Source: a virus | Taxonomy: Duplodnaviria; Caudoviricetes | Strand: one strand, 5' to 3' | Virus record (IMG/VR): IMGVR_UViG_3300021424_000043 | Location: 1 to 54,468 of that record | Length of the DNA stretch: 54,468 nt | Shown here: one piece after another, positions 1 to 54,468 of the stretch | Numbering within the stretch: position 1 is the first letter of the stretch | Layout of the letters: every line of letters starts with the position of its first letter | Program-made: the position numbers and the translations under genes | The notes under the pieces: generated by a model | The model's database searches: none | Told to the model about the DNA's origin: nothing | The model's input: the letters and a program-made list of their open reading frames with translations, nothing else

Positions 1-852
1 TGTGATATTTGGCTGTGCGGCTGTTGTTAGATTGCCAGCAATAGTTGTTGCTTCAAGATTACCTTTGAATGTCTGCGCACGAACATTACCTAATGTACTA
101 AATGTAACTATCTCGCCTGCTATACTTGTTTGACTACCAAATGCAAATTCTGCATTGCTAGTATCCCAACCCATAAATGCGATACGTGCTTGTGTATCAT
201 AATAGTTTAGTGCTGAACCAACATCTTTGCCACTATTACTTGAAGGGGCTGCACCGTTTGGCCCAGTGTTTAAATTAATTATTGGATCTTCAATTGATAA
301 TTCTTCAACATTTACATAGATAAGATTGCCATTTACAGTTAAGTTTCCACCAACTACTGCGTTCCCATTTACATTTAAGTCAGTTAATGTACCAACACTT
401 GTGATATTGGGTTGTGCTGCTGTTGTTAATGTACCACTTACAAAGTTTGCACTTACTAAGTTACCACCTGCAAGATTTGCTACTGTAGCATTACCTGAAC
501 TATTCAGAGTACCGGTAATATTTGCTCCAGTAGATGTGATTACTAATACGTTTGCTACACCACCTACACTTGTATTAACATTGCCATTGGCTGTTGGTAT
601 GTCAGTATTTGATGTACCATTACTGATACCTGATGTAAGTACAGTTGCCCAACTTAAGTTACCTGAGCCGTTAGTTTGTAGAAACTGTCCGCTTGAACCA
701 CCAGTAATAATTACATTGCTATTAGGGCCTAAGTTGCTTACGCCGTTGGCTGTAAAGTTGATAGTAGATACATCGCCATTAGCTTGTATTATTGTTACTG
801 CAAGATCGCCTGTAGAGAATCCTGCTATTGAATTAAGCGGTTTTAATGCCAT
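1..852 (-). CDS. Fibre/virion structural protein, paralog of 883..5115; 3' end runs off the window edge
   Basis: Not in the ORF track. ATG at 852 reads MALKPLNSIAGFSTGD...NLGPNSNVIITGGSSGQFLQTNGSGNLSW..., near-identical N-terminus to 883..5115; contains [13 protein letters not shown] repeats and the [22 protein letters not shown] module. Confidence 0.85.
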   Translation of the reverse strand, partial: MALKPLNSIAGFSTGDLAVTIIQANGDVSTINFTANGVSNLGPNSNVIITGGSSGQFLQTNGSGNLSWATVLTSGISNGTSNTDIPTANGNVNTSVGGVANVLVITSTGANITGTLNSSGNATVANLAGGNLVSANFVSGTLTTAAQPNITSVGTLTDLNVNGNAVVGGNLTVNGNLIYVNVEELSIEDPIINLNTGPNGAAPSSNSGKDVGSALNYYDTQARIAFMGWDTSNAEFAFGSQTSIAGEIVTFSTLGNVRAQTFKGNLEATTIAGNLTTAAQPNIT

Positions 853-882
853 TGTATGTAACTACCTGTAAAGGATATATCA

Positions 883-3800
883 TTATATAGTTCTATATTG
901 AGTCACCCAAACAGTTGAGTTAGAACTTGAAGGGGTAACTTGCAACGCTATATTACTACCTACTACATTAACTGCTATTGTACCAGTACCGCTGCCTAAA
1001 TTTACACCTCCAAACGTTGAGTAATCTACATTAGTACCATTAGTAACAGCAGTGACTAGTGCCATACTATATTTTGAACCTGTGTTATCAGTTGCCTTAA
1101 CTATCCATTCAATACCAGTTACTCCACTTACAGGAATAGTTGATATTGTTTGGTTAGCAGATGTAGTAGTTGTAGTAACTGTGCCCCAATAAATCGCAGT
1201 ATTACCTATTTGAGTTCCAACACTAGCACTTATGTTTCCACTAGTAATTAAATTACCACCAGTTATATTGCCAGTAGCACTTACTACGCCGGTTAAACTT
1301 ACGTTACCTGCGCTTACGTTAGCAGTAAAGACACCTGCTGCTGCACCGATGTTGCCAACATTAGCATTGCCAGTTACACTTAATGCTCCAGCAGTAGTTA
1401 AATTACCGCCAGTGACGTTGCCTGTAGCAACAATCAATCCTGCAGTGCCTAAATTACCTACGTTAGCATTACCTGTAACAGCAAGTGTTGTTAGCGAACC
1501 AACGCTTGTAACGTTAGGCTGAGCAGCTGTTGTTAATGTACCAGTTAATAAACTTGCGCCTATAGTACCACTATTAGCATATACATTACCTGCTATAGCA
1601 TTGCCTGTGACTGCTAATGAACCAAGTGTACCAACACTTGTCAAACTTGAATTTATAATACTTGCGTTTAGTGTTGTGCCAGTTAAGTTAGCAGCGTTTG
1701 CTGTAATAGATGTATTTGCAGCATTAGTCAACTGACCTTGTGCATTAACAGTAAACGTTGCTACCGCATCGCCATTACCATATGTACCTGCTGTTACAGT
1801 GGTATTAGTTATACTGAAAACTGTACCGGTTAATGTTAGACCTGTACCTGCTGTAAATGTACCAGCACCACTAAATTGAACCCATTCAATTGGACTTGTG
1901 CCTACTGTCGGAACTGCATCAATCTGCACCCAACCAGTTGAGTCGTATTCATTGCCGCCTGTGACAAATGTAAAGTCACCACCTTGTATCTCACTAGAAG
2001 TGTTATAGTCAGTTGCTCTTGTTAATACTGTGCTGCTTGTAAAGACATAGATACCATTTTGTGCAGCAGCCGTCTGATTTTTAACAAGTATGCGAGTACC
2101 AACTGTTGCGATATTTACACCGTCAATAGTTGTATATGATCCTGTGGTTGTGAGTGTTGCACCTACACCTGCAGTGCCGTTATTATATGTAACAGTACCG
2201 CCTGATATTACAGCAAGTGTATTTGGTGTTGCCGCTGCACAACTTGCGTGTATGTGCAAACCTTCTGCCACTTCATCAACATATTGTTTGGTAGCTGCGT
2301 CTGTACTTGCTACAGGTGTAGCAAGATTTGAAATTTTCTTAGTTGATACATCGACAGCACCTGTGCCAGTTGGTGCTAGTGTAATATTTTGATTAGTACC
2401 AGCTGCTGTAATACTAATACCTGATGTTTTACCAACAATTAAATCCGTAACAATATTTGCACTTGTTGTGACGTTGCCAGTAACACCTAATGAAGTTAAT
2501 GTACCAACACTTGTGATATTTGGTTGTGCTGCTGTAGTCAGCGTGCCTGTTAGTAAACTTGCACCTATAGTACCACTATTAGCATAAACATTTCCTGCTA
2601 TAACATTTCCAGTTACATCTAATGAAGTTAATGTTCCAACACTTGTGATATTTGGTTGTGCTGCTGTTGTTACAGTACCTGCAGTGCCTGCAGTTGCTAC
2701 GTTTAAGTTAGCAACTTGAGTTGTGCTTGTAACTACGAGTGGGGCAGTTCCGGTCGCTACATTACTTTCTAGCGTACTTGCAACAACTTTGCCGGCAGTA
2801 TTTATATTACCACCTGATACATTACCTGTGGCTGCTACCACACCAGCAGTAGTTAGATTACCACCTGAAACATTACCTGTTGCTGCCACTACACCTGCTG
2901 TAGTAAGATTACCGCCGCTAACATTTCCTGTAGCCGCAACGACTCCTGCAGTAGTAATATTACCGCCAGTAACATTGCCTGTCGCTAAAACCAGTCCTGC
3001 TGTAGTTAAATTGCCGCCAGTTATATTGCCTGTTGCGTCTACTACACCGGCTGTAGTTAAATTACCACCAGTGACGTTACTTGTAGCATTTAATGTACCA
3101 GTAATATTGGCACCAGTTGCAGTAACTACTAATACATTAGCAGTGCCATTCACACTTGTGTTTACATTGCCATTTGCTACTGGAATATTAACATTTGATG
3201 TGCCGTTACTAATTTGTGACTGCTCAATAGTAGTCCAACTTACATTACCTGATCCATTAGTTGATAGGAATTGTCCGTCAGTGCCGCCAGTGATTATTAC
3301 GTTACTGTTAGGGCCTAAATTACTTACGCCATTAACTGTTAATCCAGTTAGTGTCCCAACACTTGTTATATTTGGTTGCGCTGCGTCATTTACCGTATTT
3401 GACAATGCCGCCGTCGCTGCCCTTAGATTTGCTACTAATGTAGTAGATACCACTACAAGTGGGGCAGTGCCAATTGCTACATTACTTTCTAATGTGCTTG
3501 CTACAACCTTGCCTGCTGTATTGATATTGCCACCTGTAATATTACCGGTAGCAACAATTACTCCACCTGTAGTTAAATTACCACCTGATACGTTACCTGT
3601 TGCTGTAATTAATCCAGCAGTACCTAGATTACCTACGTTAGCATTACCTGTAGCATTTATTGTGCCTGCAATATTAGCACCAGTTGCAGTAACTACTAAT
3701 ACATTAGCAGTGCCATTCACACTTGTGTTTATATTGCCGCTTGCTACTGGTATATTGATATTACTAGTACCGTTCGCTACTTGCCCTTGTAAGTTACCTA

Positions 3801-5115
3801 TAAAAGTGTTTGCTACAATATTACCATTAGCGCCAATATTGATACTAGCCGGGGTAACTAAATCGCCATTTGTTTTAAATTGCCAAGTTTTTACATTACC
3901 TGCATTACCCAGGTTTGTTGCAATATATGCACCGTCTGGCGAATCTTCTACCCAAACTGCTGTGTTTGCATCTCCACTAAGTATTTCTACAAATTTTGAT
4001 GTTGTGCCTGCTTTGATTGATACGTTTCCATCGGTAGTATTAATTCTAGCATTACCTGGTAATGTAATATTACCAGTAGATTGAAATTCTAGTGCTTTCG
4101 AAGTGCCTGATGTATTAGCAGTCAATGTAATAGAATTTGCTGATTGTATGTTTGACGTAATTACACGTTCTGTGCCTAAGTTACCAACATTAGCATTACC
4201 TGTAGCATTTAATGTACCTGCAACATTGGCTCCTGAACTAGTTACTACTAATACATTAGGTACACCGCCAACACTAGTGTTAATATTGCCATTTGTTGCC
4301 GGAATACTAACATTTGATGTGCCGTTGGCTAACGGCCCTATGAGGTTAGCGCCACTTATATTACCAGTTGCAATTAATATTTCTGTACCAATATTTCCAA
4401 TGTTAGCATTGCCAACAATATTAGCAAGACCAGCAACATTTACGCCTGTCGCTGTTACTATAAATTGAGCCGAGGCATTACCTGCAACAAATGTTGCAAC
4501 GTTTCCACCTTGGGTTAATGTTATATTAGTAGTACCATTTTTTAGTAATCCACTATTAATAGTAGTAATATTACCAGTGGTAATGATTGCTGTATCAGTA
4601 CCTAAATTACCAACATTAGCGTTACCTGTAGCATTTAATGTACCTGCAACATTTGAACCTGTAGTTGTTACTGTAAATACGTTTGCTACACCGCCGACAC
4701 TTATATTAACATTGCCGTTTGCTGTAGGAATAGCAACATTACTTGTACCATGTAGAATTTCGTCTGTTTCTAAAGACCCAGCAGTTAATACGCCAGTTAC
4801 GTTTGCATTACCTGTTACTTTAAATAATTGTGTAGTATTATTAAATGTTAAATTTGCGCTTGCTGCAAAGTTATCATTCATGTTAAATTGCAATTCAGTA
4901 TCACTTCCTGCTGCTTCTTGGAAGTCCCAGGGCACACCATTGCTATAATATAAATTATCTGTTAAAATTCCAAATGCTGCATTTGTATTGCTTATCGCAA
5001 CATTGCCTACAAAAGTACCTTTATTTGCTGTAATATCTGCGTTTGGTAAAATTACATTGGCAGGAACTTCCCCTACCGAGAAGCCACCTACTGAATTTAG
5101 TGGTTTAAGTGCCAT
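883..5115 (-). CDS. Long G/N/T/V-rich repetitive fibre (tail/head fibre-like), 1410 aa
   Basis: Low-complexity beta-repeat composition; [16 protein letters not shown] repeats; RILVKNQT..QNGIYV..LTRATD structural module; late promoter and GGAG SD upstream. Confidence 0.75.
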   Translation of the reverse strand: MALKPLNSVGGFSVGEVPANVILPNADITANKGTFVGNVAISNTNAAFGILTDNLYYSNGVPWDFQEAAGSDTELQFNMNDNFAASANLTFNNTTQLFKVTGNANVTGVLTAGSLETDEILHGTSNVAIPTANGNVNISVGGVANVFTVTTTGSNVAGTLNATGNANVGNLGTDTAIITTGNITTINSGLLKNGTTNITLTQGGNVATFVAGNASAQFIVTATGVNVAGLANIVGNANIGNIGTEILIATGNISGANLIGPLANGTSNVSIPATNGNINTSVGGVPNVLVVTSSGANVAGTLNATGNANVGNLGTERVITSNIQSANSITLTANTSGTSKALEFQSTGNITLPGNARINTTDGNVSIKAGTTSKFVEILSGDANTAVWVEDSPDGAYIATNLGNAGNVKTWQFKTNGDLVTPASINIGANGNIVANTFIGNLQGQVANGTSNINIPVASGNINTSVNGTANVLVVTATGANIAGTINATGNANVGNLGTAGLITATGNVSGGNLTTGGVIVATGNITGGNINTAGKVVASTLESNVAIGTAPLVVVSTTLVANLRAATAALSNTVNDAAQPNITSVGTLTGLTVNGVSNLGPNSNVIITGGTDGQFLSTNGSGNVSWTTIEQSQISNGTSNVNIPVANGNVNTSVNGTANVLVVTATGANITGTLNATSNVTGGNLTTAGVVDATGNITGGNLTTAGLVLATGNVTGGNITTAGVVAATGNVSGGNLTTAGVVAATGNVSGGNLTTAGVVAATGNVSGGNINTAGKVVASTLESNVATGTAPLVVTSTTQVANLNVATAGTAGTVTTAAQPNITSVGTLTSLDVTGNVIAGNVYANSGTIGASLLTGTLTTAAQPNITSVGTLTSLGVTGNVTTSANIVTDLIVGKTSGISITAAGTNQNITLAPTGTGAVDVSTKKISNLATPVASTDAATKQYVDEVAEGLHIHASCAAATPNTLAVISGGTVTYNNGTAGVGATLTTTGSYTTIDGVNIATVGTRILVKNQTAAAQNGIYVFTSSTVLTRATDYNTSSEIQGGDFTFVTGGNEYDSTGWVQIDAVPTVGTSPIEWVQFSGAGTFTAGTGLTLTGTVFSITNTTVTAGTYGNGDAVATFTVNAQGQLTNAANTSITANAANLTGTTLNASIINSSLTSVGTLGSLAVTGNAIAGNVYANSGTIGASLLTGTLTTAAQPNVTSVGSLTTLAVTGNANVGNLGTAGLIVATGNVTGGNLTTAGALSVTGNANVGNIGAAAGVFTANVSAGNVSLTGVVSATGNITGGNLITSGNISASVGTQIGNTAIYWGTVTTTTTSANQTISTIPVSGVTGIEWIVKATDNTGSKYSMALVTAVTNGTNVDYSTFGGVNLGSGTGTIAVNVVGSNIALQVTPSSSNSTVWVTQYRTI
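2780..3085 (-). repeat. About six tandem 51-bp (17-aa) repeats, GNV(S/T)GGNLTTAGVVAAT
   Basis: Read directly from the translation; boundaries approximate. Confidence 0.85.
3110..3731. repeat. Exact 55-bp direct repeat (3110-3164 = 3677-3731)
   Basis: gcaccagttgcagtaactactaatacattagcagtgccattcacacttgtgttta present twice. Confidence 0.9.
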
Positions 5116-5137
5116 GTCTGCTAATCTCCGTTATCAT

Positions 5138-5145
5138 TATTTATC
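5138..5145 (-). promoter_or_regulatory. T4-like late promoter GATAAATA
   Basis: 7/8 match to T4 TATAAATA, intergenic, upstream of the fibre gene. Confidence 0.7.
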
Positions 5146-5151
5146 GTTTTC

Positions 5152-6993
5152 TCATGTTTGATATGATGTGATCTGCATTTTATGCGATTGTAAATCTGCT
5201 GATTGTGGACTTAATTGTAAAACTAATGCCGGATCTGCTATAGTATTTCCAGCGAAATAATTTACGCTAAAGTCCCCTATATAACCGTTCACAGGTAATG
5301 TACTAAATTCTACATAGTTTACAGTAGTACCATATATTACTGCTGATATCTTTGTAATATTTCTAATATTTGCTGATGACTGAGTAGATATAATAGTAAA
5401 ATCGACTCCGGCTAAGTTGGCAACTGGTAAGCTTATAATGGTTTGGTCAGAAGCTGCACTATTAGTTGTAGCGAAATAAACATTACTGTAACTAAACTTA
5501 TATATACCTGCACCTATTACCATTGAGTTGGCTATTAAGTTACCTGCTAATTGCAAGTTACCTGTAACAGAATTATAAACTAAGTTTGGACTACCAGCAA
5601 ACGCACCGTTGTTGTTAAATTGTATTTGTGTATTACTACCACCAGGCGTGCCGTTGCCCCCACCACCTCCTTCTATCCAACTTAGATTGCCAAAGCCGTC
5701 AGTAGACAATACATAACCATCAATACCGCCGGTAATATGAACATTACTATTACTGCCTAAATTTACATTAGCAGAGTTAGCAAAGTTGGCCTTACCTAAT
5801 ACTATCAAATTTGCATTTGCATTTATATTAGCATTACCTGAGGTTACAGTTAATCTAGCTGTTTGCGTTAACCCACTGGTTGTAAAATTACCAGAATTAG
5901 TTGTGCCATTAACAGTTAATGAAGTTAATGTACCAACGCTAGTAATATTTGATTGTGTACCTTCACTAACTGTATTTGCAATATCTGCACTATCAACGTT
6001 TAAGTTGGCAACGCGAGTTGTTGATATTACTTGTAATGGAGCAGTACCGTCAGCTACATTTGATATTAATACGTTTGATGCTGTTATATTACCTATAACT
6101 TTTAATGATGATAATACATTACCGACAACTGTGATGTTACCAGTTTGTGTATTTCCATTAACAACAAAAAGATTATTACTTGTAGCAAAAGTAAGATTTG
6201 CTGAAGCAGCAAATACATTATTATTATTAAATTGAATTTGTGTATTACTACCTGCTGGGTTAGCACTACCAGCAGGTCCGGTAGCTCCTTCTGGTCCAGT
6301 AGAGCCAGTCGATCCTGTTAGCCCAGTAACACCTGTACTACCTGTAGCACCTCTAGAGCCTGCTGGACCTGTGGCTCCGCTTGGTCCTGTTGGACCCAAA
6401 TTACCTGTAGCACCTTCTGCGCCTGCTGGCCCAGTAGCACCAATTGGACCTGTAATGCCAGTAGCGCCTCTTGGTCCAGTTGCGCCTGTTGGGCCAAAGC
6501 CCGCATCACTCCAATATAATACACCGTTACCATATGTTGTTAAAACTTGATCTAAATTGCCGCCCGGTATATTAATATTACCAACATTAGAAAAGTTTAC
6601 TTTATTACCTACAGTAAGATTTGAGGTAGTAGTTTGATTTACAACAGTTAAACTATTACCAATAGTAGTATCATCGCGTAAATCAATAGTTAAAGTTTGT
6701 GCTGAATTACTGTAGACAGCATAATTTGCTGTGCTGTTTCCAGCACCTATACCTATACCTAGACTACTTGTTTGTACTTGTACGCAAGCAATTTTTGCAC
6801 TAATAATAACATTACCAGTGGGTTGATTGACACTTATTCCTGCCCCAGACTTTACGCTTAGTACAGAGCCTGATTCTTGTGAATCAAATAATTGATCAAA
6901 ATTAAATTGTACTTTTTCAAACGCAACACGGATCGCATCTGCATTTGGATCATCGGGAAAACTACCGAAATCAATATTTTGTTGTGTGGCCAT
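5152..6993 (-). CDS. Collagen-like fibre/baseplate-associated structural protein, 613 aa
   Basis: N-terminal Q.IDFG..PDD..AD.IR.AF.K motif typical of T4 gp9/gp10-like anchors; Gly-X-Y run (~6270-6500); C-terminal domain similar to that of 883..5115. Confidence 0.7.
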
Positions 6994-7016
6994 TGATAAT
7001 AATACCGTTAATATAG

Positions 7017-7024
7017 TATTTATT
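7017..7024 (-). promoter_or_regulatory. Late promoter AATAAATA
   Basis: Directly downstream of a terminator and upstream of the start at 6993. Confidence 0.65.
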
Positions 7025-7027
7025 CTT

Positions 7028-7056
7028 AAAAAAGAAATGCCCGGCTAAGCCGGGCA
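7028..7056 (-). terminator. Rho-independent terminator after the 777-aa gene
   Basis: 8-bp stem tgcccggc/gccgggca, 3-nt loop, followed by a U-rich tract on the minus strand. Confidence 0.85.
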
Positions 7057-7084
7057 CTCTAGTTAAGTAATATACTAAAATAAC

Positions 7085-9418
7085 TTACTTTTTAACAGCA
7101 GGCTTTATACCCGCCAACTTAATCCATGAATTTAAATCTTCTTTTTCGCCGGTTCTAGCATCTTGTCCTGTAATGACAGGAATAGTTGTTTGACCAGTTA
7201 CCTTAGGCTTGTTTAAACCACCTGCTATAGTTTTAGTCATAAACTCAATATCTTGTTCAAATGCTGTGTCTGTGCCTTTGCCCCCGGCATTGTTTGCCCA
7301 CTCATCAACTTTCTTTTTCTTATCTTTCTTATCATCGTATTCAATGTCTTTAGTTACTTTCTTACCAGCCTTTTCTGCTTTATCATCATCTTTACCCTTA
7401 TGACCTTCATCATATTCTATATCTTTAGTAACTTTCTTACCAGCTTTTTCTGCCTTTTTATCTTTTTTCTGAGTTGATTCCTCTGCTATCCATGCTAGTT
7501 TCTTGTATAATGATAAAAAGCTTGATTCGCTCATTGTGTCATTCTTTTCTTCTCTGTCTTTCTTGTCGTCATATTCAATATCTTTAGTTACTTTCTTTCC
7601 TGCCTTTTCTGCTTTATTGTCATCTTTACCTTTATGACCTTCATCATATTCTATGTCTTTAGCAACTTTCTTTCCTGCCTTTTCAGCATGTTGATCCATT
7701 TTATCAGTTGATTCTTCGTTTACATCTTCTGCTTCTTCTTGTTCTGCCTGACCTACTGAATTTGAACCCGGGGCTTCTGCGCCATCTTCGTTGGTAGCAC
7801 CACCGCTTGCTGGTTTCCCAACATTATCTAACTCAGTGTTTCTTGCACTAGCATCGAAACCATCATCTTCAGAACCATCACTTTCTGATGTTGTAGCATA
7901 TAATGTTTGATCTTTTGTTAGAACTTCATCTACTGCCTCTTTGTTACATACGTGATTTTCTTCCATTGTGCCGCCACATTCATCACAAGGCTCTTTCTTC
8001 ATATCCTCATTTCCATGCAAATCTTCATCTTTATAATCATCATCGTCTGAGCCTATTTTTTGTAATAGCCCTTTCATATCTGAATGATGCATTTTTGGAG
8101 CACCATAGTCACTTACTGTAGTAACTACTGCTGCTGGTTCTTCAGCATCGCCCATACCACCTAGGCCAACTTGCTTAATGAATGCTAATAATTTACCTGC
8201 TTCATCTTCTGTGCCAGTTACGCTTACGCTATCTGGTGCCCCTTGATTACCAGTTGACATAGAAACACTTAGACCTTCATTTACAGTTTCTTCTACATCT
8301 TCTTTTAATAATTCATTTAGTTGTTTGTCTAATGATTCAAATGCTAATGACTCTGTTTCTAATACGTCTGAGTCTTTAAATTCTTGACCAAATGCCTTGA
8401 AAGTATTGCCAGGAGTAGTTTTGGCTTTGTGCTGCATGTATGCAGTCTTGTCCATCTCGTCTAGTCCTGCTTCCATTGTTGCTACTGCTTCTTCCATACC
8501 AGTAATTGGTTCGTTCTTAACGCCCATACCATAGCATTCATCTAGGCCAGTCTTGTAGCCTTCATAATAATGTTTTGCTTCTTCCATATCTTCATAATGT
8601 TTGACACGGCATGCGCGTTCTCTTAAACCATCTGCCTGACCTTCTTGATAGGCTGCTCTGTGTTTCTTGTTCATAGATTCTTTTACCTGTGTAATTTCTA
8701 GTATGTTGTCATTACGACCGGCGCCTAGACCTGCACCGTAGTCAGGACCTGACTTAGGAATTTCTGCCTCTTCAGTTTTTTTCTTGATGTTCTTAGCAAT
8801 ATCATGTGCCTTTACAATTGTTGACTTTTTCAATGGTGGCGTATCGCCAGTTCTTTTCATTGCTGCCGCCATACCAATTGCATATGGATTCTTTGCTTTT
8901 TCGTCAAGTGATTCTTCTTTCATAGCAGCGCCTTCGCCACTCTTCCAACCACCTTTTGCACGTAATGCGAAATTGATTTGACGCATCTTCTTTGCTGCTG
9001 GACTATCTTTGTCATGTGGGCCACTCTTGTGTAGTTTTGCCAACATTGACTTCAATTCTTCTTTGGTCTTATCTTTATACTGACCAGTTGGTTTTACTTT
9101 AGCATCGCCTGCCCACTTTTCATCAAGTTCTTCTTCTTTCATTGGTTGGTCATTCATAGTGATTTGACCGTCTTTAATTGCTTGAGCCATGGTTTTTGCT
9201 AACATGGGATCTGTAACTTTGCCTACTACCTCGCCGTCTTTTTTAAGTACTGAAGTTTCTTGCTTTTCCGGTTCAATTTTAAGGTTTGATGAAAGTTGTT
9301 CAAAAATCTTTTTCAAGGAAGGAAGATTTGATGCCTTTACTTCAACAGTTGCTTCTTCCGTTGTTTCAACAGATTGTTTTTCATCGTATAATTTTACAAT
9401 CAAATCTCTAAATTCCAT
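7085..9418 (-). CDS. Highly charged, repeat-containing protein; probable internal head/prohead core protein, 777 aa
   Basis: E/K/D-rich; four AEKAGKKV(T/A)KDIEYD repeats; many (L/V)xE motifs; late-gene context. Confidence 0.5.
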   Translation of the reverse strand: MEFRDLIVKLYDEKQSVETTEEATVEVKASNLPSLKKIFEQLSSNLKIEPEKQETSVLKKDGEVVGKVTDPMLAKTMAQAIKDGQITMNDQPMKEEELDEKWAGDAKVKPTGQYKDKTKEELKSMLAKLHKSGPHDKDSPAAKKMRQINFALRAKGGWKSGEGAAMKEESLDEKAKNPYAIGMAAAMKRTGDTPPLKKSTIVKAHDIAKNIKKKTEEAEIPKSGPDYGAGLGAGRNDNILEITQVKESMNKKHRAAYQEGQADGLRERACRVKHYEDMEEAKHYYEGYKTGLDECYGMGVKNEPITGMEEAVATMEAGLDEMDKTAYMQHKAKTTPGNTFKAFGQEFKDSDVLETESLAFESLDKQLNELLKEDVEETVNEGLSVSMSTGNQGAPDSVSVTGTEDEAGKLLAFIKQVGLGGMGDAEEPAAVVTTVSDYGAPKMHHSDMKGLLQKIGSDDDDYKDEDLHGNEDMKKEPCDECGGTMEENHVCNKEAVDEVLTKDQTLYATTSESDGSEDDGFDASARNTELDNVGKPASGGATNEDGAEAPGSNSVGQAEQEEAEDVNEESTDKMDQHAEKAGKKVAKDIEYDEGHKGKDDNKAEKAGKKVTKDIEYDDKKDREEKNDTMSESSFLSLYKKLAWIAEESTQKKDKKAEKAGKKVTKDIEYDEGHKGKDDDKAEKAGKKVTKDIEYDDKKDKKKKVDEWANNAGGKGTDTAFEQDIEFMTKTIAGGLNKPKVTGQTTIPVITGQDARTGEKEDLNSWIKLAGIKPAVKK
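7323..7690 (-). repeat. Nested duplication: two ~135-bp units, each holding two AEKAGKKV.KDIEYD repeats
   Basis: Visible in both protein and DNA (about 7323-7456 and 7557-7690). Confidence 0.85.
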
Positions 9419-9433
9419 TTTAATTACCCTGTA

Positions 9434-10063
9434 TTAGCGTGCGCCAGTCTTTGGTTTATCTGGTACTTTAATTTTAGAAAATGGACTCTTATCACCCATC
9501 TTTTTATCATCTTGATATGGCTTGAATGGATCAAAACTATCTGGAGTTTTCTTTGCTGCGAAAGGAATATCTTTGATGCCAAATTGATCCTTGCTTTGAT
9601 CTTTAATGCTATTTAAATATGAGTTAGCATAATCAGCACTTGCTTTTTTACTTGCATCACCACCATCTTCCATTTGTTCATGTGTTAGAACTGGACTGTG
9701 TGACATTTGATTTTCATATTGTTCGCTTTCAGTGTCAATGCTTTCATCATACTTTGTATTCACTGCACGTACCATATTAATATTATAACCTAGTAATTGT
9801 GCCATTTGTTGTATCATTGGTTCTGTTGCTGGATAACGAAACTTACACTTAATAATTGTAACAGGTTGATTTGATAAGTTAGGAAAACCATATGGCGACT
9901 TCATTACTGGGGTAGTTTTTGGTGGTCCCATTTCTACTGGCTCAAACTTCTTTAGATTATACATAAACATGTCTAAAAAGTTTTTATCCACTTCGCCCGC
10001 AACTTTTACTGTAATATCATATGTATGTAGGCTTTCTACAATGTATTGTTTCAAACTTTTCAT
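9434..10063 (-). CDS. Late hypothetical protein, possible head-internal protein
   Basis: Clean 209-aa ORF; late promoter GATAAATA at 10080-10087; N-terminus MKSLKQYIVE resembles T4 capsid-targeting sequences. Confidence 0.5.
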   Translation of the reverse strand: MKSLKQYIVESLHTYDITVKVAGEVDKNFLDMFMYNLKKFEPVEMGPPKTTPVMKSPYGFPNLSNQPVTIIKCKFRYPATEPMIQQMAQLLGYNINMVRAVNTKYDESIDTESEQYENQMSHSPVLTHEQMEDGGDASKKASADYANSYLNSIKDQSKDQFGIKDIPFAAKKTPDSFDPFKPYQDDKKMGDKSPFSKIKVPDKPKTGAR

Positions 10064-10085
10064 ATTTGTTCCCTAATAATATTTA

Positions 10086-10568
10086 TCACTGGTCTTTGTT
10101 TTTATTGGTCAAGATTTTAAGCAATTCTGTACGATCTAATGCTTTACCCTCGCCCAGAGGTATAGATTCTAGTTGTTCTTCATTCTTGGCTTGTTTTTGA
10201 TCTATTGTTGCTTTCTTTAACTGCAATTCAATCATTTTAAGTTTTTTCTGTACTTTAGCAGTTTTAGCAGTAATAGCATGTCCTAGCATTGTGCCTGCAA
10301 CACCGAATATTTCACTACTATAACGACTATCAACTTGCATACCTAAATCCATTAAATCTTTATAACTATTCTGTGCGAGATTTGCCAAATCATCCATTTC
10401 AATGTCGGCACTTTCTAAGCCACGTACTTGTGGTAATGCATTTTCTATCTTGTCAAGATTTTTAAGAGCTGCTTCTGTTATTTCTTGTGTTTCTGGTGGT
10501 AATTCGACATCATTAGATTCTGACGACACGTTTGCTAACTGAAACAATTCTTCTAACTTTTTGGTCAT
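10086..10568 (-). CDS. Putative terminase small subunit (gp16-like)
   Basis: Helical 160-aa protein; Y.DLMDLG..V..R...IFGVA..ML...K..K.IELQ pattern resembles T4-like TerS; adjacent to a gp4-like gene. Confidence 0.45.
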   Translation of the reverse strand: MTKKLEELFQLANVSSESNDVELPPETQEITEAALKNLDKIENALPQVRGLESADIEMDDLANLAQNSYKDLMDLGMQVDSRYSSEIFGVAGTMLGHAITAKTAKVQKKLKMIELQLKKATIDQKQAKNEEQLESIPLGEGKALDRTELLKILTNKNKDQ

Positions 10569-10578
10569 ACATTATTTA

Positions 10579-11016
10579 TTAACCCCGTTTTCCATTATAG
10601 AAAATATCATCTTCTGTAATTACACGAAAGGTTAGTCCTTGACGTTTGCAATATACACTGGCTGCTTGCCATTTGGCATAATTCAATGCTACTGTAGCAC
10701 GGTCTTTAGCACTTGCAATTTTACTTTCAATAATACTTTGCTTTTTTGGTTTTATTTCTACAATCTCGCCCCGTTTATTACCGTGTTTGTCTTGGTACAT
10801 TACGAAAAAATCTGGGACATACACCGTTTGCTTGCCAGTAAATGGATTTTTATAGGGCACTTTTATTGCTTCACTAGCCCATGCTATGATATTGTCATTA
10901 TTATCACAAAACTTCATAAAGGTTAATTCCCAACCACTGCGAAATTTAGGCTTATGATTACCTACATATTTTTGTGAGTTTTGTGGGGTATAAACACCCG
11001 ACGCAAATTTTTTCAT
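10579..11016 (-). CDS. Head completion nuclease (T4 gp4-like, TnsA-like PD-(D/E)XK)
   Basis: KYVG...FRSGWE..FM..CD.N..I..WASE...PY...YVPDF...EIKP...KW.AA..YC...F.VITE motif series. Confidence 0.85.
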   Translation of the reverse strand: MKKFASGVYTPQNSQKYVGNHKPKFRSGWELTFMKFCDNNDNIIAWASEAIKVPYKNPFTGKQTVYVPDFFVMYQDKHGNKRGEIVEIKPKKQSIIESKIASAKDRATVALNYAKWQAASVYCKRQGLTFRVITEDDIFYNGKRG

Positions 11017-11372
11017 CTTACAACATTTCTTGCTACAGGAAATACCGGAACAGGTTCAGTACTTATGCCATATAAGTTTGTTTTGGGTCTAAATGAATTA
11101 AGATAGAATATTAATGTTTGGTTTATAGTTACTTCATCTGTTTTTAAAGATTGCATTTGTTCTAATAATTCGATAGCAGGTATGCCCGACTCTGTAGAAA
11201 CTCTAAATAAAAATGCCGTATATTGTTCTGCTTGATTTTCAGTTGTGCATACAGAAATAAAAAAACTACGAACTAAATCAAATTCAGCAGTAGGAACTAT
11301 AACATCTGTCTTATAAAAACTATCAAATATTTGTGTAGTTTGATCTTGTTGATTTTTAGAAATATATGGCAT
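11013..11372 (-). CDS. Late hypothetical protein, possibly baseplate-associated
   Basis: 119-aa ORF, late promoter at 11391-11398, ATGA overlap with the gp4-like gene. Confidence 0.55.
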   Translation of the reverse strand: MPYISKNQQDQTTQIFDSFYKTDVIVPTAEFDLVRSFFISVCTTENQAEQYTAFLFRVSTESGIPAIELLEQMQSLKTDEVTINQTLIFYLNSFRPKTNLYGISTEPVPVFPVARNVVR

Positions 11373-11389
11373 ACTATGAACCGCTTTAG

Positions 11390-11449
11390 CTATTTATCAA
11401 TAGAAAAATGGGGTCATCGGTATATACATAAAATTTAAATTAACCGCCC
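11390..11449. repeat. Copy 1 of a ~60-bp duplicated intergenic element containing a late promoter (copy 2 at ~12883-12943)
   Basis: ctatttatcaatagaaaaatggggtcatcggtatatacataaaatttaaattaaccgcc versus ctatttatcaatagaaaaaatggggttatccttatatactaaaaattaaaattaactgcc. Confidence 0.85.
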
Positions 11450-12861
11450 CTACCTCTGGGGGCATTATTATCAACAACAGGAGTGCCTTTGTCTGATTGT
11501 TTGCCGTCTGGCGTTTCTGCTTTCTTTCTTAAGTCAATACCCGTTACATCCTTAATTGTGCCACCTACTGCCCCACCAACATTGGTAAATCCGCCTAATA
11601 CTTGTTTGCCTAAGGTTTTAATACCATTAATTATTGGATTTCCTTGTCTAATATCAACTTTGTTTTCTTCACCACCATAGACTGTTCCTGTAGTCGGAGC
11701 TCCTGCAGCCAGTGCATCAGTTGCTTGGCTAGCTTTGTTATCGAATGTAAAAGATAAATTTCTAGTTTCGTTTGGTTTTGCACGTAAATTGTTTAATAGT
11801 GAGTTCTTTAATTCTGTTTTTAGCGTTTGTTTTATATCAGTGTTCTTTAATGTTTTATACGCTGCACCTGCTGCTCTAATTGCACCTAGTGGATTGTCGC
11901 CTGCGCCCTTTAATGCCCCGCCGACGCTATCAATTAATCCGTCCTTACCAAGTATCTTTCCAGTTGACCCAGGCATAGCAATAGGACTTTTTGTTCTATC
12001 ATAATTTGCTACATCGCCAAAGCCAGGAACAAGATTACTAGGCTTATCTCCGTCTATTGCACCCTCATTATATACTACTGTTTCATAATCAAGTGTCATA
12101 ATATTTTTCATAACACCTGCAGCTTCATCATAGGCATAGGTGTCATGTGCAAATTCTGTTATGGTTGGGTTTATTAAAGTGTAGGCTATAAAGTTTTTTT
12201 GATAAAATCCATATATAGTTATTTCACTAAAGAAATTAGGTTTTTTAGGCGCGCTATCATTTATTGGATTATATCCATAGAAAAGTTTTCCTGACAAATC
12301 ATTTTCATAAATGTTTCTATTTTTAAAATCAGGATCTTGCACAGGCGCTGCTGTTTTACTACCTGCACCTGCCAACCCTCTTACTTCTCCTGTTTGTGTG
12401 TTTTTACTTAGGTCTTGACCGAAACCGCCGCGTGTACCACTAAATGAAACTTTAGGTACAGCACCATCATAATAATAATATGTATAATATGCAGCCCACA
12501 ATTTATTCATACTGTTGCCGTTATCGTCGAAAAAAGTAAACTGTACTGGATTATATTTTATTTTTGTTTGTACAATACGTTTACGATTGTATTGATTCAT
12601 TTGATGAGTAGCAAATTGATAACTAGGCAATTTTACATCACGCACTAATAGACCAAAATTTTGTTGTGTACCAAGGTTTGCATCTAAGTCATAAACTATT
12701 GAGTTTACATTAAAATAACAATGAAATAGAAATTTATTTTTAGGGGCGTTTTGATATGCATAAGGCCCGAACGTTTTACTTGCGTGGCGATAATCTCGCA
12801 GATAATCATTGCCGAAAAATCCGCTGCCTACGTCTTTAAGTAAATTTTGAAAAACACCCAT
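11440..12861 (-). CDS. Tail tube-like/baseplate tail-tube initiator (gp48/gp54-like), 473 aa
   Basis: PKNKFLF...VRDVKLPSY......NQYNRK...YNPVQFTFFDD...MTLDYE pattern of the gp19 fold; adjacent to the tube gene. Confidence 0.65.
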   Translation of the reverse strand: MGVFQNLLKDVGSGFFGNDYLRDYRHASKTFGPYAYQNAPKNKFLFHCYFNVNSIVYDLDANLGTQQNFGLLVRDVKLPSYQFATHQMNQYNRKRIVQTKIKYNPVQFTFFDDNGNSMNKLWAAYYTYYYYDGAVPKVSFSGTRGGFGQDLSKNTQTGEVRGLAGAGSKTAAPVQDPDFKNRNIYENDLSGKLFYGYNPINDSAPKKPNFFSEITIYGFYQKNFIAYTLINPTITEFAHDTYAYDEAAGVMKNIMTLDYETVVYNEGAIDGDKPSNLVPGFGDVANYDRTKSPIAMPGSTGKILGKDGLIDSVGGALKGAGDNPLGAIRAAGAAYKTLKNTDIKQTLKTELKNSLLNNLRAKPNETRNLSFTFDNKASQATDALAAGAPTTGTVYGGEENKVDIRQGNPIINGIKTLGKQVLGGFTNVGGAVGGTIKDVTGIDLRKKAETPDGKQSDKGTPVVDNNAPRGRGG

Positions 12862-12919
12862 ATAAGGTAAACCCCATTTAAACTATTTATCAATAGAAAA
12901 AATGGGGTTATCCTTATAT
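12860..12919 (-). promoter_or_regulatory. RBS-occluding hairpin with late promoter GATAAATA (12884-12891) in its loop
   Basis: Arms 12860-12879 and 12900-12919 are complementary at 18 of 20 positions and cover the SD and the AU of the start codon. Confidence 0.8.
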
Positions 12920-12933
12920 ACTAAAAATTAAAA

Positions 12934-13572
12934 TTAACTGCCGCCGCCAATACCAGTAACTGATGCTCCTGCTAAACTTCTTCCGATAGCCTGACCAACT
13001 CCACTAGTTAGTGGTGATTGTATAGCATTATCATAACGTAATGTTAATGCAATTTGTGCAGGTTCATTAGTGTTATAGTCTAAGTTGTTATAGTTTGCTG
13101 TTTGAATAAAGCAACCATAAATTTCCCAAGTTTCAAGAACGTTTGGTTTGTTTGCTCCATTTCCACCATCTAATACTTCAATATTAGTTTGGAACTTATA
13201 ATCTTGACCAGTTGCAGCACTTGACATTTCTACGAAATCTAATTGTTTCTGTAATTGTTGTCCTACTGCTTTTGATACACTACCTGATGCATCATCACGC
13301 AATGAAACATTTATTGGCTGCCATGCGTATCTACCTGCAAGATATAAAGTTGAGTTATAAATTGGGATAGTGATTTCAGGAAACTGAACTTGTGGTCGTG
13401 ATACGTTCATTACTTGCTTTGTTAATTGTAGACCGCTGGACGTGTCAACACCAAAGTTAATGAAGTTTACTCTAAAGCGAAATTGTAGTTTAGGCATCAA
13501 CAGGCCCTGATTGCCTCCGGCATTATCAGATGCTACTGTCATGTTAAACAATGATTGTGAGGCTGTTGCCAT
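12934..13572 (-). CDS. Tail tube protein (gp19-like)
   Basis: PKLQFRFRV...RPQVQF.E......YLAGR..WQPI.VSLRDD...YKF...IEVLDG...ETWEIYGCF...LDY.....I.LTLRYDNA; directly downstream of the sheath. Confidence 0.88.
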   Translation of the reverse strand: MATASQSLFNMTVASDNAGGNQGLLMPKLQFRFRVNFINFGVDTSSGLQLTKQVMNVSRPQVQFPEITIPIYNSTLYLAGRYAWQPINVSLRDDASGSVSKAVGQQLQKQLDFVEMSSAATGQDYKFQTNIEVLDGGNGANKPNVLETWEIYGCFIQTANYNNLDYNTNEPAQIALTLRYDNAIQSPLTSGVGQAIGRSLAGASVTGIGGGS

Positions 13573-13593
13573 TTTAATTCTCCGTATATACTA

Positions 13594-13627
13594 TATTTAG
13601 TCAGTGTGCGCCACTTGCATGGCGCAC
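13594..13627 (-). promoter_or_regulatory. Stem-loop (gtgcgcca/tggcgcac) followed by late promoter ACTAAATA, between sheath and tube
   Basis: 8-bp GC-rich stem at 13606-13627 with no U-tract; promoter at 13594-13601. Confidence 0.6.
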
Positions 13628-13638
13628 TGTTATTTCAA

Positions 13639-16600
13639 TTATGCTCCTGACAATTCACCAGTGTTCAATATACGTACTGGGATGTAGATAAATTCTGCTG
13701 CCTTGACTGGTTCAAGAGCAACGTCGATCCACAATTCATTACGATCTATTCTTGCTGGAGTATTGTTTGATTCATCGCAGACTACCAAGTAGTCATAGAT
13801 ACCTCTCTTAGCAACAAGATCAATCATTAGTGATTCTACTACTCCAGCGATTTGTTGACGAGTCAACGCATCGTTAGGTTCGAATACGAATGGTCTTGCT
13901 GCGATAGTCAATTGACGACGTACATAAGCGACCAAACGTGCTACGTTTGTACGATCAAGTGCGCTTTGACTATTAAATGATGTCTTATTACCATAGTTCA
14001 ATAAGCCATTACCAGTAAAGAATACTAGTGGGTTTATGAAGTTAGTATACAATACATTACGTATGCCTAGTGGTGTCTTACTAACCACGAACTCTCCTGT
14101 GTCACGATCTAAGTAACCGATACCTGTAGCGTTGTCAATCAGACCACGACGAGTACCAGCAGCCGCTAACCAAGGAAATGCAACTGTATCATTTTTAATA
14201 AATGTACGCAACATCATATGACTTGCTGGGACAGCAACTATATTACCGCTCAAGTCTGGAGCGACACCGCTTGGATAGAACAAGCCAAGATAAGTATCGC
14301 GTGTTACACAACCTGTTTCACCAGTGCCTGTAGCACCAGCAGCATTAGTTGCCCATGCTTGAATATCTGTTGCACTTTCTGCTAGACCCATTGGAGTGTC
14401 ACCCAAGATATAACCTGTCTGCCCACGATCATTGTTTAATACGACCATGTTTGGTTGTAGTTCAGGATAATTAGGTGTTGCCATTAAGTTGAAGAAGTTA
14501 TCTTCATCGCGTAGTGATTGATTTGTGTCCATTGTCGAACGCATAGCCTTTACAACCATGTTGCGCTGTGCCTTGCGTCCCATATACGCCTTACCTTTAT
14601 CATCTAATCCACTCGCTGAAACCCATGTTGAAGAAATTGTTGGGTATGTTGATTTGTCTGGGAAATTAGTTGAAGTCAAGTAATTTGTGCGATACTGCTT
14701 AACATTATATCCTGAGCGGCGTGTGTTGAACAACAGTATACCAGTTGGATATAAATTTGAGTTAGGAGCATCAACATCAAGATAATTGGCGTTGACAGTA
14801 GCCGTGCTTTTCAACATTGATTTAATAGTTGGGATAGGATCATCTGCTGGGTTAGTTGTGCCGTTAAGTGCCCAACGCGCATCTGCAAACAATACTCCTG
14901 TTGCACTTGTTTGATCATTTGTATCTAACAATACCCAAGTACCTGTTTCTGGTGCTACATATGTACCATTGCTATTTCTCTTTGCTTGCCAACGATAGAT
15001 TACTGGGAAGTTTTCTAAGTCGCTAGTATCAATCCATAGATCACCATAACTTAATGCAGTAGTACCATCACTTTGTGTTGTTGGTGCGCTTGCTGCCATA
15101 ATTGGGCCATTTGGATCAGTTGTATTTGTTCCAGTAGTTTTTGGGAAACCATTCTTATCGTATGCTTGGTTACGATATGCCTTCCAGTATGCACCAGTTG
15201 TTGCATCTGCTGTTTGGCATCTAACCATAATATCTGCTTGGTCAGCAACAGCCCAGAACCAATTAGTTCTATCTGGCGGGGCAACATTTGGGAAACCTTC
15301 GTTTGGTTCGTAGTCCACATAATACCAGTTACTTAACATAGTAGTGAACATAGTTGGAGCAACACTTGCTGTTGATCCTGCTAACGCAACTGCTGTGACG
15401 GCTCCGCCGCTTACTGCTGTAATCTTTATGTTTACGTCATTAGTTGTAGCAGCGCCGCCAATTAATGTGCCTAATACTTTTACAGTATCGCCAGCAGCAT
15501 AGCCTGAGCCTGCATTACCAAAAGTATCTCTATCAACTGTTACATAACCATATTGAGTCGATAAATTAACAGTTAGACCTGTACCTGATGATGAGATATT
15601 AGTTGTTGCAAATGCAGTATCAGAAATTGCTACTGATGGTCCCCACTTACAGCCATCTGTAGTACCTGATACTAAACCTGCCTCGTCTAGTACACCGATT
15701 GACGCATAGTTTGTACCAGTATTTTCATTGATAACAATTTCACCGCCTTCTGTGTGAGTTATTACGATTGCGCCATCACTGTTTACAGCTGCCGTAGTGT
15801 AACTAATATTTGCTGCACTCCATGCTGTTGCAAACTGTGCTGCATTACTGCTAGCAGCAATAGTAACTTCCCAAGGTTCAGAAGTTAATGGATTATTTTG
15901 AAACGCTGTTTCGCCAGGAGCACTTACTTGAACTTTTAATGTACCACCTGAACTAAATTCTGGGCTAGTGTTGCTGCCTGTAACAACAGTTGGCCCTATA
16001 GAATTACGCTTCCAAATATATACTGGAGATTGATCATATGCTCCATACGGATCGACCTGCATATATACGCTACCTGCTGGAATATTCTTACCACCAAGAG
16101 TATCTACTGCATTAGTGGCTAGCATGTCACTTTGGAATACGTTACAAGTACGTGATCTCCAAGTAGCAAGTGTTGAATCAAAACTACTAACTTTTGGATT
16201 TAATCCATTAGTTACAGTTGAGATTTTAATCCATACTGAATTAGTTGGAGCAGGTGTTGTTCCTGCAACTGCTGGAAGACTGCCCTGCCACAATGGCTGC
16301 TGCGCTGACGTACCAAAGAACATTTGTGGTTGATAGTAATCACCTGCAGTTATACCTAGTGATGATAATGCTGTACCGCCCAATGTCCATTTTGTTGCAC
16401 TGGAAGTTGGGTCATCGTCAATTAGGCTACGACCAAATATGTTAAGTACATTATTGGTTGAACTTGCAGCAATATCTTGTATTGCTAATGTATTATTAAT
16501 TTGACCAACAAGTGAACTTAGTGTAGTTCCAGTCGCAGTAACAGTATATGTTACTCCGCTATTAGTAAATGTTACTGTATCGCCAATAGTAATAGTTGGG

Positions 16601-17307
16601 CTAGTAGTACTTCCCGAAACCATTGGGATAGAACTTAGCCAATCGAAACTACCTACTTCGACCCAAGAATTCAAATAATTCTTATAATAATAAGTAGCCT
16701 TTTCTGTTACTGGATTGCCTTCTTTGGCTTCATAATCAACTATAGCAAAATCGCCTATTGCGCCAATGCTTGCAGCAGGGGCACCTGAAGATGTATCCTC
16801 TTCGTCAGTGATTATTGCTACAGGTGACTTATAATAATATGATTGTTTTTCGTTGCTCCAACAATAGATACCCCAAGTTGTTGTAGTTGTATCTAACCAG
16901 TATGTGCCATCTGCTGGATTTGCAGTTGGGCGTCCTGTTCTACCTACTAGACTTGCTAGATCAATATCTGCCCTTAATATATAAGCATTGTTTGTTACAC
17001 CCAATACTGAGTACGCTGCTAATAGACCATACTCATTTAATTCATACCCTTGAATTGGAGTACCGTCAGCAGTCTGATAGAAGAATGGATTACCATATAG
17101 TGTAACCAAATCTCTCTGACTAGTGACTTGAAATAATTTACCTGCATTTGCAGTTGTTGTTGCTTGCGCAATACCTACGCCTGCTGGGTTAGCCTTATTT
17201 GCTGCTGTAGCAACCATTACGAATGGTACACTTCCGCCTGCTGCGGGTAGATATTGTGACTGGTCGATAATTGTAACTTCGACGCCTGGTGATGTTAAAG
17301 CTGGCAT
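13639..17307 (-). CDS. Tail sheath protein (gp18-like) with a large central insertion, 1222 aa
   Basis: N-terminal LTSPGVEVTIIDQS; C-terminal FPWLAAAG..RG, LY...INP, YGNKT, ALDRTNVARL, FVFEPND, VVCDESNNTP..IDRNEL..D....PVKAAEFI. Confidence 0.95.
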   Translation of the reverse strand: MPALTSPGVEVTIIDQSQYLPAAGGSVPFVMVATAANKANPAGVGIAQATTTANAGKLFQVTSQRDLVTLYGNPFFYQTADGTPIQGYELNEYGLLAAYSVLGVTNNAYILRADIDLASLVGRTGRPTANPADGTYWLDTTTTTWGIYCWSNEKQSYYYKSPVAIITDEEDTSSGAPAASIGAIGDFAIVDYEAKEGNPVTEKATYYYKNYLNSWVEVGSFDWLSSIPMVSGSTTSPTITIGDTVTFTNSGVTYTVTATGTTLSSLVGQINNTLAIQDIAASSTNNVLNIFGRSLIDDDPTSSATKWTLGGTALSSLGITAGDYYQPQMFFGTSAQQPLWQGSLPAVAGTTPAPTNSVWIKISTVTNGLNPKVSSFDSTLATWRSRTCNVFQSDMLATNAVDTLGGKNIPAGSVYMQVDPYGAYDQSPVYIWKRNSIGPTVVTGSNTSPEFSSGGTLKVQVSAPGETAFQNNPLTSEPWEVTIAASSNAAQFATAWSAANISYTTAAVNSDGAIVITHTEGGEIVINENTGTNYASIGVLDEAGLVSGTTDGCKWGPSVAISDTAFATTNISSSGTGLTVNLSTQYGYVTVDRDTFGNAGSGYAAGDTVKVLGTLIGGAATTNDVNIKITAVSGGAVTAVALAGSTASVAPTMFTTMLSNWYYVDYEPNEGFPNVAPPDRTNWFWAVADQADIMVRCQTADATTGAYWKAYRNQAYDKNGFPKTTGTNTTDPNGPIMAASAPTTQSDGTTALSYGDLWIDTSDLENFPVIYRWQAKRNSNGTYVAPETGTWVLLDTNDQTSATGVLFADARWALNGTTNPADDPIPTIKSMLKSTATVNANYLDVDAPNSNLYPTGILLFNTRRSGYNVKQYRTNYLTSTNFPDKSTYPTISSTWVSASGLDDKGKAYMGRKAQRNMVVKAMRSTMDTNQSLRDEDNFFNLMATPNYPELQPNMVVLNNDRGQTGYILGDTPMGLAESATDIQAWATNAAGATGTGETGCVTRDTYLGLFYPSGVAPDLSGNIVAVPASHMMLRTFIKNDTVAFPWLAAAGTRRGLIDNATGIGYLDRDTGEFVVSKTPLGIRNVLYTNFINPLVFFTGNGLLNYGNKTSFNSQSALDRTNVARLVAYVRRQLTIAARPFVFEPNDALTRQQIAGVVESLMIDLVAKRGIYDYLVVCDESNNTPARIDRNELWIDVALEPVKAAEFIYIPVRILNTGELSGA

Positions 17308-17364
17308 TTTTCTGTTTCCTATGTTGTAATATTTTGAGGGTTACATACCCTGGTTTCTTAATAA

Positions 17365-17426
17365 TATTTATTAATTAATAGGAAAAACTGCCCAATAGCA
17401 AACCTTCGAAGGTTTTTTGTTAAATA
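17365..17426. promoter_or_regulatory. Divergent late promoters (AATAAATA minus 17365-17372; GTTAAATA plus 17419-17426) flanking a perfect 16-bp palindrome AAACCTTCGAAGGTTT (17400-17415)
   Basis: Read directly from the sequence. Confidence 0.6.
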
Positions 17427-17431
17427 AGTTT

Positions 17432-17785
17432 ATGATTAAAATAAGACCTATTTGTACTGTTTGTAATAAGAATTATAGTGCTATTAACTATATAAAGGAT
17501 AATATTAAGCATTATCGCAGTCATTGTGATGATTGCGGCAAAAAGAAAATTAAAGCAAAAAAAAGATTATTTAATTGGGAAAAGGCTGGTTATAAAAAGA
17601 AACTAGTATGTGATAATTGTGGTTTTAAATCAATATATCCTAGTCAAATGACTGTATTTCACATTGATGGAAATTTAAAAAACATTAAACTTGTAAATCT
17701 AAGGACTATTTGTTTAAATTGTGTAGAAATTGTTAAGCGAAAAGAATTGTCCTGGAAGCGCGGCGATTTACAGATTGATTATTGA
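17432..17785 (+). CDS. Zn-ribbon plus HNH-like protein, possibly degenerate
   Basis: CxxC pairs and VFHIDGNLKN...NLRTICLNC; ATG at 17432 preferred over the ORF-track TTG at 17417. Confidence 0.7.
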   Translation: MIKIRPICTVCNKNYSAINYIKDNIKHYRSHCDDCGKKKIKAKKRLFNWEKAGYKKKLVCDNCGFKSIYPSQMTVFHIDGNLKNIKLVNLRTICLNCVEIVKRKELSWKRGDLQIDY

Positions 17786-18400
17786 GTCAATTTGACGATG
17801 TAGTTCATCTACTGTGCTATTATTATCAATGTAGTAATCATATTTAAGTCCCACACTACTATATTCACTAGCATGAATATTATGTTCTTCTAGTATTTTT
17901 CTAGCATTCATATATCCAGCACTATAATAACCACGACTATATTCAAGAGCCGCATCATACCAAAAAGGGTTTTCCCCACGATTAACTCTTATTGTATTTC
18001 CCCCTGCGTTCTTAATTGCTTTAAGTTCATTAGGGAAACGTGCATCGCTCAATACTATGTTGTCTTTTATACTACGTAGTTTATTTTCTACGCTAGCAAT
18101 CCATATATCATCGTGAAACGCACGACGGCCTACTTCTGTTCCCCACTGCTGTAATACAAAACGTGGCGTTAAATGCGGCAAATCTAATCTTTTTGCCCAC
18201 CAAATATCAACTTGCTCTCGCCATTCACGACTATGGGCTGTTCTACCTTCAAGTAATTCACGGTCCCAGCCAAAGATTGCGCTAATTGCATCTTTGAGCG
18301 GTTCCGCAAAACTCATACGTCTGAATCCCTTAAAGGTTACAAGATAATCAGCAATCGTGTCCTTACCAGACCCAATAAAGCCAGTAATGCTGATAATCAT
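17768..18400 (-). CDS. Deoxynucleoside monophosphate kinase (T4 gp1-like)
   Basis: IISITGFIGSGKDT P-loop; SFAEPLK; TPRFVLQQWGTEVGR; SDARFPNE; HASE. Confidence 0.92.
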   Translation of the reverse strand: MIISITGFIGSGKDTIADYLVTFKGFRRMSFAEPLKDAISAIFGWDRELLEGRTAHSREWREQVDIWWAKRLDLPHLTPRFVLQQWGTEVGRRAFHDDIWIASVENKLRSIKDNIVLSDARFPNELKAIKNAGGNTIRVNRGENPFWYDAALEYSRGYYSAGYMNARKILEEHNIHASEYSSVGLKYDYYIDNNSTVDELHRQIDSIINL

Positions 18401-18481
18401 ATACTAATTTCCATAATACTATTATATAAGGCTTGATTACAAAAATCTAGCGTTATTTTTACCAATATTTAATAACCAAGA

Positions 18482-19783
18482 CTATATAGCACTTCCAGCC
18501 TTTCTATCTATCGCCTTATCAGTTGAAGCGACCAAATATAGGAACTTTTTTAAATCAGATTGAAAATAGCATCTATCAGAGACATAATTTACACATCTAT
18601 TGTAGTTATGTTGTAAAATAGGCTCCATTTCGTTTAATATTACTTGCCATTGTTTAGCATTTAAACTGGTCAATCTTTTAACTTCCATTGCTATTTTTTC
18701 CATTCTTTTAATGTCGTTTACTTCTTGATCATAACTTTCATCAAACCATTTGGAGAAGGTAAGAAATCCCATGTCTTTTATATATTCTAATGTATAGGGT
18801 CTAGCAAAAGTAATAAAGGGATGTTTTGCCAATATAGATTTAATTTCCTTTTCATTAATAGATACTGAACGTTCCTGTTCTTCTAAAGCCCATGTGCCGA
18901 TAATTAAACTGAAATATGTTTGTTGACAAAACTCTATAGGAAATGACGTATACCCTACATGATTAGTAATAAAATCATTTGTATCTACTGTTAATGGAAA
19001 CTTATGTTTAATTTTTTCAAATCCTATACGTAATCTTTCGTCTCTATCCAATTCGCAGCACCTTACATTAGGAGTGGTGCCTAAACTTACGTATCCATAT
19101 TGTAAAAGATCATAGTAAGATAATAATGATACCATCATTATTCTATGCTCTCTAGGCATTCTATTCAAACAAAGATAAGTTTTAATTTTAGGTTTAGTTC
19201 TGTCGTAATCATATAATGGGAATTCAAGTTTGTTAAACGTATTGAATAAGTGTGGCGAATATATAGTTAAAATTTTATCTTTAATATTTTGTTCATTTGC
19301 AAAACTTTCATAGTGTTCATTTAGTTTATAGGCATTACATACATAGATTACTTTATGAGCAGGTAACTGTGTATTTTTTAAAAGCTGATGTGTTTTTTCA
19401 AAAAAACATCTAGTGTGACTTTCCCAACTATTGTTAATTACAAGATAAGCACATCCTTCTATCAATTCTTTCTTAACATCATCATTTATACTGTCTAAAA
19501 TATTCCCATCAAATTCACTGTAATTCCACCAATTTAGACTAACATCAACAATCCATGGTAATTTTTTATCTATTTCCTCAAAATGTAACAAATCAACTTG
19601 TATGCCTATCTGTAAAAAATTTTCCTTGATTATTTTATAATAGCAGGGAGCATGTAAATTTGCCTTATTACTATGTTTAAAATTTTGTTTGCCTGGCCAC
19701 TTAATCTTGTCTAAATCGCTAGGTGTATCTTTTAGAAATCCCCTTTCAGATGAAAGAATTTGAAATTTCATAAAATCATGCAA
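18482..19783 (-). CDS. Putative glycosyltransferase-like (GT-B) protein
   Basis: YLCLNR.PR.HR, INEK..K.I...HPFI, L.YIKDMGF.TF..WFDESYD motifs, typical of GT-like genes in large phages; start uncertain. Confidence 0.5.
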   Translation of the reverse strand: MHDFMKFQILSSERGFLKDTPSDLDKIKWPGKQNFKHSNKANLHAPCYYKIIKENFLQIGIQVDLLHFEEIDKKLPWIVDVSLNWWNYSEFDGNILDSINDDVKKELIEGCAYLVINNSWESHTRCFFEKTHQLLKNTQLPAHKVIYVCNAYKLNEHYESFANEQNIKDKILTIYSPHLFNTFNKLEFPLYDYDRTKPKIKTYLCLNRMPREHRIMMVSLLSYYDLLQYGYVSLGTTPNVRCCELDRDERLRIGFEKIKHKFPLTVDTNDFITNHVGYTSFPIEFCQQTYFSLIIGTWALEEQERSVSINEKEIKSILAKHPFITFARPYTLEYIKDMGFLTFSKWFDESYDQEVNDIKRMEKIAMEVKRLTSLNAKQWQVILNEMEPILQHNYNRCVNYVSDRCYFQSDLKKFLYLVASTDKAIDRKAGSAI

Positions 19784-19809
19784 CTAAAAACTACTAAGTG
19801 CTGTAATCT

Positions 19810-20595
19810 TTAACCTTGAATCCAAGTTAGAGGCTGACTATAATCTACATACTTACGCAACTCATCCATTAAACGATTCATCTCTTCTTTACTTTCATTT
19901 TTCATTGCAGTACCATTCAAAGTTGTGCCACCACCGGGTCCGGCAATACTACCATATTTTTCACGGGCTTCGCCAATTATACCTTTAAGCACTGCCAAAA
20001 TCATATTACCTATCCAAACGCCTGCGCCGGGATCTAGTAATAATTCTAATTCTGGTCGCTGAACATCTGCCCAAATAAGTACACGCTCACCTGTACCTTT
20101 AAAGTCACGTACCATTTTCAACACTTTTGTTACTGGATTAAATGTGTATGTAACATAGCCACCGAACATACGTGCTGCTAATTCAACATAGCCTGCATAA
20201 AAGTCGTATGTAGCCATACCACCTGTGTAGTTATAGTTTAATAGATAAGTGTTTAATATAGCACTTGAAAATGGATCAAAACTTGTGCTACTTGGTCCTG
20301 TTTCAAGACCTACTGTTCTACGAAATATTGCACGTACATTTATAAATTCTGCAGGAAGAGTATAGGTATCAATATTTTTAATAATTGTAAGTAAAGTATA
20401 AGACTCTATATTAGCATTTTGTGCTGCCTGACGATATAATTTAATAGTGTAGTTATATGCAGCCTCATAGTGTTGCGGATCTAATTCTAGATCAATTATA
20501 TCACCACCTAAACGCAAGCGTAGATTATTGAATAAACCTTGTTTTGCTTCTTCTAAAGTAGCATTTGTAGGTGTTGCTAGTGGATCGTTAGCCAT
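19810..20595 (-). CDS. Neck protein (T4 gp13-like head-tail adaptor)
   Basis: LRLGG.IIDLELD..H; YTLP; GEAREKY..IAGPGGGTTLNG..MK.E..E...L motifs. Confidence 0.85.
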   Translation of the reverse strand: MANDPLATPTNATLEEAKQGLFNNLRLRLGGDIIDLELDPQHYEAAYNYTIKLYRQAAQNANIESYTLLTIIKNIDTYTLPAEFINVRAIFRRTVGLETGPSSTSFDPFSSAILNTYLLNYNYTGGMATYDFYAGYVELAARMFGGYVTYTFNPVTKVLKMVRDFKGTGERVLIWADVQRPELELLLDPGAGVWIGNMILAVLKGIIGEAREKYGSIAGPGGGTTLNGTAMKNESKEEMNRLMDELRKYVDYSQPLTWIQG

Positions 20596-20634
20596 AAAAC
20601 TTCCCGATAATAAACTATTTATCGGAAGTTTATG
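20593..20634 (-). promoter_or_regulatory. Hairpin covering the SD and AUG of the neck gene, overlapping late promoter GATAAATA (20616-20623)
   Basis: cataaaacttcccgataa / ttatcggaagtttatg: 16 pairs with two 1-nt bulges. Confidence 0.8.
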
Positions 20635-20640
20635 TATAAG

Positions 20641-21396
20641 TTAAACTATATCTGATGCTTGATATTGTATAAAATTGTGTGATATGAGATATGGTAAAAT
20701 ATACTCAAATGCAAGACTTGTATGTGCTGTGGTATCATAATGTCCAGCAGCGGGTCCTGTCTTTACTCTTTCAATCTTTTTCTCATGGAAAAAACCTTCA
20801 GCAGTTCCTGGTATAAAATTCAAGTTATTATACACAGTAGCATAATTGTTTTCTTTCATAATTTTTTCTATATCATCACACCAACTAAAGAAAACAATTG
20901 GAATACCATACATTCTAGCCAAATTTTCCATGGCGCAAATGGTATGTACAATTTTATGATATAAATTATATTCGCTTGTAATTATGTGATTAATAATCAA
21001 ATCGTCAACATCACTATGATATGATTTATTAAGATGTCTTTTAAGGTTTTCTAAATTACTAGTATGATTGAAAGTATAATAAGTTACGTTATTAACATTA
21101 TGAGTGCCTGTAAGGTCTTTGTCTGATGATATAGGTTCATAAAAATTAAAACTTTCAGAATTTAGTCCCAAAGTTAATCTGCCGGCGCTTGTTAACTGAA
21201 CTATTACTAAATCTAATTTATTGTTTACTAGTAGTTGATTTAATTTTGTTACATTCATTTCGTTCCCAGCACCTGCACTATATGCCATTTTTAGTTCACA
21301 ATTCAATTTTTGTGAAAGCATAATAGGCCAGGGTGTACCAGCATAATAACTACTATGGGAACAGCCTAAACTTGCAAATGTAAATTTTGTTTGCAC
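20641..21396 (-). CDS. SGNH/GDSL hydrolase-like protein
   Basis: LGCSHS (block I), AGAGNE (block II), C-terminal GHY....H. Confidence 0.6.
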   Translation of the reverse strand: MQTKFTFASLGCSHSSYYAGTPWPIMLSQKLNCELKMAYSAGAGNEMNVTKLNQLLVNNKLDLVIVQLTSAGRLTLGLNSESFNFYEPISSDKDLTGTHNVNNVTYYTFNHTSNLENLKRHLNKSYHSDVDDLIINHIITSEYNLYHKIVHTICAMENLARMYGIPIVFFSWCDDIEKIMKENNYATVYNNLNFIPGTAEGFFHEKKIERVKTGPAAGHYDTTAHTSLAFEYILPYLISHNFIQYQASDIV

Positions 21397-21399
21397 TTT

Positions 21400-21852
21400 T
21401 TATATATCTTCAATCTTCCTATGTTCACTTTGATATACATCAAACTTGCCGCCAGGGTATCGTGCTTCAAGTTTACGTACATTCTCCGCAATTACATCAT
21501 TTGGATCTAACTCAAGTGCGCGACAAGTACTAATCCAGTACCACATAATATCTCCCAATTCGCGTTTCATATGAAAGACGTTTTCTTGGCTTAGTGGTTT
21601 ACCTTGAAATAGTATCTTTTTTACGATCTCGATTAACTCGCCGGCTTCACTATTCAATCCTATAGCGCCTGTAAGTAATAAAGGTACATTAGCCATTGGC
21701 CCATGCATATACTCGCCATCTGGACCATATGATTCATAATTCGCATCTAACTGGTCCAAACGATTCATAAACTCTGTAAGATCATTACTTTCTTTGCTAG
21801 TAACAGCCTTTACAAACTCTTGATATTTTTTTAAATCAATTTGGTTACTCAT
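21400..21852 (-). CDS. mazG: MazG-like NTP pyrophosphohydrolase
   Basis: GLNSEAGELIEIVKK...ELGDIMWY...NVRKL.ARYP. Confidence 0.9.
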   Translation of the reverse strand: MSNQIDLKKYQEFVKAVTSKESNDLTEFMNRLDQLDANYESYGPDGEYMHGPMANVPLLLTGAIGLNSEAGELIEIVKKILFQGKPLSQENVFHMKRELGDIMWYWISTCRALELDPNDVIAENVRKLEARYPGGKFDVYQSEHRKIEDI

Positions 21853-22049
21853 ACTAAATCCTTAAACATCGTTTTACGTCCACTCTCGCCTAATGTATAG
21901 TCAAAAATTTCTCTTGTGCGTTGCAGCATAGCACACGCTAGCATCAAGTGATCGTTACGATCATTGGTAGATAGTATAGCTGTATCTATAATTTGCATTA
22001 GTGTTCCCATTCTTGATTTGATAGGATCAAATTCATATTTATTATCCAT
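21849..22049 (-). CDS. Hypothetical protein
   Basis: 66-aa ORF overlapping both neighbours at start and stop. Confidence 0.65.
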   Translation of the reverse strand: MDNKYEFDPIKSRMGTLMQIIDTAILSTNDRNDHLMLACAMLQRTREIFDYTLGESGRKTMFKDLV

Positions 22050-23179
22050 TAGAATGCCCTCAATATAATCATGTTAGCATTAAAGCGACCATTAGGCTTT
22101 GCTGCTACTGCCTTAATGCTATCAAAGAATTTACGCGCAGCAGGCTTGCTACCCATAATAACTTTAATTTGCTCTTCAGGCTTGCGTAGAGTTTTGATCT
22201 GCGATTCCTTAGTACAGAAACCAATCAGAGTATTACTCTTGACACTAAGACTTTTGGTATACTCATCAGCAACATAATGATGCAGTTTACGCTTCTTAGT
22301 ATCGTATACCCATGCCTCACTACAGCCATGCAGTTTAGTTGGGCTAATACTTGTAAGTTCTAATTTTTCAAGTTTGAGAGATTTGAGATACTTCAAACGT
22401 CTGACAATTTTCTCAACAGGCACTGTCTTTTTAGCACGGGGCTTCTTGCCTGCTTTCTTCATACCAACATATGCGTTAAGATCGGCAATTACAGTCTCAA
22501 TACTGCCTATGATGTTACGTAACTGAATCTTACCGAAACGCTCATACGCCTCGTTTAACTGTTCATCTTTACCCGATGCAACTTCGTTGTACTCATCAAG
22601 TTTAGTTTGCCAGGCTTCAATAAGAATAGGAACGTGCTGCGGTAATATGTTGCTTTGTGACAACACTTCAATTGCCTTGATACCATCTTTACCAGCACCA
22701 TTTTTTATATACTCGTCCCACAAGCCTTCAAGTTCGCCGCCAAGATTCAGAGTACGCTCACGCATGATCTCCTGCACATTGGGGCGATTACCCACAACAG
22801 GAACGTCTGTAGTGTCATCGGGCTGAGTGAGTGACACAAGACGATCAATCTCAGATTGCAACTTAGACAGAGTATCATTATCTACTACGCTGCCCCTGAC
22901 AATGCATCGTGCAAGCCAACCATAAGTGGGCTTGACATGACGATCATTGACGCGGCGTAGCGTTTTCGCAACTTGTTGCTTGCCCACAACATCTAGATAT
23001 TGGGCAAGAAATTCCTTAGCGTCCTTATTATCATAAAAGTGATTATACCAATTAAATGCTTTGGCGAGTTCCCACGTAGTGCTAACCGCTGCATAGTCGA
23101 ATGTGGGTTCGGGCCCAATGTACTTTGCGTCAGTGTCGCGTGGGTGCAACTCTTTAATTTCTGATTTTGACTTAACCAT
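22049..23179 (-). CDS. Early hypothetical protein, 376 aa
   Basis: Strong sigma70 promoter and ACGGAG SD; basic C-terminal half ending KTLRKPEE...GRFN..MIILR. Confidence 0.75.
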   Translation of the reverse strand: MVKSKSEIKELHPRDTDAKYIGPEPTFDYAAVSTTWELAKAFNWYNHFYDNKDAKEFLAQYLDVVGKQQVAKTLRRVNDRHVKPTYGWLARCIVRGSVVDNDTLSKLQSEIDRLVSLTQPDDTTDVPVVGNRPNVQEIMRERTLNLGGELEGLWDEYIKNGAGKDGIKAIEVLSQSNILPQHVPILIEAWQTKLDEYNEVASGKDEQLNEAYERFGKIQLRNIIGSIETVIADLNAYVGMKKAGKKPRAKKTVPVEKIVRRLKYLKSLKLEKLELTSISPTKLHGCSEAWVYDTKKRKLHHYVADEYTKSLSVKSNTLIGFCTKESQIKTLRKPEEQIKVIMGSKPAARKFFDSIKAVAAKPNGRFNANMIILRAF

Positions 23180-23211
23180 GAAAAACTCCGTAATTATACT
23201 TCAACCCTACT

Positions 23212-23260
23212 ATTATAAAGCCTTATTTAAATAGAGTCAAGTCTATGTAAGCCATTGATT
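23212..23260 (-). promoter_or_regulatory. Sigma70 promoter TTGACT-17-TATAAT with upstream IHF-consensus box AATCAATGGCTTA
   Basis: -10 at 23212-23217, -35 at 23235-23240, WATCAANNNNTTR match at 23248-23260. Confidence 0.8.
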
Positions 23261-23264
23261 TTAA

Positions 23265-23272
23265 ACTAAATA
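23265..23272 (+). promoter_or_regulatory. Late promoter ACTAAATA, ATG 4 nt downstream
   Basis: Directly precedes 23277; no SD visible. Confidence 0.65.
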
Positions 23273-23276
23273 CTAT

Positions 23277-25004
23277 ATGCCTAAACTGTCCTTATATAGC
23301 CCTACCAAACAAAACGACTACAAATTTATGGATACAACAATATCCGAAATGTTGACAGTTGGTGGCACTGACTTATATATTCATAAGTATCTAGGCCCAG
23401 ATGCACAGACACCTAGTGTTGATTATACTCAACCCCAATACCTGACAACTGATCCAAATCAGATACAAGATTTATTGTTTTTAGAAAATCGTGATCGTAA
23501 ATATGATCCAAACATTTATAGATTACGTGGTCATTATAGTGTTCAAAACTTAGACTTCGATCTAAGCCAGTTTGGCTTATTCTTGAATAATGACATTATA
23601 TTCATCACCGTTCACTATAACGATATGATCGATATCGTTGGTAGAAAGTTAATGGTGGGCGATGTTCTTGAGTTGCCACATTTATTAGACTATAATCCTT
23701 TGAAAGAAACTATACCAGTAGCACTTAAACGTTTTTATCAAATTACAGATTCTAATTTTGCTAGTGAAGGGTTTAGTCAAACATGGTATCCACATCTATG
23801 GCGTATTAAATGTGAACCATTAGTAGACAGTGAAGAATTTAGTAACATACTTAAAGAACCAATTAATCAAGATAATTATTTAGGAGATTGGGATAAAACT
23901 AAAACATATGCTGCTGGTTATGTTGTAAGTTTTGGCGATAAAAATTATATTAGTATTACTGATGTACCGGCAAATACAAGCCCTCCTGATTCTACTTACT
24001 GGAGATTAGATACAGGACAAAACCTAAAAGATATACTTGCTACATACAATAGAAATATTGAAATTAACAATGCTCAACTTGAGGAAGCGAAACGTATTGT
24101 TCCTAAAGCAGGTTATGATCGTAGCAAACTTTATATAGTACCTACATATGGCGTCTTTGAAGAAAATGGTGTTAAGTCAAATAAGTTCGATCAGCCTGCA
24201 CCCCCAGAGGGCATAGAACAAGCAAATGACGGTCCACCTAATGTTAATAGTACCGGCACAATATTATTTGTATCGAATCCATCATACAGTATGAAAAGTG
24301 CTGCTTTGCGTATCCCTAAAGCCACAGTAGAAAATTTATGGAACATGACAGTTGATGGTGTTGATAAATTAGTAGGCAAAAATCCAGTAAGTTTACAAGT
24401 ACGTGAATATAAACCTGCCCCACTACAGGACGTAGGCACAAGCCGTGTAGTAGAAAATGACAGAGTATTGACTATATTACCATTAGGGCCAGTAACTGGC
24501 CCTTATGGTACTGCTGACAACACTTATGCTACGGCTGACCAAAATCCTGTAGCGTCTGGTTTTACAGGTACGGAACCATATGGACCACAAACTATGAACT
24601 ATCGTGCAGATTGCGATCCAGCGTTTCAGTTTATCATGCGAGCCAGTCCAAGATCGTTTGGGTATACTAGCGGTTATCTTGATGGCACTGGAGAGGCACC
24701 AAATGGAATTCCTACAGGGGCAGGTATTAGTTTTCCACAAAGTCCACAAGTTGGAGATTATTTCTTACGTATAGATTATTTGCCACAAATATTATATCGC
24801 TGGGACGGACAACTATGGGTACGTATTAGCACTAAAGTAAGAACTGACACAGGATTTACATATGCTGATAAATCACAACTTAGTGGCTTTATTAATGATG
24901 ACGGGGAAATCTACGTAAATAATCAAGAGAAATTAATAAAGTCAGCACAGCCATTAAGTCAAATATTAAACTTACCACAAACACCTATACCACCAGAAGA
25001 ATAA
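23277..25004 (+). CDS. Neck/head-completion protein (gp14-like) with C-terminal extensions, 575 aa
   Basis: GGTDLYIHKY...DLLFLENRDRKY...DLSQFGLFL..D.IFITVH...GDVLELPH...WRIKCEP; upstream of a gp15-like gene. Confidence 0.7.
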   Translation: MPKLSLYSPTKQNDYKFMDTTISEMLTVGGTDLYIHKYLGPDAQTPSVDYTQPQYLTTDPNQIQDLLFLENRDRKYDPNIYRLRGHYSVQNLDFDLSQFGLFLNNDIIFITVHYNDMIDIVGRKLMVGDVLELPHLLDYNPLKETIPVALKRFYQITDSNFASEGFSQTWYPHLWRIKCEPLVDSEEFSNILKEPINQDNYLGDWDKTKTYAAGYVVSFGDKNYISITDVPANTSPPDSTYWRLDTGQNLKDILATYNRNIEINNAQLEEAKRIVPKAGYDRSKLYIVPTYGVFEENGVKSNKFDQPAPPEGIEQANDGPPNVNSTGTILFVSNPSYSMKSAALRIPKATVENLWNMTVDGVDKLVGKNPVSLQVREYKPAPLQDVGTSRVVENDRVLTILPLGPVTGPYGTADNTYATADQNPVASGFTGTEPYGPQTMNYRADCDPAFQFIMRASPRSFGYTSGYLDGTGEAPNGIPTGAGISFPQSPQVGDYFLRIDYLPQILYRWDGQLWVRISTKVRTDTGFTYADKSQLSGFINDDGEIYVNNQEKLIKSAQPLSQILNLPQTPIPPEE

Positions 25005-25007
25005 AAT

Positions 25008-26390
25008 ATGGCACAATTTTTTTACGATAATCAAATACGTAGATTCTTATTACAATTTGCTAAGATTTTTAGTAATTGGTATGTAACTAAAGGTAAGGAT
25101 CCCAACGGCAATGACATACTTGTTCGTGTTCCTGTAATGTACGGCGATGCTAGTAGACAAGCTAGTACAATTATTGCAAAAAATAGTGCAAGTAATTTAC
25201 CCAGTGCTCCATTAATAACTTATTATATTACTGGATTAGAATATGATCAAGGACGTATGCAAGATCCTACATTTATAGATAGACTTAATGTACGACAACG
25301 TGCATATAATTCTGAAAGTCAGACATACGAAACTACACAAGGGCAAGCATTTACTGTAGAACGTTTGATGCCGGTACCTTATACATTACGTTGTCAAGTT
25401 GATATGTGGACTACAAATTATAATCAAAAATTACAATTAATGGAGCAATTAGGTACGCTTTTTAATCCTGCATTAGAAATTCAAAGTACAGACAACTTTA
25501 TAGATTGGACGTCATTAAGTGTTGTTTTTCAAGATGGTATTACATTTAGTAGTCGCAGTATACCTATTGGTACAGGCAATCCAATTGACGTATTAACTTG
25601 GCGTTTTTACATGCCTATATTCATCAGTACAAGTAGTAAACTGAAAAAGATGGGAGTAATTCATAAAGTTATTGCTAGTATATATAAAGGTAAATCATTA
25701 CTTGATATTAAAGATGAAGATTTATTATTAGGTACACGACAAAAAATTACTCCATATGGTTATAAAGTTTTATTTCAGAATGGAACATTACAACTTTTAC
25801 CTAACGATGAACCGTTCTATCCAAGTAATGAAACTTTTGAAATGCCAGCACCTCCAAATACTAATTTATATTGGACTGCGTTATTGAACGTATATGGTAA
25901 ATGGAAACCAGGCATTAGTCAAATATGGTTACAGAACCCTTATATGGAGGATGAAATTGTTGGTACAATTGTTCCAGATCCATTAGATGATAGAATATTA
26001 ATTTATCAAGTAGACACTGATACATTACCTCAAAACACATTAACTTCAGTCAGTGGTGTTATTAATCCACTAATGGTAGGCCCAAATGCAGGTTTACCAG
26101 GGCCTATAAATGGACGCAGATATTTAATTGTTGAAAATATAGGACATGAAGATAATAGTACAGCTGCTTGGGGAGATTTAATTGCAAGCACTAATGATAT
26201 TATACAATTTAGTTCGACGACCATGAGTTGGAGCGTAGACTTTGATGCCAGTGACGCTGAAGAAGGTGATGTTGAATATGTAACTAATCTTGCTAATAAT
26301 GTACAATATAGATATGTTCAAGAAGAAGGACAATGGATGAAATCATATGAAGGTTGGTATGAACAGGGTGATTACAGTATAGTGATCTAA
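25008..26390 (+). CDS. Tail terminator/sheath stabiliser (gp15-like)
   Basis: FFYDNQIRRFLLQF..IFSN...RVPVMYG...YDQGR...MPVPY.L....D......Q..QLMEQL..LFNP. Confidence 0.8.
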   Translation: MAQFFYDNQIRRFLLQFAKIFSNWYVTKGKDPNGNDILVRVPVMYGDASRQASTIIAKNSASNLPSAPLITYYITGLEYDQGRMQDPTFIDRLNVRQRAYNSESQTYETTQGQAFTVERLMPVPYTLRCQVDMWTTNYNQKLQLMEQLGTLFNPALEIQSTDNFIDWTSLSVVFQDGITFSSRSIPIGTGNPIDVLTWRFYMPIFISTSSKLKKMGVIHKVIASIYKGKSLLDIKDEDLLLGTRQKITPYGYKVLFQNGTLQLLPNDEPFYPSNETFEMPAPPNTNLYWTALLNVYGKWKPGISQIWLQNPYMEDEIVGTIVPDPLDDRILIYQVDTDTLPQNTLTSVSGVINPLMVGPNAGLPGPINGRRYLIVENIGHEDNSTAAWGDLIASTNDIIQFSSTTMSWSVDFDASDAEEGDVEYVTNLANNVQYRYVQEEGQWMKSYEGWYEQGDYSIVI

Positions 26391-26794
26391 TGAATAATAC
26401 AGCAGTTGGAATATTCTTTTATTGTAAAATAACAAAACGTTTCTTATATCTTTTTAGAAACGATGGTAAAGCCTATGTATGGAGTATACCTGGAGGAAAA
26501 ATAGATCCAGAAGAAACATTACTAAATGGATTAAAACGTGAATGTTTAGAAGAAACTAGTTACTGGCCTACTAACGCTAAATTAATTCCTATTCAAAAGT
26601 TTGTGAATGGAAGTTTTACTTACCATACTTTTTTCTGTGCGATAAATGAAGAATTCAAACCATTACTTAATGATGAACATTGTGGATATGCATGGGTAGG
26701 CGATGGACAATATCCACGACCACTACATCCTGGATTATTTTCAACTATTAATATTGATGTAGTGCAAGAAAAACTAAAAACACTTACACAATAA
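26390..26794 (+). CDS. NUDIX hydrolase
   Basis: Nudix box GGKIDPEETLLNGLKRECLEET; LNDEH..YAW. Confidence 0.9.
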   Translation: MNNTAVGIFFYCKITKRFLYLFRNDGKAYVWSIPGGKIDPEETLLNGLKRECLEETSYWPTNAKLIPIQKFVNGSFTYHTFFCAINEEFKPLLNDEHCGYAWVGDGQYPRPLHPGLFSTINIDVVQEKLKTLTQ

Positions 26795-26820
26795 AAACGG
26801 GGCTTTATGCCCCGTTTTTA
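26792..26820. terminator. Bidirectional terminator between convergent genes
   Basis: Perfect 12-bp inverted repeat taaaaacggggc/gccccgttttta. Confidence 0.9.
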
Positions 26821-26839
26821 CTAGTCATATAGACTATAC

Positions 26840-27151
26840 TCAGCCTACAATCATCTGAATTGCTTCGACACCCGTAGCGCCCAGTATTGCTGCTGCGCCC
26901 ATTAGCATCCATTTTATCTTTTCAATGCCTGATACCTTGTCTGCTAATTCTTCATGTGCTTTATTTTGGCTGTCTTGAAACTCTTTTAAGAAATCTCTCG
27001 TTTCAGCCATGTTACGATCTAAACATTCGTGTAAATCTTTAACATCAATTTTCAATTCATCAACCTTATCATGTAGATTGCGAACTTCTAATTGCAATAC
27101 TGCCACATCGGTAACAGTTTGTTCAAAACGCTTTCTTACTGTTGTTGGCAT
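26840..27151 (-). CDS. Coiled-coil protein with C-terminal hydrophobic helix (holin/XhlA-like architecture)
   Basis: Heptad-like body, then KWMLMGAAAILGATGV. Confidence 0.5.
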   Translation of the reverse strand: MPTTVRKRFEQTVTDVAVLQLEVRNLHDKVDELKIDVKDLHECLDRNMAETRDFLKEFQDSQNKAHEELADKVSGIEKIKWMLMGAAAILGATGVEAIQMIVG

Positions 27152-27164
27152 TTTTTACTTCCTA

Positions 27165-28172
27165 TCAAGCCTTATTAATACTTACTAATGGATAAGGCAT
27201 ACCATTATCAGCGTTAGCCACAGCAGCAGTATTGAATGTACCGAATGCTGGTGAACTATTGTTAATATTTGCTGCATCATTTGGCAATGCTGTCTCGCCA
27301 GAAGTTGCTGTAAATATTTCAAGAGTATGATCACTTAGGCTTTGTACTAGAGTAGTGTCTGCGTTAGCATATGTTGCAATGATTGACATAGTGTTTGGTA
27401 ACAACGCTGTGTTTGCTAGGTTCGCTGTATAGCACGCACCTACTAATCCAGATGTTGATCCTTTTACCAAATACTTCTGTTTGCCTTTTTGACGCACGAT
27501 GAATCCCGCTTCATTGTCAGCATATGCAAAACTTCCGCCTGATACAGCGACCGCCGCATTAGCGGTTAATTCAAGCTCGTCAGCAGCAGTAATACTATCT
27601 ACATAGCCAATCAAATCTCCATCACTATTGGCTAATACTGAACCTGCTGATAGTTGAGTATCAAATACAGTGCTACTGCCTGTTACAGTAGTGCTATTTG
27701 TAGCTGCTGTTAAAGTCCCTGTACCTGACTGGCCAACTGCAACGCGACATAGAACTTGATTACCAAATATTGCAGTATTACCCCCAACTACACCAAATGT
27801 TGCTGTGTTAGTTGCTGGATACCCTTCGCCGCTGATTGGATTGTTGAAATATGCATCAACAACGCCAACTGTTAGGGCTACAGATTGTGCTGCTGTAGTT
27901 GAAAGATCAACTTTCTCAGAAGTTGGATTTGCAGAAAGTGTAGTTGCAGACACAGTAAATGTACTGTTAGCACCTGCGTTAATTACCTCTAGAATAAAAT
28001 ATGTAGTACCTGCTACTAAACCACCTACGCTGCTTGCTGGAATGAATGGCATGCCTGCAATAATGCCTAGAGTAGTAAAGTTTGCTGAAGTAGTTACGAT
28101 ATCTGTTGCCGCTGCTGTTGCTGTTAATGTAACCACAGCCTGGGCTTTTGCGATTTTTAGTGGACGACCCAT
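27165..28172 (-). CDS. Virion structural protein, 335 aa
   Basis: A/T/G-rich; GFIVRQKGKQKYLV motif; strong AGGAG SD; own late promoter at 28255-28262. Confidence 0.6.
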   Translation of the reverse strand: MGRPLKIAKAQAVVTLTATAAATDIVTTSANFTTLGIIAGMPFIPASSVGGLVAGTTYFILEVINAGANSTFTVSATTLSANPTSEKVDLSTTAAQSVALTVGVVDAYFNNPISGEGYPATNTATFGVVGGNTAIFGNQVLCRVAVGQSGTGTLTAATNSTTVTGSSTVFDTQLSAGSVLANSDGDLIGYVDSITAADELELTANAAVAVSGGSFAYADNEAGFIVRQKGKQKYLVKGSTSGLVGACYTANLANTALLPNTMSIIATYANADTTLVQSLSDHTLEIFTATSGETALPNDAANINNSSPAFGTFNTAAVANADNGMPYPLVSINKA

Positions 28173-28190
28173 TGTTTTTCTCCTATAATT

Positions 28191-28247
28191 TCGGGTTCTA
28201 GCCGATACGCGGCGGGAACCGCATAAGTCAATACAACAACGTATTGA
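28191..28247 (-). ncRNA. Candidate structured 5' leader with three hairpins
   Basis: UCAAUAC/GUAUUGA, UAUGCGG/CCGCGUA and UCGG/CCGA stems lie between the late promoter and the SD. Confidence 0.45.
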
Positions 28248-28289
28248 ACAGTATTATTTATCAAAAAAGTAGATTTTTTTACGCTACTA

Positions 28290-28559
28290 TTATTCGCCGA
28301 TAGCTGCGCCAAGTTCTGTGACTGAAAATATACCAGTACCGCTTACACTGATATAAGCAATCTTATTTCCTTCACCTACAATAAAACTATTGTTTACAGT
28401 ATTTGCTGGAATTATTTCACAACCAGTTAAATTTGCTGTTGGATTACTACCTACTGCAACCGCGACTGCACTAGTAGTAGTTGATATACGTACCTTATCA
28501 GTGCCTGAGGCTGATGTTTGTTGACTTGTTCCGCTGGGTGTGTAAATTACTGCTGCCAT
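28290..28559 (-). CDS. Small beta-rich virion protein
   Basis: 89 aa; late promoter GATAAATA 5 nt upstream of the ATG. Confidence 0.6.
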   Translation of the reverse strand: MAAVIYTPSGTSQQTSASGTDKVRISTTTSAVAVAVGSNPTANLTGCEIIPANTVNNSFIVGEGNKIAYISVSGTGIFSVTELGAAIGE

Positions 28560-28572
28560 AATATTATTTATC

Positions 28573-34208
<5,636 letters not shown>

Positions 34209-34212
34209 GGGA

Positions 34213-34905
34213 CTAATGAACGAAACTTGAATAATACTGTTCTAGTCGTTTAAACCAACATTCTGTCCATTGATCGAACTCAATGCCTTCTATAATAAAC
34301 TCTTGATATTGATTATCAGCACTACACATAAAGATAACACCCTTACGTATTTTAGTGCCATAGACTTCATTATGCGCATTTGCATAGGCTGCTAACTGTA
34401 TAAAATAATCTTCAATCCATTCGCGCTTTTTCGGCTTATTAGTTTGTTTGTGATCCATAATAGCATCACTATTTTGATGTACCCCTACAAGATCAGTAGT
34501 TCCTGCATAGACTTCAGGATAATATAAACTTACTTCTGTACCCCAATATTCCTGACATTTGCATAGTCCTTTTTCTATTATAGTTTTAGCCATATTATGG
34601 CTTTGTATACTATAAGGATTAGTGCCTGGATTGCCCGCTTCTCCAGTCTTTATATGATTCTCTAACCATTTATGCATACGTGTGCCACGACCAGCAGCCT
34701 CAGTAGTAATCTGTTTAGCTTTTTCTTCGCCTACACGTTTACGCCATTCTTGTAATGCTTTTTTCTTTTCCTCTGGCTTAGTAGCATCTAGTATTGTGGT
34801 GACACTGGGTACTGCAAATCCGTCTGGGGTCACATATTTCCTTGACCCATCTATAGTTTGCTTTTTTAATTCAGCATAAGGATATTTTGTTGGGATATAT
34901 ATCAA
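34213..34905 (-). CDS. PD-(D/E)XK exonuclease (RecB/lambda-exo-like)
   Basis: PSVTTIL, RGTRMH, E..LY...YAGTTDLVG, IMDHKQ, YFIQLAAYA. Confidence 0.85.
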   Translation of the reverse strand: MIYIPTKYPYAELKKQTIDGSRKYVTPDGFAVPSVTTILDATKPEEKKKALQEWRKRVGEEKAKQITTEAAGRGTRMHKWLENHIKTGEAGNPGTNPYSIQSHNMAKTIIEKGLCKCQEYWGTEVSLYYPEVYAGTTDLVGVHQNSDAIMDHKQTNKPKKREWIEDYFIQLAAYANAHNEVYGTKIRKGVIFMCSADNQYQEFIIEGIEFDQWTECWFKRLEQYYSSFVH

Positions 34906-35222
34906 ACAGTAAAACTCTCGCCGCAGCCGCAGCGTCCACTTTCATTAGGATTAATAAATTCAAATTTTTCATTTAATCCCTGTCTAATATAATCAACTGT
35001 CATACCTTCAAGATGCTTATATGCATCTTTTGTGACCCAAACATAAACATCATCATGTATGCTTAAAAAATCTTCTGATTTCCATTCATCAGCAAATTCA
35101 ATTTTATAGGCATAACCACTGCATCCTGTTTTAGTTATACCCAATCTTATTCCTAATCCTTTGCCGCGATCTTTTAATTGTTCTTTAAATCTAGTTTTAG
35201 CATTACTGGTTAATGTTATCAT
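34902..35222 (-). CDS. iscA: A-type Fe-S cluster carrier (IscA/SufA/HesB family)
   Basis: MITLT..A; IRLG....GCSGYAY; F.NPN....CGCGESF. Confidence 0.93.
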   Translation of the reverse strand: MITLTSNAKTRFKEQLKDRGKGLGIRLGITKTGCSGYAYKIEFADEWKSEDFLSIHDDVYVWVTKDAYKHLEGMTVDYIRQGLNEKFEFINPNESGRCGCGESFTV

Positions 35223-35228
35223 ATCTAT

Positions 35229-35256
35229 ATTATAATATAAAGCAACCTAAAGTCAA
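35229..35256 (-). promoter_or_regulatory. Sigma70-like promoter TTGACT-16-TATAAT, ATG 6 nt downstream
   Basis: Near-consensus hexamers in the intergenic gap. Confidence 0.65.
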
Positions 35257-35264
35257 GTAATAGA

Positions 35265-35624
35265 TTATTTGTTTAGTGCTTTTTTAGCCATTTTACTTAC
35301 TGTGTCTTTACTACTTTCGCTTGACTGAGGTTCAGGAGGTGGTTGCTCTTTATTTCCTCTAAACACTACCTCACCATTTTGAATATTTAATATACTTTTC
35401 TTAAATGGGTTTTTATCACTAGAAACCATTTTTAAAACATCTTTTTCAGTAAGTGTATAGTTTGAATCGCTTTGCTGTAAATAATTATTAATCCATTTAG
35501 TAAGTTGATATAATGACCAATTAGATTTTAGTTGTTGTTGATTACGCAAATCTTCAAGACGGCCAGCTGCAACTAAAATCGCATTAACCTCATCATTTTG
35601 ATTTTCAAACTCAAAGAGATACAT
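35265..35624 (-). CDS. Late hypothetical protein
   Basis: 119-aa ORF ending VSKMAKKAL. Confidence 0.6.
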   Translation of the reverse strand: MYLFEFENQNDEVNAILVAAGRLEDLRNQQQLKSNWSLYQLTKWINNYLQQSDSNYTLTEKDVLKMVSSDKNPFKKSILNIQNGEVVFRGNKEQPPPEPQSSESSKDTVSKMAKKALNK

Positions 35625-35627
35625 TTA

Positions 35628-36296
35628 TTATCTCTTTGCGCGGCCAACTGCTCCAACTGGTTCTTCTGGTTCTTCAACTGGGGCTTTATCAGGTGCTGCT
35701 GGTTCAGTAGTAGCAACTACATCTGTAACTGCCATTTCTTCGCCGCCGCTTGCAGGCGTAAATTCGCCATCTGTTTGTTGTCCTGTTAAAGCATTTAATG
35801 CTTCATTTAATGTTGAGCGTGTTTGGCTTAATGTTTGATTTAGTTGTGTCAAAGCACTGCTTGCTGCTTGGTTGTATGTGTTTGCTTCATTTACTCCAAC
35901 TTCGCTTTGCATACTGTCAACTAATGCTGGTAATTCTTTAACCAACATATCGTTACATTGTTCTACCATTTTTTGAACTTTATCAACTATTTCTTGAGCC
36001 GCAAGTGTCACAGTTGCCTGTTCTACTGCTTGATTTTCTATAATTATTGAAGAATTAGAAAATGTTTTATAATGCTGTGTTAGGGCTTCAGCAATCATTA
36101 ATGCCTTTAGATAGGATGAATTGTTATGTGAATCATATGAAGCCTTCTTTTTAGTTTCTTCAATAACATTCATAAATTGAACTAGCATTTTTCTAGTTTG
36201 TATTTTATTAAACTTGCTTACATCTAAGTCATAGTTAAAGTTATTTTTTAGTGCTGATACGGCAACGTCCGTATTATCAAAATGTTCTAGTTTCAT
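35628..36296 (-). CDS. Helical, scaffold/prohead-core-like late protein
   Basis: ATG 36296 with AGGA SD, downstream of late promoter 36316-36323; coiled-coil body, acidic tail ending GRAKR. Confidence 0.5.
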   Translation of the reverse strand: MKLEHFDNTDVAVSALKNNFNYDLDVSKFNKIQTRKMLVQFMNVIEETKKKASYDSHNNSSYLKALMIAEALTQHYKTFSNSSIIIENQAVEQATVTLAAQEIVDKVQKMVEQCNDMLVKELPALVDSMQSEVGVNEANTYNQAASSALTQLNQTLSQTRSTLNEALNALTGQQTDGEFTPASGGEEMAVTDVVATTEPAAPDKAPVEEPEEPVGAVGRAKR

Positions 36297-36340
36297 GGTA
36301 TTACATCCTATAGTGTATTTATCATCCAAATAAAAAATTA

Positions 36341-36784
36341 TTAATGAGTTGTGTATTCTTTAAATGTCTTGTTCTGCCAATATTTACTATATTCAACGTA
36401 AAGATTCATGGCTTTTTGTGCAGTTTTACGTCTAATTTTATCTTCAGATAGTTTGGCTAAATGCACATATCTATTCTCAATATTTCTATCAACAAGTCGT
36501 TTATGATTAGTAATAGTAGCACTTAAACTATCCAATGTTTCATCTAGTTCTACGATTTTATTTAAATCTTTATGCTTATTATTTTTATGAAATACACACC
36601 AAGTCACTGCATATTTAAGTTGTCCAAACTTTATAATGATAGTCGGATCTTTTATCCATTGTACAGTATATAGTCCTTTGGAGTCTTTCGTTATTTGATA
36701 TTGTCCAAAAAGGTGGTAACTGCCATCATCTTGTTTAAGGACTAGTAAGTCTTTAATCTTTTTTGATAAATCAATATGATTCAT
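36341..36784 (-). CDS. Hypothetical protein
   Basis: 147-aa ORF in an operon. Confidence 0.6.
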   Translation of the reverse strand: MNHIDLSKKIKDLLVLKQDDGSYHLFGQYQITKDSKGLYTVQWIKDPTIIIKFGQLKYAVTWCVFHKNNKHKDLNKIVELDETLDSLSATITNHKRLVDRNIENRYVHLAKLSEDKIRRKTAQKAMNLYVEYSKYWQNKTFKEYTTH

Positions 36785-36785
36785 A

Positions 36786-37205
36786 TTAATATTTAATAAA
36801 ATGTATATTTTTTATAGGTTTTTCTATGCTTAAGTAAGGTTTTAATCTTAAATCTTCTGTACCACATATAAGCATAGGCACAGTTTTTACATCCTCCTTA
36901 AGATATGCTAATTCATCGTTGCCATCACTAAACACTGCGATACTACGTATCTCAAAATCAAACATCCAACAACTTGTAACATCCATATCAAAATAATTTA
37001 CTGAAATATCAATATATTTCGGCACAGATATATTTTCAGGCTGACTACGCAAAGATATAGATTGTATTATAGTATCAAAGTTTATTTGTGTGTTACGTTT
37101 ATGAACCCAGTCTTTATAATCTATACCCTCAGGCGGTTTAGCCCTATTAGGAATTCCAGTCTGCGTAATATCAAACAGTGTATAACAAGCAATTTTATCG
37201 CTCAT
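36786..37205 (-). CDS. Hypothetical protein
   Basis: 139-aa ORF, YTLFDITQTG...RN.Q.NF.TIIQ.ISLRSQP; TAAATA 4 nt upstream of the ATG. Confidence 0.65.
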   Translation of the reverse strand: MSDKIACYTLFDITQTGIPNRAKPPEGIDYKDWVHKRNTQINFDTIIQSISLRSQPENISVPKYIDISVNYFDMDVTSCWMFDFEIRSIAVFSDGNDELAYLKEDVKTVPMLICGTEDLRLKPYLSIEKPIKNIHFIKY

Positions 37206-37222
37206 CCTCTATTTACAAACAT

Positions 37223-37253
37223 AAAAAAGCCCGGGAATTTTAGTTCCCGGGCT
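37223..37253 (-). terminator. Rho-independent terminator
   Basis: 10-bp stem agcccgggaa/ttcccgggct followed by a U-tract. Confidence 0.9.
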
Positions 37254-37279
37254 CTATGTCGCATAACTTTAACTAATTA

Positions 37280-37648
37280 TTAGTTAGTGAAAGTTGCTGA
37301 GGCTGCTACTGTTACTGCTGCTGGGGCAACTGCGTCTACTGCTGTTTTTAGAGTAGCTGCTGTATATGCTCCAGTTGGATACAATGCTAGTGCGATTGTG
37401 TCGTTAGCTGCATCAGTATATTCATAAATCATAACTGTTGAAATCTGTTGAACAGTTTGCATGATTGTGTTTACTTCTGTACCAGTCAATGCGCCGTCTG
37501 CTGTGATTGTGAAAAAATCAAGCTTTGGGCCTTGTGGCTGTACAGTAAGTGCTGAACTGACTGCGTTTACACCTGAATTTGTGTATGAGTTTGCATCTAA
37601 GTGAAATACTGGTTTTAAGTCGCCAGAGACTCTAGTGAATTGTGCCAT
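37280..37648 (-). CDS. Small, probably abundant virion protein (decoration-like)
   Basis: A/T-rich 122 aa; monocistronic, with late promoter ACTAAATA (37693-37700), GGAG SD and its own terminator. Confidence 0.55.
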   Translation of the reverse strand: MAQFTRVSGDLKPVFHLDANSYTNSGVNAVSSALTVQPQGPKLDFFTITADGALTGTEVNTIMQTVQQISTVMIYEYTDAANDTIALALYPTGAYTAATLKTAVDAVAPAAVTVAASATFTN

Positions 37649-37740
37649 TTTTTAAATCTCCATGTTGTTTGACCTTCAAAGAGGTCTACTATTATTTAGT
37701 CCATTTACTAAAATACATGGATTTGGACAGACTTTTTAAC

Positions 37741-37989
37741 TTATTCTTGTGTACCTAAAGCCTGTCTTATTTGTGCTTTTTGTTGCTGTGGTAGATTTTT
37801 AACAATATTAATAAGTTTGTCAACTTTCTGTATACGTGGTGTTTGAGAGGTAACTGCTGGACTTGTAGACGCAGAAGGTTGAGTTGAAGTTTTTGCTGCT
37901 GTTTTCTTTAAACCAGCTGCTGTTTTTAGTGAGGTTGGACTTACTTCATCCAACTCTTTACTTTCATTAATAATTTCATGCATTCTCAT
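37741..37989 (-). CDS. Small late protein, possible internal head protein
   Basis: N-terminus MRMHEIINE; late promoter 5 nt upstream. Confidence 0.5.
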   Translation of the reverse strand: MRMHEIINESKELDEVSPTSLKTAAGLKKTAAKTSTQPSASTSPAVTSQTPRIQKVDKLINIVKNLPQQQKAQIRQALGTQE

Positions 37990-37993
37990 ATTA

Positions 37994-38245
37994 TTATTTA
38001 TCTATTTGTTTGTTTTTTTTAACAGATTTTGCGAATCGACTAGGCTCTCTATTTTTAATAGAACTTAGTAACTTCTTTTCAAATAATTCTGCTGTTTCGG
38101 TATTATAGTGGCGCTCCATTAATTTAATTAAATTAATAGCACTAGTAATAATATTAGTGCCGCGACTTTCGACAATATGTGGAATATCACGGTTTAAAGA
38201 TATGGAGTCTAATTCCTCTAAGAGGCTTTTAGTTCTTTTTTGCAT
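37994..38245 (-). CDS. Late hypothetical protein
   Basis: 83-aa ORF with late promoter at 38262-38269. Confidence 0.65.
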   Translation of the reverse strand: MQKRTKSLLEELDSISLNRDIPHIVESRGTNIITSAINLIKLMERHYNTETAELFEKKLLSSIKNREPSRFAKSVKKNKQIDK

Positions 38246-38285
38246 ATAGATACCTTTCTAATATTTATCTTGTAAAGGTGTCTAT
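38246..38285 (-). promoter_or_regulatory. SD-occluding hairpin enclosing late promoter GATAAATA, at the helicase/late-gene junction
   Basis: atagataccttt / aaaggtgtctat, 11 of 12 complementary. Confidence 0.75.
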
Positions 38286-39670
38286 TGTCCTAAATCTCTT
38301 AATAATGACTTTAGTTTAGAAGCCCCTATATTTGCTGATACTTTGCTTGATTCTTCTGATATTGTATTAGCAGTAATCTGTGAGGTGTTCTTAATTTGTG
38401 CTAATAATTCACTACCTGTAGTCTGCGGTTTTGGGTCATTTAGATGATTGTTATCAGTAATACGTAGTGTTTCAACATCAAACGCAAGTTCAATCTTCTG
38501 ACCTACACCCGAACTACTACGTGTTTTCATCAACTGTATCTGATAAAGTCCACGCTCACGCATACTGCGACTTGTAAATATACCAAACACATTATCCGCA
38601 GTATTGATCTTACTGATACCACCTGCTATATGACTATGATCAAATTCGATTTCTTCAACTGCACTACGATTTAACTGACTAGCCGTTACAAACACTACAT
38701 TAAGTTCCTTAGCAAGATTGCGTAGTTCTTCGCTAACATACTTGTCTTTAACAAACAAATCATTGGGACTGACTTTAGCACTTACAGGCATGACTAAATC
38801 TAGATAGTCTACACACAAGAAGTCTACACGCATATCTGTTTGTATCTGTAATTCTTTTACATATGCTCTTATATCGTTGACATTGCTTTGTGCTGGCATA
38901 TATTTGATACGCAGTTGTCCAGACTTTTTAGATACCATCTTTACTTTCATTTCAACATTATCTAGATCCTTAAAGATTTCTCTAGTACTTGTATCTGTCA
39001 TCATACTATCTAATCTCATACTACATAAACCTTCACTCAACTCTAGAGTAATGTATACCCCATTCATACCTTTCTGTACCCAATTTACAGCAAGATTTTG
39101 CATGATCAAACTTTTACCAGAGCCACTACCACCTGCAAAGATTTGTAGTTCACCACGATTGAAACCACCATATAATTTATTATCCAGTGTAGGCCAGCCT
39201 GTGCTATTTTGTCCATTATTACTTTTTAATGCCATGAGTCTTGCACGTGGGTCAGCAAAGTAATCTGTACCCATGTCCTTCTGTAGAGAAATCTGAACAG
39301 CATCTTTGATCAGTTTTTCTACAGGCCCATATTCGCCCTTCTCAAGATAATCTGCGCTCTTAAGAATAGCCCTCTCAAGTTCTTGTCGTTTAGTAAACGA
39401 TTCAAATTCTTCTAGAAACCAATCATAATGCCCTTCATCTAATTCTGGAATAGTTTCTATACTGATTTCTGTAGTAGCCTTGATCTGAATTGGATCTGGC
39501 ATAACATTATATTTTTTAGTATGTTCTATTATGAACTCCGCAACAGGACGTAATCTACGATCAAAGTTAGCACCATTCATAATGTTCATAACACGGGTAT
39601 ACAACTCCGCATTCGTTACCATCATACGTAAAAATAATGTTTGAACTTCTATATTATAATCGTTTATCAA
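38282..39670 (-). CDS. Replicative DnaB-like helicase (T4 gp41-like)
   Basis: STGWPTLD..LYGG; Walker A GGSGSGKS; YITLELSE; VDYLD; ELRNLA; TASQLNR; KTR. Confidence 0.95.
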   Translation of the reverse strand: MINDYNIEVQTLFLRMMVTNAELYTRVMNIMNGANFDRRLRPVAEFIIEHTKKYNVMPDPIQIKATTEISIETIPELDEGHYDWFLEEFESFTKRQELERAILKSADYLEKGEYGPVEKLIKDAVQISLQKDMGTDYFADPRARLMALKSNNGQNSTGWPTLDNKLYGGFNRGELQIFAGGSGSGKSLIMQNLAVNWVQKGMNGVYITLELSEGLCSMRLDSMMTDTSTREIFKDLDNVEMKVKMVSKKSGQLRIKYMPAQSNVNDIRAYVKELQIQTDMRVDFLCVDYLDLVMPVSAKVSPNDLFVKDKYVSEELRNLAKELNVVFVTASQLNRSAVEEIEFDHSHIAGGISKINTADNVFGIFTSRSMRERGLYQIQLMKTRSSSGVGQKIELAFDVETLRITDNNHLNDPKPQTTGSELLAQIKNTSQITANTISEESSKVSANIGASKLKSLLRDLGQ

Positions 39671-40625
39671 GTTGCTTCCTCTTTACTTCAATTTTAATTT
39701 TGCTATTAGTAGTTGATTGTAAAATACTTAGTATAGTTGATAAGCGTCCATATTTTACTACACTATCGTTAATGTCCTTTATTCCTGGATTCCATTCAGG
39801 AATACTAACATAAAATCCTAAATCTAGCGCACGATTTATAATTTCTAATCCTGACTTATCTTGGTCTGGAACAATAATTATTTTTTTGTTTAATCTTGAA
39901 AGAATAGCAGCTTGCCCATCATTAATAGAATTTGTAGTCAAGGCACAACCATTTATACTAAGAGCATCAAATATACCCTCTGAAACAATACATACACTAG
40001 ATTCGGGCTTTTGTAAGTCATATCCAAATACAAATCCTTTTTGTTGTTCGTTTATAAATTTAGGTTTATGATCATCTAAATATCTGCTAGTATAACCTAC
40101 TATTTTATTTTCAAATGTATATGGAATAATAATACGATTTGCATTACGTCCTTCTGCATCAGGAGTACATAAAAAAGGATAATCTTCTAATTGTATTTTA
40201 CGATTTAGTAAATATTCTACAAATCTATTATGTTTTTGGTTATCTTTACTAATCAATTCAGCGTCAGGTAATTTAATTTCTTTAAATTTAATTATTCGTG
40301 CTTCTCGTTTAGCCTTAACAAAATCAATTAAATCTTTGTGCTGTAAACTTTCAAAACTCCATCTATCAATTTGATCTTTATCAATACCACAATACGAAAA
40401 CAATAGTCTTGTACTTCTGCTTAAACTTTTTCCTAAGGTAAATCCAGATTTGAAGCCACAATTGAAACAATGATAACTCCAGTTATCGCCATCAAACTTT
40501 ATACCCCCTCGACCTCTACGATCAGATTTATGTCCACGATACTGGCAGCATACAGCGTTAAAACTATGCCAACCACTTTGCGTTGTTTTTTTCTTGCCTG
40601 GAATTATTTGAAGAATATCGAACAC
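39654..40625 (-). CDS. DNA primase (T4 gp61-like)
   Basis: Zn-binding CC...YHCFNCG; RIIIP; TOPRIM EGIFDA, PDQDKSG, KDIND. Confidence 0.9.
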   Translation of the reverse strand: MFDILQIIPGKKKTTQSGWHSFNAVCCQYRGHKSDRRGRGGIKFDGDNWSYHCFNCGFKSGFTLGKSLSRSTRLLFSYCGIDKDQIDRWSFESLQHKDLIDFVKAKREARIIKFKEIKLPDAELISKDNQKHNRFVEYLLNRKIQLEDYPFLCTPDAEGRNANRIIIPYTFENKIVGYTSRYLDDHKPKFINEQQKGFVFGYDLQKPESSVCIVSEGIFDALSINGCALTTNSINDGQAAILSRLNKKIIIVPDQDKSGLEIINRALDLGFYVSIPEWNPGIKDINDSVVKYGRLSTILSILQSTTNSKIKIEVKRKQLDKRL

Positions 40626-40631
40626 TTTGTA

Positions 40632-40660
40632 ATTATAACACAGTGTTGCGTAGAAACAAA
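40632..40660 (-). promoter_or_regulatory. Extended -10 promoter TGTGTTATAAT, GTG start 6 nt downstream
   Basis: TATAAT at 40632-40637. Confidence 0.6.
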
Positions 40661-40673
40661 TACTATTGGTAAC

Positions 40674-41477
40674 TTATCTTGCCAAAATATTAGTGACTAC
40701 CCCAGCATTACTAGTAAACACCATACGTACAAATGGATGGTAACCTTCTATTGTATATCCTTTTGTTGCGCTCACGTTTTCATATTCATCACTTGTAATA
40801 ATTGGATACCAATCAGTTAATGTTTGAGTAAATGTGCCTTCTACAGCAACATATCCATTATATTCAGTAAGTTTAGTTTGAATAGTGAGTACAGGATTAT
40901 TTTGTGTATTGATAACTGAACTATAATATGTATTAGCATTAGCCAATGGATTTTCACTATTAACATTAGCATCTAGATTAGGGAAGGGCTGACCCGTTGG
41001 AATAGTTACAATTTGACTTGGCACAAAACTTGGTAACACACTGTTTAATATATTCATATCTCCGCGCGCACCGGCTGCTGGATCTACAAACACAGGATAG
41101 TCGAAATCACCTACTGGAATCTCTAAACTATAATATGCTTTTTGAGCAGGAATATCTTCTAGATCGGCTGCATCTAAATGTAGATATGCTATACCAGTAA
41201 CTGGTAGTTCAAGTGTTAGCGATTTTTGTATTAGTACAATTGTACCATTATAGTTAATAATACGACAAGTTATTGTCTTGCCTGTAATATCAACTGGTTT
41301 CTGCTCCTGATTTAAGAACTGAAACTGTATTTTATTATCTACCCCTTTATGTAGATTAAGTGTTTTAGCATAGTTTGGCATATAGGCCCTCGGACTGTTG
41401 CCTGATAAGAGAACAACAATCTGACGTTGAGTAAAAAGTAAAACTGATGTACTATATCCTACATTTGTGACCGTCAC
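40674..41477 (-). CDS. Late structural protein (BppU-N/Ig-like, baseplate-associated)
   Basis: KGVDNKIQFQFLNQEQKPVDITG motif; late promoter 41496-41503; AGGAG SD with GTG start. Confidence 0.55.
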   Translation of the reverse strand: MTVTNVGYSTSVLLFTQRQIVVLLSGNSPRAYMPNYAKTLNLHKGVDNKIQFQFLNQEQKPVDITGKTITCRIINYNGTIVLIQKSLTLELPVTGIAYLHLDAADLEDIPAQKAYYSLEIPVGDFDYPVFVDPAAGARGDMNILNSVLPSFVPSQIVTIPTGQPFPNLDANVNSENPLANANTYYSSVINTQNNPVLTIQTKLTEYNGYVAVEGTFTQTLTDWYPIITSDEYENVSATKGYTIEGYHPFVRMVFTSNAGVVTNILAR

Positions 41478-41564
41478 AATTATTGCTCCTACTAATATTT
41501 ATTCATATAAAAAGTAAAATTTATATATGGGTGAAGTAGAGTAAATAATACTGACTTATTACAC

Positions 41565-41945
41565 ATGATACCTAAAGATTTTTTTAAAAAATTAAGTGAA
41601 AATCATCCTTTTATCAGCGTTTGCTCAGTAGCAAATCAAGATTATGTAGGGATAATGCAAAACCGTGATGATTCCTATACCACTATATATGATTATGGCG
41701 CTATAACAGATTTGCGTAACAAGCAAAAGTTCTTAGAATTAGGAGAAGTCTGGTGGTGGGAAAGCAATCGTCAGATACCAATTAATATATTTTTAAAAGA
41801 GGAATGGTCTATTTTTAGACCCTACATCAAGACTTTTAGTAACAAAAATCTAACACTAATACATGGGCCTATAATAAGTTTAAGTGAATTTAACAAAAAG
41901 CGAATACGTAGAAAAAGTATTACCTTAGTTCGTAAAATTTCATAA
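41565..41945 (+). CDS. Hypothetical protein (WWWESNR motif)
   Basis: 126-aa ORF divergent from 41477; AGTAAATA upstream at 41540-41547. Confidence 0.65.
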   Translation: MIPKDFFKKLSENHPFISVCSVANQDYVGIMQNRDDSYTTIYDYGAITDLRNKQKFLELGEVWWWESNRQIPINIFLKEEWSIFRPYIKTFSNKNLTLIHGPIISLSEFNKKRIRRKSITLVRKIS

Positions 41946-42425
41946 TTTTCGCCTACGCTTTTCTTTAGCGAGTGCTAGTGCTACAGGTCCAACCCTAGTA
42001 TCAAAACATATACCATCTAAATGATCTATCTCATGTTGGAAAACTCTGGCTTTAATACCTGTAAATTCTGTTGTAATTTTTTGACCTGATATGTCTTGAT
42101 ATGAAACTTGTATCCTACTACTACGATTAACGCGCAACCATAGTTTAGGAAAACTCAAACAGCCTTCTATATCTTTAATGACATCACCCTCTTTTATCAA
42201 AATTGAAGGATTAATTATAGCATAGAGTTGCTGTTCATTACCCATGATAAACAATCGTTTCTGTATTCCTACTTGTGGGGCGGCAAGACCTATACCATTG
42301 TTCTCAAACATAATCTTAGTCATGGCTTTGATCAATTCTGAAGGGTCGCCGTCGATATCAAAATCATATAATAAACTAATTTCTTGTAATTGTTTATGAC
42401 CTTCTTCAAGTAATTTGAGTTGCAT
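41940..42425 (-). CDS. def: Peptide deformylase
   Basis: All three motifs present: GIGLAAPQVG, EGCLS, QHEIDHLDG. Confidence 0.95.
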   Translation of the reverse strand: MQLKLLEEGHKQLQEISLLYDFDIDGDPSELIKAMTKIMFENNGIGLAAPQVGIQKRLFIMGNEQQLYAIINPSILIKEGDVIKDIEGCLSFPKLWLRVNRSSRIQVSYQDISGQKITTEFTGIKARVFQHEIDHLDGICFDTRVGPVALALAKEKRRRKL

Positions 42426-43017
42426 TTTCGCTTAATAAATTCATATGCACTACGACAAGATTTGCATAAGCAACAGCGTGTGACTTTTTAAAACTATATG
42501 TATCCTGCTTTAAATCCCATATTGTTTTACTTACTTCTTTCCAAGATAACCCAATCAAATGTTTTTTACCTGGTCTTATAACTGCTAGAAACATTGCTAA
42601 TCTTGGTATACTATTTATTGGCTCAGGCATGCGTTGTATAGAATTGTAATGATTACCTACGTGTATTAGTTGTTTTACAAAGTTTATATCGTTAAATAAA
42701 GCCCAGTTAGGTTCACGCATTAGTTCAACTAAATGTTTTTCATCACGTACCATTTTATATACATGTATATTAAGCATGTCTAGTTTCATGTAGCCACGTG
42801 CTTCAGCTATTTCATAATCTATGGATGCCATACCAGATACAGGATCATAGGGTATTTCTGTAACATAAACACCAGTAGCATGTTTACGTATGATTGATTG
42901 ATGATTTTTTTGTTTTGATACTTTTGCGTTGTACATTGCCGCAGGAATATGATTGATCTTTTCTAAGATTAGATCACGATTTCCAAAATCAATATCAATA
43001 TCACTACGAAATTTCAT
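42406..43017 (-). CDS. Minimal DNA polymerase III alpha (DnaE, C-family)-like protein, about 203 aa
   Basis: SDIDIDF, KHATGVYV, GYMKLDMLN, LAVIRPG and YSFKKSHAVAYA in DnaE order; ATG 43017 overlaps the upstream stop (ATGA). Confidence 0.85.
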   Translation of the reverse strand: MKFRSDIDIDFGNRDLILEKINHIPAAMYNAKVSKQKNHQSIIRKHATGVYVTEIPYDPVSGMASIDYEIAEARGYMKLDMLNIHVYKMVRDEKHLVELMREPNWALFNDINFVKQLIHVGNHYNSIQRMPEPINSIPRLAMFLAVIRPGKKHLIGLSWKEVSKTIWDLKQDTYSFKKSHAVAYANLVVVHMNLLSENATQIT

Positions 43018-43262
43018 TTCCATCTTAGTAAAAACCATGTCTCTTTTTCTGGATCTTTAATTTCTATAAATAGTTGCGGAGGAAATCCTGCTACACGTAA
43101 AATCCAACTCTCCAAATCTTTACTACGCCATTCTACAAACTGCGATACGCTATTCATATCATATTTTCCTAAAGCATCATTAAAATTATCTTGTACATTC
43201 TCTGTTAGCCATGTTAATACTTCGTTTTTTTTATCATATGGCAATGTATGTCGCTTATTCAT
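43014..43262 (-). CDS. Small hypothetical protein (C-terminal D......F.LRW motif)
   Basis: 82-aa ORF coupled to both neighbours. Confidence 0.65.
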   Translation of the reverse strand: MNKRHTLPYDKKNEVLTWLTENVQDNFNDALGKYDMNSVSQFVEWRSKDLESWILRVAGFPPQLFIEIKDPEKETWFLLRWK

Positions 43263-43804
43263 TTTTTAATACTTAGTTTCTTATATGCTTCTTGTACAAC
43301 AATAGCCTGACGTTCAGCATCTTCTACAGCCTTATGTGTAGTAACATGCCCTCCATCTTTTAATTTAACATCTGCAATTTCGTAAAGAGTTCGTGTATCT
43401 CTAACTGTATAGAATGGCCAAGGAATAGGATTAGGCCTTTCACTAGTCTGTCGCATACCTGTTTCACAAGCAACAATATCAAATGGCGCGCCATGACTCC
43501 ATACTGCTCTACGATTCCAACCTATCTTATATAGTATTTCCATACAGTCTTTAAATGGCAGTCTGTCACGTTCATCAAATGCTTCATCAAGCGCAGCAGG
43601 ATTTTGTTGGCTCCACCACTGAATAGTACTATCACAAATGATACGATTGTATTTTTCAGTTTGATCTTCGATTGTAGGCTTTAGTGTCCAACCCTCAGCA
43701 ATACCTTGACCATAAGGATCAAATCTTACAATACCAATAGTAAGGATAACACAATAAGGACTTGTGTCCAGTGTTTCCAAATCTATCATTAAATCATTTG
43801 CCAT
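43259..43804 (-). CDS. DEDDh 3'-5' exonuclease (DexA/Rv2179c-like)
   Basis: LMIDLETL, TIQWW..Q, WSHG..FD, RDTRT, HKAVEDA. Confidence 0.88.
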   Translation of the reverse strand: MANDLMIDLETLDTSPYCVILTIGIVRFDPYGQGIAEGWTLKPTIEDQTEKYNRIICDSTIQWWSQQNPAALDEAFDERDRLPFKDCMEILYKIGWNRRAVWSHGAPFDIVACETGMRQTSERPNPIPWPFYTVRDTRTLYEIADVKLKDGGHVTTHKAVEDAERQAIVVQEAYKKLSIKK

Positions 43805-44066
43805 ACTTAAGAATATACACTATAAACTTCTTCTCGTCAAGTACCTTATAATCGTCGGTCATCATACCTTCGTTTGTTTCTATTGGTCTAAACCCATATT
43901 TGTTTTCAAGCCATATAGTAAATTCTCTATGATCTCGACTTTGTGTTTCGTTATAAAACTCTAGTTTGAGATTCTTTAGATTTGACCAATATTTGAAACG
44001 TGATAATCTTTTATCTATATTTGGATCGTCATCATCAAAATCTTGAAAATCTTTAGGAATTTGCAT
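43794..44066 (-). CDS. Small hypothetical protein
   Basis: ATG 44066 preferred; ends DEKKFIVYILKY. Confidence 0.6.
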   Translation of the reverse strand: MQIPKDFQDFDDDDPNIDKRLSRFKYWSNLKNLKLEFYNETQSRDHREFTIWLENKYGFRPIETNEGMMTDDYKVLDEKKFIVYILKYGK

Positions 44067-44766
44067 TACTTGCCCAAACATTATCCAGTTGTTTCACTTC
44101 TTCAAGTATACTACTATCAAGATAATTGATCAAGAGGGCTGGCCGATCATGCACACTAGGATTGGGCATACTACTATGAAGTATACGGCAGTTATATAAT
44201 AATACAGTACCCCTAAGCATATCTGGTTGTATGGCATTCTCAGTAAACCAGCGATCATAATTTCCAGTATAGCATTGTTTGATTTCATAGTTGCGCTTTT
44301 GACTATATGGAACTAATCCAGTGCTACCATTTTCTTTAGTAGTGTCCTCAAGTGAAATAATACATTGTATGCCTAATAATCTAGGGTCATAGTTCCATTT
44401 AGTAAATCTATGCGGAGTATCAACATGTGGGTTTATCCATGTTGATTTAGCATTGATAGTTACAACATCACTTACGTAAAATGCAAAGTTGGCGAAATTT
44501 TGAGTTACTAACGGATCCAATAATCTACGTATAGCCAATGTTTCTGGATAATCGTTTACTGTTTGGCTCCACCATACACTGATATCTTCTAGGTTCTTGA
44601 TATCGTCGCGTTCAGCATAAACTTTCTTGCTGCTGCTGGCACGTACAGGACGCAAGTCAAACATGCGTTTTCTGAAGTTTGTAATTAGATGATTAGGAAT
44701 AAAACTTTGCAAATTTATATATCCTTCGCCTCTTGATAGTGTTTCATGCATATTTTTCACATTCAT
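44053..44766 (-). CDS. PhyH-like 2OG-Fe(II) dioxygenase
   Basis: PHVD, ISLED.T.ENG.T.LVP.S, G.VLLY..RILHSS.PN....R. Confidence 0.85.
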   Translation of the reverse strand: MNVKNMHETLSRGEGYINLQSFIPNHLITNFRKRMFDLRPVRASSSKKVYAERDDIKNLEDISVWWSQTVNDYPETLAIRRLLDPLVTQNFANFAFYVSDVVTINAKSTWINPHVDTPHRFTKWNYDPRLLGIQCIISLEDTTKENGSTGLVPYSQKRNYEIKQCYTGNYDRWFTENAIQPDMLRGTVLLYNCRILHSSMPNPSVHDRPALLINYLDSSILEEVKQLDNVWASNANS

Positions 44767-45410
44767 TCTACTTCATAAGTTTTTATATTTCGTAATGATT
44801 GAATCATCATAGGTTCACTTTTTTCAAATAACTCTGGACTTGATGCTAGTATAAAACTGTTACAACTATATCTTACACCACTATCAATATTTGAAACTTC
44901 ATGCACCCAAAAAGGACCTGCAGGGAAAATAAGAGCATCACCTTGATTCATACGTATTGTATATTTACCGTTCCAAAATTTGAATATGCCACCCTCAAAT
45001 TCATCGTTTAGTTGAAATGTACAACTAGCATAGATAAATGGATTGCCGTCAATATGTGGATGTATCCAACCGCCTGGATTATACTTCATAAGTCTATAAC
45101 GATGACTACATTTTAAATATATTTTTAGTAATGGAATATGAAAACTTTCAAATTTTTCTAGATGCTTTACCCATTCATTTATCATGTACTCAGTTTTATT
45201 GAATAGCAAGTTATAGGTATATGATATAGGTCGTAAGTCTACTTTTGTATATGTTGATACTGTATTAATACCAGTATTGGCATGCATACAACTTTCTTTA
45301 TGTGCTTTTGCTTGTCTTGATTCATATTCATCAATAAGCTTCTTACAATCTTCTTGACTAATTACATTTTTCAAATGTAAAATTTGATTTGTCATATCCA
45401 TATTATTCAA
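44763..45410 (-). CDS. 2OG-Fe(II) oxygenase (prolyl-hydroxylase-like)
   Basis: KY.PGG...PHID, LNDEFEGG.F.F, GDALIFP...HEV..I.SGVRYS. Confidence 0.88.
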   Translation of the reverse strand: MNNMDMTNQILHLKNVISQEDCKKLIDEYESRQAKAHKESCMHANTGINTVSTYTKVDLRPISYTYNLLFNKTEYMINEWVKHLEKFESFHIPLLKIYLKCSHRYRLMKYNPGGWIHPHIDGNPFIYASCTFQLNDEFEGGIFKFWNGKYTIRMNQGDALIFPAGPFWVHEVSNIDSGVRYSCNSFILASSPELFEKSEPMMIQSLRNIKTYEVE

Positions 45411-45603
45411 CCTTTAGACTGAACCAAATCGCATCTGTTTCTTCTTTGAAGCAGAAATCCATATAATCTTTACAAACATTGGTAGTAAATCTATCACCCG
45501 GTAAACCAAAATATTCTATTGCTATAGCGCAAATATCATTCCAATTTTGGTAATAGTTAGTCCAATGTATTCTTACACGGTATTTATTGTTGTCAATAAC
45601 CAC
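45403..45603 (-). CDS. Small hypothetical protein (FKEETDAIWFSLK motif)
   Basis: 66-aa ORF overlapping both neighbours. Confidence 0.6.
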   Translation of the reverse strand: MVIDNNKYRVRIHWTNYYQNWNDICAIAIEYFGLPGDRFTTNVCKDYMDFCFKEETDAIWFSLKVE

Positions 45604-46318
45604 CGGCTTTTAATAAACTTTTAACTTCTTTCAACATATCACTATGACGTTTGAAACGTATAGCCCACTGTTCTGGTTGTATATAGTCTACAATCATTTT
45701 GATTTGTGTCTCATCCAAATTAGACAGGAATTCAGTGCCACTTTCACTTTGATATAACATCCAAGGACTTATTTTGCCCTTAGTTATATTATAACAAATA
45801 CGATTTTTGTTACCATATCTAAAGATATCTTTAGTTTGTATACCATCTTGTTTAGCAAGATCAATAGTTGTTTCAATACTACGTGCAATAGCATCTAGTG
45901 GATCTTCTTCTTTTAAGTATGATATAATAAAATCAGTATAGGACTTATCCTTCGCCCAACGATCAATACTAATCTTATTTTTAATCAAATAATTAGCATA
46001 TCTTCCTACATTGATAACATGTGCATCGATGCAGTAATGTCCAAATTTTACAAAGGCAGAATAATATGCACTCTTTATAAAATCCATATACTGACGTTGC
46101 TTCTTGCCTGCTGTGTTTTTTTTATAAAATTCTAGCCAGGTATTATAGCCAATAATATTACCTTTAAGATCACGTTGTTGATATCTGCGTTTTGTTTCGC
46201 ACATATGTACAATTATACTTGTTTCTCTAGCGAACTCCTTCCCACAGAATTCGCAGACATGTTTAATTACCTGCGTTTTTTTCGTATTCTTGGATTTCTT
46301 CATCAGTAATAAGCTCAT
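45593..46318 (-). CDS. Hypothetical protein with N-terminal C2H2/C2HC-like zinc finger
   Basis: CEFCGKEFARETSIIVHMC; true start may be downstream (e.g. 46303). Confidence 0.65.
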   Translation of the reverse strand: MSLLLMKKSKNTKKTQVIKHVCEFCGKEFARETSIIVHMCETKRRYQQRDLKGNIIGYNTWLEFYKKNTAGKKQRQYMDFIKSAYYSAFVKFGHYCIDAHVINVGRYANYLIKNKISIDRWAKDKSYTDFIISYLKEEDPLDAIARSIETTIDLAKQDGIQTKDIFRYGNKNRICYNITKGKISPWMLYQSESGTEFLSNLDETQIKMIVDYIQPEQWAIRFKRHSDMLKEVKSLLKAGGY

Positions 46319-46844
46319 TTAAAACATTAAGGTCTGTAATTTTCATAGTTGGAAATTTTTCTGCCAAATAACAAGTTCGTTTTTGTTGTTCAATATATAA
46401 CTTAGATATTTCATCTATCAATTTAACATCAACCTTAGGATGTAATTTTGTAAAATATTTTACAACTTCTTCTCTAGTAGCGGGCTTTTTGTATTCAACA
46501 ACTGATTTACTAAGTGTCGGAAGATATTCTCTAAATTGTTTTCCTTTGCCTAGACTGGCTGCACACAAAGTTAGCCATTGTAATTTAGGATTATCCTGCA
46601 TTTTTTCTGCAAACATATGTGTGTTTGCTATACGATTAGTTTGTTTGAGTGCAAGATTTTGGTCTTTGCCTTTAACACTTGACATCCATATTAATAACAT
46701 ATAAGGCTTAAACTTGCGCTTTTGCTCTTCAGTTAAGTTGTCATAATAATTGTAATCCTTATTATCAATGGCGGCTAAAGCCTCGAAGAGGTCAAAATCT
46801 ACATTCGTTAACTTTTCATCAACTGATGTCTTTGTTTTGGACAT
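46263..46844 (-). CDS. Putative clamp-loader small subunit (T4 gp62-like)
   Basis: F.PYML..WMS...N...N.......PKLQW......K..F..Y pattern resembles gp62; replication context. Confidence 0.5.
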   Translation of the reverse strand: MSKTKTSVDEKLTNVDFDLFEALAAIDNKDYNYYDNLTEEQKRKFKPYMLLIWMSSVKGKDQNLALKQTNRIANTHMFAEKMQDNPKLQWLTLCAASLGKGKQFREYLPTLSKSVVEYKKPATREEVVKYFTKLHPKVDVKLIDEISKLYIEQQKRTCYLAEKFPTMKITDLNVLNELITDEEIQEYEKNAGN

Positions 46845-47022
46845 ATTCTTCTACTATAGCACTATACCCATATAATTTCAAGGCATATTCTAAAGCTAGT
46901 TCTTTATCTTCAAATAATAATGGATTAAGTTTAAACTGGCTATCTTCTGTAACCCATAACCAATCATTATACTCACCATGATTATCTAAGGATATTGGAA
47001 CTTTAATACCGTACATCATCAA
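46819..47022 (-). CDS. Hypothetical protein
   Basis: 67-aa ORF coupled to neighbours. Confidence 0.55.
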   Translation of the reverse strand: MMMYGIKVPISLDNHGEYNDWLWVTEDSQFKLNPLLFEDKELALEYALKLYGYSAIVEEYVQNKDIS

Positions 47023-47519
47023 AACACCTGATTATAATCAACAACTTCACAATTTCTACTAATTTCTTTTACAAAATATACACAGGGAGGTTTAGGACTA
47101 TCATTTAATGGTACACATAAGAATTGTCCATTGCGTAGTCTTGGGCTGTACCATGTCACATCATTGTAAATATCTAATATTTCTACTGTTTGAAATGTAG
47201 GACTGAATGCACTAAGTGGATTATATTCGAACGCACTAAAACCTCTATCATTCAGACTACTCAATGGCAGTGTTTCTAAGTCTCCATATTCCTTTTCACC
47301 AATCAATATTTGCCAATCTAATGGCATCTTAATTTTATGCTTACCAATCTTAAGTACAAGTGCTGGACTGTTAAATGATTCTAAAAAGATTAATGGTATG
47401 TAATGATAATCTACACCTTGAGGATTGCTATTGTCCAGTATAGCAAAACGCATGTCATCAATTTCTTCGGGTAGTGTTTCTAAGTTATAGGCTATGTTAT
47501 CTAATGTTAATATACGCAT
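47019..47519 (-). CDS. Hypothetical protein, possible stand-alone Hint-fold domain
   Basis: 166 aa; beta-strand pattern resembles Hint blocks; own sigma70 promoter. Confidence 0.6.
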   Translation of the reverse strand: MRILTLDNIAYNLETLPEEIDDMRFAILDNSNPQGVDYHYIPLIFLESFNSPALVLKIGKHKIKMPLDWQILIGEKEYGDLETLPLSSLNDRGFSAFEYNPLSAFSPTFQTVEILDIYNDVTWYSPRLRNGQFLCVPLNDSPKPPCVYFVKEISRNCEVVDYNQVF

Positions 47520-47525
47520 GTTCTA

Positions 47526-47554
47526 ATTTTACTACTATATAAATCAATAGTCAA
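47526..47554 (-). promoter_or_regulatory. Sigma70 promoter TTGACT-17-TAAAAT, ATG 6 nt downstream
   Basis: -35 at 47549-47554, -10 at 47526-47531. Confidence 0.7.
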
Positions 47555-48998
47555 GTTTCTCCAATGTAAATGGATACTTTGCTTCCTTATAAAATGCTTT
47601 TCTTTGTGTCAAATGACGTTTGGCAAATTTACAATCGCTTGTAATATCCCAAATCTCTACATGATCCTTGTCTTCCGCTTTTCTAATACCGCGTCCAATC
47701 GATTGGATAACTCTGACAAATGACTTGCCGGGCTCAATAAGAACAAGATTGAAAATGCGAGGGATATTAATACCCACAGCAGCAACTCCATAAGTGGCAA
47801 CAATAACTTTAGTATTGCTAGTCTTAATTTCATCATATTCTTCTTTACGCTCCATTAGTTTTGTCTCGCCTGAGATGAATACACTATCATCTATACGTGA
47901 TTGTAATTCGCGTCCTGCATTGACACGATCAACAAGTACTAGTGTATTACCACTATCTTTAATTTTGTTAATTAACTGGCCAATTTTGTCTAGGCGCTCA
48001 CTATGCTCTAACAAATATTTGAGTTCGCTTTGATAATTGGTAAACTCTACACCATCTTTTAATTGAACTATGTTCACATGACATTGTGCTAACACACCTT
48101 TTTCTTGTAATTCAGCCGCGCTAAGTTTTCCTATTACAGGTCCCAGACTTACAAGTAAACTAATTTGCTCATACATGGCTTTAGGTATAGTGCCTGTCAA
48201 CCCCCAGCGTATAGGTATTTGACTAAATGGGCCTGTAAGTAAGGACTTTAACGCATCAGCCTTAGCCATATGTACTTCATCTACCATTACACAAACAACA
48301 TCCTCGATAAACTCTTTGATACTGACTTCTGCTTCGCCTGCTTTAGTATTCTTTAACATATTGTTAAGGCTTTGCCAAGTACAGATCGTATGCTGCTTGT
48401 TATATTCTTTTCTATCTCCAAAGTACACACCAACATCTAAGCCTAGATTGATGTAGTCTGCTTCAGTTTGCACTACAAGGCTTTTATTTGGAACTATCAC
48501 TATGCTGCGTCCATAATGCTCAACGCTTTTTGATAGAGCCGCTGTCATTATAGTCTTACCTGCACCTGTGGCTACCTCTTGAATACACTGAGTGTTATTT
48601 AAAAAGTTATTGATAATTTCTACCTGATAATCACGAAGGACGATTGGTTCGCCTTGTTGCGTATGACCTTTAGTCCAAACCTTATTGCTAAAACTATCTT
48701 CTTTAATCTGATCAAAACTATATGATGTTTGATACTCGCGTAGGTCTACAAGATCAATATCGTAATCATATTCTTGTAGTATGGGTACAACATCTGGTAT
48801 TAAATTTATATATGTACTGCCTGCCAAACTACAATAACTTACCTTTCCGTTCCATCTACCAAGACGGACTGCGGGTAGATAACGTGCGCCCGGAATTTCA
48901 TGTTCAAATTTACGCATCAATGCCTTACGGCAGTCCAACTCAAGACCTTCTATCTTGCAGTTGACTTCATCTTTGATAATTATTTTCGCTGTTCTCAT
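47544..48998 (-). CDS. uvsW: SF2 DNA helicase UvsW
   Basis: LRDYQ, ATGAGKT, DEVH, GLTGT, GINIPRI, QSIGRGIR. Confidence 0.93.
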   Translation of the reverse strand: MRTAKIIIKDEVNCKIEGLELDCRKALMRKFEHEIPGARYLPAVRLGRWNGKVSYCSLAGSTYINLIPDVVPILQEYDYDIDLVDLREYQTSYSFDQIKEDSFSNKVWTKGHTQQGEPIVLRDYQVEIINNFLNNTQCIQEVATGAGKTIMTAALSKSVEHYGRSIVIVPNKSLVVQTEADYINLGLDVGVYFGDRKEYNKQHTICTWQSLNNMLKNTKAGEAEVSIKEFIEDVVCVMVDEVHMAKADALKSLLTGPFSQIPIRWGLTGTIPKAMYEQISLLVSLGPVIGKLSAAELQEKGVLAQCHVNIVQLKDGVEFTNYQSELKYLLEHSERLDKIGQLINKIKDSGNTLVLVDRVNAGRELQSRIDDSVFISGETKLMERKEEYDEIKTSNTKVIVATYGVAAVGINIPRIFNLVLIEPGKSFVRVIQSIGRGIRKAEDKDHVEIWDITSDCKFAKRHLTQRKAFYKEAKYPFTLEKLDY

Positions 48999-49152
48999 GG
49001 TATAATTCTATTACACATCTTTCGCATAAACAATCAGTATATTGTTCAGTTTTATCCAATCTAATATAAGGCTGGTCAAAACACCAACAATCGTACCCTG
49101 AACCATTACATATAAATTTAGTCCTACATTTCTCGCAAATTAACTCTCTCAT
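48967..49152 (-). CDS. Cysteine-rich CWC family protein
   Basis: CEKC...FIC......CWC...DCLCERC. Confidence 0.75.
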   Translation of the reverse strand: MRELICEKCRTKFICNGSGYDCWCFDQPYIRLDKTEQYTDCLCERCVIELYHENSENNYQR

Positions 49153-50126
49153 TTTACGTATACAGGTCTAGAATTTTTTATTAATATAACTTTACACGCT
49201 CTGCCCGGATTCCAAACAGCGGGGTTATTTTTAAAAGTTAGTATTATTTGGAAATCATTAGAATCGCTATCACTCGGTATTGAAACTTCTATGTCCGATA
49301 ATTTAAATTTATTCACTATCTCTTTGTAAAGAGTATTTCTATATAACACATGCCCTTCAATAAGTATTTTTTTGATGTTTAGGTTATGTAGATAATTTAT
49401 TAGTATATCAATTTCATCAATATCAATATCATAAATTTGTGAGGTAGCAAATTTTTGCTCCTCATTTACAACTAGATCATCGTCAATTTTAATTCCATAC
49501 TTACTTAAAAAGAATATTGTTTGTGAATCATCACTAAGTTTAGTTGGTAAAACATTATAAAGTGGTTCGTTAAGTGCTGCAATATAAAAGTTATTGCCCA
49601 CTTTTACAAGAGTAGGATCCCAGTAACAGTTTTCATATTTTTTAATATCGATTAACAAATCTTGTATATTTTTACTACATACCACATCTTCAAAGTTTTT
49701 ATAAACTAAATCTAATGTATGTTTTAAATTAAATGTATTATAATCAGCCGTATAACATTTACGTTTTTTATTCCATATCAAATCACTACGACTTTTTTGT
49801 AATGCTGAGATAAATTTCTTACTAAAAGGATTTCTAACAGTAATTTCTTTATTAGTAACATTAATATAAGTTTTACGATATTCGGCTAATGTTTCAAGTA
49901 ATGGATTTTTCCAAGATAAATTTTTTAGACTTTGTATATCCAAATTGTTATTGCGTAATTGCTTTTGGTACTTGTCTATCAATTTATCCAATAGTTTATT
50001 CTGCCCGGTCGTGACATTACGCTCAACGGCAATTTTGGCAAGATTACTAAAGAACAAATAATCTTGCTTACTTACATGAATGTGTCCTTGAGTTAGATAA
50101 TCTACAAGGTCATCTTTTAATAGCAT
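49149..50126 (-). CDS. Hypothetical protein
   Basis: 325-aa AT-rich ORF; promoter TTTACA-17-TAAAAT at 50134-50162. Confidence 0.7.
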   Translation of the reverse strand: MLLKDDLVDYLTQGHIHVSKQDYLFFSNLAKIAVERNVTTGQNKLLDKLIDKYQKQLRNNNLDIQSLKNLSWKNPLLETLAEYRKTYINVTNKEITVRNPFSKKFISALQKSRSDLIWNKKRKCYTADYNTFNLKHTLDLVYKNFEDVVCSKNIQDLLIDIKKYENCYWDPTLVKVGNNFYIAALNEPLYNVLPTKLSDDSQTIFFLSKYGIKIDDDLVVNEEQKFATSQIYDIDIDEIDILINYLHNLNIKKILIEGHVLYRNTLYKEIVNKFKLSDIEVSIPSDSDSNDFQIILTFKNNPAVWNPGRACKVILIKNSRPVYVK

Positions 50127-50159
50127 ATCGTATATTTTACTATTATTTTATTTTGTTGT

Positions 50160-50187
50160 AAAGGAAAGAGGGTCATTACGACCCTCT
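50160..50187 (-). terminator. Terminator after the ATPase gene
   Basis: 8-bp stem agagggtc/gaccctct followed by UUCCUUU. Confidence 0.7.
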
Positions 50188-50209
50188 CGCCTCAGCGGGT
50201 AACGGAGTA

Positions 50210-51241
50210 TCAAGCCCGCTTCATAACAGTATTCTCAGCCAACATTCGCCAGTTAGCCGGGCTAATCTTAACAAGATCAGCAATCTTAAGAGCCATACGC
50301 ATACTCAGTTCACGCAACTTTGCCTTGTTATCCCACATAAACTGCATGACCTGATCTGCCTCGCCATATTCAAAACTGTAGTCACGGAACAGGCCGCCAT
50401 CAGTATCACGATGCACCTGCTTGATACGCAACAATTTGTCACGATCGGTGTCAATTGTTAAGTCAAGAAAGTGACAACGACTCTGAAGTGCCTCAAGATG
50501 ATCCTGCAACTTTTTGCTTCTAATATGATCAAACTTAATGTTAGTGATAAAGATAGCCGAACCGTTGAAGTCAAACGCATCGGGTATGCCTTCACGCCTT
50601 AACATACTACTGTCACTATTCCAGTAAATACGCCGCTTTTTGCCACTATCAAGAGCAGCCTTGAGAATGTTGAGCGAGAGATCGTCCATCAACACACTGT
50701 CACAGTCATCGAACACTAGTACGTGATTTTTGTCACTATGCTTGAACAGTGTAGCATAGAGACCAAGTGCTGTCATAGCACCCTTGACGACCTCATACTT
50801 TAGAGTCTTACCTGCTATACGATCAAACATACTAGCCTTTTCTAACTGCTGCTCAACTCCAAAACTCTTGCCAACGCCGGGAGGGCCACTCACAATCATA
50901 GCACGTATGCCACCGTTCGTAGTAGCACGTGCCATTTCATCAAGAATCGCAAAGCGGGTAGCAATACGATTCATAGCCTCGTCATCAGATTCCTGAACGA
51001 CAGTAGCAGCGGGAACAAACTGACTAATATTTGCAGGGGCAGCACCGCCCACAAATTCATAGTCATGCTGATCCGTAACCTTGATACGAATGAGTGAACT
51101 CTGATTAGGGAACAGACCACCGTTTTCAACAGTAATCCACTTACCCGTCTTGCCACTCTGAAGTCCCTTTACCAACTTGAACTGGGTATTAATCACAGGG
51201 ACCTTGCGATACGACCCATTCTTAACAAGAACAACTGACAT
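50210..51241 (-). CDS. Early P-loop (AAA+-like) ATPase
   Basis: Walker A GPPGVGKS, Walker B VLVFDDCD, IFITN sensor, ALQSR arginine finger. Confidence 0.85.
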   Translation of the reverse strand: MSVVLVKNGSYRKVPVINTQFKLVKGLQSGKTGKWITVENGGLFPNQSSLIRIKVTDQHDYEFVGGAAPANISQFVPAATVVQESDDEAMNRIATRFAILDEMARATTNGGIRAMIVSGPPGVGKSFGVEQQLEKASMFDRIAGKTLKYEVVKGAMTALGLYATLFKHSDKNHVLVFDDCDSVLMDDLSLNILKAALDSGKKRRIYWNSDSSMLRREGIPDAFDFNGSAIFITNIKFDHIRSKKLQDHLEALQSRCHFLDLTIDTDRDKLLRIKQVHRDTDGGLFRDYSFEYGEADQVMQFMWDNKAKLRELSMRMALKIADLVKISPANWRMLAENTVMKRA

Positions 51242-51274
51242 AAAATACTCCGTTAATAATCAATCAACTATACT

Positions 51275-51334
51275 AGTATACGAAAAATCGTACCCTAGGT
51301 CAAGAACTATAAATCCAACAAAATCAACGACTTA
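51275..51334 (-). promoter_or_regulatory. Early promoter cassette TTGACC-17-TATACT with IHF-consensus box (51322-51334)
   Basis: -10 at 51275-51280, -35 at 51298-51303; AATCAACGACTTA; repeated at 51954-52013. Confidence 0.75.
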
Positions 51335-51524
51335 GAATCTCTGTAAGTCTTTGATTTATAAGATCCATTTCAGCCTGCTCAACATAGAAGTCTGTTGTAG
51401 GATCGTAGTACTGCCCTGCTTTGGTATCGTAGTACAGTGTACGACCACTGAAGTCAAACGGACCTTCAAGACCCTTGCGTGGACCATATTTCTGCTCACG
51501 CAGGGGAAGTGTACGATAGCCCAT
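51324..51524 (-). CDS. Small early protein (GLEGPF...LYYD.KAGQYYDP.TDFYV)
   Basis: ATG 51524 directly follows the upstream stop; preferred over the ORF-track start. Confidence 0.7.
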   Translation of the reverse strand: MGYRTLPLREQKYGPRKGLEGPFDFSGRTLYYDTKAGQYYDPTTDFYVEQAEMDLINQRLTEILSR

Positions 51525-51525
51525 A

Positions 51526-51732
51526 TTAGCCCCAATCCTTGAAGTTACCAGATGCTTGATTATCTCTGTAGCCCCTAGCATATTCCTCACACTCCTGAAG
51601 GGTCATGCGGTCCTGACCAATTTCTTCAGAATTGTAAGTATCACCCACAAAGTAGTGGGGGCGAAAACCACGCTGATAATAACTATCAGCTGCTCCGCGA
51701 TCATAGGGACCGCCGTGACGCTTATTGACCAT
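51526..51732 (-). CDS. Small early protein (HGGPYDRGAADSYY...KDWG)
   Basis: ATG 51732 with GGAG SD. Confidence 0.7.
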   Translation of the reverse strand: MVNKRHGGPYDRGAADSYYQRGFRPHYFVGDTYNSEEIGQDRMTLQECEEYARGYRDNQASGNFKDWG

Positions 51733-51925
51733 TTGACAACTCCATATAAACAGCCTCGCGGACATCAGTATCCGTAGCCTCTTCAAACCCATCAAGTGTA
51801 CTCAGATCATAGAGTAAGTCCATGACTTGGTCCCAGTCAAGTTCCGCTCGTTTTGCGGTCTCAACCACGCCCATTATCAGAGCATTACCTGCGTCTGTGA
51901 ACATACCATAATACTTGATAGACAT
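51722..51925 (-). CDS. Small early protein (YGMFT..GN...EATDT.VRE.VY)
   Basis: ATG 51925 with ACGGAG SD, first gene after the promoter. Confidence 0.7.
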   Translation of the reverse strand: MSIKYYGMFTDAGNALIMGVVETAKRAELDWDQVMDLLYDLSTLDGFEEATDTDVREAVYMELSNGQ

Positions 51926-51953
51926 AAAAACTCCGTGAATCAACTGTATAGAT

Positions 51954-52013
51954 AGTATGCGCCCAAACTAGGCCTAAATCAAGAACTATAATTCCAATAG
52001 AATCAATAACTTA
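51954..52013 (-). promoter_or_regulatory. Early promoter cassette TTGATT-17-CATACT with IHF-consensus box (52001-52013)
   Basis: Shares caagaactata.....AATCAA..ACTTA with the 51275 cassette. Confidence 0.7.
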
Positions 52014-52111
52014 CGTAGCCGTCTAGAACCTAATAGGCCTGGATATAAGCGGGTCTGCTTAAATGTATAGCAATATAGCACTATACGCTGCTCTGGGGCT
52101 TTAAGACGATA

Positions 52112-52324
52112 CTATTTCTTTAATTCATCAATTATTCTATTTTGTTCGTATTCCAATTGACTTACGCGAATATTAAACAAACAATACAAGATATAGGCTG
52201 CTACAATGCCAGTATATATTATGAAGCCATACTTAGGCGAAAGATATTCAAGTCCGTAGGCTATACCTGCCATTATACCTATAGCCATAGTAATTTGTAA
52301 AAAAGCCTTGGTGCGAATTTTCAT
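52112..52324 (-). CDS. Small membrane protein with two hydrophobic segments
   Basis: ATG 52324 with GGAGAGG SD; two hydrophobic stretches. Confidence 0.65.
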   Translation of the reverse strand: MKIRTKAFLQITMAIGIMAGIAYGLEYLSPKYGFIIYTGIVAAYILYCLFNIRVSQLEYEQNRIIDELKK

Positions 52325-52397
52325 TAACCTCTCCTTAAATTTATCACAAGATGTAGTGTACACAGGTCTATATATTGTGTCAAACTTTATTAGCCCA

Positions 52398-52652
52398 TTA
52401 CTGATAACGTAGTGTGTAGAGTTTATCCATTTCGCCACGAAATGTTTTTATACTATCACAAATAGCATAAGGTATATTATCAATTTTTAATTTTATAAAA
52501 GTAGAATTGTATATACAAACTTCTACATCACTGCCTTGATATACAAAATTTATAATAGTTGCGTATGAATTTATAAATATTTTTGGTTTACTATCTAGGT
52601 AGTAGTTTTGTGTTGTAAGGTAGGCGTTGATTAAATGCACCACCTGTGTCAT
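52398..52652 (-). CDS. Hypothetical protein
   Basis: ATG overlaps the uvsY stop (TGATG). Confidence 0.55.
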   Translation of the reverse strand: MTQVVHLINAYLTTQNYYLDSKPKIFINSYATIINFVYQGSDVEVCIYNSTFIKLKIDNIPYAICDSIKTFRGEMDKLYTLRYQ

Positions 52653-53110
52653 CAGGAGACCGTAACGTCTTCCATACCCGCAGTACGCAGGCGAACGATA
52701 TGGCCTAGTTGCCATTGCTTGCTATCAAGACCCTTCATAATGCCAAGCCACTTGTTACGCAAAAGTGCTACCTCGTTGATTAGAACTTCAAAGTCAATAA
52801 CTTCATCTTCGCCGTCCACATACTTTTCAGCATCACGGCTTGTTAGGGCCCTATTATATCCTTCTAAATATTTCTGAAAGTATTTACGTCTTAACTTACG
52901 TAATTGTATGTTAAGATAATTCAATACTGCCTCAATCTCTTGTAATTGATTGAAGCGTTCTTCTGTGATACCGGGTAAGTTTGAGATATTTTTCTCTACC
53001 CTTCCACCTACACGGCAATCATATTTTGCTTGTAATAGTTCTGCTTCATAATGACTTATGAAGTCGGGGATTACACTTAAATCAGTTGTGATTCTGGTAT
53101 ACCAGTTCAT
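52652..53110 (-). CDS. uvsY: Recombination mediator UvsY
   Basis: Helical; KYLEGY...L..RDAEKYVDGE...IMKGLDSKQWQL...RL..AG; in the uvsX operon. Confidence 0.8.
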   Translation of the reverse strand: MNWYTRITTDLSVIPDFISHYEAELLQAKYDCRVGGRVEKNISNLPGITEERFNQLQEIEAVLNYLNIQLRKLRRKYFQKYLEGYNRALTSRDAEKYVDGEDEVIDFEVLINEVALLRNKWLGIMKGLDSKQWQLGHIVRLRTAGMEDVTVS

Positions 53111-53113
53111 TCA

Positions 53114-53371
53114 TCACCAATTATCGTCGTAATCCTCATCTTCCTCTTCTTCCTCTTCGTACTCGTCCTCTTCCTCTTCCTGTGATGCGACATACGCTTT
53201 TATAGCATCCATTACATCACTATCTCTACGAAACTCTGCCTTGATATCGCTTGCTTCATAATCATTTTGAATAAGAACATCTACAAGTGATTCCGCAGCA
53301 TCTGGAAGATTCGTTTCATCAATTTCGCTTTTAACAGCACGCCATACTTCAGCTACAACTGTAATACTCAT
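53114..53371 (-). CDS. Small, very acidic protein
   Basis: C-terminal EEEEDEYEEEEEEDEDYDDNW; lies between uvsX and uvsY. Confidence 0.7.
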   Translation of the reverse strand: MSITVVAEVWRAVKSEIDETNLPDAAESLVDVLIQNDYEASDIKAEFRRDSDVMDAIKAYVASQEEEEDEYEEEEEEDEDYDDNW

Positions 53372-53376
53372 CTGAG

Positions 53377-54435
53377 TTATTCCTCCACTACAGAATTTGT
53401 ATTACTTATCTTTTGTTTACGATTTTGATATTCTAACATTACTTTGTCGAGGCAATGATCTTCGTTGCTTTCCCAACCCTTGCGAAAGAATTTAAGTGAC
53501 TCTCCATCTTCAGTAACATAACTAAGTCTATTACCTTCTTTTGTTAAAATATTTGCTTTCTCAAATAAATCAAGCAATCCACTATATGGATTCATGCCAG
53601 TTTCATAAGGAATCTTAACTTGTACACTTTCAAATGGCTTTGCGTATCGTGTTTTCATGACCTTACAAGCACTACGAATACCACGCACTTCAGTAATCTT
53701 ATTACCATCATCATCTTCCTTTAGTTTAAGTTTTTTCATAGCGACAACAATACTTGACGCATAGATGAAGCCTTGACCACCGCTGATCTTGTCATCTGGA
53801 TCAAACATATCTTGTGACGCATATGTATGATTAGTTGCGACTAGACCAACATTATGACTACCAAACATGTTCACACAGTTACGAACAAGCGCAGTCAATG
53901 CTTTGGGCTTGCGACCCATGTCACCCTTCATATCGCCTGCTTCAAATTGATTCACATCAGTTGGAGTCAACAACATACCAAGGCTGTCAATGATAAACAA
54001 TACCTTAGGCTTTTCACCTTCAGGCATAGTTTTATATGACTTCATAAATTCACTGATAGTTTTGGCAACATCGTCAATCATTGCCATATTGAGTTTCAAT
54101 AACTTATCTTCACTAGTATCAACATCAAGCGCCTTTAGCCAAGTTTCATCTAATGCATTTTCTGTATCAACTAATACGACAAAAATGCCCTGTTGTTGAG
54201 CATGCCTTACAAGGTTGCCTGAACAAATATAACTCTTGCCTGAACCGGGTTCGCCTGCGAATACAGTGACCTTACCTAATGGGACTCCTTTGTTAAAGTC
54301 TCCGCTAATAAGATAATTGAGAGCGTGGTTACCGGTACTGATCCAATCAGTAGGATCATTGAAACCAATGCTAAGACCTTCAATACTTTTGGTAATATCT
54401 TTTCTAAATTTACTAACATCAAATGGTTTGGCCAC
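53377..54435 (-). CDS. uvsX: RecA-like recombinase UvsX
   Basis: ISTG..ALN..ISG; GEPGSGKS; DTENA; IIDSLG; GDMG; TNHTY; SGG.G..YASS; KTRY; GGAGG SD with GTG start. Confidence 0.95.
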   Translation of the reverse strand: MAKPFDVSKFRKDITKSIEGLSIGFNDPTDWISTGNHALNYLISGDFNKGVPLGKVTVFAGEPGSGKSYICSGNLVRHAQQQGIFVVLVDTENALDETWLKALDVDTSEDKLLKLNMAMIDDVAKTISEFMKSYKTMPEGEKPKVLFIIDSLGMLLTPTDVNQFEAGDMKGDMGRKPKALTALVRNCVNMFGSHNVGLVATNHTYASQDMFDPDDKISGGQGFIYASSIVVAMKKLKLKEDDDGNKITEVRGIRSACKVMKTRYAKPFESVQVKIPYETGMNPYSGLLDLFEKANILTKEGNRLSYVTEDGESLKFFRKGWESNEDHCLDKVMLEYQNRKQKISNTNSVVEE

Positions 54436-54468
54436 AAGCCCTCCTTATTTAAAAATATTCTTTCGTAA

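Follow-up and report, generated by a model that had tools for sequence, protein, structure and literature searches.

Inverted Repeats Spanning Late Promoters and Translation Starts in a T4-Like Jumbo Phage from Lake Water: Candidate Locks at Four Structural Genes

The Locus and Its Late-Promoter Box

The window, that is, the whole stretch of DNA analysed, is a contig of 54.5 kb that belongs to an uncultured T4-like jumbo myophage from lake water; nearly all of its genes lie on the minus strand, where genes for tail-tube, tail-sheath, head-tail adaptor, tail-fibre and small virion proteins are found together with a MazG-containing operon, an exonuclease gene and a DnaB-like helicase gene. A near-identity search of the phage collection gave no match, and Pfam gave no family for 11013-11372, 11440-12861, 18482-19783, 19810-20595, 22049-23179, a small plus-strand ORF, or 20641-21396; for the last of these, the label SGNH proposed in an earlier note on this DNA finds no support in PHROG either.

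The heptamer ATAAATA behaves as a T4-type late-promoter box: it is depleted overall in the window (21 copies observed, 36.6 expected), strand-biased (19 of the 21 on the gene strand) and located upstream of ORFs, 13 of the window copies lying at most 70 nt upstream of the ORF starts used here. The full TATAAATA is present in only three copies in the window. At each of the four sites supported below (20595, 34167, 38245, and 12861), ATAAATA precedes the AUG by 23-35 nt. The close relative G001 (333 kb) carries a gene for a gp55-type late sigma factor (phrog_12791, E 3e-60); the window, a genome fragment, yielded no gp55-like gene. The distance from box to AUG peaks sharply at an offset of -12 in G001, with 18 genes at -12, 6 at -11 and just 7 spread over the range -13 to -22, and the window has 3 at -12 and 3 at -11; such a peak is expected if transcription begins on the sixth base after the box. 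From this peak and from the position of the T4 late box, given as 8 bp at -13 to -6 (PMC2988020), we infer that late transcripts start on the sixth nucleotide after the box.

Inverted Repeats at Six Late Genes

The earlier note had described six inverted repeats at the starts of late genes, and all six are present at their positions on the minus (coding) strand, with pair counts about as it had given them (9 + 10 pairs plus a 5-bp apical stem at 12861, 16 pairs at 20595, 11 at 38245; each site is named here by the start coordinate of its gene). Stability was compared with chance in two ways. Whole-hairpin z-scores against 200 dinucleotide shuffles are -4.7 at 12861, -3.8 at 20595 and -3.2 at 38245, followed by -2.0 at 11372, -1.5 at 34167 and -1.2 at 17307. 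When the cost of opening the ribosome-binding site (RBS) in the long transcript was compared with shuffled 5′ flanks for 17 late-promoter genes, just three stood out, namely 12861 (22.2 kcal vs 10.1 shuffled, p 0.005), 20595 (15.1 vs 8.1, p 0.01) and 38245 (10.3 vs 4.5, p 0.01), the p values at 17307, 34167 and 11372 being 0.075, 0.14, and 0.65. Stability beyond shuffles, which the earlier note had named as a check, thus holds at three sites and fails at the other three; since the fibre-gene repeat at 34167 is set apart from chance by its relatives, four of the six exceed chance. Covariation, also named there, is strong at 20595 and 34167; the repeat at 38245 is partly conserved, and that at 17307 is not conserved as a lock.

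The hairpin preceding the gene of the head-tail adaptor (19810-20595) occupies 20597..20631 on the minus strand, with a fold of -14.4 kcal; its 5′ arm (20631-20619) overlaps the first bases of the box (20622-20616), its 3′ arm (20610-20597) contains the Shine-Dalgarno (SD)-like GGGAAG, and the predicted late start is at about 20610; the predicted opening cost is 5.1 kcal in the late-start RNA. At least 7 pairs bridge the promoter in 50 of 54 distinct upstream sequences from relatives, among which several stem types occur; an SD-like motif is found in 52 of the 54 and is predicted to be fully paired in 41 of these 52. Opening takes 9.88 kcal with cognate halves and 6.05 with swapped ones, and none of 5000 permutations was as high, a count which, like the other permutation counts below, overstates significance because the relatives' sequences are not independent. 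Changes on both sides of the stem fell in 40 cells, vs 26 expected, in a structure-blind alignment (0/500 shuffles as high) and in 39 vs 23 in a model-fitted one. Because the adaptor leaders differ in stem geometry and loop length, RNAalifold found no pairs in their MAFFT alignment; it was replaced by a count of the named structure, a covariance-model alignment, the arm-swap test and counting anchored on landmarks.

In front of the gene for the 1864-aa tail fibre (28573-34167), the pairing that is conserved spans 34167..34197 on the minus strand: the 5′ arm TAGTTGT (34197-34191) shares its first two bases with the end of the box (34202-34196) and extends 5 nt beyond it, the 3′ arm ACAACTA (34173-34167) finishes on the A of the AUG, and the predicted late start, at about 34190, falls within the 5′ arm. 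Taken by itself this hairpin is no better than shuffles; among relatives aligned on box and AUG alone, however, at least 7 contiguous pairs in the same register are present in 30 of 39 distinct sequences, with 11 distinct compensatory arm pairs, and the uninterrupted stem has a mean length of 7.6 pairs (median 9), where permuted arms give 3.7 +/- 0.3 (0/5000 as high). In the late-start RNA of these relatives 0-4 pairs at most remain, and the predicted cost of exposing the AUG is 8.6 kcal for the long RNA and 1.9 for the late-start RNA (7.9 and 1.9 in the window), the difference being at least 3 kcal in 31 of the 39.

The third hairpin (38246..38285, minus strand, -9.7 kcal) lies where the DnaB-like helicase gene (38282-39670) meets the gene of an 83-aa virion protein (37994-38245). 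Eleven of 12 positions pair, the box (38268-38262) is in the loop between the 5′ arm (38285-38274) and the 3′ arm (38257-38246), and the latter spans the SD-like AAAGG up to the AUG; with a late start predicted at about 38256, the predicted opening cost falls to 1.4 kcal. Its conservation is weak and partial: it ranks in the top 5% in 5 of 33 relatives, and the arm-swap difference is 4.15 vs 3.57 kcal, with 74 of 5000 permutations as high. At this junction some relatives have a hairpin and others a near-leaderless start in the same position.

The strongest hairpin (12859..12920, minus strand, -28.3 kcal) separates the tail-tube gene (12934-13572) from the tube-like 473-aa gene (11440-12861), and hence two late tail-tube genes rather than an early gene from a late one. 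Its outer arms are 12920-12912 and 12867-12859, the second including the AUG, its inner arms 12909-12900 and 12879-12870; the box (12890-12884) is inside the apical 5-bp mini-hairpin, the late start is predicted at about 12878, and the late-start RNA would cost 6.0 kcal to open. It is missing in most relatives, being absent from 12 distinct homologous junctions among those listed, and the cassette was found in one other contig only, L367.

Two Repeats That Probably Do Not Lock

The repeat at 17315..17385 (minus strand), in front of the tail-sheath gene (13639-17307) with its box at 17371-17365, is a long-range pairing of 8 bp that is not kept in relatives, which do keep a 5′-UTR hairpin (17337-17351) with compensatory changes that leaves the SD uncovered, as well as an upstream palindrome with a T-run. 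The imperfect repeat upstream of 11013-11372 (11370..11423, minus strand) has a 5′ half and box (11397-11391) that form, by eye, a near copy of the 12861 cassette, and the G001 homologue of the gene has its box 5 nt from the AUG, with no leader (326592). Neither z nor the RBS-opening p supports 17307 or 11372 as a lock. At these two places the repeats are probably chance matches in A+T-rich intergenic DNA or non-locking remnants of duplicated promoter cassettes, as is also indicated by the loss of the sheath pairing while other elements were kept and by the leaderless G001 homologue; against this, 12.0 of 16 and 11.2 of 18 RBS bases are paired to pre-start bases, scores near the 95th percentile of natural controls (11.8).

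A Candidate Lock on Translation

The arms, their stability, their register and their covariation make it probable that the hairpins at 20595, 34167, 38245, and 12861 restrict translation to transcripts from the late promoter, given the predicted start site, a presumed read-through RNA and a presumed effect on translation. The SD and/or AUG region is complementary to a segment lying upstream of the box, inside it or at most 5 bases after it. Transcripts entering from the upstream gene would carry both arms, fold, and be poorly translated; transcripts from the gene's own ATAAATA, starting about 6 bases after the box, would lack the 5′ arm because of that placement, and would be open. The long-closed, late-open logic put forward in the earlier note fits the geometry at four of its six sites and is without support at 17307 and 11372.

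Read-through RNA could come from the helicase operon and from two putative early promoters of sigma-70 type, at 23240 and 35256. The first (23212..23240, minus strand, TTGACT-17-TATAAT, 11/12) heads the MazG-containing operon from 23179 to 20641, which reads into the adaptor gene; the second (35229..35256, minus strand, TTGACT-16-TATAAT, 11/12) stands at the head of 34902-35222 and the exonuclease gene (34213-34905), both directed toward the tail-fibre gene. The overall number of promoter-like matches does not clearly exceed that in shuffles (90 vs 80.3, sd 8.9; 101 vs 82.3, sd 8.3). The scan found no other minus-strand terminator-like site between the 23240 match and the adaptor hairpin, and none between the 35256 match and 34167. 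Among the gene contexts given in the earlier note, helicase to virion protein, exonuclease to tail fibre and MazG operon to adaptor are borne out; the dNMP kinase gene is separated from the sheath gene by an ORF on the opposite strand (17432-17785). Hairpins of the proposed lock type are found at all three junctions in the window at which an early-type gene immediately adjoins a late gene of the same strand, an arrangement in which they would let early and late genes sit head to tail on one strand.

A stem could also act on RNA synthesis or stability, by terminating, pausing or protecting the upstream 3′ end, in which case the embedded late promoter would restart transcription and the covering of SD or AUG would be incidental. 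The G+C-rich stem with U-tract of an intrinsic terminator is found neither in the adaptor relatives, with a T-run after the stem in 1 of 54 sequences in one count and 1 of 52 in another, nor in the fibre stem, which lacks a U-tract and runs into coding sequence. There are exceptions that favour such a role: the window's own adaptor hairpin was flagged as terminator-like by a simple scan (9 pairs, tail AGTTTTAT); in L367 the tube cassette retains its G+C-rich inner stem, with the T-rich tail ACTTTTTATG after it, at a junction where the upstream tube gene is itself late; and upstream of 276728 in G001 a box overlaps the 5′ arm of a terminator with a perfect stem and T7. The fibre stem, however, has its 3′ end at the A of the AUG in every one of the 39 sequences, a register that a 3′-end stabiliser would not need, and the full pairing of the SD in most adaptor sequences also counts against such a role; insulation at the level of RNA is therefore considered rather improbable.

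The box lies inside or adjoining the repeat at every site, which could point to a role in the DNA, the repeat being a cruciform or the binding site of a dimeric regulator that controls the late promoter itself; in T4, a protein operator overlaps the late promoter of I-TevI (PMC2988022). The arms of the repeats described here, as seen in the 11 fibre arm pairs and the several adaptor stem types, vary freely while complementarity is kept, which argues against sequence-specific protein recognition, and the 3′ arm follows the SD or AUG rather than the promoter. The stems are short (7-12 bp) with loops of 10-20 nt, a shape ill suited to cruciform extrusion. G-U pairs (46 of 708 in the adaptor stems, 6 of 281 in the fibre stems) are too few to prove by themselves an RNA-level over a DNA-level structure; on the whole, a DNA-level role seems very improbable, and the lock on translation is the reading retained here.

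Distribution of the Device

In the window and G001 together, the number of RBS bases paired to pre-start bases exceeds the 95th percentile of natural controls at 12 of 68 leadered late promoters, vs 48 of 948 controls (Fisher p 3e-4), and the 99th percentile at 6 of 68 vs 10 of 948. A duplex-only shuffle test of low power, in which the box was left out of the 5′ flank, gave 4 of 68 late promoters vs 1 of 316 controls at p <= 0.01. The hairpin lock is thus a recurrent minority device, and the earlier description of a general one went too far. The strongest G001 cases precede two homing-endonuclease genes, one of them directly after the gp55-like gene. A scan for direct repeats was dominated by tail-fibre coding repeats and yielded nothing on intergenic cassettes.

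Two other arrangements accompany the hairpins. Upstream of 6993, 37205, and 50126 in the window, an intrinsic terminator precedes the late promoter; it resembles the proposed locks in insulating the late gene from upstream transcription and differs in that no part of the stem reaches the box or the RBS, the whole of it lying upstream of the box with a T-run after it. In addition, the box is less than 20 nt from the AUG in 30 of 98 late-promoter genes (window and G001 pooled), and the sharp 5-nt box-to-AUG class in the spacing histogram suggests that leaderless late mRNAs are widespread in a T4-type transcription system; a literature search found no description of such mRNAs in that system. Tentatively, and with the odds rather against it, the position of the box may determine not only transcription but also whether the transcript can be translated, by means of three cis devices that are interchangeable: hairpin locks on SD-bearing leaders, leaderless starts in which exactly 5 nt separate box and AUG, and promoter-embedded terminators. 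In the leaderless class, read-through RNA would have an internal AUG with no SD. If this were true, nearly every late gene would be silent on read-through RNA and early and late genes could be freely mixed on one strand, the helicase to virion-protein junction, with its hairpin or near-leaderless start, being an example.

Relation to Known Phage Systems

The closest parallel is T4 gene e, a late gene downstream of earlier transcription whose SD or AUG is sequestered in long transcripts; leaders similar to that of e are kept in T4-type relatives (PMC3014915). The present cases differ from e in their genes (adaptor, tail fibre, small virion protein), in their distant jumbo lineage from lake water, and, at the fibre gene, in having the 5′ arm between box and start site and a stem that ends exactly on the AUG; moreover, a 100-fold effect was measured for e, whereas the locks described here are predicted from sequence. 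The same source lists T4 soc and gene 49, late genes embedded in early regions, among those whose translation initiation region contains an inhibitory structure. For homing-endonuclease genes (I-TevI, I-TevII, I-TevIII, segB and Aeh1 mobE), PMC2988022 describes hairpins that sequester the RBS, combined with a late promoter so positioned that late RNA cannot form them. The two strongest G001 candidate locks likewise precede homing-endonuclease genes; unlike the T4 and Aeh1 systems, the window has no such endonuclease site, and the G001 endonucleases are free-standing, one following the gp55-like gene. Altogether the data fit the mechanism of T4 e, soc, 49, and I-TevI, operating in a distant lineage and at new genes, namely those of the adaptor, the fibre, the small virion protein and the G001 homing endonucleases.

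Significance

For annotators, a rule is gained by which late starts, and the AUGs that would be gated, can be predicted from sequence; the two conserved hairpins, at the adaptor and fibre genes, are ready-made cases for reporter or toeprint assays. As far as sequence comparison can indicate, hairpins at structural genes appear to be maintained by selection in many uncultured jumbo phages of lake water, with dozens of compensatory variants at two junctions, and the T4-style silencing of late genes on early read-through RNA would not be peculiar to a few T-even genes.

The Phage and Its Relatives

The contig makes up an entire record of 54,468 bp, with nearly all of its ORFs on the minus strand, and PHROG matches indicate a T4-like myophage; they comprise structural genes (a 1222-aa tail sheath, two tube-type proteins, head-closure, head-tail adaptor, and giant tail fibres) and replication or metabolic genes (DnaB-like helicase, primase, exonucleases, MazG, dNMP kinase, UvsX, and UvsY). 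Over roughly half its length the sheath shares about 45% identity with its counterparts in jumbo phages, PA5oct and Atu_ph07 among them; a DNA-level search of phage records returned none close to the window, the DNA of which was found in lake-water metagenome runs only. A 333-kb relative, G001, estimated to be 92% complete, was used for genome-wide controls and encodes a gp55-type late sigma factor. Two tail-fibre genes of the window, encoding proteins of 613 and 1864 aa, have in common long coding arrays, collagen-like and other, with periods of 9 and 66 nt (6251-6495, 29858-30520, and 31738-32265).

Late-Promoter Boxes and Predicted Starts

The late-promoter box ATAAATA occurs 21 times in the window, where 36.6 occurrences would be expected; of the 21, 19 belong to the gene strand and 13 are followed within 70 nt by one of the ORF starts used, while CTAAATA, GTAAATA, and TTAAATA variants occupy the equivalent position upstream of four further genes. 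In T4, according to PMC2988020, about one helical turn separates the start from the 8-bp box upstream of it; the first base of the box is at -13, so that the start is the sixth base after the box. Box-to-AUG offsets in G001 and the window are bimodal, with a sharp peak at -12/-11 (18 and 6 cases in G001, 3 and 3 in the window), a trough of just 7 cases over -13 to -22 in G001, and a broad hump at -23 to -35. When the gap between box and AUG is 5 nt, the start given by the T4 rule falls exactly on the A of AUG. In many genes the gap between a late-type box and the ATG is exactly 5 (or 4) nt, leaving no room for a Shine-Dalgarno (SD) sequence; such boxes occur in the window at 10568, 28559, 37989, 36784, and 37205 on the minus strand and at 17420-17434 on the plus strand, and throughout G001. 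Under the T4 start rule these late mRNAs would be leaderless, a condition for which the portions of the literature retrieved gave nothing on point in connection with an ATAAATA-type box (passages of PMC5312081 deal with a different phage type).

Predicted Hairpins at the Ribosome-Binding Site

It had been proposed in the earlier note that at least six late genes carry an inverted repeat which hides the SD or AUG in read-through RNA, the late-promoter transcript being without the 5' arm. All six repeats are found in the sequence; compared with 200 dinucleotide shuffles, the folds of the sites, named here by gene-start coordinate, have z-scores of -4.7 (12861), -3.8 (20595), -3.2 (38245), -2.0 (11372), -1.5 (34167), and -1.2 (17307). 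The free energy required to open positions -13 to +4 around the AUG was then calculated for the long and the predicted late-start RNA of 17 late-promoter genes, with a null obtained by shuffling confined to the flank 5' of the box. Only three of the 17 exceeded this null: 12861 (22.2 kcal in the long RNA, 6.0 in the late-start RNA, null 10.1), 20595 (15.1, 5.1, and 8.1), and 38245 (10.3, 1.4, and 4.5); by this measure 34167, 17307, and 11372 do not stand out.

Conservation of the Pairing in Related Leaders

At the adaptor gene (20595), 80 related loci yielded 54 distinct leaders, the window's own included, among which the box is invariant and the flanking arms vary in sequence with their pairing retained (CCGAT/ATCGG, CCCGAT/ATCGGG, CCTG/CAGG, CCAGAT/ATCTGG, and TTGCCT/AGGTAA, for example). 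At least 7 pairs span the promoter in 50 of the 54 leaders; an SD-like motif is present in 52 and fully paired in 41; a T-run follows the stem in 1/54 (1/52 by the terminator-scan definition). Swapping the 5' and 3' halves between sequences lowered the cost of opening the ribosome-binding site (RBS) from 9.88 to 6.05 kcal, the cognate value being reached by 0/5000 permutations, a count which, like the permutation counts at all loci, derives from relatives that are not independent samples. In a structure-blind MAFFT alignment, 72% of the cells of the named 11-pair helix are paired and 40 are altered on both sides, compared with an expectation of 26.4 (a count reached by 0/500 shuffles); sliding the helix by -1 gives a good score too, some rows being out of register. 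A covariance-model alignment, which is biased towards structure, gave 75.5% paired and 39 both-side changes against 23.1. The paired arms of the adaptor leader do co-vary, and the hairpin persists though the upstream genes vary among relatives.

The tail-fibre leader (34167) was examined at 80 loci reached via the exonuclease gene; 69 of 81 regions (the window's own included) have a fibre start and a box, giving 39 distinct leaders, which were aligned on just two structure-independent landmarks, the box's sixth base and the A of AUG. Stem positions 1-9 are paired in 28 to 39 of the 39 leaders, each with several pair types; the contiguous stem has a mean of 7.6 pairs (median 9), compared with 3.7 +/- 0.3 for permuted 3' arms (0/5000 as high), and reaches at least 7 pairs in 30/39, with 11 different arm pairs across stem positions 3-7. 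The late-start RNA could retain just 0-4 pairs, and 8.6 kcal is needed to open the AUG in the long RNA versus 1.9 kcal in the late-start RNA, the difference being at least 3 kcal in 31 of the leaders. Nine leaders, mostly from the most distant loci, are without the stem; in one of these, L255, a segment upstream of the box pairs with the AUG region.

Conservation is weak at the virion-protein gene (38245), where 80 loci gave 49 distinct leaders, 33 with a box at least 20 nt from the AUG: cognate arms cost 4.15 kcal and swapped arms 3.57 (74/5000 permutations as high), and 5/33 leaders fall in the top 5%. In many relatives the box is so near the AUG that the predicted RNA is leaderless or nearly so.

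The Sheath Leader

The 8-bp pairing noted earlier at the sheath gene (17307) is not kept in relatives. These retain a leader of about 50 nt, in which a co-varying hairpin leaves the SD free, as well as the palindrome ACCTTCGAAGGT, the box, and a T-run that a small G+C stem often precedes. In the window this hairpin is at 17337-17351 (AGGGT..ACCCT), and it has compensatory variants in relatives (AGGTGG..ACCT and AGGCTT..AAGCCT); it may be a 5' stabiliser or a translational element. The perfect palindrome (17403-17414) is flanked by two divergent late boxes, one for the sheath gene and one for a small opposite-strand ORF (17432-17785); its near letter-for-letter preservation in most sheath-gene relatives suggests a site bound by a protein rather than a stem formed in RNA.

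The Tube Junction

The hairpin at 12861 is the strongest of the set and sits between two late genes. Box and hairpin are both absent at 12 distinct homologous tube junctions among the matches listed; one further contig carries the cassette with the inner stem retained, the outer stem lost, and a T-rich tail after it, which makes a terminator followed by a restart of transcription a real rival at this site to the translational lock. The site at 11372 has the 5' half and the box in common with 12861, and its pairing is weak. An upstream cassette of about 45 nt (GTATATA..CCCCATTTTT..CTATTGATAAATAG; 12884-12920 and 11391-11425), the box of which lies within a small CTATT/AATAG stem, is common to these two adjacent late genes, as if the promoter cassette had been duplicated. 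Just upstream of the tail-tube CTAAATA box there is an 8-bp G+C-rich hairpin (GTGCGCCA..TGGCGCAC; 13606-13627) that lacks a clear T-run on the coding strand; in G001 a different hairpin occupies this position.

Distribution and Early-Late Junctions

In the window and G001 together (gene starts in the latter being crude, longest-ATG calls), a box lies 11-70 nt upstream of 98 genes, of which 68 have a leader of at least 20 nt. A lock score, which counts how many RBS bases are expected to pair with sequence upstream of the predicted start, was compared with that of 316 box-free genes, each given three pseudo-offsets drawn from the real distribution: 12/68 late genes and 48/948 controls exceed the control 95th percentile (Fisher p 3e-4), and 6/68 and 10/948 the 99th. 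The top scores in G001 belong to two homing-endonuclease genes, one directly after a gp55-like gene, and to the adaptor, a tail fibre after an exonuclease, a baseplate wedge, and a gene after a deoxyribonucleotidase.

With early and late labels taken from gene function and promoter matches rather than expression data, a hairpin is present at all three window places where an early-type gene directly adjoins a same-strand late gene (helicase, exonuclease, and MazG operon), and absent from the two junctions broken by an opposite-strand gene. Between the dNMP kinase gene and the sheath gene, which the earlier note had counted among such junctions, there is an ORF on the opposite strand, itself preceded by a box 5 nt ahead of its ATG. 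The best gene-strand sigma-70-type matches (11/12) head the two operons that would read into the adaptor and fibre genes, and a scan detected no other terminator-like site in between.

G001 (L190-L206) also contains a repeated cassette composed of a late box, a GTAGTT...AACTAC hairpin, and an SD (for example at 12558-13277, 20480-21247, 27311-27916, 74146-74706, 80899-81501, and 260594-261367), and in several copies boxes on the two strands stand back to back, separated by about 15 nt; the genes that follow encode about 200-250 aa with N-termini such as M-x-IY, and may be mobile endonuclease genes. At 276650-276730 of G001 (L203:16650-16730), immediately before a 122-aa gene, there is a perfect 12-bp stem, followed by T7, whose 5' arm begins with the final bases of a late box; transcripts from upstream would terminate there and late-start transcripts would be without the arm, so that this stem is a putative transcriptional analogue of the lock.

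Relation to the T4 Systems

The same logic is covered for the T4 genes e, soc, 49, and I-TevI in PMC3014915, and for I-TevI, I-TevII, I-TevIII, segB, and Aeh1 mobE in PMC2988022, which notes that every gene of this type is a late gene borne on a long early or middle transcript; the literature retrieved, as far as it extends, gave no on-point description of such locks in jumbo phages. Judged from sequence, the predicted locks described here are of the T4 kind, extended to a distant lineage and to other genes.
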